Origin: Microgenomates group bacterium RIFCSPHIGHO2_01_FULL_45_11
GTDB taxonomy: Bacteria > Patescibacteriota > Microgenomatia > UBA1400 > 2-01-FULL-45-11
Reading direction: 5' to 3'
NCBI GenBank assembly: GCA_001803465.1
Contig: MHDE01000007.1
Span: 7,445-43,360 of the forward strand
Length of the DNA stretch: 35,916 nucleotides
In this document: piece by piece, positions 1 through 35,916 of the stretch
Numbering within the stretch: the stretch's first letter is position 1
How the letters are laid out: each line of letters begins with the position of its first letter
Program-made: the position numbers and the translations under genes
Notes under the pieces: model-generated
Told to the model about the DNA's origin: nothing
Databases searched by the model: none
What the model saw: only the letters and a program-made list of their open reading frames with translations

Positions 1-237
1 CAAAATTCAAGCTGGTCGCTGTTTGCCACCATCGCCAGAGCCCTAGAGGTGTATCGAAATCCCCAAGCCTGGCGTCAAGTGGTCACCAACGCCATGACTG
101 CAGATTTTTCCTGGCAAGCGGTGGCTAGTGAGTATGAAAAACTTTTTAAGCGTGTAGTACGCTTACGAAAACAGCTGGTGACGGAGAATCCCCATCCTTC
201 CCGGTTGCCGGTATTGCCGCAAGATCAACGAGGGTGA
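1..237 (+). CDS. glgA: Glycogen synthase, C-terminal fragment (gene runs off the left edge)
   Basis: Frame 1 is open from base 1: ...ARALEVYRNPQAWRQVVTNAMTADFSWQAVASEYEKLF. This matches the GT5 C-terminal 'AM..DFSW...A..Y' motif. Confidence 0.8.
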   Translation, partial: QNSSWSLFATIARALEVYRNPQAWRQVVTNAMTADFSWQAVASEYEKLFKRVVRLRKQLVTENPHPSRLPVLPQDQRG

Positions 238-599
238 AGCTTATTTTCGAGAAGAGGTAATTTTGCCGGCTTGGGCTGAGTGCGGCGATGTTCGATTTTT
301 TTTAAAGAATACATAACTCTGTCGTGAAGATTGATATTTTTGATCCGGGAAAATCTCAAAATGGCGACGAGAATGTCGCCTAACTCTTGTTCGTAGCTTT
401 CGTCCAATTGGGCGGCAATGTTGGTTTTTTTGCGGCCATGGCGGGCTAAATAGGCGCGGGCTAATTCTCCTAATTCTTCTACGAGAGAAAGGATGAGAAA
501 AGAGCCATACTCCCTGGTATAGCGGACGCCTTTGTCGATTTCGTCTAAGTAGCGAAAGTACTCGCCAAAGGGGGTTTTTTTGTAGGTAATTTTCTTCAT
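225..599 (-). CDS. MazG-like nucleotide pyrophosphohydrolase
   Basis: Motifs LVEELGELA and EQELGDIL followed by NINL, typical of the all-alpha NTP-PPase fold. Confidence 0.8.
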   Translation of the reverse strand: MKKITYKKTPFGEYFRYLDEIDKGVRYTREYGSFLILSLVEELGELARAYLARHGRKKTNIAAQLDESYEQELGDILVAILRFSRIKNINLHDRVMYSLKKIEHRRTQPKPAKLPLLENKLHPR

Positions 600-738
600 G
601 GTTAAGTGACCCTAGCCTTTCCGCATCCGAAACAGATTATAGCTGATTTGGTTAACCTTTTTAATACCTTCTGTCAGACGTAAAGCAACTTGGGTTACTT
701 ACATCCCATTAGTCCTTCAAACCAGTTATAATTTGTCC

Positions 739-1668
739 ATGCCGGGAATTGATAATAGAGAAGCCCTTAGGGTTTTTATTAGTCGATACAAACTAGACGA
801 GAATAGTCTCACGCCTATTACTCATGGCGCATGGGCGAACGCTTACACATACGAGAGGGGTGGACAGAAATATATTGTTCGTCTGAGCAATGCTAGAGAA
901 AATTTTGATCGAGACGCTCTCGCTCGCAACTACAATAGTCCGAGCCTGCCTATTCCTGAAATACTAGAGATAGGCGAGAGTAGCCAAGGATTCTATGCCA
1001 TTTCAAGGTTTGTTGAAGGGGATTTTTTTGAACACTTGGGTTCTAATCAGTTTCAGAGGGTTTTACCGGATGTCGTCAAAATGTTCAAAGCTTTGCGCGA
1101 CGTTGATCTGGGTGCGACAAAGGGGTATGGACATTGGGATGCTCAAGGGAAGGGTGAAGTTGAGAGCTGGAAACGTTTCTTATTGGGTGTGAATGAAGAT
1201 GGGCGGAATAGTCTAATTCACGGATGGAGAGACAACCTTAAGAAATCACCAATCGGTACAGGTGACTTTACTAGGCTTTACGAGAAATTGCAAACAAACG
1301 TACACGCTTGTCCTGAAGTAAGAAATCTTGTTCACTCAGACCTTCTTAACTTCAATTTTATCGTTAAAAACAATCGTCCAGCCGCAATAATAGATTGGGG
1401 ATCTTCTATTTATGGAGACTCATTGTATGAGATTGCCTGGTTTCTTTTTTACGAGCCGTGGTATCCTCAATTTAGAGAGGCGAACTTAACTCAAAGGATT
1501 CTGAAAGAATATCAATCCGACCCAACAACAAATAAAGCTAATTTAAATCTTAGACTTGCATGTTACCAACTCCACATTGGACTGGATTCAATTGCTTATA
1601 ATTCGTTTAAACAGAATTGGGAAAATGCTAAATCTACAGCAGATTATACCATGAAGATAGTCTTCTGA
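739..1668 (+). CDS. Aminoglycoside phosphotransferase (APH/choline-kinase-like) family protein
   Basis: Catalytic LVHSDLLNFNF and IIDWG motifs. Start moved to ATG 739, which lies 6 nt after TATAAT (727-732). Confidence 0.8.
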   Translation: MPGIDNREALRVFISRYKLDENSLTPITHGAWANAYTYERGGQKYIVRLSNARENFDRDALARNYNSPSLPIPEILEIGESSQGFYAISRFVEGDFFEHLGSNQFQRVLPDVVKMFKALRDVDLGATKGYGHWDAQGKGEVESWKRFLLGVNEDGRNSLIHGWRDNLKKSPIGTGDFTRLYEKLQTNVHACPEVRNLVHSDLLNFNFIVKNNRPAAIIDWGSSIYGDSLYEIAWFLFYEPWYPQFREANLTQRILKEYQSDPTTNKANLNLRLACYQLHIGLDSIAYNSFKQNWENAKSTADYTMKIVF

Positions 1669-1682
1669 TATTACCAAACTTG

Positions 1683-1754
1683 TGAGCCGTGCTGGATTCG
1701 AACCAGCGACACCCTGCTTAAGAGGCAGGTGCTCTACCGCTGAGCTAACGGCCC
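1683..1754 (-). tRNA. tRNA-Lys(CTT)
   Basis: Reverse complement GGGCCGTTAGCTCAGCGGTAGAGC...CCTGC CT-CTT-AA GCAGG...GGTTCGAATCC..ACGGCTC-A. Full cloverleaf, CCA not encoded. Confidence 0.95.
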
Positions 1755-1805
1755 TAAAAAATTCTTCGAATTTTTCAGGGTAAACCCTGTTTTTCTCTTA
1801 AACTA

Positions 1806-2069
1806 TCACCTCTTAACTAACTTCCTCTGAACTAATTTTAACTTATATTCTCTCTTCCAACTCTTTATTGTACTTTCTCTTTTAGCCGCTTCCTGTTGCG
1901 AAGGATATCTTTCAGTGTAAATAATTTTTACCGGTAGTTTTCCCCGCACTGATTTAGCGCCATTAAGGTTATTATGTTGCCGTTCTCGTCGTTTCGGATT
2001 AGTGGTAATACCGGTGTAAAGCGAATTATCTTTACATTTAGCAACATATACAAACCACTGCTTGTTCAT
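1806..2069 (-). CDS. Stand-alone GIY-YIG nuclease (UPF0213/YhbQ-like)
   Basis: WFVYVAKCKDNSLYTGITTNPKRRERQHN...A.KRE..IK.W signature. Probable start is ATG at 2069 (MNKQWFVY). Confidence 0.88.
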   Translation of the reverse strand: MNKQWFVYVAKCKDNSLYTGITTNPKRRERQHNNLNGAKSVRGKLPVKIIYTERYPSQQEAAKRESTIKSWKREYKLKLVQRKLVKR

Positions 2070-2150
2070 GTAAGTACTTGTTAATGGGTGTTTACACCTT
2101 AAATTTGTGTACAAGAATTGCGCGAAATCAATTAGCGCGCAAGTTTAAGG

Positions 2151-2223
2151 TGCGCCCAGAGGGAGTTGAACCCCCAACCTTCTGTTCCGAAGACAGACGC
2201 TCTATCCATTGAGCTATGGGCGC
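2151..2223 (-). tRNA. tRNA-Arg(TCG)
   Basis: Reverse complement GCGCCCATAGCTCAATGGATAGAGC TCTGT CT-TCG-GA ACAGA...GGTTCAACTCC..TGGGCGC-A. Confidence 0.93.
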
Positions 2224-2299
2224 CTGAGTAAATTGTAGCACAAGAGAGTAATATTCTTCGATTTACGAACTACACTTTCAGAAGAAGAACTATCCTATC

Positions 2300-2318
2300 C
2301 ACCCGACGGGTGGCTGTC
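2300..2318. repeat. 19-bp direct repeat, copy 1 (CACCCGACGGGTGGCTGTC; palindromic core CACCCG-A-CGGGTG)
   Basis: An identical copy lies at 4109-4127. Confidence 0.85.
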
Positions 2319-2347
2319 TGGTGACTGCAAAAACTTTCAACGATAGC

Positions 2348-3622
2348 CTACAGATGAGCAGATGAGATAGTGCTTGATAATAAGTGAGTAAAATTGTCTA
2401 CTCCCATCTTGTAAACAACATCGAGTGGAACAGTAAGATTAATCCTATTAGCGTATTGTCCAACTTTTATGATTTTAATATTGTTTGATTCTAATTCAGC
2501 AGCAGAACCTTCATTAATTAGTAAGTAATTGTTATAATATGGTTTAAATTCAAATATTTCTTCTTTAGCTTCATCCTGACCATAAACCCAATGATCGACA
2601 GAAACTCCAAAAATTGAGGAGTAGTGCATTACGGCTTTTTGCTCAACCAAATGAACGGGATTAGTTATCCTTGATTGGTCACAACAAACACTATCCAAAT
2701 AATATTGTGGCTTGTGTAGAAAAGCTTCGATATTTAACTGTTTAAGATTATTTCCTAGATAGCTCAATGTCTCGTTCGCAACGATTTCGGCTACCACACT
2801 GTGACAGTAAGAGCTATTTTCTAGGGAAATACTTTTACAAATTTTTAACTTCAAATCTTCTAACTGACTCGTGTTTAATTTTTCGATATCGAGTGCGCTT
2901 CTTTTATACTCACCCATTATGTATGTTGCCACACAAATATCTTTTTTATCTGCATTTTGGCATTTACTTACATCTTTGGAAGTAACAGCTTTCTTAGCAA
3001 TTTGTATCGTGTTATCCCAATCGGAAAGATGCAGATGTATACCCTGCGTTGAGTAGTCGTAGTAGAAGATTCCTAATAAAATTAATATAACGGTTAAATT
3101 CAGAAAAAGGATTACTTTTCTTAATTTAACAAGTACTCCAGGGAGGGTGATAAGGTCAGTCGGTAGTCGGTTAAAGGAATATTTAAGCAATAGAATACGA
3201 ATTCCACCTAAGATAGAAGCGAGAATAGCAACGATGAGGGCGATGACTGGAAGTAATGGAAGCATCAAATAAGTGTCACCTTGGCCTAAGACTTCGGGTA
3301 CTAAAAAGAAGTAGATTAGTGTTGCAAAAAAATACATCACCCCTAAACGAAGTGGATATTTAACTCCCAATCTTTCAGTAGAAGTTTGAGTCTGAAGCTT
3401 TTTTTCCAAATAAAATTCAGAAATAAAAAATGGAAAGATTATTAAGAAATATTTCCAAAAAGTTCCAACTAAGACGTCTTTACCTTCTAGGGTTCTTCGT
3501 AAAAGGTTTAATAGGTAATAATAATCATATGGAAACTTTTTAATGAATGAAATTGTGACGATGACTAAAATAAATGAGCCAAATACAAGATAGGCTAAGA
3601 AAGTTCTTTTCTTTAAACTCAT
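2348..3622 (-). CDS. Hypothetical multi-pass membrane protein with a Cys-containing extracellular domain
   Basis: 424-aa ORF with about 5 hydrophobic segments in the N-terminal half and spaced Cys residues after them. AT-rich. Confidence 0.7.
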   Translation of the reverse strand: MSLKKRTFLAYLVFGSFILVIVTISFIKKFPYDYYYLLNLLRRTLEGKDVLVGTFWKYFLIIFPFFISEFYLEKKLQTQTSTERLGVKYPLRLGVMYFFATLIYFFLVPEVLGQGDTYLMLPLLPVIALIVAILASILGGIRILLLKYSFNRLPTDLITLPGVLVKLRKVILFLNLTVILILLGIFYYDYSTQGIHLHLSDWDNTIQIAKKAVTSKDVSKCQNADKKDICVATYIMGEYKRSALDIEKLNTSQLEDLKLKICKSISLENSSYCHSVVAEIVANETLSYLGNNLKQLNIEAFLHKPQYYLDSVCCDQSRITNPVHLVEQKAVMHYSSIFGVSVDHWVYGQDEAKEEIFEFKPYYNNYLLINEGSAAELESNNIKIIKVGQYANRINLTVPLDVVYKMGVDNFTHLLSSTISSAHL

Positions 3623-3690
3623 ACGATATAATCATATACTAAATTATAAAAGCGGGTATTCAACCCCCGGGGTTAAATGGCCGAAATGCT

Positions 3691-4083
3691 ATGAATTACA
3701 AAGGCATCATAATAGCAGAAAGCCTAGAAGATTCATCTTTATTAAAAGAAGTTAGAATTCTCGACACAAAAGTCGAGCCGATTACCCCTGAACATAAAAC
3801 CCCTTGGTTGAAACAATGGACTCTTAATACAGTTGAAATACCAGAAGATATTGCTCAAATAATTGCCGAAAAGATAAGTCAGTCATTCGATAGAAAACAC
3901 CCCGACTGGTATGCAGATTATAAAAATGACAAATATCACTTCATTATCTTTTCCGGAAAGATATTTAAGGTGGATTTAGCAAATCCTGTACTGTATAAAG
4001 ACGCAAAAGCGTATGGTATTTCTATTGGAATACCAGAATATCAGGTTGACTTTGTACCAGAGGATAAAACGTGGGAACGATAA
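3691..4083 (+). CDS. Conserved-looking hypothetical protein
   Basis: 130-aa ORF with globular composition (GIIIAESL...WYADY...IGIPEYQVDF). No function recognised. Confidence 0.75.
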   Translation: MNYKGIIIAESLEDSSLLKEVRILDTKVEPITPEHKTPWLKQWTLNTVEIPEDIAQIIAEKISQSFDRKHPDWYADYKNDKYHFIIFSGKIFKVDLANPVLYKDAKAYGISIGIPEYQVDFVPEDKTWER

Positions 4084-4108
4084 TGTTTGCCAAGTAAGAT
4101 CCACTGTT

Positions 4109-4127
4109 CACCCGACGGGTGGCTGTC
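4109..4127. repeat. 19-bp direct repeat, copy 2
   Basis: Identical to 2300-2318. Confidence 0.85.
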
Positions 4128-4307
4128 CACTGTCCTGAGTGTTTGTCTAGTGATTGAACGCTAATATGTCATTCTCCTTTAGATGATAACCCACTCTTTA
4201 TAGCGGGAAGGGTGGCATTAATAAGAAAAAATCTTGACTTGAAAGCCACTTATGTTAAATTTATATTGATTATATTGTTTATTTTCGGGAAATTGGTTTA
4301 AAAACGT

Positions 4308-4535
4308 ATGCCTACATATATAGAAGCTGAGGTTGAACTGCTTGAATTTATACACCAGCGTGGTAGCGTATCTTTCCAAGAAATATTTGAGTTACAATCT
4401 CGACAGAAATTGTTATTTGGACTTAATATTGGTTTAGCTGATATACTTTGGAGACATCGAAGCCGTGGTGAGATTGATTATGATATTAAGGAAGGAGTAG
4501 TAAATAGCCGGATACAGCAACAACCAACTCTATAA
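4308..4535 (+). CDS. Small hypothetical protein, possibly winged-helix-like
   Basis: 75-aa ORF after an AT-rich promoter-like region. The pattern LLEFIHQRGSVSFQEI...RGEIDY loosely resembles a wHTH. Confidence 0.5.
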   Translation: MPTYIEAEVELLEFIHQRGSVSFQEIFELQSRQKLLFGLNIGLADILWRHRSRGEIDYDIKEGVVNSRIQQQPTL

Positions 4536-4629
4536 TTCAGTTATTTCCTTAATGAAAACCCAAGAAGACAGGTACTTTTGAAATGAACACAGTGTCTGCA
4601 TAATTAGGCATTTAAAATTTAAGGGGTGA

Positions 4630-5403
4630 TTATTTTGAAGTTGTTATCTTCTGTATAACTTCACTCAAAGTTTCTGTCTCTTTTTCTTCTAAATATTCCA
4701 CTATCGACTCTGGTAAGGCTAAACTTTGTAAAGATGATAACACCCTTAAATCAGAAGCGGCTTCCTGCTCGAGTTTGGGAAGATAACTTAACGAGTCTTG
4801 GCCAATTAATAGCGAGGCAATGTCAAATCTATCTCTTTGATGGGGCTCTAAGCCTCTGGAAAGACGCTGGTAGGTACGAACCAATTTTCCCATAATTAAC
4901 TCAAAGGGCGCAATCATAGCCAGAGGATGTGAACAAAGGTGCTGTCCATTTTCTATGGGCGCTTTATAGACCGCGTCGGGCGCGATGTCGCAGTTATTAA
5001 TGTCTAGACGGATGGTGATTGCCTCATTCAGCCGGCGGGTGCCAACATAACAACCCCAATTAACCATGAAACCTAACCCAAGGTCTTCGACCATTCTGGC
5101 AGCAGTCAAGGAGTCAACGAGGAAATCCAACTCGGGGCTAGCGCTTCGATTTCCAACTAGCCTCTGACATTGCCAGCGCACTGCCCAGCCACCGCTGAGA
5201 ATGGCCCAGCCGCCTTTGGCAGCAGCGAGGGATTGAATTTCTATGACCGCAGGGATTATCGTTTCCGACCTTATGGTTTTCGGCGATGCAAATACCTGTT
5301 CAAAATCTGCCGATGATGCATGGGGGATTCTAAACCGATATTGATGCATGAAGGCTACTTCTGATCCGACTTTCCTGGACGTTTCAAGAAAAGCAAAAGA
5401 CAT
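4630..5403 (-). CDS. Hypothetical protein, possibly nucleotidyltransferase fold
   Basis: AILSGGWAV...SPELDFLVD and C-terminal K...RDRFDI resemble GG/DxD nucleotidyltransferases. The start position is uncertain. Confidence 0.5.
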   Translation of the reverse strand: MSFAFLETSRKVGSEVAFMHQYRFRIPHASSADFEQVFASPKTIRSETIIPAVIEIQSLAAAKGGWAILSGGWAVRWQCQRLVGNRSASPELDFLVDSLTAARMVEDLGLGFMVNWGCYVGTRRLNEAITIRLDINNCDIAPDAVYKAPIENGQHLCSHPLAMIAPFELIMGKLVRTYQRLSRGLEPHQRDRFDIASLLIGQDSLSYLPKLEQEAASDLRVLSSLQSLALPESIVEYLEEKETETLSEVIQKITTSK

Positions 5404-5404
5404 A

Positions 5405-6361
5405 TTAATCGAGATTTTTGATAACCTGATTGAGGGCGTTTAATTGTGGGGAAGGGGAGTTGTCGCTATTGAGAAGGGAGAATTCTTTGAAGGGGCCGGG
5501 GTTACCCTGAAGGACAAAGACAGTGACGGCTTTGACCTGGGGGTGGTTCCAGATTTTGGTAACTGCGGTTTGGTAGTAACTTTTCAGACGGGGAGTAATG
5601 GATTTAGTAGCCCGCCAGCCGGTTTCGGTAATGTAAACAGGTAAATCGCCTTTGCCGTAGCGGCGAAGAAAGTTTAATTCTGACTCGAAACCACGAAGAC
5701 TATTTTTGCCGGTGCGGTAGGGTGGGGCGGTAAAATCGGGATTGGGGTAGGAATGGGACGTCCAGCCGTCAAAAGACTCCAGAAAATCCGGTTCGGCGTT
5801 AAGCATTTGTTCCAAAAAAACAAAACTGTCCCGGGTATCAGGGCCATTGGGAGCGGCGGCATCCAGACCAGCAGGCAAGATAACGTAAGGGTAGGGTTCG
5901 GTTTTGAGCCAGGAAGCTACAAATAAGGCTGTTTTAGCATAATCGTCAGGATTTATCTCTCCTCCCCATTCGTTGGCGTGATTGGGTTCGTTAAAGACAA
6001 TAATGTAGCGAGGGCCAGGCCAATTGAGGCGCCGGAAAAAGTTAGCGGCGTCAACGATTTGGCGTTTAGTCGGCCGCGGCCAGATGTGATTATCGGATTG
6101 AGTAACTAAACGGACTAAAGGTGTAATGCGGTTTTCTTGGGCTAACCTAAAAAATTCATTCCAAACCGCCTCGCGCCGGTCGTTTAAGGCAAAAGGAACA
6201 GTAACAAAAAATTCTTCAGAGTTATTTCGATTGGCTGCAGCCAATTTGATTTCTTCCGGATGAAGGAGGTGGAAACCAAAGCCCATGGCTACGGTTGGAG
6301 CAGCGGCGCTAAAAACTAAAACAAGCACAAAGAAAATAGTTAGGAGTGATTTCGTGAGCAT
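5405..6361 (-). CDS. Secreted clan GH-A glycoside hydrolase
   Basis: Signal peptide, IVFNEPN (acid/base), SHSYP and YITETGW (nucleophile) motifs. Confidence 0.8.
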   Translation of the reverse strand: MLTKSLLTIFFVLVLVFSAAAPTVAMGFGFHLLHPEEIKLAAANRNNSEEFFVTVPFALNDRREAVWNEFFRLAQENRITPLVRLVTQSDNHIWPRPTKRQIVDAANFFRRLNWPGPRYIIVFNEPNHANEWGGEINPDDYAKTALFVASWLKTEPYPYVILPAGLDAAAPNGPDTRDSFVFLEQMLNAEPDFLESFDGWTSHSYPNPDFTAPPYRTGKNSLRGFESELNFLRRYGKGDLPVYITETGWRATKSITPRLKSYYQTAVTKIWNHPQVKAVTVFVLQGNPGPFKEFSLLNSDNSPSPQLNALNQVIKNLD

Positions 6362-6477
6362 TCTTATATTATAGCCTGTGAGTCTTGGTAACCTTGCAAA
6401 CTGGATACGAATATGACATCCTGTACTTCATGAAAGGATAAGAAGCTAAACTTTTAAGTTTTGAAGGTAAAGGGATC

Positions 6478-7092
6478 ATGAAACAAATCCTCATCGTTAG
6501 TGGTTGGTTGGTAGGGATGTCTTTAACCCTGTTTGTCTCCATTTTAAGTCTAAATACCCTGACGCGAACCCAGGAGTTACCCGCCTTAATCTTGTCGCAA
6601 CTGACCACTGGCACAGATACCAATAAGTTATTAACCGTGTCTAATTTTAGCGGCGCAGTCAAAGGCATTAGCACCGCGGTGCAAACAGGGGACGCCAGAC
6701 CGATTCTTATTGCCCAGTTCTTAGAAGAAAATAACTCGCCTCTAAGCCCTTACGACTATTGGGGAGACTACCTTGTCTATGTGGCGGATAAATATAACCT
6801 TGATTACCGGTTGTTGCCGGCGATAGCCATGCAAGAAAGCACGCTATGTAAGTTCATTCCGCCCGATAGTCATAACTGTTTGGGGCTCGGGGTGCACTCG
6901 CAAGGTACTTGGGAATTTCCTTCTTATGAAGCTAATTTCGATAAAGCCGCAGAGATTTTACGGACAAACTATTTGGATGAGGGGCTAATCACTCCGGAAG
7001 AAATTCAAGATAAATATACGCCTTTGAGCCAAGGTTCGTGGCAGAAAGCGGTTAGCAAATTCATGTATCAACTGGAAACCGCCGAGTTTTAA
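6478..7092 (+). CDS. Membrane-anchored lysozyme-like (glucosaminidase/transglycosylase) domain protein
   Basis: N-terminal TM segment, ADKYNLDYRLLPAIAMQES and NCLGLG motifs. Confidence 0.72.
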   Translation: MKQILIVSGWLVGMSLTLFVSILSLNTLTRTQELPALILSQLTTGTDTNKLLTVSNFSGAVKGISTAVQTGDARPILIAQFLEENNSPLSPYDYWGDYLVYVADKYNLDYRLLPAIAMQESTLCKFIPPDSHNCLGLGVHSQGTWEFPSYEANFDKAAEILRTNYLDEGLITPEEIQDKYTPLSQGSWQKAVSKFMYQLETAEF

Positions 7093-7200
7093 AGAGGAGT
7101 TTGAATCTTATATAATAACGATGATTGAACACTTATAGCCTTCAATTGGGTAGAATACCTTCTACTTGACAGGCTCATAGTGTTGTGATAAATTATGGCT

Positions 7201-7376
7201 AGATCCGAAGGTTTTCCCTCACCGGGATTACGTTCGGATTTTTCGTATAGACCCTGATTTTTTAAGTTAATGTTAAAAAATCAGGAGGTATATACGAACC
7301 CGCAGTATTTCCGATTTGCAAAACGGCTGAACAAGCCGTCTGTGCAAAATCGAGAAAAGCGGGCGGGTTATTTTTA
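7201..7376 (+). ncRNA. Candidate structured element: three abutting long hairpins followed by a T run
   Basis: Stems AGATCCGAA/TTCGGATTT, TTCGTATA..CCTGATTTTTTAA/TTAAAAAATCAGG..TATACGAA and CCCGC..CGATTT..ACGGCT/AGCCGT..AAATCG..GCGGG. Upstream TTGACA(7166)-17-TAAATT. Confidence 0.4.
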
Positions 7377-7466
7377 AGAACTATGGTAAATAGTGAGTAA
7401 TTGGTCTATCAAGCATAAAAAGACTTAAGAGTAACAATTTTCCCTCAACTAAGTTATACTAATTCT

Positions 7467-7663
7467 GCGCCAGAGTGCTGAGTCCATTCGACGGGCCAGA
7501 ATCGAAAGCCCTGCCTCGTACCTTTTGTCGGAGTGGCTAAATCCTTCGGCCCTTCGACTACGCCACGTCTGACGTGGCTTCGCTCAGGGTAAACAGGTTC
7601 AGGACAAGTCGGTGGACCCACCATCGTATGCCGTAGTGGTGGGATTGATAGATAGCCCCGTAA
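7467..7663 (+). ncRNA. Candidate rod-shaped ncRNA (6S-like?) carrying a nested repeat insertion
   Basis: TATACT at 7455-7460. End-to-end pairings ACGGGC/GCCCCGT, ATCGA/TTGAT and CCTGCC/GGTGGG, plus a GACCCACC...GTGGG segment. Confidence 0.3.
7542..7608. repeat. Triple-nested REP-like hairpin elements
   Basis: TCCTTCG[GCCCTTCGACTACG(CCACGTCTGACGTGGCTTCG)CTCAGGGTAA]ACAGGTTCAGGACAAG. Related copies at 23076 and 34682. Confidence 0.7.
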
Positions 7664-7670
7664 CAATTTT

Positions 7671-7752
7671 GGGCTGGTGGCGAAACTGGTAGACGCGTAC
7701 GGCTTAGGACCGTATGGGGCAACCCTTGGAGGTTCGAGTCCTCTCCAGCCCA
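7671..7752 (+). tRNA. tRNA-Leu(TAG)
   Basis: GGGCTGG acceptor, TACGG CT-TAG-GA CCGTA, variable arm GGG-CAA-CCC, GGTTCGAGTCC, CCAGCCC-A. Confidence 0.95.
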
Positions 7753-7761
7753 CTAAAATTT

Positions 7762-7807
7762 GTACGGGGTACCGAAAGGTATAGAGGTTCAACTCCTCTG
7801 CCGCACA
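7762..7807 (+). pseudogene. tRNA remnant (class II/Leu-like) lacking the D and anticodon arms
   Basis: GTACGG..TACC-GAAA-GGTA-T-AGAGG-TTCAACT-CCTCT-GCCGCAC-A: imperfect acceptor stem, variable arm and intact T arm. Confidence 0.55.
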
Positions 7808-7837
7808 CTTTAAATTTGAAATTCTAAAGGGTAAACG

Positions 7838-8200
7838 ATGACAACAATAACTTTGAATCACTGGTTGAAACGGTTGGTGTTTATAGCGCTAATTTTATCT
7901 GGCCTCTACAGCCTATCTGAATCTGTCTGGCATTTTTTTGGTATTTATCCAAAATTACGGATCTTGGTGACGTTTGACGATTATATCCAACTGTTGCGCC
8001 AAGCCTTTCTCCTATCTTTAGCCGGATTGGCGGAATCAACTTATGGCCTGATAATGCTCCTTCGCCCAACCGCCACAGTTAAACGTAGTCAAGTTGCTAT
8101 CGGTCTATTGATTCTTTTGACGATAATCTATCTTAAAAGCCTGTGGCAACTGCCGCGGAGCTCATGGTTACCAGTGATGTTACGAAGGGCAGGGTTTTAA
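7838..8200 (+). CDS. Hypothetical membrane protein
   Basis: 120 aa with three hydrophobic segments. Confidence 0.55.
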   Translation: MTTITLNHWLKRLVFIALILSGLYSLSESVWHFFGIYPKLRILVTFDDYIQLLRQAFLLSLAGLAESTYGLIMLLRPTATVKRSQVAIGLLILLTIIYLKSLWQLPRSSWLPVMLRRAGF

Positions 8201-8347
8201 ATGAAGCGAGTCGTGCCAACCAGCCACCGCTTACCTGACTGGTTTAAACGGGAGATAAAACACCGTAAACGTCAAATCGGGGAGAGTAAAGAACGATTTA
8301 AAATGCCGAAAATGGTGCGAATGAACGCGCCGCAAAAGCGGCCTTAG
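8201..8347 (+). CDS. Small basic hypothetical protein (48 aa)
   Basis: ATG directly after the upstream TAA: MKRVVPTSHRLPDWFKREIKHRKRQIGESKERFKMPKMVRMNAPQKRP*. Not in the ORF track. Confidence 0.4.
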   Translation: MKRVVPTSHRLPDWFKREIKHRKRQIGESKERFKMPKMVRMNAPQKRP

Positions 8348-8409
8348 CATGGCGATATTCCAAACAGTAACCTGGTTGACAACCAGGATAGAATTGGGAA
8401 GAGGAGTTT

Positions 8410-9231
8410 ATGCAGTTTGATCTAACGATCCCCAGAAAACAGGTCGACGAAGCCTATGAGCACGTCTTAGATGAGGCGGCGAAAGAAAGCACTGTCGCCG
8501 GTTTTCGCCAGGGAAAAGCGCCCCGTAAACTGGTGGAAGAAAAAGTGGGCAGAGAGAAACTAATTGAAGCCACGCTGCAGCATGTTTTGCCCAAGGCCTA
8601 CGGGGAGGCAATCCGAGAAAAGAATTTGAAACCCTTAACTTCGCCTAAAATTACTCCTAAAAAGGTAGCTAATGATGGAGATTGGGAATTTGGGGTAGAG
8701 ATTGCCGAGGCGCCAGAGGTGGCACTGGGGGATTATAAAGGAGCCATCAAATCGGCATTAGCCCAAGGTTTTATTTGGGTACCGGGTAAAGACAGCCAAG
8801 AGAAAAAGCCGACTGACGACGAAAAGCTGACTAAAATCTTTGACGCCCTGCTCTCGACTGTCAAACTAACCCTACCCGAACTGCTTCTTGAAGAAGAGGT
8901 CAATCGGGCCTTGTCACAACTTATAGACCAAACCGCTAAAGTCGGGTTGACCGTTGATCAGTACTTGGCTTCCAAAAACTTAAGTGCTGAACAGTTACGG
9001 AATGAGTATCGCAAGACCGCTGAAGAGAGGTTGAAACTGGAATTTATTCTCCAGGAGATAGCCGATGACCTGAAAATAACCGTCACTGATAAAGAAGTAG
9101 ATAGCCTCATTGTCAAAGCCGAATCTAGTGAGGAGAGAAAGCGATTTGATAACTCTCACGAACGGGAGATTCTTACCAACTTTCTTAAAAAGCGCAAAGT
9201 GCTGGACAACCTCTTGAGTTTGGCCAGCTAA
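8410..9231 (+). CDS. tig: Trigger factor (short form, apparently without the FKBP PPIase domain)
   Basis: GFRQGKAP ribosome-binding signature and C-terminal chaperone region (LKLEFILQEIA...VTDKEV). SD GAGGAG. Confidence 0.9.
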   Translation: MQFDLTIPRKQVDEAYEHVLDEAAKESTVAGFRQGKAPRKLVEEKVGREKLIEATLQHVLPKAYGEAIREKNLKPLTSPKITPKKVANDGDWEFGVEIAEAPEVALGDYKGAIKSALAQGFIWVPGKDSQEKKPTDDEKLTKIFDALLSTVKLTLPELLLEEEVNRALSQLIDQTAKVGLTVDQYLASKNLSAEQLRNEYRKTAEERLKLEFILQEIADDLKITVTDKEVDSLIVKAESSEERKRFDNSHEREILTNFLKKRKVLDNLLSLAS

Positions 9232-9255
9232 TCGAGAAAAGCAGCGCTACCGGGA

Positions 9256-9284
9256 TTGACTCTCCAACAGTAAATTGCTACAAT
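9256..9284 (+). promoter_or_regulatory. Sigma70-type promoter
   Basis: TTGACT-17 nt-TACAAT with TG extension. Confidence 0.6.
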
Positions 9285-9330
9285 GCGAGCCAAAACCGTC
9301 AGTGTTACGGAGTTTTAACGATAGGAAAAG

Positions 9331-9960
9331 ATGGATTCGACAATTAATCCTTTTAAGCCCCAAACTCGGAGGGTAAGACGACCGGCCAGTTTTGCCGAGG
9401 CTCTTCTGGAGATCGGCGGGCAGGTAGCCAGTGAAACGCGCAAAGCGGCGGGTGATATTGCGGCGGGGACGATAGATTCCTTAGTAGGTAATTTTCCTCA
9501 AGCTAGCGGCGAGCTTAAACCCCAGCAGCCGATAGATCCAGAGGCGGCTTTGCGGGAACAAGAAGCCCGGTTGAGAGCTGAACAAGAAGAGTTGAGGCGA
9601 CATCAAGAGGTAATCCAAACTACGATTTACAACCGGGAAGAAGAGGAAACTAAACGGCAAATTGAAGGGCTTCAGGCAGAGCTAAAACTTTTGGCTGAAG
9701 AGTTGGCCAAAGCCGGCATGGTGGTAGACAAAGTAGTGGATGAGGAAATTGTAGAGCCGGGAACGTATCATGTTAATTTCTTTGTTAAGATGAGGGAATT
9801 TTTGATTCAGCTGAGAAAAAGAGTGGTGGAATCGCGCAATTGGATGGCCTTAACAGCTCAACGGGCTAAATCCAAAAACTACTTCTGGGGGCAAGTGAAG
9901 AGGTCGGGGACCAAGTATCTTCTTTCCCAAGAGCGGTATATGTCAACGTCGGGCGGTTAA
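9331..9960 (+). CDS. Coiled-coil hypothetical protein (resembles CPR DUF5660 from memory)
   Basis: Central coiled coil and C-terminal PGTYHVNFF...YFWG...SGTKYLLSQER. The family assignment is recalled, not searched. Confidence 0.65.
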   Translation: MDSTINPFKPQTRRVRRPASFAEALLEIGGQVASETRKAAGDIAAGTIDSLVGNFPQASGELKPQQPIDPEAALREQEARLRAEQEELRRHQEVIQTTIYNREEEETKRQIEGLQAELKLLAEELAKAGMVVDKVVDEEIVEPGTYHVNFFVKMREFLIQLRKRVVESRNWMALTAQRAKSKNYFWGQVKRSGTKYLLSQERYMSTSGG

Positions 9961-10019
9961 TTGATTTTTAGATTTTCTTAGATAATTTTCCTGATTGATT
10001 GATGTTATAATGACGCAGC

Positions 10020-10093
10020 GGAGCCGTAGCTCAGTTGGTTAGAGCGTTGCATTGACATTGCAAAGGTCTGTGGTTCAAATCCACACGGCTCCA
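10020..10093 (+). tRNA. tRNA-Val(GAC)
   Basis: GGAGCCG acceptor, TTGCA TT-GAC-AT TGCAA, GGTTCAAATCC, CGGCTCC-A. TGTTATAAT lies just upstream. Confidence 0.95.
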
Positions 10094-10096
10094 CTG

Positions 10097-10135
10097 CCTG
10101 GTAAGGAACTTCCTTTAAAGGAAGTTCCTTTAAAG
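10097..10135. repeat. 15-bp-period palindromic repeat
   Basis: CCTGGTAAGGAACTT-CCTTTAAAGGAAGTT-CCTTTAAAG, with a perfect 28-bp palindrome at 10103-10130. Related array at 12407. Confidence 0.75.
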
Positions 10136-10150
10136 CTATTAGTTGGAAAT

Positions 10151-10825
10151 ATGATCGAGCCGAGAGTAATCGAAGTCACCGGCAAGTTTTTGGGAGGATT
10201 GGAAAAAGCCAGTGAGGTTTCGGCGTGGGCAAAGGATAATCTCAATCGGGTGGAGGAGTTCCGGCAAGGATATGATGAATTGATTGGGTTAATGAATGAC
10301 GTACCAGGAGACTCTCCGCTACTGGCAGTAATGCCGGAAACAGGGAAGCTAAAAAGGTTATTGGATAAACAAAAGCTGCCTTTAACCGAAGAAATGGCAG
10401 ATGGTAATTTTGCTTTGGCTCTGCTCGAGGCCAGAGGGCCGATGATCTATGGCCAAAAAATCAAACAGGGAGAAATAACTCAGCCGAGTGACGAAGATCG
10501 ACAATATGCGATTGGAACACCCTCAATGGCTACCTCAATTGAAGCTTTGGTGGTAGGGACAATGGGGCATCTTATCGAACGGACTTTTTTCCAATGGGCG
10601 AGAAAACATGGTTTTAACCCTGAAGGTGGTTGGAAGAAGGATGATTTCCTTCACGCTCTCATGGAAGTAACGTTATTTAGGCTGGCACAGGAGAAAAGCC
10701 TACTACTGATCGATTATTTCCTCCATTCCAATGCCGAAGGTGGCCTAGGTTGGTTAACTTTGGATAAAATAGACAAGTTTAACAACCAGTTGGTACAACT
10801 AGAATGGGGAAGTGCTACACCTTAA
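10151..10825 (+). CDS. Hypothetical protein
   Basis: Long ORF. Start moved to ATG 10151 because the longer call overlaps tRNA-Val. Confidence 0.65.
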   Translation: MIEPRVIEVTGKFLGGLEKASEVSAWAKDNLNRVEEFRQGYDELIGLMNDVPGDSPLLAVMPETGKLKRLLDKQKLPLTEEMADGNFALALLEARGPMIYGQKIKQGEITQPSDEDRQYAIGTPSMATSIEALVVGTMGHLIERTFFQWARKHGFNPEGGWKKDDFLHALMEVTLFRLAQEKSLLLIDYFLHSNAEGGLGWLTLDKIDKFNNQLVQLEWGSATP

Positions 10826-10830
10826 TTTTA

Positions 10831-10936
10831 TATAATATCTAACTCTGGCTGGAACCAGAGCGATGTTACAAGCTTCGCTTATAATATCTAACTCTGGCTG
10901 GAACCAGAGCGATGTTACAAGCTTCGCTTATAATAT
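10831..10936. repeat. Exact 49-bp tandem duplication (about 2.2 copies)
   Basis: Unit TATAATATCTAACTCTGGCTGGAACCAGAGCGATGTTACAAGCTTCGCT starts at 10831 and 10880, with a partial copy at 10929. Confidence 0.9.
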
Positions 10937-10998
10937 TATAGTGGGGTATTGAGTTAAAAGGGATATGATTTAATTAGTACGGTTATGTCGCTTAAAAT

Positions 10999-11247
10999 AT
11001 GACTTTGTCAGCGGATGTAAAACCAGGATTTTGGGATTTAGCGGACGTAGTCTATGGGAAAAATGCCGATGGTACAGTTTCAATCATTTATAAGTACGTC
11101 GTCGGTGCAGAGGAATGGTTTTCTGAAGTCAGAGTTGACCTAATGGATCCGGCTACCATTCTTAAGCCTCTTGAACCTCTGATTCCTGACAGTAACCAGT
11201 TGGGTTTAATGATTCAATATAGTTTAGTTAAAAGAACAATCGGGTGA
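10999..11247 (+). CDS. Small hypothetical protein
   Basis: 82-aa ORF filling the gap before dcd. Confidence 0.5.
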   Translation: MTLSADVKPGFWDLADVVYGKNADGTVSIIYKYVVGAEEWFSEVRVDLMDPATILKPLEPLIPDSNQLGLMIQYSLVKRTIG

Positions 11248-11278
11248 CTAAAGTTAAGAGTTACACACTTACTCTTTT

Positions 11279-11851
11279 ATGATTTTGGCGGATAAGGATC
11301 TTAAGAAAGCGTTGCGGCAAAAGCGGATTATTTTTAGGCCGACTCTTGACCTAAAAACGCAGCTTGGTTCCTGCTCAGTTGACTTGAGGCTAGGAACGTC
11401 GTTTAGCGTCTTCAAACACAGCCGCTTTCCTTATATTGACCCGCATGATCCGAAGCTCTCCAGTGATATGATGGAGAGTTTAACAGTGGCTGTCGGTGAC
11501 AAATTTATCCTGCAGCCTGGTGATTTTGTGTTGGCGGTATCGATTGAGTCGTTCAAACTACCCAACAATTTACTGGCTCGGATTGAAGGTCGCTCCAGTT
11601 TGGGAAGATTGGGAATTGTGGTGCATTCGACGGCATCGATTTTTGAGCCGGGATGGGAGGGGGTAGCGGTCATGGAACTGGGGAATATGGGTAGGATGCC
11701 GGTGGCTTTGTACCCGGGCATGCGGATTGCGGCGCTAACTTTTGAAGAATTGAGTTCACCGGCAGAGGTACCGTATTCGAAGAAGAGGGGAGCTAAGTAC
11801 CTGAAACAAAAAACGCCCACCGCGAGCAAAATTGCTGAAGAGTCGAGCTAG
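11279..11851 (+). CDS. dcd: dCTP deaminase
   Basis: MILADKD, SVDLRLG, EGRSSLGRLG, PGWEG...ELGN and LYPGMRI motifs. Confidence 0.95.
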   Translation: MILADKDLKKALRQKRIIFRPTLDLKTQLGSCSVDLRLGTSFSVFKHSRFPYIDPHDPKLSSDMMESLTVAVGDKFILQPGDFVLAVSIESFKLPNNLLARIEGRSSLGRLGIVVHSTASIFEPGWEGVAVMELGNMGRMPVALYPGMRIAALTFEELSSPAEVPYSKKRGAKYLKQKTPTASKIAEESS

Positions 11852-11855
11852 TTGG

Positions 11856-11884
11856 TTGCACGAGTTGCTTTTTTTTGCTAAACT
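11856..11884 (+). promoter_or_regulatory. Promoter for the T-box leader/thrS transcript
   Basis: TTGCAC-17 nt-TAAACT with TG extension. Confidence 0.6.
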
Positions 11885-11893
11885 AAAATTCTA

Positions 11894-12049
11894 ATCCCAC
11901 TATTGATCTGGCTTACCATCCAGGGAAGCGGGCGGACTGGGACGAACCCAGAGAACGAAGTTGTCCCGATATTACATCGGGGAAATGGGGTGGAACCATC
12001 CCGATATCAATTGGGGTCCCCATGGCTAGAAGTGGCCATGGGTTTTTTT
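11894..12049 (+). promoter_or_regulatory. Compact T-box riboswitch (Thr specifier), transcriptional type
   Basis: Antiterminator ATGGGG-TGGAACC(11991-11997)-ATCCCGAT/ATTGGGGT-CCCCAT overlaps a terminator. ACC at 11915-11917 sits in the loop of a short stem. Confidence 0.8.
12018..12049 (+). terminator. Intrinsic terminator of the T-box leader
   Basis: CCCATGGCTA-GAAG-TGGCCATGGG followed by T7. Confidence 0.85.
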
Positions 12050-12064
12050 AGTAAAAAGGACATT

Positions 12065-12394
12065 ATGAATGACCAATCGGCTGAAAAGACTGTTAATCAA
12101 AGTGTGGTTAAGGAAGAGAGGATGGGAGAGACGAAGACCGTGTACAACGCCTCGGGTGGGGAAGTGTTTTGGAAGAACTTCTTGGCTGGTTTTGGCCGAG
12201 CTTTAGGAAGTGTTTTCGTGTATTTGCTTTTTCTGGGATTAATCGTTTATCTATTCACCAATTACCTGTTTCCCCAGATTAAACCATGGCTTGATCAGTA
12301 CGCCAAAGCCATTGAGGTTTTGACTCAGCAAAAAGGCGGGCAGTCCGGTAATCAACAAGAATTACAACAAATGATGGAGAAATTATATCGATAG
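12065..12394 (+). CDS. Small single-pass membrane protein (109 aa)
   Basis: SD AAGGA before ATG 12065; FWKNFLAGFGRALG plus a TM segment. The longer call (11903) runs through the T-box. Confidence 0.7.
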   Translation: MNDQSAEKTVNQSVVKEERMGETKTVYNASGGEVFWKNFLAGFGRALGSVFVYLLFLGLIVYLFTNYLFPQIKPWLDQYAKAIEVLTQQKGGQSGNQQELQQMMEKLYR

Positions 12395-12406
12395 CAGTTG
12401 ATTTGG

Positions 12407-12460
12407 CCTGGCAAGGAAGTTCCTTGCAAGGATGTTCCTTACAGGGATGGACCTGGTAAG
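12407..12460. repeat. 15-bp-period palindromic repeat (about 3.5 units)
   Basis: CCTGGCAAGGAAGTT-CCTTGCAAGGATGTT-CCTTACAGGGATGGA-CCTGGTAAG, immediately before the thrS ATG. Confidence 0.7.
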
Positions 12461-12462
12461 AT

Positions 12463-14232
12463 ATGAAGCTTGATAACCAAGAACAACTTGAGGCATTGCG
12501 GCATTCAACTGCTCATTTATTGGCGGCGGCGGTGATGGAGTTGTGGCCCAAGGCTAAACGGACGATTGGGCCGGCGATTGAGGACGGCTTTTATTACGAC
12601 TTTGATTTCGCCGGGTACAAGTCTCCCCCGGGTGAAGCTGACTTTCCTAAGATTGAGGCTAAGATGCGGGAGTTGGTCAAAGATTGGAAAGACTTTAAAA
12701 GGGAAGAATTAACGATATCAGAAGCAAAGGCCCGGTATCCTGGTAACTCTTTTAAGCATGAACTGATTGAGGAATTTTCCGAAGGCGGAAAGAAAAAATT
12801 GAGTTTTTACACCTCGGGGAACTATTCTGATCTCTGCAAGGGCGGACATATTTCCGAACCCAGCAAGAAACTCAAATATTTCAAATTGCTGTCTGTCGCC
12901 GGCGCCTACTGGCGAGGTGATGAGACGAAGCCGGTCTTAACCAGAATTTACGGCACAGCTTGGTTTAGCCAAAAAGAGTTGGATGAGTACATTCGGCGGC
13001 GGGAGGAAGCCAAGAAACGCGATCATCGGAAACTTGGTAAGGAATTGGGACTTTTCTTAATTAGCGAAGATGTGGGACCGGGGCTTATCTTGTGGCAACC
13101 GAAAGGTAATATCATCAAAGAAGAACTGGAGAATTGGGCGAAACAGGCTGAAAAGTCTTGGGGGTATCAGCGAGTAACGACGCCGAATATTACTAAAGCG
13201 GGGCTTTACTACACTTCCGGCCATTTGCCGTATTACCAAAAGGATATGTACCCGCCGATGAAGTTAGATGACGGCGAAGAATATTTTTTGAAACCGATGA
13301 ATTGTCCGCATCATCATCAGATTTATAAGGCAAAGCCACGAAGTTATCGAGAGCTGCCGCTAAGACTGGCTGAATTTGGCACCTGCTATCGCTACGAAAG
13401 TTCAGGCGAGCTGTTTGGACTAATGCGGGTTAGAGGCTTTACCCAAAACGACTCCCATATTTACTGTACTAAAGAACAAGCAGTGGACGAATTTGTGGCG
13501 GTGATGAAGCTTCATGAATACTATTACCGGACGCTTGGCATCAACGAATATCATTTGGAGTTGGCTCTCCGCGATCCTAAAGACAGTGGGAAGTATCATG
13601 GGGATGACAAAATGTGGGCATTGGCAGAGAAATTGATGCGTCAAGCTGCAAGCAAAGTGGACATTCCTATGGTGGAGTCAATAGGCAATGCGGCTTTTTA
13701 CGGTCCAAAAATCGATTTTATTATTCACTCGTCCATCGGCCGGGAGTTTGCCATTTCGACAAACCAGATTGATTTGTATATGGGACAACGATTTAAGCTC
13801 ACCTACACTGATAGAGACGGTTCAGAGAAAACGCCGGTCATTATTCACCGGGCTCCCTTGGGTTCTCACGAACGGTTCATTGGGTTTTTGATTGAGCATT
13901 TTGGTGGAGCCTTTCCGACTTGGCTCACCCCTGTTCAGGTAAAAGTGCTGCCGGTAACCGACCGTCAGTTAGCTTACGCTAAGTTGGTAACCAAGCAATT
14001 AGACGAGGCAAATGTCCGAGCGGAAGTCGACGAGGGCAACGAAACTCTGTCGGCAAAGATTCGCGATGCCCAACTAGAAAAGGTTGCTTATATGCTCATT
14101 GTCGGCGACAAAGAAGAAAAAGAAAAGACAGTTACCGAACGGAGGAGAAGCGGCAAGGATTTTGGGGCACAACCACTGAAAAAGTTTATAGAGAGTATTA
14201 GAAAAGAGATTGAGGAAAAGACAATCAATTAG
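12463..14232 (+). CDS. thrS: Threonine--tRNA ligase (no N-terminal TGS domain)
   Basis: LRHSTAHLLA, DLCKGGH, RDHRKLG, KPMNCPHH, FYGPKID and HRAPLGSHERF motifs. Confidence 0.98.
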   Translation: MKLDNQEQLEALRHSTAHLLAAAVMELWPKAKRTIGPAIEDGFYYDFDFAGYKSPPGEADFPKIEAKMRELVKDWKDFKREELTISEAKARYPGNSFKHELIEEFSEGGKKKLSFYTSGNYSDLCKGGHISEPSKKLKYFKLLSVAGAYWRGDETKPVLTRIYGTAWFSQKELDEYIRRREEAKKRDHRKLGKELGLFLISEDVGPGLILWQPKGNIIKEELENWAKQAEKSWGYQRVTTPNITKAGLYYTSGHLPYYQKDMYPPMKLDDGEEYFLKPMNCPHHHQIYKAKPRSYRELPLRLAEFGTCYRYESSGELFGLMRVRGFTQNDSHIYCTKEQAVDEFVAVMKLHEYYYRTLGINEYHLELALRDPKDSGKYHGDDKMWALAEKLMRQAASKVDIPMVESIGNAAFYGPKIDFIIHSSIGREFAISTNQIDLYMGQRFKLTYTDRDGSEKTPVIIHRAPLGSHERFIGFLIEHFGGAFPTWLTPVQVKVLPVTDRQLAYAKLVTKQLDEANVRAEVDEGNETLSAKIRDAQLEKVAYMLIVGDKEEKEKTVTERRRSGKDFGAQPLKKFIESIRKEIEEKTIN

Positions 14233-14308
14233 AAATTTATAAATGTATCCTTGATGGCTAATTGCGCAAATAAGGATCGTATAGTACAATTTACCCTGGA
14301 GGAGTACC

Positions 14309-14821
14309 ATTAGTCGCCCGTTTTATCAATTAAACCAGCACATTAAAGCGGAAACGCTGCGAGTAGTGGACGAAGAGGCGGGCCAAATTGGAGTCATGTC
14401 CAAAATGGAAGCGTTGAATCTGGCCCACGAAAAAGAGGCAGACTTAATTTTAGTGGCCCCGAACGCCAATCCACCAGTCGCCAAAATCATCATCTTTGCC
14501 AAGTTTAAGTACCAACAGCAGCAGAAAGAAGCCAGCGGCAGGAAAAAGGCCAAAGCGGTGGACATTAAAGAAATTCGGTTCACGCCATTTATTGCCGAAG
14601 GTGATTATAATCAGCGAATTAAACGGGTACGACAATTTTTAGAGGATGGCGACAAAGTGAGACTGACGGTAAAATTTGTCGGCCGGCAAATTACGAGGAA
14701 AGACTTTGGAGATAAGTTGTTAAATAAGGCTGTAAGCGAATTGTCGGATATAGCCACGGTGGAATTTCCGCACCGGTTGATGGGTAAACTATTGTATACC
14801 CAGTTACAGAGAAAGAAGTAG
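14309..14821 (+). CDS. infC: Translation initiation factor IF-3 with ATT start
   Basis: GGAGGAG SD, then an in-frame ATT at 14309. ADLILVAPNANPPVAKI and FLEDGDKV motifs. Confidence 0.95.
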   Translation: MSRPFYQLNQHIKAETLRVVDEEAGQIGVMSKMEALNLAHEKEADLILVAPNANPPVAKIIIFAKFKYQQQQKEASGRKKAKAVDIKEIRFTPFIAEGDYNQRIKRVRQFLEDGDKVRLTVKFVGRQITRKDFGDKLLNKAVSELSDIATVEFPHRLMGKLLYTQLQRKK

Positions 14822-14862
14822 AACATAGAGCTGAGAGCATGAAGAGTGAGTGAAGGAAACGT

Positions 14863-15057
14863 ATGCCGAAGGTTAAGACCAGAAAAATTGTGGCCAAGCG
14901 GTTTAAAATTACCAAGACCGGTAAAATTTTACGCCGGGCTCAGAATATGCGCCATTTGCGGCGGAGAAAGTCTAAGCGGCAAATTCGCGCTTACCGGGTG
15001 CCGAAGCAAGTAACGGGAAAAATGGCCAAAAAAATACGAACGATGTTGGGAAGGTAG
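14863..15057 (+). CDS. rpmI: 50S ribosomal protein L35
   Basis: MPKVKTRKIVAKRFKITKTGK; synteny with infC and rplT. Confidence 0.95.
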   Translation: MPKVKTRKIVAKRFKITKTGKILRRAQNMRHLRRRKSKRQIRAYRVPKQVTGKMAKKIRTMLGR

Positions 15058-15296
15058 TGAGCAATAAACGCCGTTTTAACCGTTTGTTTAACCAAACTGC
15101 CAGAGCTTTGAAAGCAGTCAGGGCGGCACAGGTTTTTGGCAGATTGAATCGGTTGATGCCTTATACCTTACCTGTCGATAATTTTTTTCGAAGGCATATT
15201 AATAAAATTAGACAAAAAGATTGGTTGAAAAGGAGTAAACCATGGCCAGAGTCAAAACCGGGCCCAGCCGGAGGCGACACCATAAAAAAGTCTTAG
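15057..15296 (+). CDS. Possible small basic protein between rpmI and rplT
   Basis: The GTG start overlaps the rpmI stop (TAGTG). Arg/Lys-rich. The last 55 nt overlap rplT. Confidence 0.35.
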
Positions 15297-15601
15297 CTAG
15301 AACGGCCGGCATGCGCATGTCGAAGGGCCGGCTGTATAAGGTAAGTCGGGAGGCAGACCTTCACGCTGGGCAGTATGCCTATATTGGTAGAAGACTGAGA
15401 AAACGCGATATGAGGAGGTTATGGATACTTAGAATTAATGCGGCTCTCAAAAGCTATAAGTTAGAGATAACCTATTCTCGTCTTATCCCGCTACTAAAAA
15501 AAGCAAAGATAGAACTGGACAGAAAAATTTTGGCAGAGTTGGCGGTAACTGATCCGGATACTTTCAAGGCTGTGGTTGACAAAGCAAAGGGCTCTCAATA
15601 A
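15242..15601 (+). CDS. rplT: 50S ribosomal protein L20
   Basis: [23 protein letters not shown] and [11 protein letters not shown] motifs. SD AAGGAG. Confidence 0.97.
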
Positions 15602-15602
15602 A

Positions 15603-15659
15603 ATGCAAGTAATGACTAGTTTAATCGCCTTCACCGCTTTCTTTTTTAGCCTCGGCTAA
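15603..15659 (+). CDS. Phe-rich leader peptide (PheM-like), MQVMTSLIAFTAFFFSLG
   Basis: Four Phe codons, three of them consecutive (15639-15647), between rplT and pheS. Alternative start at 15612. Confidence 0.8.
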   Translation: MQVMTSLIAFTAFFFSLG

Positions 15660-15711
15660 AGGGGAGCGGTCAGGTGGCGTTTTTGACAAGCTCCCCAAGG
15701 GGGCTTTTTTT
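15633..15711 (+). promoter_or_regulatory. Ribosome-mediated transcription attenuator of pheST
   Basis: 1:2 ACCGCTTTCTTT/AAAGGGGAGCGGT; 2:3 GGGGAGC/GCTCCCC; 3:4 terminator AAGCTCCC-CAA-GGGGGCTT plus T run. Confidence 0.8.
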
Positions 15712-15769
15712 ATTGGAAAAATTACTCACAATTGCCGCCAGCTTAAAACTTAAGTAGACTAGAAGAACG

Positions 15770-16792
15770 ATGCAAGAACAAATAAACAATCTTAAAAACG
15801 AAGCCATTGCGCTTATTACCCAGGCAGGTTCAGCCAACGAGCTCGAGGAATTGCGCCGGACGTATCTCGGGCGAAAAGGCAAAATTAATGAATTTGTCAA
15901 ACTCATGGCCGAAGCAACGGGTACAGAGCGGGCACAACTCGGCAAGTCAATTAACGAAACCAAGCAGGTTATCGTTCAAGCACTTACTGACCAGGCAGAA
16001 AATTACCGCCAGCAAACAGCGTGGCTGGATGTGACTCAGCCAGGGAAATTGCCACCGATGGGGCATTTGCATCCGATAACCCAAGCGATTGAGGAAATCA
16101 CCAGGATTTTTGAAGGGATTGGCTTTACGCGTGTCAGATACCCGGAAATTGATTACGACTGGTATGTCTTTACCGCGCTTAATATGCCGCCCAAGCACCC
16201 GGCGCGGGATGAATGGGAAACGTTCTTCATTGACGCCTCTTCCCATCCTAGTAAAGGCGAGTTGGTATTAACGACGCATACCAGTAACGGCCAAGTGCGA
16301 GAAATGGAACGGGTTAAGATACCTCCGATTAGAATGCTTAATATTGGTAAATGCTATAGGCGGCAACAGGATGTGACCCACACGGCTATGTTTCACCAAT
16401 TTGAAGGTTTGGTGATCGATTCGGGAATCACTATCCAACATTTGAAAGGGACGCTCAACTATTTCGCCAGGAAGTTTTACGGACCGCAAGCTAAATCTCG
16501 AATTAGGCCGTTTATGTTTAAGTTTACTGAACCAAGTTTTGAAGTTGATTTCTCCTGTGTCCACTGCAACGGTGAAGGCTGCAGATTTTGCAAGTCCGGT
16601 TGGCACGAAGTCGGTGGAGCCGGAATGGTACACCCTAATGTTTTGAAAGCGGGCGGGATTGACCCGGAAAAATATACAGGCTTTGCCTTTGGTTGGGGGG
16701 TGGAGCGGGTTTATACCCTAAAGCCAGGATTACACCTTGATGATATTAGACCTTTATATAGCACCAATTTGGAATTCCTTGAACAATTTTAA
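15770..16792 (+). CDS. pheS: Phenylalanine--tRNA ligase alpha subunit
   Basis: GHLHPI, HPARD, FHQFEGL, FTEPSFEVD and GFAFGWGVER motifs. Confidence 0.98.
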   Translation: MQEQINNLKNEAIALITQAGSANELEELRRTYLGRKGKINEFVKLMAEATGTERAQLGKSINETKQVIVQALTDQAENYRQQTAWLDVTQPGKLPPMGHLHPITQAIEEITRIFEGIGFTRVRYPEIDYDWYVFTALNMPPKHPARDEWETFFIDASSHPSKGELVLTTHTSNGQVREMERVKIPPIRMLNIGKCYRRQQDVTHTAMFHQFEGLVIDSGITIQHLKGTLNYFARKFYGPQAKSRIRPFMFKFTEPSFEVDFSCVHCNGEGCRFCKSGWHEVGGAGMVHPNVLKAGGIDPEKYTGFAFGWGVERVYTLKPGLHLDDIRPLYSTNLEFLEQF

Positions 16793-16805
16793 AAATTGAA
16801 AATTT

Positions 16806-18860
16806 ATGAACATTTTAATACCCCACCGTTGGTTGTTGGAACACTTGAAGACCTCCGTTTTGCCCCAAAAAATCCAGGAGTATTTATCTTTGTGCGGGCC
16901 GAGTGTGGAACGGTTGAGTAAGGTTGACGGTGATTGGATCTATGACATTGAGGTAACCACTAATCGGGTAGACATGATGAGTGTGATCGGTATTGCCCGA
17001 GAGGCGGCGGCGATTTTGCCAGAGTTTGGTGTCAAAGCTGAACTGGTTCCGCTGACTTTGCCACCGATAGCTAGTTACAAATCACTGGACATAAAAATCA
17101 TCAATAATCCTCAACTGTGTCAGCGGATTTTGGCAATCAAACTAGGAGGGGTAAAAATTGGACCGTCGCCAGAATGGCTACAAAAACGTCTCATCCAAGT
17201 GGGACAACGGCCACTCAACAACGTCATCGACATTACTAACTACGTGATGTGGGAAGTGGGGCATCCAGTGCACGTGTTTGATTATGACCGGTTGACTAAA
17301 AAAACGATTGCCGTTCGTGAAGCTAAAAAGGGTGAACGACTGAAAACCTTGGATGATAAAGTTCACCGACTTGTCGGTGGGGAAGTAGTGTTTGATGACG
17401 GTACAGGAACAATCATTGATTTGCCGGGAATTATGGGGACGGCCAACACGGTGGTGACTGATAAAACAACCAATATCCTACTGTGGATTGAATCGATTGA
17501 CCCGGTTAAGATTCGACAAGCGTCCATGACACTTGCGATTCGGTCACAAGCAGCGGTACTCAATGAAAAACAGGTAGATCCGGAGTTGGGACTGATGGCG
17601 GTGTTACGAGTTGTCGAACTGTGCCAAAAGCTAACCCAAGCCAAGGTGGCTAGTAAACTGGTGGATATTTACCCGGTCAAACCAGTTATTAAGCCAATTA
17701 CCTTAACCGATGAACGATTGACCACGTATTTAGGCCTTCGAGTTGAACCAGAGAGAGTAAAAGGGATTTTGGAAAGGTTGGGGTGCCAAATTCAAGTTAA
17801 AAATGAAAATTTAAAAGTTAAAAATAATAAAAAAGGCGGGGATGAGGAAACTATCAATTATGAGGTGGTGCCGCCGACCTGGAGGGCAAGAGACCTAACC
17901 ATTCCTGAAGATCTGATTGAGGAAGTGGCCAGAATTTACGGCTATCATAATTTCCCCAGTTCCGTCATGGCAACAACGATTCCAGATGCGCCGTCGGAAG
18001 AAAACTTTCGCTTGGAGTACCAAATAAAACAGTGGCTAACGGGCTGGGGATTTACTGAAATCTATACCTATTCCATGGTAGCCAAGGATTTGGTTTTGGC
18101 GTCAGGATATCCTCTGGCCTCACACTTAAAAATCAAGAACCCGTTGTCCGACGAGTGGGTTTATATGCGTCGGTCTTTGGTACCGTCGATCATGGCCGTC
18201 GTTGAAAGTAACCAGCGTGATATGATTCGGGTCTTTGAAATGCAAAATGTTTTTCACCCGGCAGGAAAACGGTCCGAACTACCGAATGAGGAATTACAAT
18301 TAGTGGTAGCGACTACGACGAGTTATCAGGAGTTGAAGGGTGTGGTTGATGGGTTGATGACTAAGTTGTTTTTGGCTAATGAACTTTACGTAGTGCCTAC
18401 TAACGTTGATCAGGATGGTTTTGGCGTGGGGCAGACCGGAGAGATAGTGGTCGGGAAAAAACGGCTAGGAGTAATGGGACAATTGAAGGCAAAGAAAATG
18501 TGGGTGGCGAAAATTTTGATGAGGGAGTTAATGGCTTTGGCCAGAACGCACCCCCGGTATATTCCGATTAAAACCACGCCACCGATTAGGGAAGACTTGA
18601 CGTTTCAGGTTCCAGATAAAACCTACCTTGGTAACTTGCTCCTTACTGTTGCTAAGACGAGTAAACTGGTGGAGACAGCGATTATTTCTAAGCGTTATAA
18701 ACCACCAACGGCAACCGATTCTACCAATATTACTTTGACTCTGACTTACCGTGACCCCAAGAAATCGCTGACTGATAAAGAACTAATGCCGGTTCGGAAA
18801 AAGATTGCGACCTCCTTAGCGCAACTGTATTCAGCTCAACTGGTTGGTTTACTGGAGTAA
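16806..18860 (+). CDS. pheT: Phenylalanine--tRNA ligase beta subunit (short form)
   Basis: EVTTNRVD, NNVIDITNYVM, DLIEEVARIYGY and NPLS motifs. Confidence 0.96.
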   Translation: MNILIPHRWLLEHLKTSVLPQKIQEYLSLCGPSVERLSKVDGDWIYDIEVTTNRVDMMSVIGIAREAAAILPEFGVKAELVPLTLPPIASYKSLDIKIINNPQLCQRILAIKLGGVKIGPSPEWLQKRLIQVGQRPLNNVIDITNYVMWEVGHPVHVFDYDRLTKKTIAVREAKKGERLKTLDDKVHRLVGGEVVFDDGTGTIIDLPGIMGTANTVVTDKTTNILLWIESIDPVKIRQASMTLAIRSQAAVLNEKQVDPELGLMAVLRVVELCQKLTQAKVASKLVDIYPVKPVIKPITLTDERLTTYLGLRVEPERVKGILERLGCQIQVKNENLKVKNNKKGGDEETINYEVVPPTWRARDLTIPEDLIEEVARIYGYHNFPSSVMATTIPDAPSEENFRLEYQIKQWLTGWGFTEIYTYSMVAKDLVLASGYPLASHLKIKNPLSDEWVYMRRSLVPSIMAVVESNQRDMIRVFEMQNVFHPAGKRSELPNEELQLVVATTTSYQELKGVVDGLMTKLFLANELYVVPTNVDQDGFGVGQTGEIVVGKKRLGVMGQLKAKKMWVAKILMRELMALARTHPRYIPIKTTPPIREDLTFQVPDKTYLGNLLLTVAKTSKLVETAIISKRYKPPTATDSTNITLTLTYRDPKKSLTDKELMPVRKKIATSLAQLYSAQLVGLLE

Positions 18861-18930
18861 AAGTAGCGACTCTTCCCGAGGTTGTCTCAAGTGTTAACCC
18901 CCGGGGTTGGAGGAGATAATGGGAAACAAC

Positions 18931-19170
18931 TTATATCACTTCTCCTGTGCTTAACAGGACCCTGATTTTTACTCCTGATCCAGTTTCTAATTCTACTATC
19001 GAGCGCCAAAAATCTAACTTTTCAACAATTCTATCAGCTTCGTCAGGAGGGATCTGATACCAGTCGGTTATTTCCTTAGCGGAAAGAAAGCTGTTCTTTA
19101 CAACATCTCTAGCAATAGCCGCAATAACTCGTTCGCTTAATCTTTCCATTCTCAACCTCGTCGGTGGCAA
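18931..19170 (-). CDS. Small hypothetical protein
   Basis: 79-aa ORF with an uncertain TTG start. Confidence 0.4.
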   Translation of the reverse strand: MPPTRLRMERLSERVIAAIARDVVKNSFLSAKEITDWYQIPPDEADRIVEKLDFWRSIVELETGSGVKIRVLLSTGEVI

Positions 19171-19289
19171 GACGCTGCCAGAGATTAATAAACTGCTGTC
19201 ACTTTAGACCAGTATCAATTCCGAGGTGACTACCTAACACCACCTCCGAAGTGGTGAGGAGGTCCGAGGTGTTGATAGGTGGTGACGAG

Positions 19290-19598
19290 CTAGCCTTCGG
19301 CGAGAAGTACGTATCCTAAAAAAGGAAAGACGTCTTGATTTAATGTCCCCAACATCTCTTCTCCACCATACCAAGTTCCGATACATAATGTGTCCGGAGA
19401 AGCTGTCCGTAAGCAGGGAGCAAGAGAACTGACTCCTGCTGCCAATACTGGAGGGTTGTCTCCGCCGCCTTGAATGATGGCCACTCTTCCACCACTGCTA
19501 AAGTAAGTTGTTTCGTCAACAGCACCATGACCACTTAGACATTGACGACATTGACTGGTGTCAAGCAGGGGAATTAATGGTAACTGTTTCTCAGTCAT
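19290..19598 (-). CDS. Hypothetical protein with CxxC
   Basis: 102 aa, tandem with the adjacent ORF (8-nt gap). Confidence 0.5.
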   Translation of the reverse strand: MTEKQLPLIPLLDTSQCRQCLSGHGAVDETTYFSSGGRVAIIQGGGDNPPVLAAGVSSLAPCLRTASPDTLCIGTWYGGEEMLGTLNQDVFPFLGYVLLAEG

Positions 19599-19606
19599 AG
19601 TTGGTA

Positions 19607-19936
19607 TTATAGATCAGGGTAAAAGAGTTGCATCCGAATTAACGGGTCGAATGGAGATTCGCCTTGGACGGTACGAGTGATTATCCTGCCATCAAGGTGG
19701 TAAATGAACGTTGTCATTTCATCATCATCGGCATCCGGAAAGATCGCAATTGGCTGACCAGCTAAGATAAAAAGGTTTTCTGATATTTCCATAACTTCAT
19801 CGTTTTCATTTGCCGTTGGTGCCCAACGGACACCTATTTCCGACGGATAGTCGATTGGCCAAATGCCGCGAGCTAATTGTTCACTGATGGCTTTAATTTC
19901 TGCTGCTTTTTTCTCTTTTAATGTCTCTATGTCCAT
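19607..19936 (-). CDS. Acidic hypothetical protein
   Basis: 109 aa, with a GAGG SD-like sequence upstream. Confidence 0.6.
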   Translation of the reverse strand: MDIETLKEKKAAEIKAISEQLARGIWPIDYPSEIGVRWAPTANENDEVMEISENLFILAGQPIAIFPDADDDEMTTFIYHLDGRIITRTVQGESPFDPLIRMQLFYPDL

Positions 19937-19962
19937 TTACATTACCTCAAAATTGCTACTTT

Positions 19963-22539
19963 TTAAGGAGTCGGGCTAGGAGCGGGAGTCGGTTCTTCCC
20001 AAGTCACACCGCCGACGCCGATACGATGTTCTTCGGATTCGGCATTCCTACCGTCTTTCATGGTGACTCTGACTCGGACGGTATGGCGGCCGGTACCTAG
20101 ATTGGTGGTTTCGCTAATGCGACTGCCGGTAAAGCTTAGGTGAACTGAGCCGTCGACCAAGAAATCAACTTTGTCAATGTCGCCTTCGGCGATGACGTCT
20201 ATTTCCACCGGAATGTCGTTGCCGTCAAAGTTTTGATGGTCTTCGGGTTTTTTGAAGCGGATGGCGATGTCTTTTTTGGAATCACATTGTTCCCGCGGCG
20301 GTTGGTACTTGGGGTCGGAATAACCAGCCAGCCAAGCGTCGATGCCTGACTGCCACTTATTGACTTCTTGGTTAAACGGATCTTTTTCTTGTAAAACTAC
20401 AAATTCCTTTTCGTCGTAGTCGCCTTTGGCGATATCGACTTCGGTGGCGAGCTTACCGGATGATTTGCAGAGTTTGAGCATGGCGTGAATGGGGTCGGGA
20501 AGAGAAGGCAGAGTGCCGTCGATAATGTATTCAGTTCTTGCGACAAAGCCGTGGTGCTCCGGATAGCCGGAAACGGAGTCTACTAAAACGGCCTTGATGT
20601 TACCAGGAATTGGCCAGGGTTCGGAGGCATGGTCTTTAATGACTTCGGTCATAATCCGCCGCCAGATAGGCGAAGCGCCGGTAACACCCGAGGCTACTTC
20701 TTTCATGGGGCTATTGTCATTATTGCCCACCCAGACGCCAACGATGCCCCGACGATTCCAGCCGACGGTCCAGTTGTCGCGCTTGTCGTTGGTGGTGCCG
20801 GTTTTGACGGCAATTTCATTGCCCATATTGAGATAGGAGTTAGGGCCAAAAGTTAGCAAGCGGGCGTTGTTGTCGCTTAAAATGTGGTTAATTAAGAAGG
20901 TCTCAGATTCTTCCAAAACGCGCCGGCCTTCAATAGATTTTTGTTCATACAAGGTTTTGCCATCCTGGTCTTCGACTTTGAGGATGCTGACCGGTTCAAT
21001 TTTATGGCCGCTGTTGGCAAAAGCGCTGTAGGCGGTAACCATGTCAAGAAGGCGAACTTCGCCGCCGCCGAGGGTAACTGCCAGACCGAAGCGGCTCAAG
21101 TTTTCAGTTGTCGGTTCGAGGGAGGTAAAACCCAGATCGAAAGCGGTCTGGAGCATGTTTTTGACGCCAACTAGAGCCAGCAATTTGACCGAGGGGAGGT
21201 TTAAGGAGCTCCCCAGAGCAAAGCGGAGTTGAACCGGGCCGCGGAATTTGCCGTCATAGTTGGCCGGAGCATAGGCTGGTTGACCGAAGCCACCAGGGAA
21301 TTCGGTGGCAGCATCGACCAACATAGTGGCTGGGGTATAACCCTGTTTAAAGGCGGTAACATAGGTAACTGGTTTGATGGCTGAACCGGGCTGGCGAAGG
21401 GAAGTAGTGACGTTGACTTGACCATCATAATCCTTAGCAAAAAAGTCTTTACTGCCGACCATAGCCAGGACTTCGCCATTGTTAGGATCCATGACGACAG
21501 CGGCGCCGTTGCCAATGTCTTGATTTTTCACTTTTTCGATTTCTTCGCTAACAATGGTTTGGGCTTTCTCCTGCAAGTCGAAGTCGAGGGTGGTGGTAAC
21601 TTTGAGGCCGCCCTGTTCGACCAGACGATCGCCATAGATATCAATTAGTTTTTCTTTGACGTACATGACAAAATGTGGGGCTTTGATGCCGACAGATTGG
21701 GGGAGAAACTCAACGTCGGCCAATTCTTTGCCGACAGCCTCTTCTTGTTCTTTGGTAAGGTAACCGTCTTCGCGCATCCGACGAAGCACATGTTTGGTGC
21801 GGTCAATATAAGCATCCGGGTAGGGACCATAAGGCGAGTAGACGCTGGGACGCTGAGGCATGCCCGCCAGAATGGCGCTTTCGAGGAGAGTTAAGTCGTT
21901 AACTTTTTTACCAAAGTAAGTTTCAGCGGCGGTAGCTACACCCCAGGCAGTGCCTCCATAAGGCGCTTCGTTCAAGTACATCTGGAGAATTTGGTCTTTG
22001 TTGTAACGCCGTTCGATTTGGACGGCTAAGATAAACTCTTTGATTTTTCTCGGGAGAGTGCGTTCGGAAGAAAGCAGGACGTTTTTGACCAGCTGTTGAG
22101 TGAGAGTGGAGCCGCCGGCTAGCTGGCCCCGAAAAGCGATGGTCAAAAATGCCCGGGTCAAGCCTTTGGGGTCAAAACCGCCATGTTTATAAAAATTTTG
22201 GTCTTCAATGGCCACCGTCGCTTGTTTTAAATACTCAGGCAAGTCTTTAAACTCAATGGAGGTACGTTGCTCCTGGCTAAAAACGTCGTAGAGAAGATTG
22301 CCCTCCCTATCTAAAATTTTGGTGGCAAAGCCTTCGCGGCGAACGACTTTGTCTGGAGAAGGCAAATCGCGGGCGTACCAGGCGAAAAGCAAAGCGGTTA
22401 GTAAAGATCCAGCAATAACAACGAGGAGAAGGCCCAAAGCGGCAGTTCTAACCAGTTGAGCTTTCTTTAAACCGCGGGGTAGACGGCGAAACTGGTGAAT
22501 TCCTATCAGGCGTTTCCGCCATAGTTGACGCCAATTCAT
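19963..22539 (-). CDS. Class A penicillin-binding protein (PBP1A family) with a C-terminal Ig-like domain
   Basis: EDQNFYKHGG, GGSTLTQQLVKN, RKIKE, RQPGSAIKP, SLN and KTGT motifs. Confidence 0.95.
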   Translation of the reverse strand: MNWRQLWRKRLIGIHQFRRLPRGLKKAQLVRTAALGLLLVVIAGSLLTALLFAWYARDLPSPDKVVRREGFATKILDREGNLLYDVFSQEQRTSIEFKDLPEYLKQATVAIEDQNFYKHGGFDPKGLTRAFLTIAFRGQLAGGSTLTQQLVKNVLLSSERTLPRKIKEFILAVQIERRYNKDQILQMYLNEAPYGGTAWGVATAAETYFGKKVNDLTLLESAILAGMPQRPSVYSPYGPYPDAYIDRTKHVLRRMREDGYLTKEQEEAVGKELADVEFLPQSVGIKAPHFVMYVKEKLIDIYGDRLVEQGGLKVTTTLDFDLQEKAQTIVSEEIEKVKNQDIGNGAAVVMDPNNGEVLAMVGSKDFFAKDYDGQVNVTTSLRQPGSAIKPVTYVTAFKQGYTPATMLVDAATEFPGGFGQPAYAPANYDGKFRGPVQLRFALGSSLNLPSVKLLALVGVKNMLQTAFDLGFTSLEPTTENLSRFGLAVTLGGGEVRLLDMVTAYSAFANSGHKIEPVSILKVEDQDGKTLYEQKSIEGRRVLEESETFLINHILSDNNARLLTFGPNSYLNMGNEIAVKTGTTNDKRDNWTVGWNRRGIVGVWVGNNDNSPMKEVASGVTGASPIWRRIMTEVIKDHASEPWPIPGNIKAVLVDSVSGYPEHHGFVARTEYIIDGTLPSLPDPIHAMLKLCKSSGKLATEVDIAKGDYDEKEFVVLQEKDPFNQEVNKWQSGIDAWLAGYSDPKYQPPREQCDSKKDIAIRFKKPEDHQNFDGNDIPVEIDVIAEGDIDKVDFLVDGSVHLSFTGSRISETTNLGTGRHTVRVRVTMKDGRNAESEEHRIGVGGVTWEEPTPAPSPTP

Positions 22540-22636
22540 GGTACTATTTTAACAGAGGAACGGTGAACGTTCCAGGGAAGGAAAGTTTCTAGAAAATTGT
22601 CTGAAAGCATTTAAATAATTTCTAAGGAAAATTTAT

Positions 22637-23071
22637 ATGAAGTTGGTTATTCAACGAGTTGATGAAGGATTGGTGACAGTGGCCGACAAAGTGGTGGGGA
22701 AAATTGGGGGGGGTTACGTGGTGTTAGTAGGAATTGGCAAGAATGATGAGGAGAAGGTGGTGCGGGCGATGGCCAAAAAGCTGATTGACCTTCGAATTAT
22801 GGCGGATGAAAAGGGGAAGATGAACCAGTCGATTGTTGAAGTTTCTGGCGAGATTCTACTAGTATCTCAATTTACCTTGTACGCCCAAACAGCTGGTCGG
22901 CGGCCCGGTTTTACTCAAGCGGCGTCACCAGATGAGGCTCGGAAATTATTCGAATTATTCGTAAACGAGATTAGAAAAGCCGGAGTTATAGTTCAAACCG
23001 GACAATTTGGCGAGTATATGAAAGTAACGCTAACTAACGATGGGCCAGTGACCATAATATTAGAGAGTTAG
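22637..23071 (+). CDS. dtd: D-aminoacyl-tRNA deacylase
   Basis: MKLVIQRV, VSQFTL and NDGPVT motifs. Confidence 0.96.
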   Translation: MKLVIQRVDEGLVTVADKVVGKIGGGYVVLVGIGKNDEEKVVRAMAKKLIDLRIMADEKGKMNQSIVEVSGEILLVSQFTLYAQTAGRRPGFTQAASPDEARKLFELFVNEIRKAGVIVQTGQFGEYMKVTLTNDGPVTIILES

Positions 23072-23075
23072 AAAT

Positions 23076-23141
23076 CCCTTCGACTGGTTCCCTCCTTCGT
23101 CCTTCGATTAACTCAGGACTACGGTGGGCAGACAGGGCAAG
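23076..23141. repeat. Nested REP-like hairpin elements
   Basis: CCCTTCGA[CTGGTTCCCTCCTTCGT(CCTTCGATTAACTCAGG)ACTACGGTGGGCAGA]CAGGGCAAG. Confidence 0.65.
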
Positions 23142-23279
23142 CATGAATTATGAATAAGGCAACAGTAAACAGAACAGCAAACAAAAAAGACTCTTGAAAC
23201 AGTTTCAGGCCTGATATAATCGAGGGGGGGAGATTATTGGAAGTGTCTAGGAAAGTGGGAAAACATATAATTGGGGACT

Positions 23280-24470
23280 ATGACAATTGATGAAGCATTG
23301 ACCAGGCGAGTGGATAAAATATTGCCTTCTAAAGAGGGTTTAAGGCAGCTAATGGAAAAAGGGAAGATTCGGCTGTATCAGGGTTTTGACCCGAGCAAGC
23401 CGGACCTTCACATCGGTCATTTAGTGGGACTATTGCAACTTAAAGCTTTTCAAGACTTGGGTCACGAAGTCATCTTTTTGATCGGGGACTTTACCGGCAT
23501 GATCGGCGATCCGACTGATAAATCGGAGACCCGAGCCAAGCTAACGCGTAAACAAGTAGAAGAAAATGCCAAAACCTACCAAAAACAAGCGGGTAGGATT
23601 TTACGGTTCGAAGGAAAAAATGCTGCCAGGATGCGGTTTAATTCCGAATGGCTTAAGAAACTAACTCTTGCCGATGTGATTGAGCTATCAAGCAATTTTA
23701 CCGTACAACAACTGATTGAGCGAGATATGTTTCAGAAGCGGATTGGTGATAAGAAGCCAATCTTCTTGCACGAATTTATGTATCCTTCGCTAGTGACGTA
23801 CGATGCTATCGTTCTTAAAGTCGATCTGGAAATAGGAGGTGGTGACCAACTTTTTAATATGACTGTCGGCCGACCGCTTATTAAACAACAAATCAATAAA
23901 GATAAATTCGTCCTCACCACCAAATTATTGGCTGATGCGGCAGGCAATAAGATTGGTAAAACGGCCGGTAATGCCATTAATTTGTTTGCTGATGCCAACG
24001 ATCTATATGGACAAATAATGTCGCTGTCTGATGAGGTAGTAATAGAGGCGTTTAGATTAATCACTGAAGTACCGCTGGCGGTGATTGATGATTTAGCCGC
24101 AGAAATGAAGACGCGACCAATGGCGGTCAAAAAGCAGCTGGCGTTTGAAGTCACCAAGCTCTGTCAAGGTAAAGAGGTGGCCCAAGCGGCGCAAAAACAT
24201 TTTGAGCTGACAGTTCAAGGCGGAAAAGTGCCAGAAAAAATAGCGACTGTGCCTAACTGGAAAACTCCCTTGACTGCTTCAGCTACCGTGGCTCGAATGG
24301 TTCCCGATACAACCCACTCGGAAATCAAGCGGCTGATGCGACAGGGTGGAGTAGAATGGAATGGGGTAGTAATTACTGACGTAACAAAAATGATTACCCC
24401 TAAATCCGGCGATGTGTTAAAGCTTGGTAAGAGAACCTTTGTCCGAGTAAAAACTGATGAGTCTAAGTAA
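23280..24470 (+). CDS. tyrS: Tyrosine--tRNA ligase
   Basis: GFDPS..DLHIGH, GGGDQLFN, KIGKT (KMSKS-like) and a C-terminal S4 domain. ATG 23280 preferred. Confidence 0.97.
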   Translation: MTIDEALTRRVDKILPSKEGLRQLMEKGKIRLYQGFDPSKPDLHIGHLVGLLQLKAFQDLGHEVIFLIGDFTGMIGDPTDKSETRAKLTRKQVEENAKTYQKQAGRILRFEGKNAARMRFNSEWLKKLTLADVIELSSNFTVQQLIERDMFQKRIGDKKPIFLHEFMYPSLVTYDAIVLKVDLEIGGGDQLFNMTVGRPLIKQQINKDKFVLTTKLLADAAGNKIGKTAGNAINLFADANDLYGQIMSLSDEVVIEAFRLITEVPLAVIDDLAAEMKTRPMAVKKQLAFEVTKLCQGKEVAQAAQKHFELTVQGGKVPEKIATVPNWKTPLTASATVARMVPDTTHSEIKRLMRQGGVEWNGVVITDVTKMITPKSGDVLKLGKRTFVRVKTDESK

Positions 24471-24561
24471 GAGACAGCGGAAAATTTGGACGATAATTAT
24501 CTTTATCGCCGGCCTAGCGCTGGTGGCGACATCACTACTGCCTTTTTTCTTTGCTTCTTAA
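24457..24561 (+). CDS. Small membrane peptide (34 aa)
   Basis: MSLSKRQRKIWTIIIFIAGLALVATSLLPFFFAS*: basic N-terminus plus one TM segment, overlapping the tyrS end. Confidence 0.6.
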   Translation: MSLSKRQRKIWTIIIFIAGLALVATSLLPFFFAS

Positions 24562-24620
24562 CTGGCGGTATAAATATTTTTCTAACACCCTCTTGAAATT
24601 TTGCTTGTTATACTAGGGCT

Positions 24621-26678
24621 ATGGCTGCGATAACATCCAAGACGCCTGTGGAGAAACTGCCGATGGTGGGGCCGACCTTCGCCAAACGGTTGGCCAAGCT
24701 CGAGATACGTACGGTGGAGGATCTTATCTACCACGTTCCCCATCGATACCTTGATGTATCGATGGTAAGCCAGATTGGCCAAGTGCAAGCAGGGGAGACG
24801 GTAACTGTTACCGGCCAAGTGGTGGCGGCTAAGAATATCTTTACCAAGCGGGGAAAAAGAATTCAAGAGGTGACAATTAGCGACGGCACTGGCCAGCTGA
24901 CCGCCGTTTGGTTTAACCAACCATATTTGGTGACGACATTTAAAAAGGCTGGAAAAATTTCTCTGGCTGGGACGGTGGACCGGTTTGGAGCGAAACTATC
25001 GATGACGACGCCGGAGTACGAGATAATCACAAGAAACAAGAAACAAGAAACAAGAAACAAACTTGGGAGCATCCATACCGGTAGGTTGGTGCCTATCTAC
25101 CCGGAAACATATGGGGTGAGTTCCAAGTGGTTACGATCAAGAATTGCTCCGATTTTAATTGACGCTAACGTCCTAATTGCCGATTGGCTACCAGAACCGA
25201 TTCGGACGAGGGAAAAATTGTTGCCATTGCCTCAAGCATTAATTAGTATCCATTTTCCTGACAATGAGACAGCTATCGACACTGCTCGTAAACGGCTGGC
25301 GTTTGATGAATTATTCCTCTTACAACTGGCGTCACAAAAACGCAAGTGGCTGTGGCAAAAGGTAAAACTCTCTCATCCGTTAGCGGTCGATCAGGAAAAG
25401 GTCTCGCAACTTATCGCCGCCCTCCCCTTTAACCTGACTTTAGCCCAAAACCGAGTGGTGAAAGAAATTCTGTCTGATTTAGGCCGATCGCTACCCATGA
25501 ATCGTCTACTGCAAGGTGATGTGGGCTCGGGCAAAACCGTGGTGGCCGCCATCGCCATGTATGTGGCGTATCTTAATAACCTTAAGTCGGCTCTCTTGGC
25601 GCCTACCGAAATTTTAGCCCTGCAGCATGCACAGACGCTCAATACTATTTTGGAGCCGAAAGGATTGACACTGTCTACCCAGACTGGGAGTCGAAAAGAT
25701 AAACTGGAGAACGCTAATATCTTTATCGGCACTCATGCCTTACTCTACAGAGATATCCCTAAAGAATTAGGTTTACTGGTCGTTGACGAACAGCACCGGT
25801 TTGGGGTAGAACAGCGGGCTAAACTGCTTAAAGCTTCGAAAACGCCTCACCTTTTGACTATGACCGCTACGCCTATCCCCCGCACCATTGCCTTAACTAT
25901 CTATGGTGAGCTGGATCTGTCGCTTGTTGACGAGATGCCATCGGGAAGGAAAGCAGTGAAGACCTGGGTGGTACCTCAACTCAAACGTTTACGGGGCTAT
26001 GACTGGATTAGAAAACAAATTCAGGAAGATAAAGTGCAGGTGTTTATCGTTTGCCCGTTAATTGAAGAGTCGGAAAGCGAAGGCCTCACCCAAGTCAAGG
26101 CGGCGGAGGCGGAATTCAAACGTTTGTCAAAAGAAGTGTTTCCTGACTTACGACTAGGCCTATTGCACGGACGGATGCGGTCTAAGGAAAAAACGGCGGT
26201 GATAAGTGAATTTTTGCAGAAAAAATTAGATATTTTGGTCAGTACGCCGGTCATTGAAGTGGGGATTGATATTCCCAACGCTACCATAATGGTGATTGAA
26301 GGAGCGGAGCGATTCGGGTTGGCGCAACTCCACCAACTGCGGGGTCGGGTGGGCAGGGCAGAAAAACAAAGTTATTGTCTATTGTTTACCAGTAAGAATG
26401 GGGGAGCGACGCAGCGGCTAAAGGCGATGGAAAAAACTCAATCGGGATTTACCCTAGCGGAACTCGATCTAAAACTGCGCGGGCCGGGAGAACTGTATGG
26501 ACTCCGTCAACACGGCTATCTTCGACTCAAGGTGGCTAATTTTTCTGATCAAGCGCTAATGTCCAAAACTCATGATTATGCCCGGGAGCTTTGCTCTTAT
26601 GACCCTGACTTAAAAAAATACCCGGCCTTAGCTAAGAAACTAGACTTAATTTTGTCAGCCCAAATTGAGCCAAATTAG
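24621..26678 (+). CDS. recG: ATP-dependent DNA helicase RecG
   Basis: RLLQGDVGSGKT, DEQHRFGV, MTATPIPRT, QLHQLRGRVGR and DLKLRGPGE motifs. Confidence 0.97.
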   Translation: MAAITSKTPVEKLPMVGPTFAKRLAKLEIRTVEDLIYHVPHRYLDVSMVSQIGQVQAGETVTVTGQVVAAKNIFTKRGKRIQEVTISDGTGQLTAVWFNQPYLVTTFKKAGKISLAGTVDRFGAKLSMTTPEYEIITRNKKQETRNKLGSIHTGRLVPIYPETYGVSSKWLRSRIAPILIDANVLIADWLPEPIRTREKLLPLPQALISIHFPDNETAIDTARKRLAFDELFLLQLASQKRKWLWQKVKLSHPLAVDQEKVSQLIAALPFNLTLAQNRVVKEILSDLGRSLPMNRLLQGDVGSGKTVVAAIAMYVAYLNNLKSALLAPTEILALQHAQTLNTILEPKGLTLSTQTGSRKDKLENANIFIGTHALLYRDIPKELGLLVVDEQHRFGVEQRAKLLKASKTPHLLTMTATPIPRTIALTIYGELDLSLVDEMPSGRKAVKTWVVPQLKRLRGYDWIRKQIQEDKVQVFIVCPLIEESESEGLTQVKAAEAEFKRLSKEVFPDLRLGLLHGRMRSKEKTAVISEFLQKKLDILVSTPVIEVGIDIPNATIMVIEGAERFGLAQLHQLRGRVGRAEKQSYCLLFTSKNGGATQRLKAMEKTQSGFTLAELDLKLRGPGELYGLRQHGYLRLKVANFSDQALMSKTHDYARELCSYDPDLKKYPALAKKLDLILSAQIEPN
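25031..25058. repeat. (AAGAAAC)x4 heptamer tract inside recG
   Basis: Four exact copies, encoding the RNKKQETRN segment. Confidence 0.9.
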
Positions 26679-26738
26679 AAATGGTGATAAGCGGATTTTT
26701 CCTGGATGTGATACAATTAGTTACCTCAAGGAGAATTT

Positions 26739-26900
26739 ATGGGAGCGTTACCGAAACGAAAGATAAGTAGCCATCGACAAGGTAAGCGGCGAAGAGCAAT
26801 TTTTCTTCGGCCGGTAAACTTGACTACTTGTAAAAACTGCGGCAAGCCCAAACGACCACATCAGACCTGTGGCCATTGTGGTTTTTATCAGGCTACCTAG
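26739..26900 (+). CDS. rpmF: 50S ribosomal protein L32 (zinc-binding form)
   Basis: MGALPKRKISSHRQGKRR...CKNCG...HQTCGHCGFY. SD AAGGAG. Below the ORF track size cutoff. Confidence 0.95.
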   Translation: MGALPKRKISSHRQGKRRRAIFLRPVNLTTCKNCGKPKRPHQTCGHCGFYQAT

Positions 26901-26967
26901 TACTCCCAGCTTGGATGTTCATTAGTCTCCTGTTTCACGCGGGAAATGATGAGTATATACTAGCGGT

Positions 26968-27336
26968 ATGAAACAGGCGGCTGACCCCAGGCACCAGAAA
27001 CGGATTCGTCTGGTGAAAGATTTATTTGCTTATAGCTTTAGTCATGGTCTAAAACCAACATCAACGATTAAAACCCTATTAGAAAACCAAGAAGAAATTG
27101 ATAGGTACATTCAGGCAGCGGCCCCCGAATGGCCGCTAACTCAAATTAATCGGGTTGACTTGAGTATCTTAAGGCTGGCCGTGCATGAATTGCTGCTTCG
27201 AAAAGTTCCCCGAAAAGTGGTGATTGACGAGGCGGTAGAACTGGCTAAAGCTTTTGGTTCCGAAGCCTCGCCTAAATTCGTTAATGGGGTGTTGGGAACG
27301 GTGGTAGAAAGGTTGACCGTCACTACTTTTGGATAA
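26968..27336 (+). CDS. nusB: Transcription antitermination factor NusB
   Basis: [23 protein letters not shown] and FVNGVLG motifs. Confidence 0.95.
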
Positions 27337-27393
27337 GTTCCTACTAGGAGAAGGAACGAATTTGAAGTTAAATACTTAAATAGAACCAGCTGG

Positions 27394-27434
27394 GCTGTAT
27401 GTAACGTTAAGGATCAGTTATTATATCTTGTTAT
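27394..27434 (+). repeat. About 42-bp upstream repeat, copy 1
   Basis: GCTGTATGTAACGTTAAGGATCAGTTATTATATCTTGTTAT, ending in the acpP ATG. Confidence 0.8.
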
Positions 27435-27672
27435 GGATCAACAGCAAAAAAAGACTCTTTATCAGTTGATTGTCAATACTCTCGGGTGTAATCCCGGCCA
27501 ATTATCTCAAGGAACCGAATTTGGGGCGGATTTGAACGCCAGTCCTTTAGAAATGGAACGATTGGTAAGTTTGATTGAGCGCGAATTTGATATAGAATTA
27601 TCTGCCACTAAACCAGGTGAGTTGATGAATATTGGACAATTGGTCACTGACATCGAAGAGGCGATGTTGTAA
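27433..27672 (+). CDS. acpP: Acyl carrier protein-like (degenerate phosphopantetheine motif)
   Basis: 79 aa, acidic, DLNASPLE...IEREFDIE pattern, upstream of rnc. Confidence 0.75.
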   Translation: MDQQQKKTLYQLIVNTLGCNPGQLSQGTEFGADLNASPLEMERLVSLIEREFDIELSATKPGELMNIGQLVTDIEEAML

Positions 27673-27688
27673 CTGGAACCAGTCCAGG

Positions 27689-27782
27689 GCTGTGTGTAAT
27701 GTTAAGGAAGAAACTATTGTATCTTGTTATAAACAGCTACGCTGTATGTAACGTTAAGGAAGAAACTATTGTATCTTGTTAT
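27689..27782 (+). repeat. 42-bp upstream repeat, copies 2 and 3 (52-bp spacing)
   Basis: GCTGTRTGTAAYGTTAAGGAAGAAACTATTGTATCTTGTTAT at 27689 and 27741. The last copy ends in the rnc ATG. Confidence 0.85.
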
Positions 27783-28446
27783 GAAAGCTAGGGTGCCGGC
27801 TATCAACCAAAAACTCCTGACTATCGCTTTGACCCACCGGTCGTATCTTAACGAGCATAAAACCGTCAAAGAACACAACGAGCGTTTGGAGTTTTTGGGT
27901 GATGCAGTATTGGAACTAGTAACCAGTCAGTACATCTTTGAGAAATACCCGGATAAACCTGAAGGGGAAATGACGGCGCTAAGGTCGGCTTTGGTGCGCA
28001 CCACCACGTTGGCCGAAGTAGCTGAAAAACTTAAGTTAGGAGACCAATTACGTCTAAGCCGGGGTGAGGCGGCTTCCGGGGGAAGGGAAAATCGGGCACT
28101 TCTCGCTAACACTTTTGAAGCGGTACTCGGGGCGTTGTACCTGGATCAGGATCTAACCGCAGTCAGAGAATTTTTGACAACCTGGCTCTTTCCAGAACTG
28201 GCTACTATTGTTACTAAGGAGCTCTACCGGGATTATAAGAGCACCTTACAAGAAGAAGTCCAGGCTGAAGGACAACCATCACCGGTGTATGAAGTGGTGA
28301 GTGAAGTTGGACCCGACCATGATAAGCAATTTACGATCAGGGTGATGGTGGGGACCAGAGAGTTGGCTGCTGGTTCGGGTAAAAGCAAGCAGGCTGGCCA
28401 GCAAGAGGCCGCCCGAAGAGCGCTTGAGAAACTGGCGAAGGGTTGA
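27781..28446 (+). CDS. rnc: Ribonuclease III
   Basis: ALTHRSY, NERLEFLGDAVL and dsRBD (DYKSTLQE...GKSKQ). ATG 27781. Confidence 0.97.
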   Translation: MKARVPAINQKLLTIALTHRSYLNEHKTVKEHNERLEFLGDAVLELVTSQYIFEKYPDKPEGEMTALRSALVRTTTLAEVAEKLKLGDQLRLSRGEAASGGRENRALLANTFEAVLGALYLDQDLTAVREFLTTWLFPELATIVTKELYRDYKSTLQEEVQAEGQPSPVYEVVSEVGPDHDKQFTIRVMVGTRELAAGSGKSKQAGQQEAARRALEKLAKG

Positions 28447-28474
28447 TACAATCGGAGTTTACTGGTAAATCGTT

Positions 28475-28711
28475 ATGCTCAAAATTAAATTGTCTCGCAC
28501 TGGCAAACGAAATGAGCCGCACTATCGGATAGTCGTCGCCGAAGCCCGGTCTAAAAATCAGGGGCGGGTGGTAGCTGCTTTAGGCCATTACAATCCGCGG
28601 ACAAACCCGAGCACCTTGGTGATTGATAAAATTCAATATCAAAAGTGGCTAGCGGTAGGAGCACAACCGACAGCCAGTGTTCATAAATTAATAAGCAAGG
28701 CAACCTCATGA
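28475..28711 (+). CDS. rpsP: 30S ribosomal protein S16
   Basis: MLKIKLSRTGKRNEPHYRIVV...LGHYNP...GAQPT. Confidence 0.96.
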   Translation: MLKIKLSRTGKRNEPHYRIVVAEARSKNQGRVVAALGHYNPRTNPSTLVIDKIQYQKWLAVGAQPTASVHKLISKATS

Positions 28712-29091
28712 AAGACCTATTAACTTTAATTCTTACTAACATTACTACCCATCCGGACAAAGCCCAAGTTGACCAAACTCAAGAGGACGGAGTGGACGTT
28801 TACACTATTACTGTTGAGCCGGATGATATGGGTCGGGTAATTGGTAAGAGCGGTAAAGTAATTAGGGCCATCCGCACTTTGGTATATGTAGCCGGAATTC
28901 GGAGCGGAACCCGAGCCAGAGTCAAGCTTAATGCCGGAGAAGAGGTAGCCGGTCAAGAACCTTCGGCTTTGGGAGCTAGCGGGCAAACGTTAGAAGACGA
29001 GATTGACCTGAGTGAAGAATTGCCTCAAGAAAAACAGGAGGAGAAAGCTACCGAAGTCACTCCTCAAGAAACAGACGATACTAAGGAGTAG
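28708..29091 (+). CDS. khpA: KH-domain RNA-binding protein KhpA with an acidic tail
   Basis: DMGRVIGKSGKVIRAIRTL; directly after rpsP with an ATGA overlap. Confidence 0.88.
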   Translation: MKDLLTLILTNITTHPDKAQVDQTQEDGVDVYTITVEPDDMGRVIGKSGKVIRAIRTLVYVAGIRSGTRARVKLNAGEEVAGQEPSALGASGQTLEDEIDLSEELPQEKQEEKATEVTPQETDDTKE

Positions 29092-29120
29092 CGTCGAAGA
29101 TTTCGGGCTTGGCAGCCTGG

Positions 29121-29882
29121 TTAGAAGGAAAAGGGGTTGGGACGAGGCTCGGTGGCCGGAATGGCGCCAAAAGTAGCCACAAATTCAAGGTTTTCCAAAG
29201 TCGACATCATTGCCTGTTGGTTAGAGGTGATCTCGGGAAGGGGAGCATCGATAGCCGTTAAGTTGGCAGAAGGCAGGGAATAATAGGCGATTAGTTCGGC
29301 TTGAGCGCGGATAAGGTCGATGGGAGTTTCGGGATTAGCATTTCGGTTCAGGATTAAAGTTTTGGGCTGCAACAGCGGCCTAGTTTGGATAAGCAAGCCA
29401 AATAAGTTGAGCATTTGCGACTTGTCGCCGGTGACTCCAGCGGAAATATCCATCTCGGCTGTTTGACCGGGAACGGGAGCTTGACTAACCTGCTTCTGAG
29501 TGGCGCTGTCCGTGGCTAAGGGACCGGGAGAAAAAGAGATGTCGTTAATAAAAGCTTGGGCTTTCTGAGCTTGGGCTTGAATAGAGGCTAGGGTTAAGAA
29601 GACCGGTTTTTCCGAAGGCAAAACGGTTTCCAAAAAGGCCACCTGACTATTGAGGCTGTCAAGATTGAGGCCTTGAAGGAAGTCGACTTTAGCAGCAATC
29701 GCTGCCAATTTTTCCCTGGCAGTAATGATCTCTTGACGGTTACTCAAAATCGATTTTAGCTGGGGGATGGCTATAAAGGGAACGGAAATGATAATGGCCA
29801 GAACGATAAGTAAGGGTAATCCCCAGATTTTAAGCCAGGTTTTGGCTTCGTCGCGAGAGTAAGCGGGAAGTGGTTCAATCAT
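29121..29882 (-). CDS. PilO-like type IV pilus alignment protein
   Basis: N-terminal TM plus coiled coil, LPSEK motif, position after pilM and pilN. Confidence 0.65.
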   Translation of the reverse strand: MIEPLPAYSRDEAKTWLKIWGLPLLIVLAIIISVPFIAIPQLKSILSNRQEIITAREKLAAIAAKVDFLQGLNLDSLNSQVAFLETVLPSEKPVFLTLASIQAQAQKAQAFINDISFSPGPLATDSATQKQVSQAPVPGQTAEMDISAGVTGDKSQMLNLFGLLIQTRPLLQPKTLILNRNANPETPIDLIRAQAELIAYYSLPSANLTAIDAPLPEITSNQQAMMSTLENLEFVATFGAIPATEPRPNPFSF

Positions 29883-29885
29883 CGG

Positions 29886-30506
29886 TTAATTACCTTCCTT
29901 TTCATCTGAAACTGTCGTGGCCGGAGAGGGCGTCGGATTTGGTTGAGGAAAGGCTATTTCCTCCTTGGAAAGAGTGATGCGGGCGAGGTACTCGGCTGTC
30001 TCATTACGGCTGGTCGACTCGATAGCGATGGTTTTAAAAAGAGCTTTAAGAGGTGAAGTTTTTAGGGCTTCGACGAGGTTATAAAAGCGAAAAACGTCAG
30101 TGGCTATGGCGGACAGGTTAACAGAATTTTCATCCTTGAAAGTTAGGTTTTGCAACGTCACTCCCTCGGGCATGGTGTCGAAGGCAGCAGCAAGAATGGT
30201 TGGTACATCGGCCCGACTGGAAATGATTTGGTTAGCTAACTTGAGTTTGGTGTGTACTAAAAGGTATTTGACCTCGGTAGCGCTAAGGGATTGGAGGACT
30301 TGTTTCTCTTTGTTAATTTTTTGGTTCAACGAGGCCAGCTGGATGCTGACAAAAACACGGAAGGCCACTAGAGGAATTAGGATGCCCAGGTAGGTTAAGA
30401 TAATGACCGTACTGATCATGATAATTTTCCGGTGTGACTCCCGTTGGCGGGTGAGGCTGGCTTGACGGCGGGATAAAAGGTTGACTGAAAAAGAATCTTG
30501 AGGCAT
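29886..30506 (-). CDS. PilN-like protein
   Basis: N-terminal VNLL motif, TM segment, coiled coil, MPEGVTL. Confidence 0.72.
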   Translation of the reverse strand: MPQDSFSVNLLSRRQASLTRQRESHRKIIMISTVIILTYLGILIPLVAFRVFVSIQLASLNQKINKEKQVLQSLSATEVKYLLVHTKLKLANQIISSRADVPTILAAAFDTMPEGVTLQNLTFKDENSVNLSAIATDVFRFYNLVEALKTSPLKALFKTIAIESTSRNETAEYLARITLSKEEIAFPQPNPTPSPATTVSDEKEGN

Positions 30507-30507
30507 T

Positions 30508-31536
30508 TTACTCCACGGTTTTCATGGCTAAACCGGTAGCGATGGCAAAGGTAGCCACTTCCTGGGAAAAGGCGCTGCCGCTTCTGACTTCCATAGCTTC
30601 AAAGGGATTGCCGATAGCGACTTCGACTGAAAGGGAATTGGCCAGGAAGGCGACGATGCCAGGTAAATAAGCGCCGCCGCCGGTAACGATGACTGATTTC
30701 AGGTTGGTTTCTGGCCTTTCGGAGCGAAAATATTGAATGGTTTTTCTGACTTCGCCGACCAGGGAATTAAAAACGGGCAGAAGAGAATTTCTGACCTTGC
30801 CTTCTAACTGATTTTCCATTAAACCATAAGAGCGTTTGTATTCCTCGGCATGAGACGGATCCAGGCCTAAACTTTTTTCGACGGCTCTGGTTAAGGCCAA
30901 GCCGCCGGTGGGTACGGAGTGAGTGGTAACAATAAAACCGTCATCAATGATGACTAAGTCTGTCGAGAGAGCGCTGATATTGGTGATGACGGTGGCTCCA
31001 GATTGATTAGTTTTGGCGGAAAACACCCGGGAAAGGGCAATGAGGGAGGTTTCCAGGCCGGCCGGTTCGACGCCAACCCTCTCCATCAAGGTTACCAATT
31101 GGTTGACTCTACTTTTACTAGCGGCGGCCAAAAGCACGGTCATTTTTTCTTCGCCGCTGCCTTTGGGTGGGCGGCGCAAAACCGTGTATTCCAGGTTGAC
31201 TTCGTCCAAGGACACCGGAATATGCTGTTCGGCTTCCCATTGAATGGCCGAGGATAATTCGGCGTCGGTCAAAATGGGCATGGTAACGACGCTGGTAAAA
31301 GCTTCAGTTTCAGGTAAGGCTAAAAAGACGGGTTGGCCCAAAACTTTTTGCTCTGCCAAGAGTTTTTTGATGGTTTCGGCTAACTGGACGGTGCCGGCTT
31401 CCTCTTTGGGTAAGACTTGACCGACGGGGTTATAGGCGCTGCCTAAACTTCTAACGACAAACTTGCCTCCCTGGTGGTCGAGGCCAACAAGTTTGATGGC
31501 ATAGGAACCGATGTCTAGTCCGACGGTAACGGCCAT
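30508..31536 (-). CDS. pilM: Type IV pilus assembly protein PilM
   Basis: VGLDIGSYAIK, WEAEQHIP, VTGGGA, NPF and AIATGLAMK (actin-like fold). Confidence 0.92.
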   Translation of the reverse strand: MAVTVGLDIGSYAIKLVGLDHQGGKFVVRSLGSAYNPVGQVLPKEEAGTVQLAETIKKLLAEQKVLGQPVFLALPETEAFTSVVTMPILTDAELSSAIQWEAEQHIPVSLDEVNLEYTVLRRPPKGSGEEKMTVLLAAASKSRVNQLVTLMERVGVEPAGLETSLIALSRVFSAKTNQSGATVITNISALSTDLVIIDDGFIVTTHSVPTGGLALTRAVEKSLGLDPSHAEEYKRSYGLMENQLEGKVRNSLLPVFNSLVGEVRKTIQYFRSERPETNLKSVIVTGGGAYLPGIVAFLANSLSVEVAIGNPFEAMEVRSGSAFSQEVATFAIATGLAMKTVE

Positions 31537-31598
31537 AAAATGCTCCTCGTTAATTGGGTTGGGAATAGGCTGGGCAGGTTAGAGTTCATAGGTAAAGG

Positions 31599-32411
31599 CT
31601 ATTGAATGAGGCTGGAACCGGAAAAAACAACATAATCAAAAATTGAGGGAATAAAGGGGTTGGTGCGGGTAGTCAGAATGGCCCTGGTTTCTCCGGTTAG
31701 GGCCTTGGTGCCTTCGGATTCGATGTTATATTGTTGGGGAGGGAAGCTAGCTACCCAACCTCCTCGTGGAGTTATCCGAATGGGCATATCGGCATAGGTG
31801 GCTCGGATACGAAGAAGGACATCATTACTCGTAAAACCAGGGACAAGGCCAAACCCTAGTGCCAGCCTCCAAGCGCTACCGGGTGGGGCGATTACGAAAG
31901 TGTCGATAAAATTGTCTCCGGAGACACAGCCGGCACCTATAAAACCCCAGCGTCTGACCGTCGGGCCGGCCGCGTTGTAAATGGCCACCACAATCCCGCC
32001 GGCAGAGCAGCCAGCGGTTGGTTCTCCCCAATCAATCCAAAGGCCGTCGGTGCCGCTGACACCGCTGACATTAACGTCAATGGTGTGGCCTTGGGGGACG
32101 ATGACTTCTAAAATATCATCCTTCTCTATTTGGTAATCGTAGGTCAAGCTGTCGGGGACGCTAAAGGTATAGGGGGCGGGATTATAGACGTCGCCGATAT
32201 AGGGGAGATCGGGCAAGGGCGTAGCCAGACCCAAGGCACTTTCGATGCCGGCTTCGGCGGCATTAAAGACCCTGGTGGTTTCCTCTTCTTTTCTGGAAAC
32301 AGAAACGTCTTCGGTGGTTCTAGTGGCCACGGAAATGCCGATAGTTAAAATCACTGCCATAAACAATAAAATAATAAGGGCAATTTGGCCCCGATTTGAT
32401 TCTTTTACCAT
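31599..32411 (-). CDS. PilX-like minor pilin
   Basis: RG|QIALIILL leader without Glu5, FNAAEAGIE motif. Start ATG 32411. Confidence 0.78.
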   Translation of the reverse strand: MVKESNRGQIALIILLFMAVILTIGISVATRTTEDVSVSRKEEETTRVFNAAEAGIESALGLATPLPDLPYIGDVYNPAPYTFSVPDSLTYDYQIEKDDILEVIVPQGHTIDVNVSGVSGTDGLWIDWGEPTAGCSAGGIVVAIYNAAGPTVRRWGFIGAGCVSGDNFIDTFVIAPPGSAWRLALGFGLVPGFTSNDVLLRIRATYADMPIRITPRGGWVASFPPQQYNIESEGTKALTGETRAILTTRTNPFIPSIFDYVVFSGSSLIQ

Positions 32412-32468
32412 TACCTTTCCATTGTAGCCACTGACGCGGCTTGTAGTCAATGAGCTCTGAAAATGAAT

Positions 32469-32975
32469 TTAGTAAGTTCTTAATAAGGTGGTGGTGACAA
32501 AGGTTTCCCGGACTACATCTGACGGTCGGGCGCCAGTTTCGCCGCGCTGCAGGGTAAAGGTGATACCGACTTTGGGTGGGGTAAAAACGGTACCGGCGAT
32601 GCAGGTAAAAGATAAGTTGCTGGCGATAATATTACTGGCAGTCAAGTATAAACCGGCGTTGAGTTGAATCCGGTTCGGGGTAACACTAGTATCAATTTGG
32701 ATAGTGTAAGTAGTCGGTGGGGTAGTGTTTTTGACGATATCTAACTGGGTGGCGGGGGAGCCACCGACGCAGGTGACCGTATCGGCATTTCTAACTAAGC
32801 GCTCAATTTGGGCCAGGGCATAGTCGCCGCTACTTCTGACTTCATTTAGACGGGCGGCTTTGCTGCCGCCTTGGACGCTGGTTAAAAATAAATTGACCGT
32901 GGCTACGGCTAAAATAGCGGTTAAAGTAACCACTACTAAGACTTCGATGAGGGTATAACCGTAAACTAACTTCAT
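32469..32975 (-). CDS. Minor pilin (PilW/GspJ-like)
   Basis: G|YTLIEVLV N-methylation motif. The start overlaps the upstream stop (TGATG). Confidence 0.82.
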   Translation of the reverse strand: MKLVYGYTLIEVLVVVTLTAILAVATVNLFLTSVQGGSKAARLNEVRSSGDYALAQIERLVRNADTVTCVGGSPATQLDIVKNTTPPTTYTIQIDTSVTPNRIQLNAGLYLTASNIIASNLSFTCIAGTVFTPPKVGITFTLQRGETGARPSDVVRETFVTTTLLRTY

Positions 32976-33481
32976 CACAAAGGATTCCACTCCTCTAAAC
33001 TGCTGGTTAAACGTGACTGAAATTGCTGTGTGCCTTCCCACCACTCGACAGTGACGATTATGTCGACCGCTTCCGGGTCAGGGTTGGCGTCTTGGTTAAC
33101 CGGAGTGATGGTTAAGAAACGTTCAAAATTGGTACCAGGGATATATTGGCTGCCGGAGCAGACGCCGGCGGTAAAGGGGGAGAAAGAGGGACCATTAAGG
33201 TCTGGCAAAGTGGGAGTGCAATAGGTGGTCATGCCCACCGGTAACCAAGTGGTGAAGGCAAACCAGCCGACCCGGTCGCGTTGTTGACGAAACCATTCCA
33301 CTCCCTCCTGGGCATAGCGGGTGGATAGGGTTTGGTCGCTACTCTTGCGGCTGGCTTTGATGCTTAGCGATAAGGAATGGACGACGGCGACCAAGACCAC
33401 GGCGGTAATGGTGGCGGCAAAGATGACTTCGATTAAAGTTTGGCCTTTAGTGGTGGTTGGTTGCGGGCGGGTTTTATTCAT
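32975..33481 (-). CDS. Minor pilin (PilV-like)
   Basis: KG|QTLIEV motif and AQEGVEW. The start overlaps the upstream stop (TAATG). Confidence 0.8.
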   Translation of the reverse strand: MNKTRPQPTTTKGQTLIEVIFAATITAVVLVAVVHSLSLSIKASRKSSDQTLSTRYAQEGVEWFRQQRDRVGWFAFTTWLPVGMTTYCTPTLPDLNGPSFSPFTAGVCSGSQYIPGTNFERFLTITPVNQDANPDPEAVDIIVTVEWWEGTQQFQSRLTSSLEEWNPL

Positions 33482-34278
33482 TAGGGTAGTTGACAACGAC
33501 AATTGGTAAAATTAGTCGTATAGGGCACGCCACCGATAAAACAGTTTGGTTGAGCAATCATCTGCATCCCACAGTTACCTACGGGTATATCGAAACACAG
33601 AAATTGTGGTGAAGGACCGCGACCACGAACATTACTGTCGGTGCCATTAGGGTCGGTGCCGACACTGGCACAGGTGGCCCCGGGAATTGTAATACAAAGC
33701 TGATCACAGGTTTGGTTAGTAGCCCCATTGGCAATAACATTGTAAAAGGGAACGGAGACGACGGGGCCGATGGAGGCCAGGCGAACATATTCGGTGGTGC
33801 CGCCTTGGCCGACGACGGGGCCGCTGCCGTTATCGGGGATGCCGGTTAAGACTTCGAAATTGAAAGTTAAGGAGTTGGTAAAAAGGACGTTAGCTTTAAA
33901 GGCAGTAGAGGAAATTAATGGACCGGTCCCGACGCCAAGGCAGATGGCTTGAGCCTGGGCAGTATTGGTGCCGCTAGTGACAATCACCCGGTAACCGTCT
34001 AGTTGAGAGCAACCGGCGGGTTTGTCGCCGGCTGTAGCCCGTTTTTGGATGGTGCGCAAGAACTCGGTGGTTTCCTGGGCGGCGTTACGGACTTGTTGCT
34101 TCTCGTTAAAGCGGCTGTAGACTGCTAAACCACCGCCCAAAAGAATGCCGGTGACGGTAACAATAACCAGGATTTCAATTAAGGTAAAGCCCTTCCTAAC
34201 TAGGTTGGACAGGATAGCACCTAATTGAAGCTTTTTCCACTGGTTAGCTGGGTAGTTAGCACTGGGCAGAAACCACAT
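33481..34278 (-). CDS. FimT/GspH-like minor pilin with a Cys-rich C-terminal extension
   Basis: KG|FTLIEIL motif and a Cys-rich tail (TCDQLC...TNCRC). Confidence 0.8.
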   Translation of the reverse strand: MWFLPSANYPANQWKKLQLGAILSNLVRKGFTLIEILVIVTVTGILLGGGLAVYSRFNEKQQVRNAAQETTEFLRTIQKRATAGDKPAGCSQLDGYRVIVTSGTNTAQAQAICLGVGTGPLISSTAFKANVLFTNSLTFNFEVLTGIPDNGSGPVVGQGGTTEYVRLASIGPVVSVPFYNVIANGATNQTCDQLCITIPGATCASVGTDPNGTDSNVRGRGPSPQFLCFDIPVGNCGMQMIAQPNCFIGGVPYTTNFTNCRCQLP

Positions 34279-34285
34279 ACGTTGT

Positions 34286-34789
34286 TCACGGCTCGCCTAA
34301 ACAAACTCTCGTGCCAGGACCAGCCAGAGTAGCGGGAAGGTAACTAATGCCATATTCTCTACCTGCTGTCGTACAGGTACCGGCAGCACAGCCGGAAGCG
34401 GGACAGCCGTAGGTGTACACATAAGTACCGCCGACTGGGTCTTGGACACTATTGGTAAGATAGGTAGCGCCTACTGCAGTTTGCATATTGCCACTGACGC
34501 TGACGTTGGGATAAGTACCGTTGTCAGAACGATAAATTTCCAGGGCGGTTCTGACTTGTTGGATGTCGGCTTCACGACGGGCGTTTTGGGCGCGAATGCG
34601 GGTGGTACGGTAACTAACGGTAGCAATAGCCAAAAGGACGCCAATCATGGCCATGACAATGAGCATTTCAATGAGGGTAAAGCCCTTCGATAAGCTGCCT
34701 CCTTCGCCGAGACTACGAAAGGCAGGCAGGGTAACCCTACGAGACAGAGAGAATGGGAGGGTTGAGGATTTTAATGAGGAAAGTTTCAT
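34286..34789 (-). CDS. Type IV pilin (GspG-like)
   Basis: KG|FTLIEMLIV, ARREADI...ALEIYRSDNGTYP. Confidence 0.88.
   Translation of the reverse strand: MKLSSLKSSTLPFSLSRRVTLPAFRSLGEGGSLSKGFTLIEMLIVMAMIGVLLAIATVSYRTTRIRAQNARREADIQQVRTALEIYRSDNGTYPNVSVSGNMQTAVGATYLTNSVQDPVGGTYVYTYGCPASGCAAGTCTTAGREYGISYLPATLAGPGTRVCLGEP
34682..34736. repeat. Nested REP-like element inside the pilin leader-coding region
   Basis: GCCCTTCGATAAGCT[GCCTCCTTCGCCGAGACTACGAAAGGCAGG]CAGGGTAACC; the inner insert is 30 nt. Confidence 0.7.
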
Positions 34790-34795
34790 ATATTC

Positions 34796-35215
34796 CTATT
34801 GCTGATTGCTAACGCAAAAATAGTTGCCGGTACCATAGGCACAGCTGTTGTTGGTGGCGTTGCCGCTGCCCGTTTCTTCCAGCTGCTGGGTGCAGACACA
34901 ATATAGATCGGAGTTACAGGCGAAAACATAGGTGGTGCCGCGCGGGTCTTTGGGCTGGCCGTTGGGTAGATAGGTGGTGGTTGACCACAAGTCCGAACAG
35001 GTTCCCGGCGGATTGGGAGGATAAGCATTATTGGCAGCGTAGTATTGTTCGAGGGCTTTCTGAACCTGTTTTAAGTCCGCCCGGCGGCGGGCATCGCGGG
35101 CGCGGGGAGTTTGGTTGGCGAAAATGGACATAACGGCAATTGTTAAAGTGGCGATGAGGGTAATGACGACAATGATTTCAACTAAAGTGAAACCTTGTTT
35201 TTTGGACAGTTGCAT
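34796..35215 (-). CDS. Type IV pilin (GspG-like)
   Basis: QG|FTLVEII, ARDARRRADL...ALEQYY...YP...PKDP. Likely start MQLSKK at 35215. Confidence 0.88.
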   Translation of the reverse strand: MQLSKKQGFTLVEIIVVITLIATLTIAVMSIFANQTPRARDARRRADLKQVQKALEQYYAANNAYPPNPPGTCSDLWSTTTYLPNGQPKDPRGTTYVFACNSDLYCVCTQQLEETGSGNATNNSCAYGTGNYFCVSNQQ

Positions 35216-35260
35216 TATTTTGAGTATGGCAAGAATTGGTAGCGGCGTCAAGGGCAAGGG

Positions 35261-35330
35261 TAGGGTATAGAGTGTAGGTTATAGGTTATAGGGTATAGGG
35301 CATAGAGGATAGCTGATAGTGGATAGAGAA
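35261..35330. repeat. Degenerate heptamer array (TAGnnnR x10)
   Basis: TAGGGTA TAGAGTG TAGGTTA TAGGTTA TAGGGTA TAGGGCA TAGAGGA TAGCTGA TAGTGGA TAGAGAA. Confidence 0.8.
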
Positions 35331-35364
35331 GGATGAATAATAGCGTGATTGGGATACCAAAGAC

Positions 35365-35916
35365 TTAAGGGGAAGGGGAGACAAATTGGGTGAGGAAAAC
35401 CTGGCTAAAGCGGGTTTCGGCCAGTTTCAAACCAGTAGTATCTTCGGCGGTGAGCTTGACAATATAGGCACACTCTTTCTGACCACACTGGAAGCGGTGG
35501 CTGACAATGCTAGCAGACATAGTACTCACCAGGTTTTGGCCGTCGCCAAAGTCGAGACTGACTGATTGTAAGGGGCTATCGTAATCAACCACCGAATAGC
35601 CAAATTCAACGTCGCTGGCTTGGCCGCTGACTTCCAGCTGGCGGGTTTTGGGATTCAAGCCGGGCTGGGTATTTAAGTACAAAAGAATGGGTCTATTGAG
35701 ACAGGTGCGATAACAATCGCTTTTACAGTCGGTCACGCCTTGGCTTAAGCGTTTACCCCGGCCGGCCTGAAATTTGGCGTCGCAACACTGATAACCCCAG
35801 CCTTCACAGGTAGCTTGGGCCTGGCCGCTACCCGGGTCAATAGCTTCGGCCGGCTTTTGAAAAGCAAGGCTAAAGTTGGATAGAATCAGGCGACCGTGAC
35901 TGTATTCCACTGACCG
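35365..35916 (-). CDS. C-terminal part of an extracellular protein with a Cys-rich segment and a PKD-like domain
   Basis: CEGWGYQCC...DCKSDC and LDFGDG motifs. The gene probably begins beyond the right edge. Confidence 0.65.
   Translation of the reverse strand, partial: RSVEYSHGRLILSNFSLAFQKPAEAIDPGSGQAQATCEGWGYQCCDAKFQAGRGKRLSQGVTDCKSDCYRTCLNRPILLYLNTQPGLNPKTRQLEVSGQASDVEFGYSVVDYDSPLQSVSLDFGDGQNLVSTMSASIVSHRFQCGQKECAYIVKLTAEDTTGLKLAETRFSQVFLTQFVSPSP

Follow-up and report, generated by a model that had tools for sequence, protein, structure and literature searches.

The nested CCCTTCG...CTCAGGG motifs of Microgenomates group bacterium RIFCSPHIGHO2_01_FULL_45_11 are true copies of a hairpin-type insertion element of about 24 nt. 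They came to attention in the window, a stretch of 35,916 nucleotides of contig MHDE01000007.1 that was analysed as a whole; its genome is coded here as G000 and the relatives as G001 and so forth. We consider it likely that the repeats are explained by a superfamily of ~24-nt non-autonomous insertion elements mobilised in trans. The stem sequence of a weak hairpin marks the subfamily, the loop being conserved and followed by a short tail. Existing hairpin loops, of the same or of another subfamily, are the preferred targets together with heptamer tandem arrays and intergenic spacers, and protein surface loops and leader peptides serve as further ones. Repeated entry into loops builds onion-like layers. 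Mobilisation in trans would be the work of an activity able to recognise the single strand in its folded form.

In each unit, a stem of 3-4 bp closes a loop reading TTCG-N5-6-CTCA (CTAC in place of CTCA in the C-type), and a tail follows, for example TAAAC or CAAGC. Its stem covaries, CCC/GGG, TCC/GGA and TGG/CCA being among the seven different stems seen. Taking the TTCG-N5-6-CTCA anchor alone, 32 of 97 genome matches are flanked by three Watson-Crick pairs where 1.5 are expected; the shifted control yields 2 and the reversed genome 0 of 72. For the frame CCCTTCG.{3,70}CAGGG[TC]AA, the window yields 3 matches (mean 0.02 and maximum 1 over 200 Markov simulations) and the 1.08-Mb genome 23 (mean 0.2 and maximum 2 over 20 simulations; 1 in the reversed genome), far above background, a comparison that the preliminary description had called for. 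The strict unit CCTTCG-N5-6-CTCAGG is found 25 times in the genome, compared with 0.1 in simulated and none in reversed sequence, and GCTCAGGGTAAA ranks second by frequency among the genome's 12-mers (8+5 copies). The looser pattern that had been proposed, CCTTCG-N3-60-CAGG, is enriched only weakly: the genome has 139 matches where the mean is 101 (maximum 116), and the window 13 where it is 3.4 (maximum 9).

At gathering score, an Rfam search of the window returned four tRNAs only and nothing for the repeats, and at E<=1 no match fell on the units of 20 element-bearing loci. A text search of the literature found no occurrence of the 13-mer GCTCAGGGTAAAC, contained exactly in the A-type copy at 7550-7594, or of its reverse complement, nor of six short peptides potentially encoded by the unit; text searches on small dispersed repeats and STRR/heptamer arrays brought up nothing more on the 24-nt element. 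Other identities were considered and set aside. An intrinsic terminator does not fit a 3-4 bp stem with no T run and random orientation in G000. A tRNA-derived origin was considered, the halves having some resemblance to T- and D-loops and some copies lying beside tRNA genes, but the order and the stems misfit a tRNA arm. The units are inserted blocks, unlike the point-mutation drift of a DNA uptake sequence.

All three window loci for which the frame CCCTTCG...CAGGG(T/C)AA had been noted are present, two of them beginning one base later than given (Table 1). Three layers had been described at 7542, and this layout stands; the inner palindrome CCACGTC-T-GACGTGG, on the other hand, is not a repeated element, being confined to one locus in the genome. 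The outer TCC/GGA layer at 7542-7605 is the least certain, its 3' partner reading TTCAGGAC instead of CTCAGGAC. The second element shared by the loci at 23076 and 34682 proved to be a real family, with CCTCCTTCG occurring 20 times in the genome and, by our reading, a matching 3' arm in 14 of these. The hairpin at 1752-1785, earlier taken for a variant, is possibly a member, judged by a sequence match in the 3' half only (TCAGGGTAAAC); the CCC at 1752-1754 is the 5' end of tRNA-Lys. Its folding z values are -3.2 and -3.6, while two of four window loci fold no better than shuffles (z -0.02 and -0.21, + strand). A supposed fragment at 4131, TGTCCTGAG, has 3 genomic occurrences, no more than chance would give, and adjoins a different repeat (D19). 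Among the contigs of four other runs compared with window positions 15000-34999, none skips a unit, and X5 contigs across 22099-23508 and 33806-34999 differ from the window at 0 positions; both comparisons cover contigs only.

Table 1. Element copies and associated features in the window
Feature	Position	Strand	Remarks
Possible degenerate member	1752..1785	+	CCCT + 8-bp AT hairpin + TCAGGGTAAAC; abuts 5' end of tRNA-Lys
tRNA-Lys	1682-1754	-	5' end abuts hairpin at 1752-1785
Outer TCC/GGA-stem layer, 5' half	7542..7549	+	TCCTTCGG; surrounds A-type copy; stem class found 5 times in genome
A-type element	7550..7594	+	CCCTTCGACTACG + insert + CTTCGCTCAGGGTAAAC; tRNA-Leu 77 nt downstream
Perfect palindrome	7563..7577	.	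CCACGTCTGACGTGG; within loop of A-type copy
Outer TCC/GGA-type layer, 3' half	7595..7605	+	AGGTTCAGGAC
Three-layer composite	23076..23142	+	begins 5 nt past dtd stop codon
A-type halves of this composite	23076-23089 + 23133-23142	+	surround C-type element
C-type arms of this composite	23090-23099 + 23119-23132	+	CCCTCCTTCG ... CTACGGTGGGCAGA; surround inner unit
Innermost unit of this composite	23100-23118	+	TCCTTCGATTAACTCAGGA; inside C-type arms
Two-layer composite	34683..34735	+	A-type halves 34683-34697 + 34727-34735
C-type element	34698-34726	+	CCTCCTTCGCCGAGACTACGAAAGGCAGG; between A-type halves of the two-layer composite
Type IV pilin-like gene	34286..34789	-	N_methyl motif residues 34-56; leader peptide hosts composite

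The nesting arises because new copies land in the loops of older ones. In every nested insertion that was parsed, the host copy has its TTCG on the 5' side of the insert and its CTCAGG/CAGGG on the 3' side. The junctions, first described as clustering at or near TTCG/TACG, have no fixed sequence there, their positions varying slightly within the loop. Four layers are stacked at C16:10720 of G000, where the inner unit measures 24 nt, and at least five in the cyanobacterial genome G442, each a complete variant unit; larger inverted repeats in G442 also hold copies in their loops. Not every layer is an independent event, since certain composites recur as a whole, and nesting therefore overstates the count: a C>B composite is found 3-4 times in G000, and GTCATTCTGAG, an A-type copy and TCCGCGAAGAATC recur in this order within one Terriglobia genome. 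Could the layers instead have formed where they stand, through slippage or template switching at the hairpins, without any travelling unit? The equal number of left and right halves in the onion-like arrays would suit such growth, as would an innermost palindrome (7563-7577) that is unique in the genome and loci with unequal halves such as C18:13663 of G000. Yet one and the same 24-mer recurs within heptamer arrays of different sequence and at dozens of loci that are not linked, the layers are different complete variants, some of them in reverse orientation, and nests of mixed subfamilies such as 23076-23142 hold layers that are not all derivable from their immediate neighbours. Growth in place is accordingly a most improbable account.

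Insertion is shown at the heptamer arrays and by comparison with relatives. In five of the six that are testable, the 7-nt phase is regained when exactly 24 nt are removed; the extra DNA is exactly 24 nt, with no detectable target-site duplication. Such arrays attract the units: in G000 a period-7 array is found no more than 25 nt away from 7 of 30 loci, though arrays make up 0.85% of the genome, and cyanobacterial units sit within CCATTCC, TGTCAAC and TTTTGAC arrays. Relatives supply empty or differently filled alleles, as the preliminary description had anticipated, at an IleRS loop, a TsaD loop and the dtd-tyrS spacer. In IleRS, the 24-nt unit of G000 lies inside an in-frame heptamer array that is unbroken in G028, whose protein is 75% identical over a 300-residue query stretch; G017 carries a unit at this loop in reverse orientation. 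TsaD of G000 has an extra EPFDNAQGK; in the copy-rich genomes G017, G028, G036 and G005 the insertions are different ones and occupy different loops. The dtd-tyrS spacer is without the 23076-23142 composite in G006 and G036 and holds a different family member in G005. None of the window's own loci has an empty allele among close relatives, as far as found, the empty sites coming from other families with flanking proteins 41-75% identical. These comparative patterns, from which mobility is read, show the units to have been inserted as a whole. Together with the excess over background, the empty and differently filled sites support the earlier idea of 20-30 nt non-autonomous elements that enter each other's hairpin loops. 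The copies in G000 are heterogeneous, differing in their loop centres, and by their sequence look old, whereas the near-identity of the copies in certain other genomes marks those as recent.

Survival at neutral sites had also been suggested. In G000 the 14% of non-coding DNA holds 20 of 32 units; the neutral sites extend to protein-coding loops, and there the element is translated. The remaining 12 of 32 units lie in genes, all open in frame. Given that a length of 24 nt keeps the frame and that the unit is open in 4 of 6 reading frames, copies survive in genes as 8-residue insertions. The composite at 34683-34735 is an example: it lies antisense in the pilin-like gene and is translated as VTLPAFRSLGEGGSLSKG, within a leader of 35 residues ahead of the G of GFTLIE. 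P0003, a pilin 85% identical, has the same leader; in eight more distant homologues aligned the leader is shorter, P0019 coming nearest in length. Spurious ORFs and "variable loops" in annotation can stem from 24-nt units.

Hairpins of this kind might also be functional cis-elements, acting in processing, stability, termination or protein binding and recurring by selection and gene conversion rather than by transposition. The copies of G350 are homogeneous and embedded in a longer conserved module; in two 18-kb regions 24 of 24 units are intergenic, 22 of them antisense to the flanking genes. As regards a replication-strand bias, their orientation flips near dnaA, a flip that coincides with gene direction, and G045 has no flip at dnaA. 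The intergenic, antisense, module-bound pattern would also suit a cis-acting role, and the conservation of the loop sequence across phyla fits it. In G000, however, orientation is random (7 sense and 5 antisense in genes, 7 and 6 between co-directional genes) and the 12 genic units are translated; the stems of just 3-4 bp come without a U-tract, Rfam gives no matching family, and units precisely break heptamer arrays and one another. We therefore hold the cis-element reading to be very unlikely.

The superfamily of inserted units extends far beyond the window. Across the phylum, 201 of 401 genomes contain the element, with 1456 matches against, by our count, about 43 in the control, and 41 related genomes of the order hold 265 matches against 4, ranging from 0 to 63 per genome. 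The spread is patchy: G001 has 0 matches and G000 25, both belonging to one family. The element is also found in Cyanobacteria, Acidobacteria (Acidobacteriota), Chloroflexi (Chloroflexota), Bacteroidota and others; cyanobacterial genomes in the sample reach 228-229 near-identical copies, and the culturable Bacteroidota with records of it include Maribacter, Chryseobacterium and Flavivirga.

Which activity, then, moves the units? The absence of a transposase from the window, reported earlier, was borne out among the 40 ORFs scanned. REP and REPIN palindromes go together with RAYT transposases (Bertels and Rainey 2011, PMC3116915; Di Nocera 2013, PMC3733652; also Nunvar 2010), and the hairpins could be such repetitive extragenic palindromes, moved on single-stranded DNA by the genome's single Y1 (HUH) transposase. 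G000 has one PF01797 gene, on C32 (29 bits), with HxH and YIHTNP motifs and REP_Tyr_transpos as its best NCBIfam match (46 bits against a cut-off of 80). The 24-nt units lack a target duplication, as is the case with Y1 transposition, and in our cross-tabulation of the order sample PF01797 matches 18 of 20 genomes with at least 4 units and 13 of 21 with 3 or fewer. However, both flanks of the RAYT-like gene carry a different palindrome, AAGGACCATCCTT..AAGGATGGTCCTT, which forms a small family of its own. PF01797 is absent from the copy-rich G413 (86 units) and G350 (53 units, a closed 984-kb contig), as well as from G045 (49 units, a closed chromosome) and G031 (13 units), whereas G020 and G022, with 9 and 7 matches, have 0 units. 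No GTAG/CGTC head is conserved beside the copies, nor a target of 4-5 nt; 20 copies in G442, and those in G000, differ in their left flanks. Movement by this transposase is thus very improbable. TnpB (PF07282) had no match in G000.

Compensatory stem changes would suit recognition as RNA, and a reverse transcriptase might copy transcribed units back into the genome from their RNA. One RVT_1 gene is present in G273 (87 units), the only one of five copy-rich genomes to have it; G413, G353, G350 and G017 have none, G000 (94% complete) gives no match, and its units show no orientation bias relative to transcription. This retro-mobility is highly unlikely. Neither candidate co-occurs with the repeats throughout, the Y1 transposase and the reverse transcriptase both being absent from G413 and G350. 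Probably the units are moved by something other than a Y1 (IS200/RAYT) transposase or reverse transcriptase encoded in their own genome.

The kind of element is already published for cyanobacteria, the description in Nostoc being the first. Elhai, Kato, Cousins, Lindblad and Costa reportedly described the small dispersed repeats SDR1-8 in Nostoc punctiforme and relatives in 2008 (Genome Res 18:1484), and they are said to have favoured an RNA/reverse transcriptase route; no transposase is known for SDRs, a further trait in common with the present units. The 24-nt unit falls in the SDR range of 21-27 nt, its copies are nested within their own copies, lie in phase inside tandem heptamers and occupy loops of larger mini-elements built of inverted repeats, and its subfamilies share a common fold with different stems and compensatory changes; the near-identical cyanobacterial copies (228-229) show exactly the habits of SDRs. 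In contrast to SDRs, the element occurs beyond Nostocaceae, in an ultra-small Patescibacteria-type genome and many phyla, and its units stand in frame within essential genes. SDRs are thus the closest known system, and we describe a new member of that kind, likened by features and not by SDR1-8 sequence, with a host range much wider than reported. Passages of PMC5861425 and PMC3733652 attest the existence and gist of the SDR paper (Elhai et al. 2008), and a passage of PMC5861425 reports SDRs as limited to Nostocaceae.

Like REPs and REPINs, the units are dispersed, for the most part between genes, as short palindromes with imperfect pairing; they cause no target duplication, and G000 has a RAYT-like gene. 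They differ in lacking a GTAG/CGTC tag, in that a different palindrome flanks this gene and in that copy-rich genomes are without a Y1 transposase. REPs are known as species-specific, whereas the 24-nt unit keeps its sequence across phyla. Rickettsia palindromic elements, reportedly described by Ogata et al. in 2000, are said to be ~100-150 bp and limited to Rickettsia; they too are selfish palindromic repeats in frame in coding genes of reduced genomes, and translated, but the present unit is of 24 nt, self-nesting and pan-phylum. With MITEs and PATEs derived from IS200/IS605 the units share a non-autonomous, hairpin-forming nature and presumably mobilisation in trans. They are far smaller than MITEs, given as 70-300 bp in a passage of PMC3733652, with terminal inverted repeats too short for a DDE transposase and no target duplication, and, unlike IS200/IS605-type elements, they have no fixed target tetranucleotide beside them.

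A bolder proposition, speculative and rather unlikely as a whole, is that a single pan-bacterial SDR-type 24-nt superfamily would be moved by conserved replication or repair machinery at the folded single-strand apex, with no dedicated transposase or reverse transcriptase, and would in ultra-small, CPR-type bacteria keep adding in-frame insertions of 8 residues to essential proteins such as IleRS, TsaD and pilins. Regardless, the question of movement, standing since 2008, becomes more tractable through four results presented here. Genomes that have 53-86 copies but encode no Y1 transposase and no reverse transcriptase narrow the search for the mobilising activity, and small closed genomes such as G350 are tractable models for it. 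The 24-nt units may be the smallest mobile DNA known. Well beyond cyanobacteria the same design is plentiful, half of the genomes sampled from a phylum with genome sizes of ~1 Mb carrying it, and the element accounts for part of the unusual short insertions that essential proteins show in ultra-small bacteria.

Because the base pairs that flank the motif TTCG-N5-6-CTCA covary, the repeated unit is a short hairpin of about 24 nt, built of a stem that covaries, a loop that is conserved and a tail of a few bases. With this motif as the only anchor and pairing scored in the three bases immediately outside it, three Watson-Crick pairs flank 32 of the 97 matches in the genome that holds the window (G000), where 1.5 are expected; shifted by one base the test gives 2, and on the reversed genome it gives 0 of 72. 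CCC/GGG is the commonest stem (20, the A-type), followed by TCC/GGA (5), TAA/TTA (2), TGG/CCA (2), TAG/CTA, GTT/AAC and CTC/GAG, and at loci from other phyla, where 16 of 26 anchored matches are paired, TTC/GAA and CAC/GTG stems are also present. Simple copies read, for example, CCCTTCGATAACGCTCAGGGTAAAC and CCCTTCGACCAGCTCAGGGTAAAC. The hairpins are weak, and at two of the four window loci the folding is no stronger than that of shuffled sequence.

The family is far above background. There are three matches to the A-type frame CCCTTCG.{3,70}CAGGG[TC]AA in the window, where 200 first-order Markov simulations give a mean of 0.02 (maximum 1). In G000 there are 23, against 0.2 (at most 2) in 20 simulations and a single match when the genome is reversed. 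Uninterrupted copies, CCTTCG-N5-6-CTCAGG, number 25 (0.1 simulated, 0 reversed), and GCTCAGGGTAAA ranks second in abundance among the 12-mers of G000, a genome of 1,083,413 bases in 38 contigs (the window being C7:7445-43360), 94% complete, whose relatives measure 0.8-1.3 Mb and phylum-mates 0.4-2.1 Mb. The three nested loci of the preliminary description are all in the sequence, two of them (7550 and 34683) starting one base later than it had placed them, and the second element that it noticed forms a separate family: the genome holds 20 copies of CCTCCTTCG, 14 of them with a matching CTACGG..GGG arm on manual reading. This C-type follows the plan of the unit, with a 6-bp stem and CTAC replacing CTCA. 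Three other details of that description do not stand as members of the family. The inner palindrome at 7563 occurs once in the genome; the TGTCCTGAG fragment at 4131 is at chance level (three occurrences); at 1752, described as a variant, the 3' half alone matches and the CCC is part of tRNA-Lys. The loose pattern proposed for a genome search, with 139 matches against 101 expected, is a poor test of the family.

Several other features lie in the window. A small, stand-alone GIY-YIG nuclease gene adjoins the 1752 hairpin, between tRNA-Lys and tRNA-Arg. The hairpin CCACCCGACGGGTGG, with conserved flanks, has two copies near the ends of open reading frames; it is terminator-like in look and stands outside the unit family. 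A perfect 49-nt tandem duplication and a block of about 33-52 nt, in three copies 88-93% identical, are also present.

Coordinates of the loci and neighbouring features (window positions unless a contig is given)
Feature	Position	Strand	Remarks
Locus 1	7542-7605		TCC/GGA-type frame around A-type element (7550-7594) around 15-nt palindrome
Locus 2	23076-23142		A-type halves around C-type element around TCCTTCGATTAACTCAGGA
Locus 3	34683-34735		A-type halves around C-type element
Pilin gene	34286-34789	minus	N_methyl motif at residues 34-56; AGGA six bases before ATG
Second palindrome family	10101-10130; 12413-12442; G000 C32:20386-20410, C32:21126-21152, C21:1521, C21:3362, C5:53520		
GIY-YIG nuclease gene	1806-2114	minus	
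CCACCCGACGGGTGG hairpins	2295-2318; 4104-4127		
ORFs near CCACCCGACGGGTGG hairpins	2348-3622; 3691-4083	minus; plus	
49-nt tandem duplication	10831-10928		just past ORF 10052-10825
Three-copy block	27381-27413; 27676-27708; 27728-27785		just upstream of RNase III gene (27769-28446)
Heptamer array genes	G000 C20:17561-20560; C16:2585-3685		IleRS; TsaD
Origin contig (L125)	G000 C16:1-20000		dnaA-dnaN
L245, L246	G350:C1:104000-122000; 770000-788000		

Four lines of sequence evidence, from IleRS, TsaD, the dtd-tyrS spacer and heptamer arrays, indicate that the units are insertions. The IleRS gene of G000 reads ...AAGTCAAAAGTCAAAGGT[CCCTTCGGTAATACTCAGGGTAAT]AAAAAGTTAAAAGTT..., translated as KGPFGNTQGNKKLKV; its relative G028 (75% identity over a 300-residue query stretch) carries the heptamer array at the same place without interruption, and the site holds a reverse-oriented unit in G017 and other hairpins in G012. 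A variable loop of TsaD has an extra EPFDNAQGK in G000; the copy-rich genomes G017, G028, G036 and G005 have other insertions, in loops other than this one, and most other aligned relatives have none. The dtd-tyrS spacer of the window, compared among relatives that keep synteny, is without a unit in G006, where it measures about 88 nt, and in G036, where it measures 43 nt, and in G005 a GTCATCCTGAGCGAAGCGAAGGATC-type member takes the place of the window composite. For six copies the break in a heptamer array is clean enough for a test of phase. In five of the six, which involve three different heptamers, the 7-nt phase returns, with 0-1 mismatches, once exactly 24 nt are taken out; in the sixth, that of IleRS, it returns with the removal of 31 (24+7) nt. 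Therefore, the block that travels measures 24 nt, and no duplication can be detected after its insertion. A period-7 tandem array is within 25 nt of seven of 30 loci in G000, although only 0.85% of the genome consists of such arrays. Some of these arrays form part of the translated sequence of essential genes, with AAAAGTC giving KSKVK in IleRS and AATGAGA as the repeat in TsaD.

Nesting follows a rule of position. All parsed nested insertions lie between the host TTCG and the host CTCAGG or CAGGG, that is, in the loop, where their exact position differs slightly (a few bases) and they may point either way. The cyanobacterial genome G442 has at least five complete layers at one locus, and most of the 20 loci examined there lie within same-family copies or occupy the loop at the centre of a larger inverted repeat. 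Since some composites recur as units (C>B in G000, hairpin-plus-A in one Terriglobia genome), the layers are not all independent events.

Twenty of the 32 paired units in G000 occupy the 14% of the genome outside gene proxies. The remaining 12 are in open frames, seven sense and five antisense, and units between co-directional genes are oriented 7 versus 6; thus, there is no transcription-linked orientation in G000. The composite of locus 3 is inside the pilin gene and is translated as VTLPAFRSLGEGGSLSKG in an unusually long leader (18 residues longer), which is the same in the homologue P0003 (85% identical) and shorter in eight more distant aligned homologues; Levyibacteriota and Paceibacterota are among the named sources of pilin homologues. 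Together with the genome sizes, these names suggest that the host is an ultra-small bacterium of the Patescibacteria/CPR type. The dnaA-dnaN origin contig of G000 holds five A-type copies, on one strand only.

Within the order, the strict unit is found in 25 of 41 genomes, with 265 matches against 4 for the backwards control and 0-63 per genome, the only same-family genome, G001, having 0. In a sample of the phylum it is present in 201 of 401 genomes (1456 matches against about 43 in the control, by our own count). With one genome scanned for each species, CCCTTCG-N5-8-GCTCAGGGTAAAC has at least 123 loci; among the matches listed are Cyanobacteria, Terriglobia/Acidobacteriota, Chloroflexota, Bacteroidota isolates, Omnitrophota, Planctomycetota, Nitrospirota, Zixibacteria, several proteobacterial MAGs and many Patescibacteria. 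Counted over the whole genomes to which these loci belong, the units amount to 155 in Terriglobia, 229 and 228 in cyanobacteria, 49 in Dehalococcoidia, and 23 and 9 in isolates of Chryseobacterium and Maribacter, with controls of 0-1. Within each of these cyanobacterial genomes, and within G350 (closed, 984 kb), copies are near-identical, which points to recent amplification there; those of G000 look old, because their loop centres differ. In several Patescibacteria records the unit stands in frame in housekeeping genes, translated PFDxAQGK. At three loci from other phyla (L004, L008, L115) A-type units adjoin tRNA genes or duplicated tRNA 3' ends, an arrangement that resembles island attachment sites, the unit standing in for the T-loop part of the duplication.

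A RAYT-like Y1 transposase (PF01797) is one candidate for what mobilises the unit, given that 18 of 20 order genomes with at least four units have a PF01797 match versus 13 of 21 with fewer, in our own cross-tabulation. This link is weak: there is no PF01797 match in G413 (86 units), G350 (53, closed genome), G045 (49, closed chromosome) or G031 (13), and the single RAYT-like Y1 gene of G000 is bracketed by a palindrome of another, small family, unlike the unit. RVT_1 and TnpB have no match in G000, nor has RVT_1 in G413, G353, G350 or G017. The lack of a fixed flanking target, the lack of a duplication and the targeting of loops, together, suggest an activity that would recognise a folded single strand rather than sequence; it may be an unrecognised enzyme or the general hairpin-processing and repair machinery. 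The second palindrome family, (G)TAAGGA-N-C-N-TCCTT..AAGGA..TCCTT, is unrelated to the unit and has two copies around the Y1 gene, next to uvrB; gene and palindromes together have the look of a classical REP/RAYT pair, here in a genome of ultra-small size.

In some lineages the unit may instead have a cis-acting role or belong to a larger carrier element, since the homogeneous copies of G350 are intergenic, antisense to neighbour genes and within a longer conserved module. Its loci L245 and L246 hold 24 near-identical ATCC/GGAT-stem units, of which 22 run antisense to the genes on either side. A conserved stretch of the ATCATTAGAACTTTGAATATT type precedes every unit, and some units form 52- or 68-nt tandem arrays; the whole may be a regulatory module or a carrier element of larger size.

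The initial reading, of small self-nesting insertion elements, is essentially right, and the observation behind it is real. The closest known match is the small dispersed repeats (SDRs) of Nostoc punctiforme, which Elhai et al. (2008) reportedly described as units of 21-27 nt, nested in themselves, embedded in heptamer repeats and mini-transposons, and sharing a fold through compensatory changes. The unit has all four of these features. According to a later paper (PMC5861425), SDR-like repeats among HIP1-rich cyanobacteria were not found beyond Nostocaceae, and the distribution of the unit is far wider. Compared with REP/RAYT, MITEs, IS200-type miniature elements, terminators and Rfam families, the unit lacks in every case at least one feature that defines the class. 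Rickettsia palindromic elements, which colonise genes of a reduced genome in frame, resemble the unit in their workings, but it is not a member of them. As cyanobacteria are already described as carrying elements of this kind, the present case is a new member or host range of a known kind. Its wider interest is that an insertion unit of 24 nt, abundant in genomes without a recognisable mobilising enzyme, is conserved across phyla.

Follow-up and report, generated by a model that had tools for sequence, protein, structure and literature searches.

The segment at 11894-12049 of the window, by which is meant the whole stretch of 35,916 nucleotides analysed, carries a leader that reads as a real threonine T-box attenuating transcription of an operon composed of a 109-aa ORF and thrS, a reading to which its sequence features give a probability of roughly 0.85. 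What the analysis shows directly is that the sequence elements exist, that they are conserved and covary, that they fit the tRNA of the host and that two structures compete. The predicted combination of an ultrashort stem I with transcription termination and threonine specificity is supported, as the candidate specifier is ACC, the apparent terminator ends in a U7 tract and the distal part of stem I is deleted in the alignment to the Rfam T-box model. Textbooks use the T-box as their example of an RNA that senses which tRNA is present and whether it is charged; what makes the present leader interesting is its architecture and the breadth of use of that architecture in a CPR order, rather than its mechanism.

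Architecture of the leader

All elements named in the original prediction were located by reading the sequence of 11894-12049, and they lie, like the other window features described here, on the forward (+) strand. The ultrashort stem I spans 37 nt (11896-11932) and consists of a base helix (11896-11901 with 11927-11932, five of six positions paired), a K-turn-like tandem GA within an asymmetric internal loop (AUUGA at 11902-11906 opposite GA at 11925-11926) and an upper helix of 5 bp (TCTGG at 11907-11911 with CCAGG at 11920-11924), which covaries among 19 thrS leaders. The upper helix closes an 8-nt terminal loop (CTTACCAT, 11912-11919), and inside this apical loop, where it had been expected, is the threonine specifier ACC (11915-11917), followed by the purine A at 11918. 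The AUUGA/GA element aligns to the UGA and GGAG positions of the Rfam model RF00230, and the motif is absent from several related thrS leaders, such as L026 and L033.

The next element is a 5-bp hairpin, CTGGG/CCCAG with the loop ACGAA (11937-11951). It had been called stem II, and the hairpin itself was confirmed, but its identity as stem II was not: it occupies the stem IIA position in the RF00230 alignment, and no complement of the ACGAA loop was found downstream, leaving no evident IIA/B pseudoknot. Pairing of the loop with downstream sequence is present in most related thrS leaders, as read by eye. In L051 the equivalent position is taken by a hairpin whose loop is ACGAAAC and whose stem differs in sequence, and this recurrence of the loop on a covarying stem suggests that the loop may matter. 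Stem III (TCCCGAT/ATCGGGG, 7 bp, loop ATTAC) was seen at 11964-11982, as proposed, and is also placed there by the RF00230 alignment.

The antiterminator occupies 11985-12023 and was recovered by a parser in the form originally described, with helix A1 (ATGGGG at 11985-11990 with CCCCAT at 12018-12023, 6 bp), the 7-nt T-box bulge TGGAACC (11991-11997) and helix A2 (11998-12005 with 12010-12017, 8 bp, loop ATCA). The terminator scan placed an intrinsic terminator stem of 10 bp with a GAAG loop at 12019-12042, followed by a T7 tract at 12043-12049.

Scoring against the Rfam T-box model, which had been proposed as a check, gave an alignment of the leader over the full length of RF00230 (positions 1-219) at 24.3 bits, well below the gathering score of 93, with E=0.003 for the 801 bases searched and E=9.5e-4 genome-wide. 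This alignment retains the model's K-turn positions, its IIA hairpin, its stem III and the T-box/antiterminator region, while 73 distal stem I positions are replaced by 5 nt and stem II is deleted (25 to 5 nt). This is the pattern that an ultrashort-stem-I T-box should give with such a model. Because of these two deletions standard annotation would overlook the leader: a search of the whole window at the Rfam gathering threshold returned 4 tRNAs and no T-box, and the match is visible only with E-value reporting below that threshold.

Relation to described T-boxes

According to section 6.2 of a 2020 review (PMC7583486), transcriptional T-boxes generally require a long stem I, and the available text of that review treats contact with the tRNA elbow as generally required for co-transcriptional function. 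The ultrashort stem I, which carries the specifier in its terminal loop and lacks a platform for binding the tRNA elbow, is attributed to Actinobacteria in the available parts of the same review and of a 2023 preprint (10.1101/2023.02.28.530422), and the latter, in those parts, has all ultrashort T-boxes regulating ileS. The T-box database TBDB (PMC7778990), in the portion of its description available, equates a truncated stem I with translational class II and applied the class II model to such matches, so that similar sequences may sit there unremarked. The account given with the original prediction, in which a long stem I belongs to transcriptional T-boxes and an ultrashort one to the translational ileS T-boxes of Actinobacteria, agrees with these three sources as far as their available text goes. 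Since that text confines the ultrashort stem I to translational ileS leaders and assigns the long stem I to transcriptional ones, the architecture in the window appears novel. The pairing of an ultrashort stem I with a transcription terminator is undescribed in the literature searched, in which no paper joining T-boxes with Patescibacteria or the candidate phyla radiation was found.

The leader resembles the transcriptional T-boxes of Firmicutes (RF00230; Bacillus thrS, tyrS and glyQS) in its specifier with following purine, a GA element resembling their K-turn at the stem I base, a stem III, the 7-nt UGGN-ACC bulge between A1 and A2, the competing intrinsic terminator and the aminoacyl-tRNA synthetase target. 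It differs from them in having neither the distal part of stem I (~73 model positions, including the elbow platform) nor stem II, and in carrying its specifier in a terminal loop, whereas theirs lies in an internal loop. With the ileS T-boxes of Actinobacteria, such as that of Mycobacterium ileS, it shares, on the descriptions available, the short stem I, the terminal-loop specifier and the missing elbow platform. Those T-boxes are described in the same texts as translational, acting by Shine-Dalgarno sequestration, with an AUC specifier and dependence on stem II, whereas the leader in the window has a U7 terminator, an ACC specifier, a thrS target, no stem II and an unsequestered ribosome-binding site. 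The primary paper on ultrashort-stem-I ileS T-boxes is reportedly that of Sherwood et al. 2015. T-boxes of glyQS lack stem II, and the minimal T-boxes of this type, with neither stem II nor IIA/B, are like the leader in the window pared-down transcriptional forms; glyQS however retains a long stem I, the very part that the leader in the window is without.

Competing structures and proposed mechanism

The 3' strand of A1 and the 5' strand of the terminator have five nucleotides in common (12019-12023), and the terminator was reported by the scan, which bears out the earlier proposal that the antiterminator and the terminator are mutually exclusive. The calculated energy of the antiterminator is -16.8 kcal/mol, or -25.7 kcal/mol with stem III. 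When stem III is formed in both states, the terminator state, at -35.4 kcal/mol, is favoured by 9.7 kcal/mol over the antiterminator state, at -25.7 kcal/mol, so that the default state is 'off', as expected of a T-box.

The minimum-free-energy fold of 11894-12049 also contains stem III, and stem I is absent from this single-sequence fold of the leader. The fold pairs 11894-11908, which includes the K-turn region, with 12003-12017 in the A2 region through ~12 pairs, and this pairing of the 5' end with A2 could be either a chance product or an additional 'off' conformer. Shuffled counterparts of the 129-nt aptamer part fold about as stably as the part itself (z = -0.62). Both the missing stem I and this unexceptional stability weigh against the T-box reading.

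According to the proposed mechanism, the nascent RNA would fold the reduced stem I, whose terminal loop would offer ACC for pairing with the tRNA-Thr(GGU) anticodon. When this tRNA is uncharged, its 3' end, UCCA, would pair with the UGGA of the bulge, and this pairing would stabilise the A1/A2 antiterminator, stacked on stem III. The antiterminator would then hold CCCCAU, the five lower pairs of the terminator that adjoin the U-tract could not form, and the polymerase would read through. If the tRNA is charged or absent, the more stable terminator would form and transcription would stop at 12043-12049. The binding of tRNA, the sensing of its charging state and the resulting read-through are predicted here from sequence and calculated structure. 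Because the distal stem I and stem II proper are lacking, binding would have to rest on the two base-paired contacts, together with any contribution that the hairpin at the IIA position and stem III make. The best reading is that the logic is that of an ordinary T-box with a reduced aptamer.

Genomic context and readout

The gene dcd ends at 11851, 43 nt ahead of the leader. A promoter had been claimed in front of the leader, and what survives of this claim is a putative promoter-like sequence at 11856-11884 on the + strand (TTGCAC, a 17-nt spacer and TGn-TAAACT), a weak match made by eye; the sigma-70 scan gave 0 sites at the leader. At the equivalent relative position, -10 boxes are strong in related leaders.

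Downstream of the leader comes first a 109-aa ORF (12065-12394), whose product includes a hydrophobic stretch and for which Pfam gave no family above the cut-off and a lone match, DUF4199, below it. Homologues of this ORF adjoin thrS in 10 other CPR loci; in some loci the homologue lies between the T-box and thrS, whereas the T-box follows it in L016, L023 and L031. The second gene is thrS, encoding threonine--tRNA ligase (12463-14232; TIGR00418 at 659.5 bits, NCBIfam cut-off 383.65), whose product carries the Pfam domains tRNA-synt_2b, HGTP_anticodon and tRNA_SAD. The leader is therefore upstream of thrS, as had been stated, but not immediately so, since the conserved 109-aa ORF comes first.

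An alternative is that the leader is a real T-box aptamer with a readout other than termination, or beyond it, such as translation, mRNA processing or stability, or the control of read-through from dcd. Part of the attraction of this idea is that the ultrashort stem I is otherwise known only in translational T-boxes, and the proximity of dcd, together with the want of a promoter passing the sigma-70 scan, would suit a dcd transcript. Some related leaders, such as L038, L116 and L165, moreover have no T-run and carry a Shine-Dalgarno-like GGGAG or GGGGG directly 3' of the antiterminator. The idea is nevertheless improbable for the leader in the window, where the hairpin detected by the terminator scan has T7 behind it, and where the AAGGA that precedes the ATG at 12065 is situated beyond the terminator and outside both alternative helices, and nothing sequesters it. 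A hairpin followed by a T-run is also found in 51 of the 70 leaders of the order. Transcription attenuation of the 109-aa ORF and thrS thus remains the preferred reading.

Conservation among thrS leaders of relatives

The thrS gene was located in 40 genomes of the same order, and at the 29 loci that were usable, 1.5 kb of upstream sequence was scanned for TGGNACC. A leader of the same design was present at 11 of these 29 loci, that of the window included, and at 8 of 53 bacterial thrS loci taken from named Microgenomates and other CPR records. The resulting set of 19 thrS leaders, that is the window and 18 others, was picked by the TGGNACC pattern and then by eye. Two candidates were left out, L011 on account of its TGGGACC lying inside the coding sequence of a homologue of the 109-aa ORF, and L068 as an unclear case.

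Conservation of ACC and TGGNACC in orthologous leaders, on which the original prediction had staked the reading, was found throughout the collected set. ACC lies inside the hairpin loop in all 19 leaders, the third ACC column of the alignment reading 18/19 because MAFFT shifted one row, and the bulge is UGGAACC in 19/19, although the search pattern had left N free. Covariation of the stems was likewise borne out for the upper helix of stem I, the only helix recovered by RNAalifold from the raw alignment, with compensatory changes at 5/5 pairs. In this helix 82.1% of cells are paired, compared with 55.2 +/- 3.7 in shuffles (0/500 of these reach 82.1%) and with at most 53.7% in controls in which the register was slid. 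A1, the bulge and A2 were parsed in 19/19 leaders with many pair types per position; because the parser demands pairing, these pair types show variety and are no independent test.

In the two relatives nearest by ThrRS (72% and 63% identity), the 1.5 kb ahead of the gene contains no TGGNACC, and the genome of one of them has no RF00230 match anywhere, so that conservation of the leader is patchy.

A different arrangement is visible in 9 of the 19 leaders (L014, L016, L021, L030, L031, L034, L039, L043 and L112), in which the antiterminator is nested whole within the terminator hairpin. The U-tract of these leaders is adjoined by an outer helix of 6-8 bp (P0), whose 5' strand follows a conserved AAUUAAG and closely precedes A1, and which covaries between leaders (ACCAC/GUGGU, CUACC/GGUAG, AGCUAC/GUAGCU). 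Three of the nine have no canonical alternative. Strand competition cannot account for switching in a nested sub-class of this kind, which would need some other principle, perhaps a bound tRNA that sterically blocks closure of the outer helix.

The host genome, its tRNAs and its other leaders

The host is an ultrasmall CPR bacterium of groundwater or soil, with an assembly of 1.08 Mb that is 94% complete and has 45.5% G+C. The named relatives nearest by ThrRS are Woesebacteria, Collierbacteria, Gottesmanbacteria, Roizmanbacteria and WWE3, all Microgenomates-type CPR. The genome has tRNA-Thr genes with the anticodons GGU, UGU and CGU, and the specifier ACC is complementary to the anticodon of tRNA-Thr(GGU). 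All three genes have T at the discriminator position, and the U73 on tRNA-Thr(GGU) that had been predicted from the UGGA bulge is thus present.

RF00230 has three matches in the genome, the other two lying ahead of trpS and argS. The Trp leader (31.2 bits) precedes a racemase gene and then trpS, holds UGG in its loop and has a UGGC bulge facing a tRNA-Trp with G73; the Arg leader (24.1 bits) precedes a 179-aa ORF and then argS, holds CGC in its loop and has a UGGU bulge facing a tRNA-Arg(GCG) with A73. Together with U73 and UGGA for Thr, the bulge agrees with the discriminator in 3/3 leaders. The A1/A2 geometry with a T-run is present at 4 of 402 TGGNACC sites genome-wide, all four upstream of aminoacyl-tRNA synthetase operons, namely the Thr, Trp and Arg leaders and one leader ahead of a HAD-type phosphatase gene and serS.

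The serS leader lies outside the window, on the minus strand of contig C30 with its bulge (UGGC) at 9282. It has stem II and IIA/B-like elements and was overlooked by the Rfam genome search. The Trp leader (L186, G000:C22:44050-47030) has an additional hairpin between the upper and base helices of its stem I; the racemase gene behind it is an amino-acid racemase gene, and the trpS that follows has an N-terminal addition of ~160 aa.

T-boxes across the order and phylum

At E <= 0.01, RF00230 matches 32 of the 41 genomes of the order, with 70 matches in total. In six genomes of the order a match exceeds the gathering score, which shows that T-boxes of the ordinary long kind also occur in the order. 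In a sample of the phylum, 44 of 151 genomes have an RF00230 match at E <= 1e-6 and in 5/151 a match passes the gathering score. The phylum commonly has T-boxes, and the unusual part is the architecture, not their presence in CPR. The original remark of knowing no characterised T-box in CPR agrees with the literature searched, in which no paper was found, yet T-boxes are common in these genomes and some exceed the Rfam threshold.

The ORFs downstream of the 70 matches were named with NCBIfam, and for 49 of the 70 leaders the name of a downstream gene specifies an amino acid. By eye, 39 of these 49 labelled leaders have a short stem I with the cognate codon in its terminal loop; the remaining ten comprise six long canonical T-boxes and four unclear cases. 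The loop codon is GGC ahead of glyS (9 leaders), AUC ahead of ileS (7), CGC ahead of argS or argH-argG (6), UGG ahead of trpS (4), UCC or AGC ahead of serS (4), ACC ahead of thrS (4), CCC ahead of proS (2), and UGC, GAC and UAC ahead of cysS, aspS and tyrS (1 leader each). A blind two-helix parser found the cognate codon in the loop of 29/49 leaders, compared with 11.1 +/- 2.7 after label shuffling, and none of 20,000 shuffles reached 29; this parser often picks the wrong hairpin, which makes the test a conservative one. The expectation that the loop codon would track the downstream synthetase was borne out by both counts across the order.

The 51/70 leaders with a T-run preceded by a stable hairpin, 3' of the bulge, include 43 of the 57 that score below 60 bits. 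These terminator calls combine the T-run with a fold test, and a stricter finder gave 23/70.

That the leader in the window is a decayed or chance T-box look-alike, a plain dcd terminator with fortuitous motifs and no tRNA regulation, is highly improbable: its low Rfam score (24.3 against a gathering score of 93), an aptamer part of unexceptional stability (z = -0.62) and closest relatives without such a leader would fit that idea, but ACC and UGGAACC are kept in 19 leaders whose helices covary, the U73 discriminator matches the UGGA bulge, loop codons follow the downstream gene for 10 amino acids, and antiterminator geometry is confined to 4/402 TGGNACC sites, all of them in aminoacyl-tRNA synthetase leaders.

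With the threonine T-box reading retained for the window, the wider proposal, for which the chances seem evenly balanced, is that in Microgenomates-type CPR much of the regulation of aminoacyl-tRNA synthetases depends on a family of miniature T-boxes. Members of the family would be ~110-160 nt long, with a terminal-loop specifier in an ultrashort stem I, no elbow platform and often no stem II or III, would serve at least 10 amino acids and would act by transcription termination. If this is true, a co-transcriptional T-box decision does not need the elbow contact. The rules at stake, in the form given by the available portions of the literature, are that transcriptional T-boxes need a long stem I for fast capture of the tRNA and that an ultrashort stem I denotes a translational ileS T-box. 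A natural family breaking both rules would give a minimal scaffold for testing which contacts are required, would raise the question of which polymerase kinetics or tRNA levels in CPR permit the switch, and would supply very small, programmable tRNA-sensing modules. The leaders also indicate that these reduced genomes, in which few regulators are known, retain RNA-based control of their aminoacyl-tRNA synthetases and of some amino-acid genes (argH/argG, trpB), most of which escapes standard Rfam thresholds.

Several further leaders of the order stand apart from these short forms or extend the range of targets. Canonical glyS T-boxes are present as L119 (97.2 bits) and L127 (66.2 bits), and argH-argG and trpS-trpB are further T-box targets. 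L176 and L177, on contigs C49 and C7 of genome G023, are both 249 nt long, score 29.6 bits and have identical leader printouts, one lying ahead of valS and the other ahead of ileS, which points to either a duplication or an assembly artefact. High-scoring long canonical T-boxes (L116, L128, L130, L136 and others) lie ahead of an unnamed ORF of ~340-375 aa, which in turn precedes a gene for an ArgE/DapE-family deacylase.

Follow-up and report, generated by a model that had tools for sequence, protein, structure and literature searches.

The window analysed here, a stretch of 35,916 nt from a genome of 1.08 Mb in 38 contigs, carries the gene cluster thrS-infC-rpmI-rplT-leader-pheS-pheT, all of it on the forward strand. 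The genome is taken to be patescibacterial (Candidate Phyla Radiation), probably of the Microgenomates group; its pheS is nearest, among named records, to those of Candidatus Woesebacteria and Candidatus Paceibacterota, as well as to metagenome-assembled genomes titled 'uncultured Pseudomonadales'. By open reading frame calls and Pfam matches the genes are thrS (12463-14232), infC (14366-14821), rpmI (14863-15057), rplT for ribosomal protein L20 (15242-15601, with its TAA stop at 15599-15601; Ribosomal_L20, E 2.8e-35), pheS (15770-16792; tRNA-synt_2d, E 2.3e-81) and pheT (16806-18860; B3_4, B5, tRNA_synthFbeta and FDX-ACB domains). The spacer between rplT and pheS measures 168 nt, and it is there that the leader lies. 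A preliminary description of this DNA had cited Escherichia coli for the order thrS-infC-rpmI-rplT-pheM-pheST with the same logic, and in strain K-12 the genes do stand in the order of the window, with pheM between rplT and pheS. A terminator scan of the window found no terminator between rplT and the leader, so that a terminator belonging to rplT and placed ahead of the leader was ruled out. Elsewhere in the cluster, the spacer between rpmI and rplT (15058-15241) is unusually long at 184 nt and might be an L20-binding operator; it holds a weak promoter-like site at 15153-15182, and neither of the Rfam matches that overlap it, an 18.7-bit one to a lncRNA (E 8.8) and a 9.8-bit one to an sRNA (E 8.2), reaches E <= 1.

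The leader contains a short open reading frame (sORF) on the forward strand that can be read in two lengths. The long form, MQVMTSLIAFTAFFFSLG, occupies 15603-15659 and has 18 codons, its ATG (15603-15605) lying 1 nt beyond the rplT stop and its TAA at 15657-15659; the short form, MTSLIAFTAFFFSLG, starts at a second in-frame ATG and comprises 15 codons (15612-15659). Both contain the putative regulatory Phe codons TTC TTT TTT at 15639-15647 (F13-F15 of the long form) and a further Phe codon, TTC, at 15630-15632, giving the leader only 4 Phe in 18 codons, a small number that counts against attenuation. A sigma-70-like promoter, TTGACA-17-TAAAAT (15576-15604, forward strand; TTGACA at 15576-15581, TAAAAT at 15599-15604), with 11 of 12 consensus matches, overlaps the rplT stop, and 7 nt separate the end of its -10 box from the ATG at 15612. 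From the promoter spacing, transcription is predicted to start at about 15611-15612, and because this is at or next to the second ATG, transcripts from the internal promoter would omit the first one. The second ATG (15612) is thus the probable functional start, used on leaderless transcripts made from the internal promoter, while the position of the first ATG (15603) fits coupled re-initiation on read-through transcripts.

Whereas the window has both start arrangements, a promoter-spaced ATG and an rplT-adjacent ATG in one shared frame, other related leaders have an ATG 0-6 nt after the rplT stop, consistent with re-initiation. Among the related leaders we looked for ATGs, in whatever frame, that follow by 5-9 nt a promoter matching the consensus at 9 or more of 12 positions, the chance expectation of such a promoter being about 0.008 per leader. 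The search returned 17 promoter-spaced ATGs, and every one of the 17 corresponding open reading frames crosses the pyrimidine tract so as to read at least three Phe codons. The C bases of the tract in the relatives are distributed 2/6/33 over codon positions 1, 2 and 3, which is the pattern of synonymous TTC/TTT choice, and many of the relatives' leader peptides also open with MT.

Downstream of the start codons, the leader can adopt three competing pairings, all on the forward strand. Segment 1 (15634-15650), which contains the three consecutive Phe codons, pairs with segment 2 (GCUAAAGGGGAGCGG; 15655-15669), which includes the stop codon and can take either segment 1 or segment 3 as its partner. 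The 1:2 hairpin (15634-15642/15661-15669 together with 15645-15650/15655-15660) has a predicted energy of -19.5 kcal/mol and a z score of -4.4, with none of 200 dinucleotide shuffles as good, and a second cut of the sequence gives z -3.05. The predicted 2:3 antiterminator (15661-15696) is formed by GGGGAGC at 15661-15667 with GCUCCCC at 15690-15696, plus an inner helix of 15669-15674 with 15682-15687; it folds at -21.0 kcal/mol (z -4.6), again with 0 of 200 shuffles as good. The 3:4 hairpin (15688-15711) is a predicted intrinsic terminator with an 8-bp stem (15688-15695/15699-15706), a 3-nt loop and a run of seven T at 15705-15711; its fold of -11.3 kcal/mol has a z score of -1.9 and is equalled by 9 of 200 shuffles, and it was also picked up independently by the terminator scan, 58 nt ahead of the pheS ATG. 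The z score for the fold of the entire 136-nt region is -3.7. These results bear out the observation made in the preliminary description, which had reported an open reading frame with four Phe codons beginning 1 nt after the rplT stop, three alternative pairings with a T-run terminator, and a span of 15603-15711, which corresponds exactly to the distance from the sORF start to the end of the T-run. That the arrangement exceeds chance is shown mainly by its conservation in relatives, described below, and not by this single sequence.

A ribosome footprint reaches about 12-15 nt 3' of the A-site codon. In the window the G-rich core of segment 2 begins at a distance of 16 nt from the last Phe codon and of 4 nt from the stop codon, each counted from the first base of the codon. 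Counted in the same way over the 30 compact leaders, the onset of segment 2 trails the last Phe codon by 10-20 nt (median 16), and the end of the segment trails the stop codon by 8-18 nt (median 12, the window also 12). A second form is represented by 15 leaders whose sORF reads through segment 2. Since the spacing matches the footprint, a ribosome stalled at the Phe codons would leave segment 2 free and one positioned at the stop would cover it, as the preliminary description had envisaged for the stalled ribosome and as the spacing in the window and in the 30 compact leaders allows.

It is very probable, judging from these features and from the comparative evidence, that the element is a leader-peptide attenuator of transcription, mediated by the ribosome, through which the supply of charged tRNA-Phe determines the expression of pheS-pheT. 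Our working model is that RNA polymerase enters either from the infC-rpmI-rplT transcript or from the promoter overlapping the rplT stop and transcribes the leader, whose 15 or 18 codons include the Phe-Phe-Phe run. When Phe-tRNA is plentiful, the ribosome would reach the stop codon at 15657 with its footprint over segment 2 (15661-15669); with segment 2 covered, segment 3 would pair with segment 4 and we infer that transcription would end at the T-run (15705-15711). Under a shortage of Phe-tRNA, the ribosome would stall on 15639-15647 and occupy segment 1, the free segment 2 would pair with segment 3 to form the antiterminator, and the polymerase would continue into pheST. If no ribosome were present, the 1:2 hairpin would form and the terminator would act.

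The distribution of such leaders was investigated at pheS, which was located in 60 of 61 genomes of the same order and which has rplT just upstream in 27 of the first 30 loci. A detector that required a Phe cluster near the end of a short open reading frame and a terminator stem 25-39 nt after the stop flagged 22 of the 60 pheS loci; one of these (L009) was false, the cluster being the C-terminus of rplT, which leaves 21 of 60. The preliminary description had named the lack of a Phe-rich sORF in relatives as its own refuting test, and such sORFs are present at these 21 loci and at more when searched by a covariance model, R1, built from 20 of the detected leaders. R1 finds exactly one site in the window's own genome and, at E <= 0.01, matches 59 of the 151 genomes sampled from the order, about 60% being without a match. 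All of the best 30 R1 loci have a Phe-run sORF and 27 of them have pheS downstream in the locus, nine of these pheS-linked leaders coming from genomes outside the training set. Across relatives, the leader peptides keep only the Phe run, after which Thr often follows; their length ranges from 12 to 29 residues and the rest varies freely. The 12 closest-matching loci from a contig scan (L063-L074) had no Phe leader, one of them (L072) giving a weak 34-bit R1 match.

Beyond the order, R1 matched 17 of 143 genomes from other orders of the class at E <= 0.001 and none of 143 genomes from other classes of the phylum. The Phe detector and R1 together found no leader, and only one weak match, at 80 pheS loci from other lineages including gamma-proteobacteria. 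The gamma-proteobacteria are expected to have pheM, yet the detector and R1 were silent there, which indicates that both tools are blind to distant leaders; since E. coli pheM is itself poorly recognized by R1 (21.6 bits, where the relatives reach 42 bits or more), the silence of R1 elsewhere bounds the sequence family and not the mechanism.

Variations on the arrangement were also observed at pheS. At five loci (L010, L013, L177, L202 and L204) a separate leader is lacking, the rplT stop borders directly on segment 2 and the C-terminus of L20 (e.g. ..TFKFVFTKAS before the stop) stands in for the leader. At L017 a masked stretch separates rplT from the peptide MTTARSLASFLFNLH, which is read in the rplT frame. 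Several loci (L007, L027, L035, L047 and others) have either a pheS-containing frame of about 600 aa or an extra open reading frame of 250-300 aa between the leader and the pheS core.

The arms of the antiterminator vary by lineage yet remain complementary: GGGGAGC/GCUCCC, GUGGGU/ACCCAC, GGAGGG/CCCUCC, GCGGGG/CCCGC, GCGAGG/CCUCGC and GGGAUUG/CAAUCCC. In an alignment-free test, the 85 nt upstream of each terminator were paired with its 5' arm and compared with shuffles. The pairing beat at least 95% of the shuffles for 46 of 49 leaders, while only 13 of 127 ordinary terminators of the window's genome did so (Mann-Whitney p 9e-23, a value that overstates significance as related genomes are non-independent, with shuffles that were composition-preserving, not strictly dinucleotide-preserving). 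In a swap test the upstream region favoured its own arm over arms with a different core (mean z -1.29 vs +0.20), and the own arm ranked among the best 10% for 19 of 24 core types. We conclude that the predicted antiterminator covaries with its own terminator arm. Compensatory stem changes, which the preliminary description had suggested looking for, are supported by the swap test (19/24) and by the shuffle comparison (46/49 leaders), and weakly by counting in an alignment: in a model-fitted alignment based on the scaffold model R2 (see below) 55.6% of cells were paired vs 48.1% in shuffles, a weak count in which slid registers did as well or better. The G-run and C-run arms slip in register, and RNAalifold predicted no pairs on a MAFFT alignment because the arms were misaligned there. 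The pairing of the Phe-codon segment with segment 2, also part of the preliminary description, is strong in the window but modest across the family, reaching the 5% level in 7 of 46 leaders in a duplex test, with a mean z of about -1.2 for the 1:2 folds of 20 leaders, 6 of which have z <= -2.

Three other explanations of the locus have to be weighed against attenuation. The element might be an RNA switch that is independent of translation, in which the pyrimidine tract, GGGGAG and CUCCCC are read by a protein, by tRNA in the manner of a T-box or by a small molecule, the open reading frame being incidental. The pyrimidine tract would indeed pair with segment 2 whatever the reading frame, and T-box-like leaders do occur in the same genome, one of them before thrS in the window (24-31 bits against a threshold of 93). 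However, an Rfam scan of 14200-15900 at E <= 10 gave no match to a T-box (RF00230) or other riboswitch at the leader, the genome's only T-box-like matches lying elsewhere, and the frame is constrained, all 17 promoter-defined ATGs being in the Phe frame and 33 of 41 C bases of the tract at the third position; the position of the stop codon relative to segment 2 is conserved, and the repeated codon changes with the downstream gene, being Thr, Leu, Cys, His or Trp where other genes follow. We consider an RNA switch of this kind very unlikely.

The 3:4 hairpin might also be a plain intrinsic terminator that ends the infC-rpmI-rplT operon, with the sORF and the complementary segment arising by chance from a T-rich spacer. 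There is no other terminator after rplT in the window, the hairpin alone is unremarkable (z -1.9), and several relatives (e.g. L009, L029, L063 and L066) have just such a bare terminator after rplT with no Phe sORF. Against this, when the detector was rerun for each amino acid in turn it found Phe clusters at 19 of 60 loci, clusters of each other residue at 0-2 of 60 and Phe clusters on the antisense strand at none of 60; the antiterminator stands above shuffles far more often in the leaders than at ordinary terminators (46/49 vs 13/127); and neither the synonymous TTY pattern nor a promoter-defined frame is expected of a bare terminator, so that chance juxtaposition appears extremely improbable. 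Least probable of all, in our assessment, is that the sORF encodes a small hydrophobic peptide with a function of its own, such as a membrane peptide, and that the terminator merely ends its transcript. The sORF product is hydrophobic and small proteins frequently go unannotated, but the relatives keep only the Phe run, in peptides of 12-29 residues whose remaining sequence is free, and the element is upstream of pheS in 27 of the best 30 loci. Ribosome-coupled attenuation, the reading put forward in the preliminary description, is by contrast supported by the Phe sORFs of the relatives, by the covarying antiterminator and by the geometry.

The same scaffold is also found ahead of other genes. 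At E <= 0.002 the model R2, which describes the antiterminator-terminator scaffold only, has matches in 97 of the 151 genomes sampled from the order. We examined 20 high-scoring R2 sites, none of them among the collected pheS leaders, although three proved to precede pheS. Runs of Thr lie before ThrRS (L198, L208), a leader with LKLLLSL before LeuRS (L200), a Cys-rich leader before a small open reading frame and then CysRS (L209), His-containing leaders before HisRS (L211, L216), a WW leader before a class Ib (Trp/Tyr) synthetase (L213) and an FF leader before PheRS alpha (L205), so that in the sites that combine a separate leader with a synthetase the repeated residue matches the synthetase in 8 of 8 cases. 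Elsewhere, a WW leader precedes a TrpB-like PALP enzyme (L197), Cys-rich leaders precede a small open reading frame and then other genes (L201, L210), a Leu/Ile-rich leader precedes a 148-aa open reading frame of unknown kind (L207) and a Phe leader a 346-aa open reading frame of unknown kind (L206). Two sites before pheS have no separate leader, the L20 C-terminus ending at segment 2 (L202, L204), and three have no leader, being ordinary terminators or a metK riboswitch (L199, L214, L215). Among the class-level R1 hits, Phe or aromatic leaders also stand before an Asp/Glu racemase and a class Ib synthetase. The Thr-, Leu-, Cys-, His- and Trp-run leaders suggest a leader-peptide synthetase regulon that would extend across the order. 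In the window's own genome R2 finds an attenuator on contig 25 and the terminator of the metK riboswitch, and a scan of that genome for amino-acid-run sORFs before terminators was noisy and yielded no further synthetase leader.

The closest known counterpart is pheM of E. coli (RF01859, Phe_leader). The two share the gene order thrS-infC-rpmI-rplT-leader-pheS-pheT, a short open reading frame with a Phe run (5 Phe in 14 residues in the E. coli peptide), alternating pyrimidine-rich and purine-rich segments that end in a GC-rich hairpin with a U-run, and a logic by which low Phe-tRNA would lead to read-through. There is nonetheless no demonstrable homology: against RF01859 the window scores 23.7 bits (E 0.39, threshold 55), whereas pheM scores 75 bits, and R1 separates E. 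coli from the relatives as described above. That the peptide resembles PheM in its Phe run only, as the preliminary description had it, is in keeping with these scores. We conclude that the element would work like pheM and is not a member of the RF01859 family. A further candidate identity, the Rfam family PyrG_leader, was dismissed, its match of 28 bits lying below the threshold of 65. The layouts differ as well. E. coli has a separate rplT terminator, which the window lacks, and has a gap of 122 nt before pheM and 283 nt between pheM and pheS, whereas the leader of the window starts 1 nt after the rplT stop; in the window, moreover, the promoter overlaps the rplT stop, the stop codon of the leader abuts segment 2 and the start is probably leaderless. 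Because Phe codons are rich in U and C, segments 2, 3 and 4 must be purine-rich, pyrimidine-rich and purine-rich, respectively, and the resemblance to pheM would be forced by the mechanism. The preliminary description had left the choice between an ancient and a convergent origin open; in view of the differences from E. coli and the restriction of R1 matches to one class, we favour a convergent origin.

In E. coli, pheL-pheA belongs to the same Rfam family as pheM, and the relatives of the window likewise have Phe or aromatic leaders before prephenate dehydratase (L170) and before DAHP synthase with prephenate dehydratase (L187), both being of the form whose sORF reads through segment 2. These leaders would place both pheA-type and pheS-type targets under control, as in gamma-proteobacteria. 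Unlike E. coli, the window's own genome yielded no second Phe leader: R1 has one match there, and the second attenuator found by R2 is Leu/Ile-rich. The T-boxes of Firmicutes (RF00230) likewise induce synthetase genes singly, in response to the uncharged cognate tRNA and through a choice between terminator and antiterminator, but a T-box reads the uncharged tRNA directly, whereas the element of the window would do so via a translating ribosome. Leader-peptide attenuation of synthetase genes has also been described outside the Proteobacteria: known cases are pheST in gamma-proteobacteria together with trpS and leuS in Streptomyces (PMC1262725) and a His leader ahead of hisS paralogues in bacilli (PMC2965389). 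The cases outside the Proteobacteria are isolated ones, whereas here a single order uses one shared scaffold for targets that include at least Phe, Thr, Leu, Cys, His and Trp. Leaderless polycysteine short open reading frames are reported to be attenuators in mycobacteria (bioRxiv 10.1101/834739); there, too, the transcript opens with the sensing frame and lacks a Shine-Dalgarno leader, but they differ in phylum and amino acid, and the element of the window combines an intrinsic terminator with a defined antiterminator and has a leaderless start that is predicted from promoter spacing only.

Taking these comparisons together, we think it rather more probable than otherwise that the pheS leader belongs to a modular family of attenuators, often leaderless, in one class of Patescibacteria (Candidate Phyla Radiation, CPR) that would do the job of the T-box of Firmicutes, a single scaffold with interchangeable Phe, Thr, Leu, Cys, His, Trp or Ile-Leu codon runs controlling the cognate synthetases and the few remaining biosynthetic genes. 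If so, this family arose independently of the proteobacterial leaders, and transcription and translation are tightly coupled in these ultra-small cells. Such an attenuator at pheST implies a ribosome close behind RNA polymerase; in Bacillus, a T-box user, transcription reportedly outruns translation. CPR bacteria are mostly unable to make amino acids, and a conserved pheST attenuator with sister elements at other synthetase genes would offer a concrete and testable answer to how they sense the amino-acid supply. Cis-regulation in this group appears to be little charted: a literature search combining leader peptides or attenuation with Patescibacteria or Candidate Phyla Radiation found no leader-peptide attenuator, and in one paper checked from that literature the term 'leader peptide' refers to bacteriocin precursors. 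A Russian-language survey by Lopatovskaya and co-workers, of about 2010, deals with synthetase-operon attenuation across bacteria and may bear on novelty. At about 100 nt the leader is also a compact natural part and would constitute a new RNA family for annotation libraries.

A number of further observations concern the genes behind these leaders. The attenuator on contig 25 of the window's own genome (3050-3670; L192) is a candidate second leader-peptide attenuator, with a Leu/Ile-rich sORF, MHLNCIQNQLINLLIT, a perfect TTGACA-17-TATAAT promoter and the segments AACCUCC, AAGGAGGUU, AACCUCC and GGAGGUU followed by a run of seven T; downstream lies a 146-aa open reading frame with no Pfam family, an arrangement similar to the Leu/Ile leader and 148-aa open reading frame of L207. 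In another genome (G040; L170:380-1610) a stretch of 1.2 kb holds three tandem attenuators, whose leaders are Ile-rich, YWVLFI and FYFFFFF; the leaders share a C-terminal ..NGLGG.. encoded by segment 2, and each is followed by a small open reading frame, the last of these then by prephenate dehydratase. Homologous open reading frames of about 350 aa with no Pfam family lie right behind Phe leaders in L186:429-1484 and L206:253-1290 and are candidates for a Phe-related function. After the Cys-rich leaders of L201, L209 and L210 there is a conserved open reading frame of about 70 aa (MN.IT.FYLNKA.Y...), also with no Pfam family, which in L209 is ahead of cysS.

Within the window itself, a truncated T-box-like leader (11894-12049, forward strand; 24.3 bits against a threshold of 93, E 0.0033) precedes a 109-aa open reading frame (12065-12394) and thrS. 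It has a T-box motif, AAAUGGGGUGGAACC, a terminator with a run of seven T at 12019-12049 and a miniature stem I (CUGG-CUUACCAU-CCAG) whose loop contains ACC, a Thr codon, followed by A. On this evidence one cluster may combine tRNA sensing at thrS with ribosome sensing at pheS; two relatives (G150 and G034) have Thr-run leader peptides before thrS instead.
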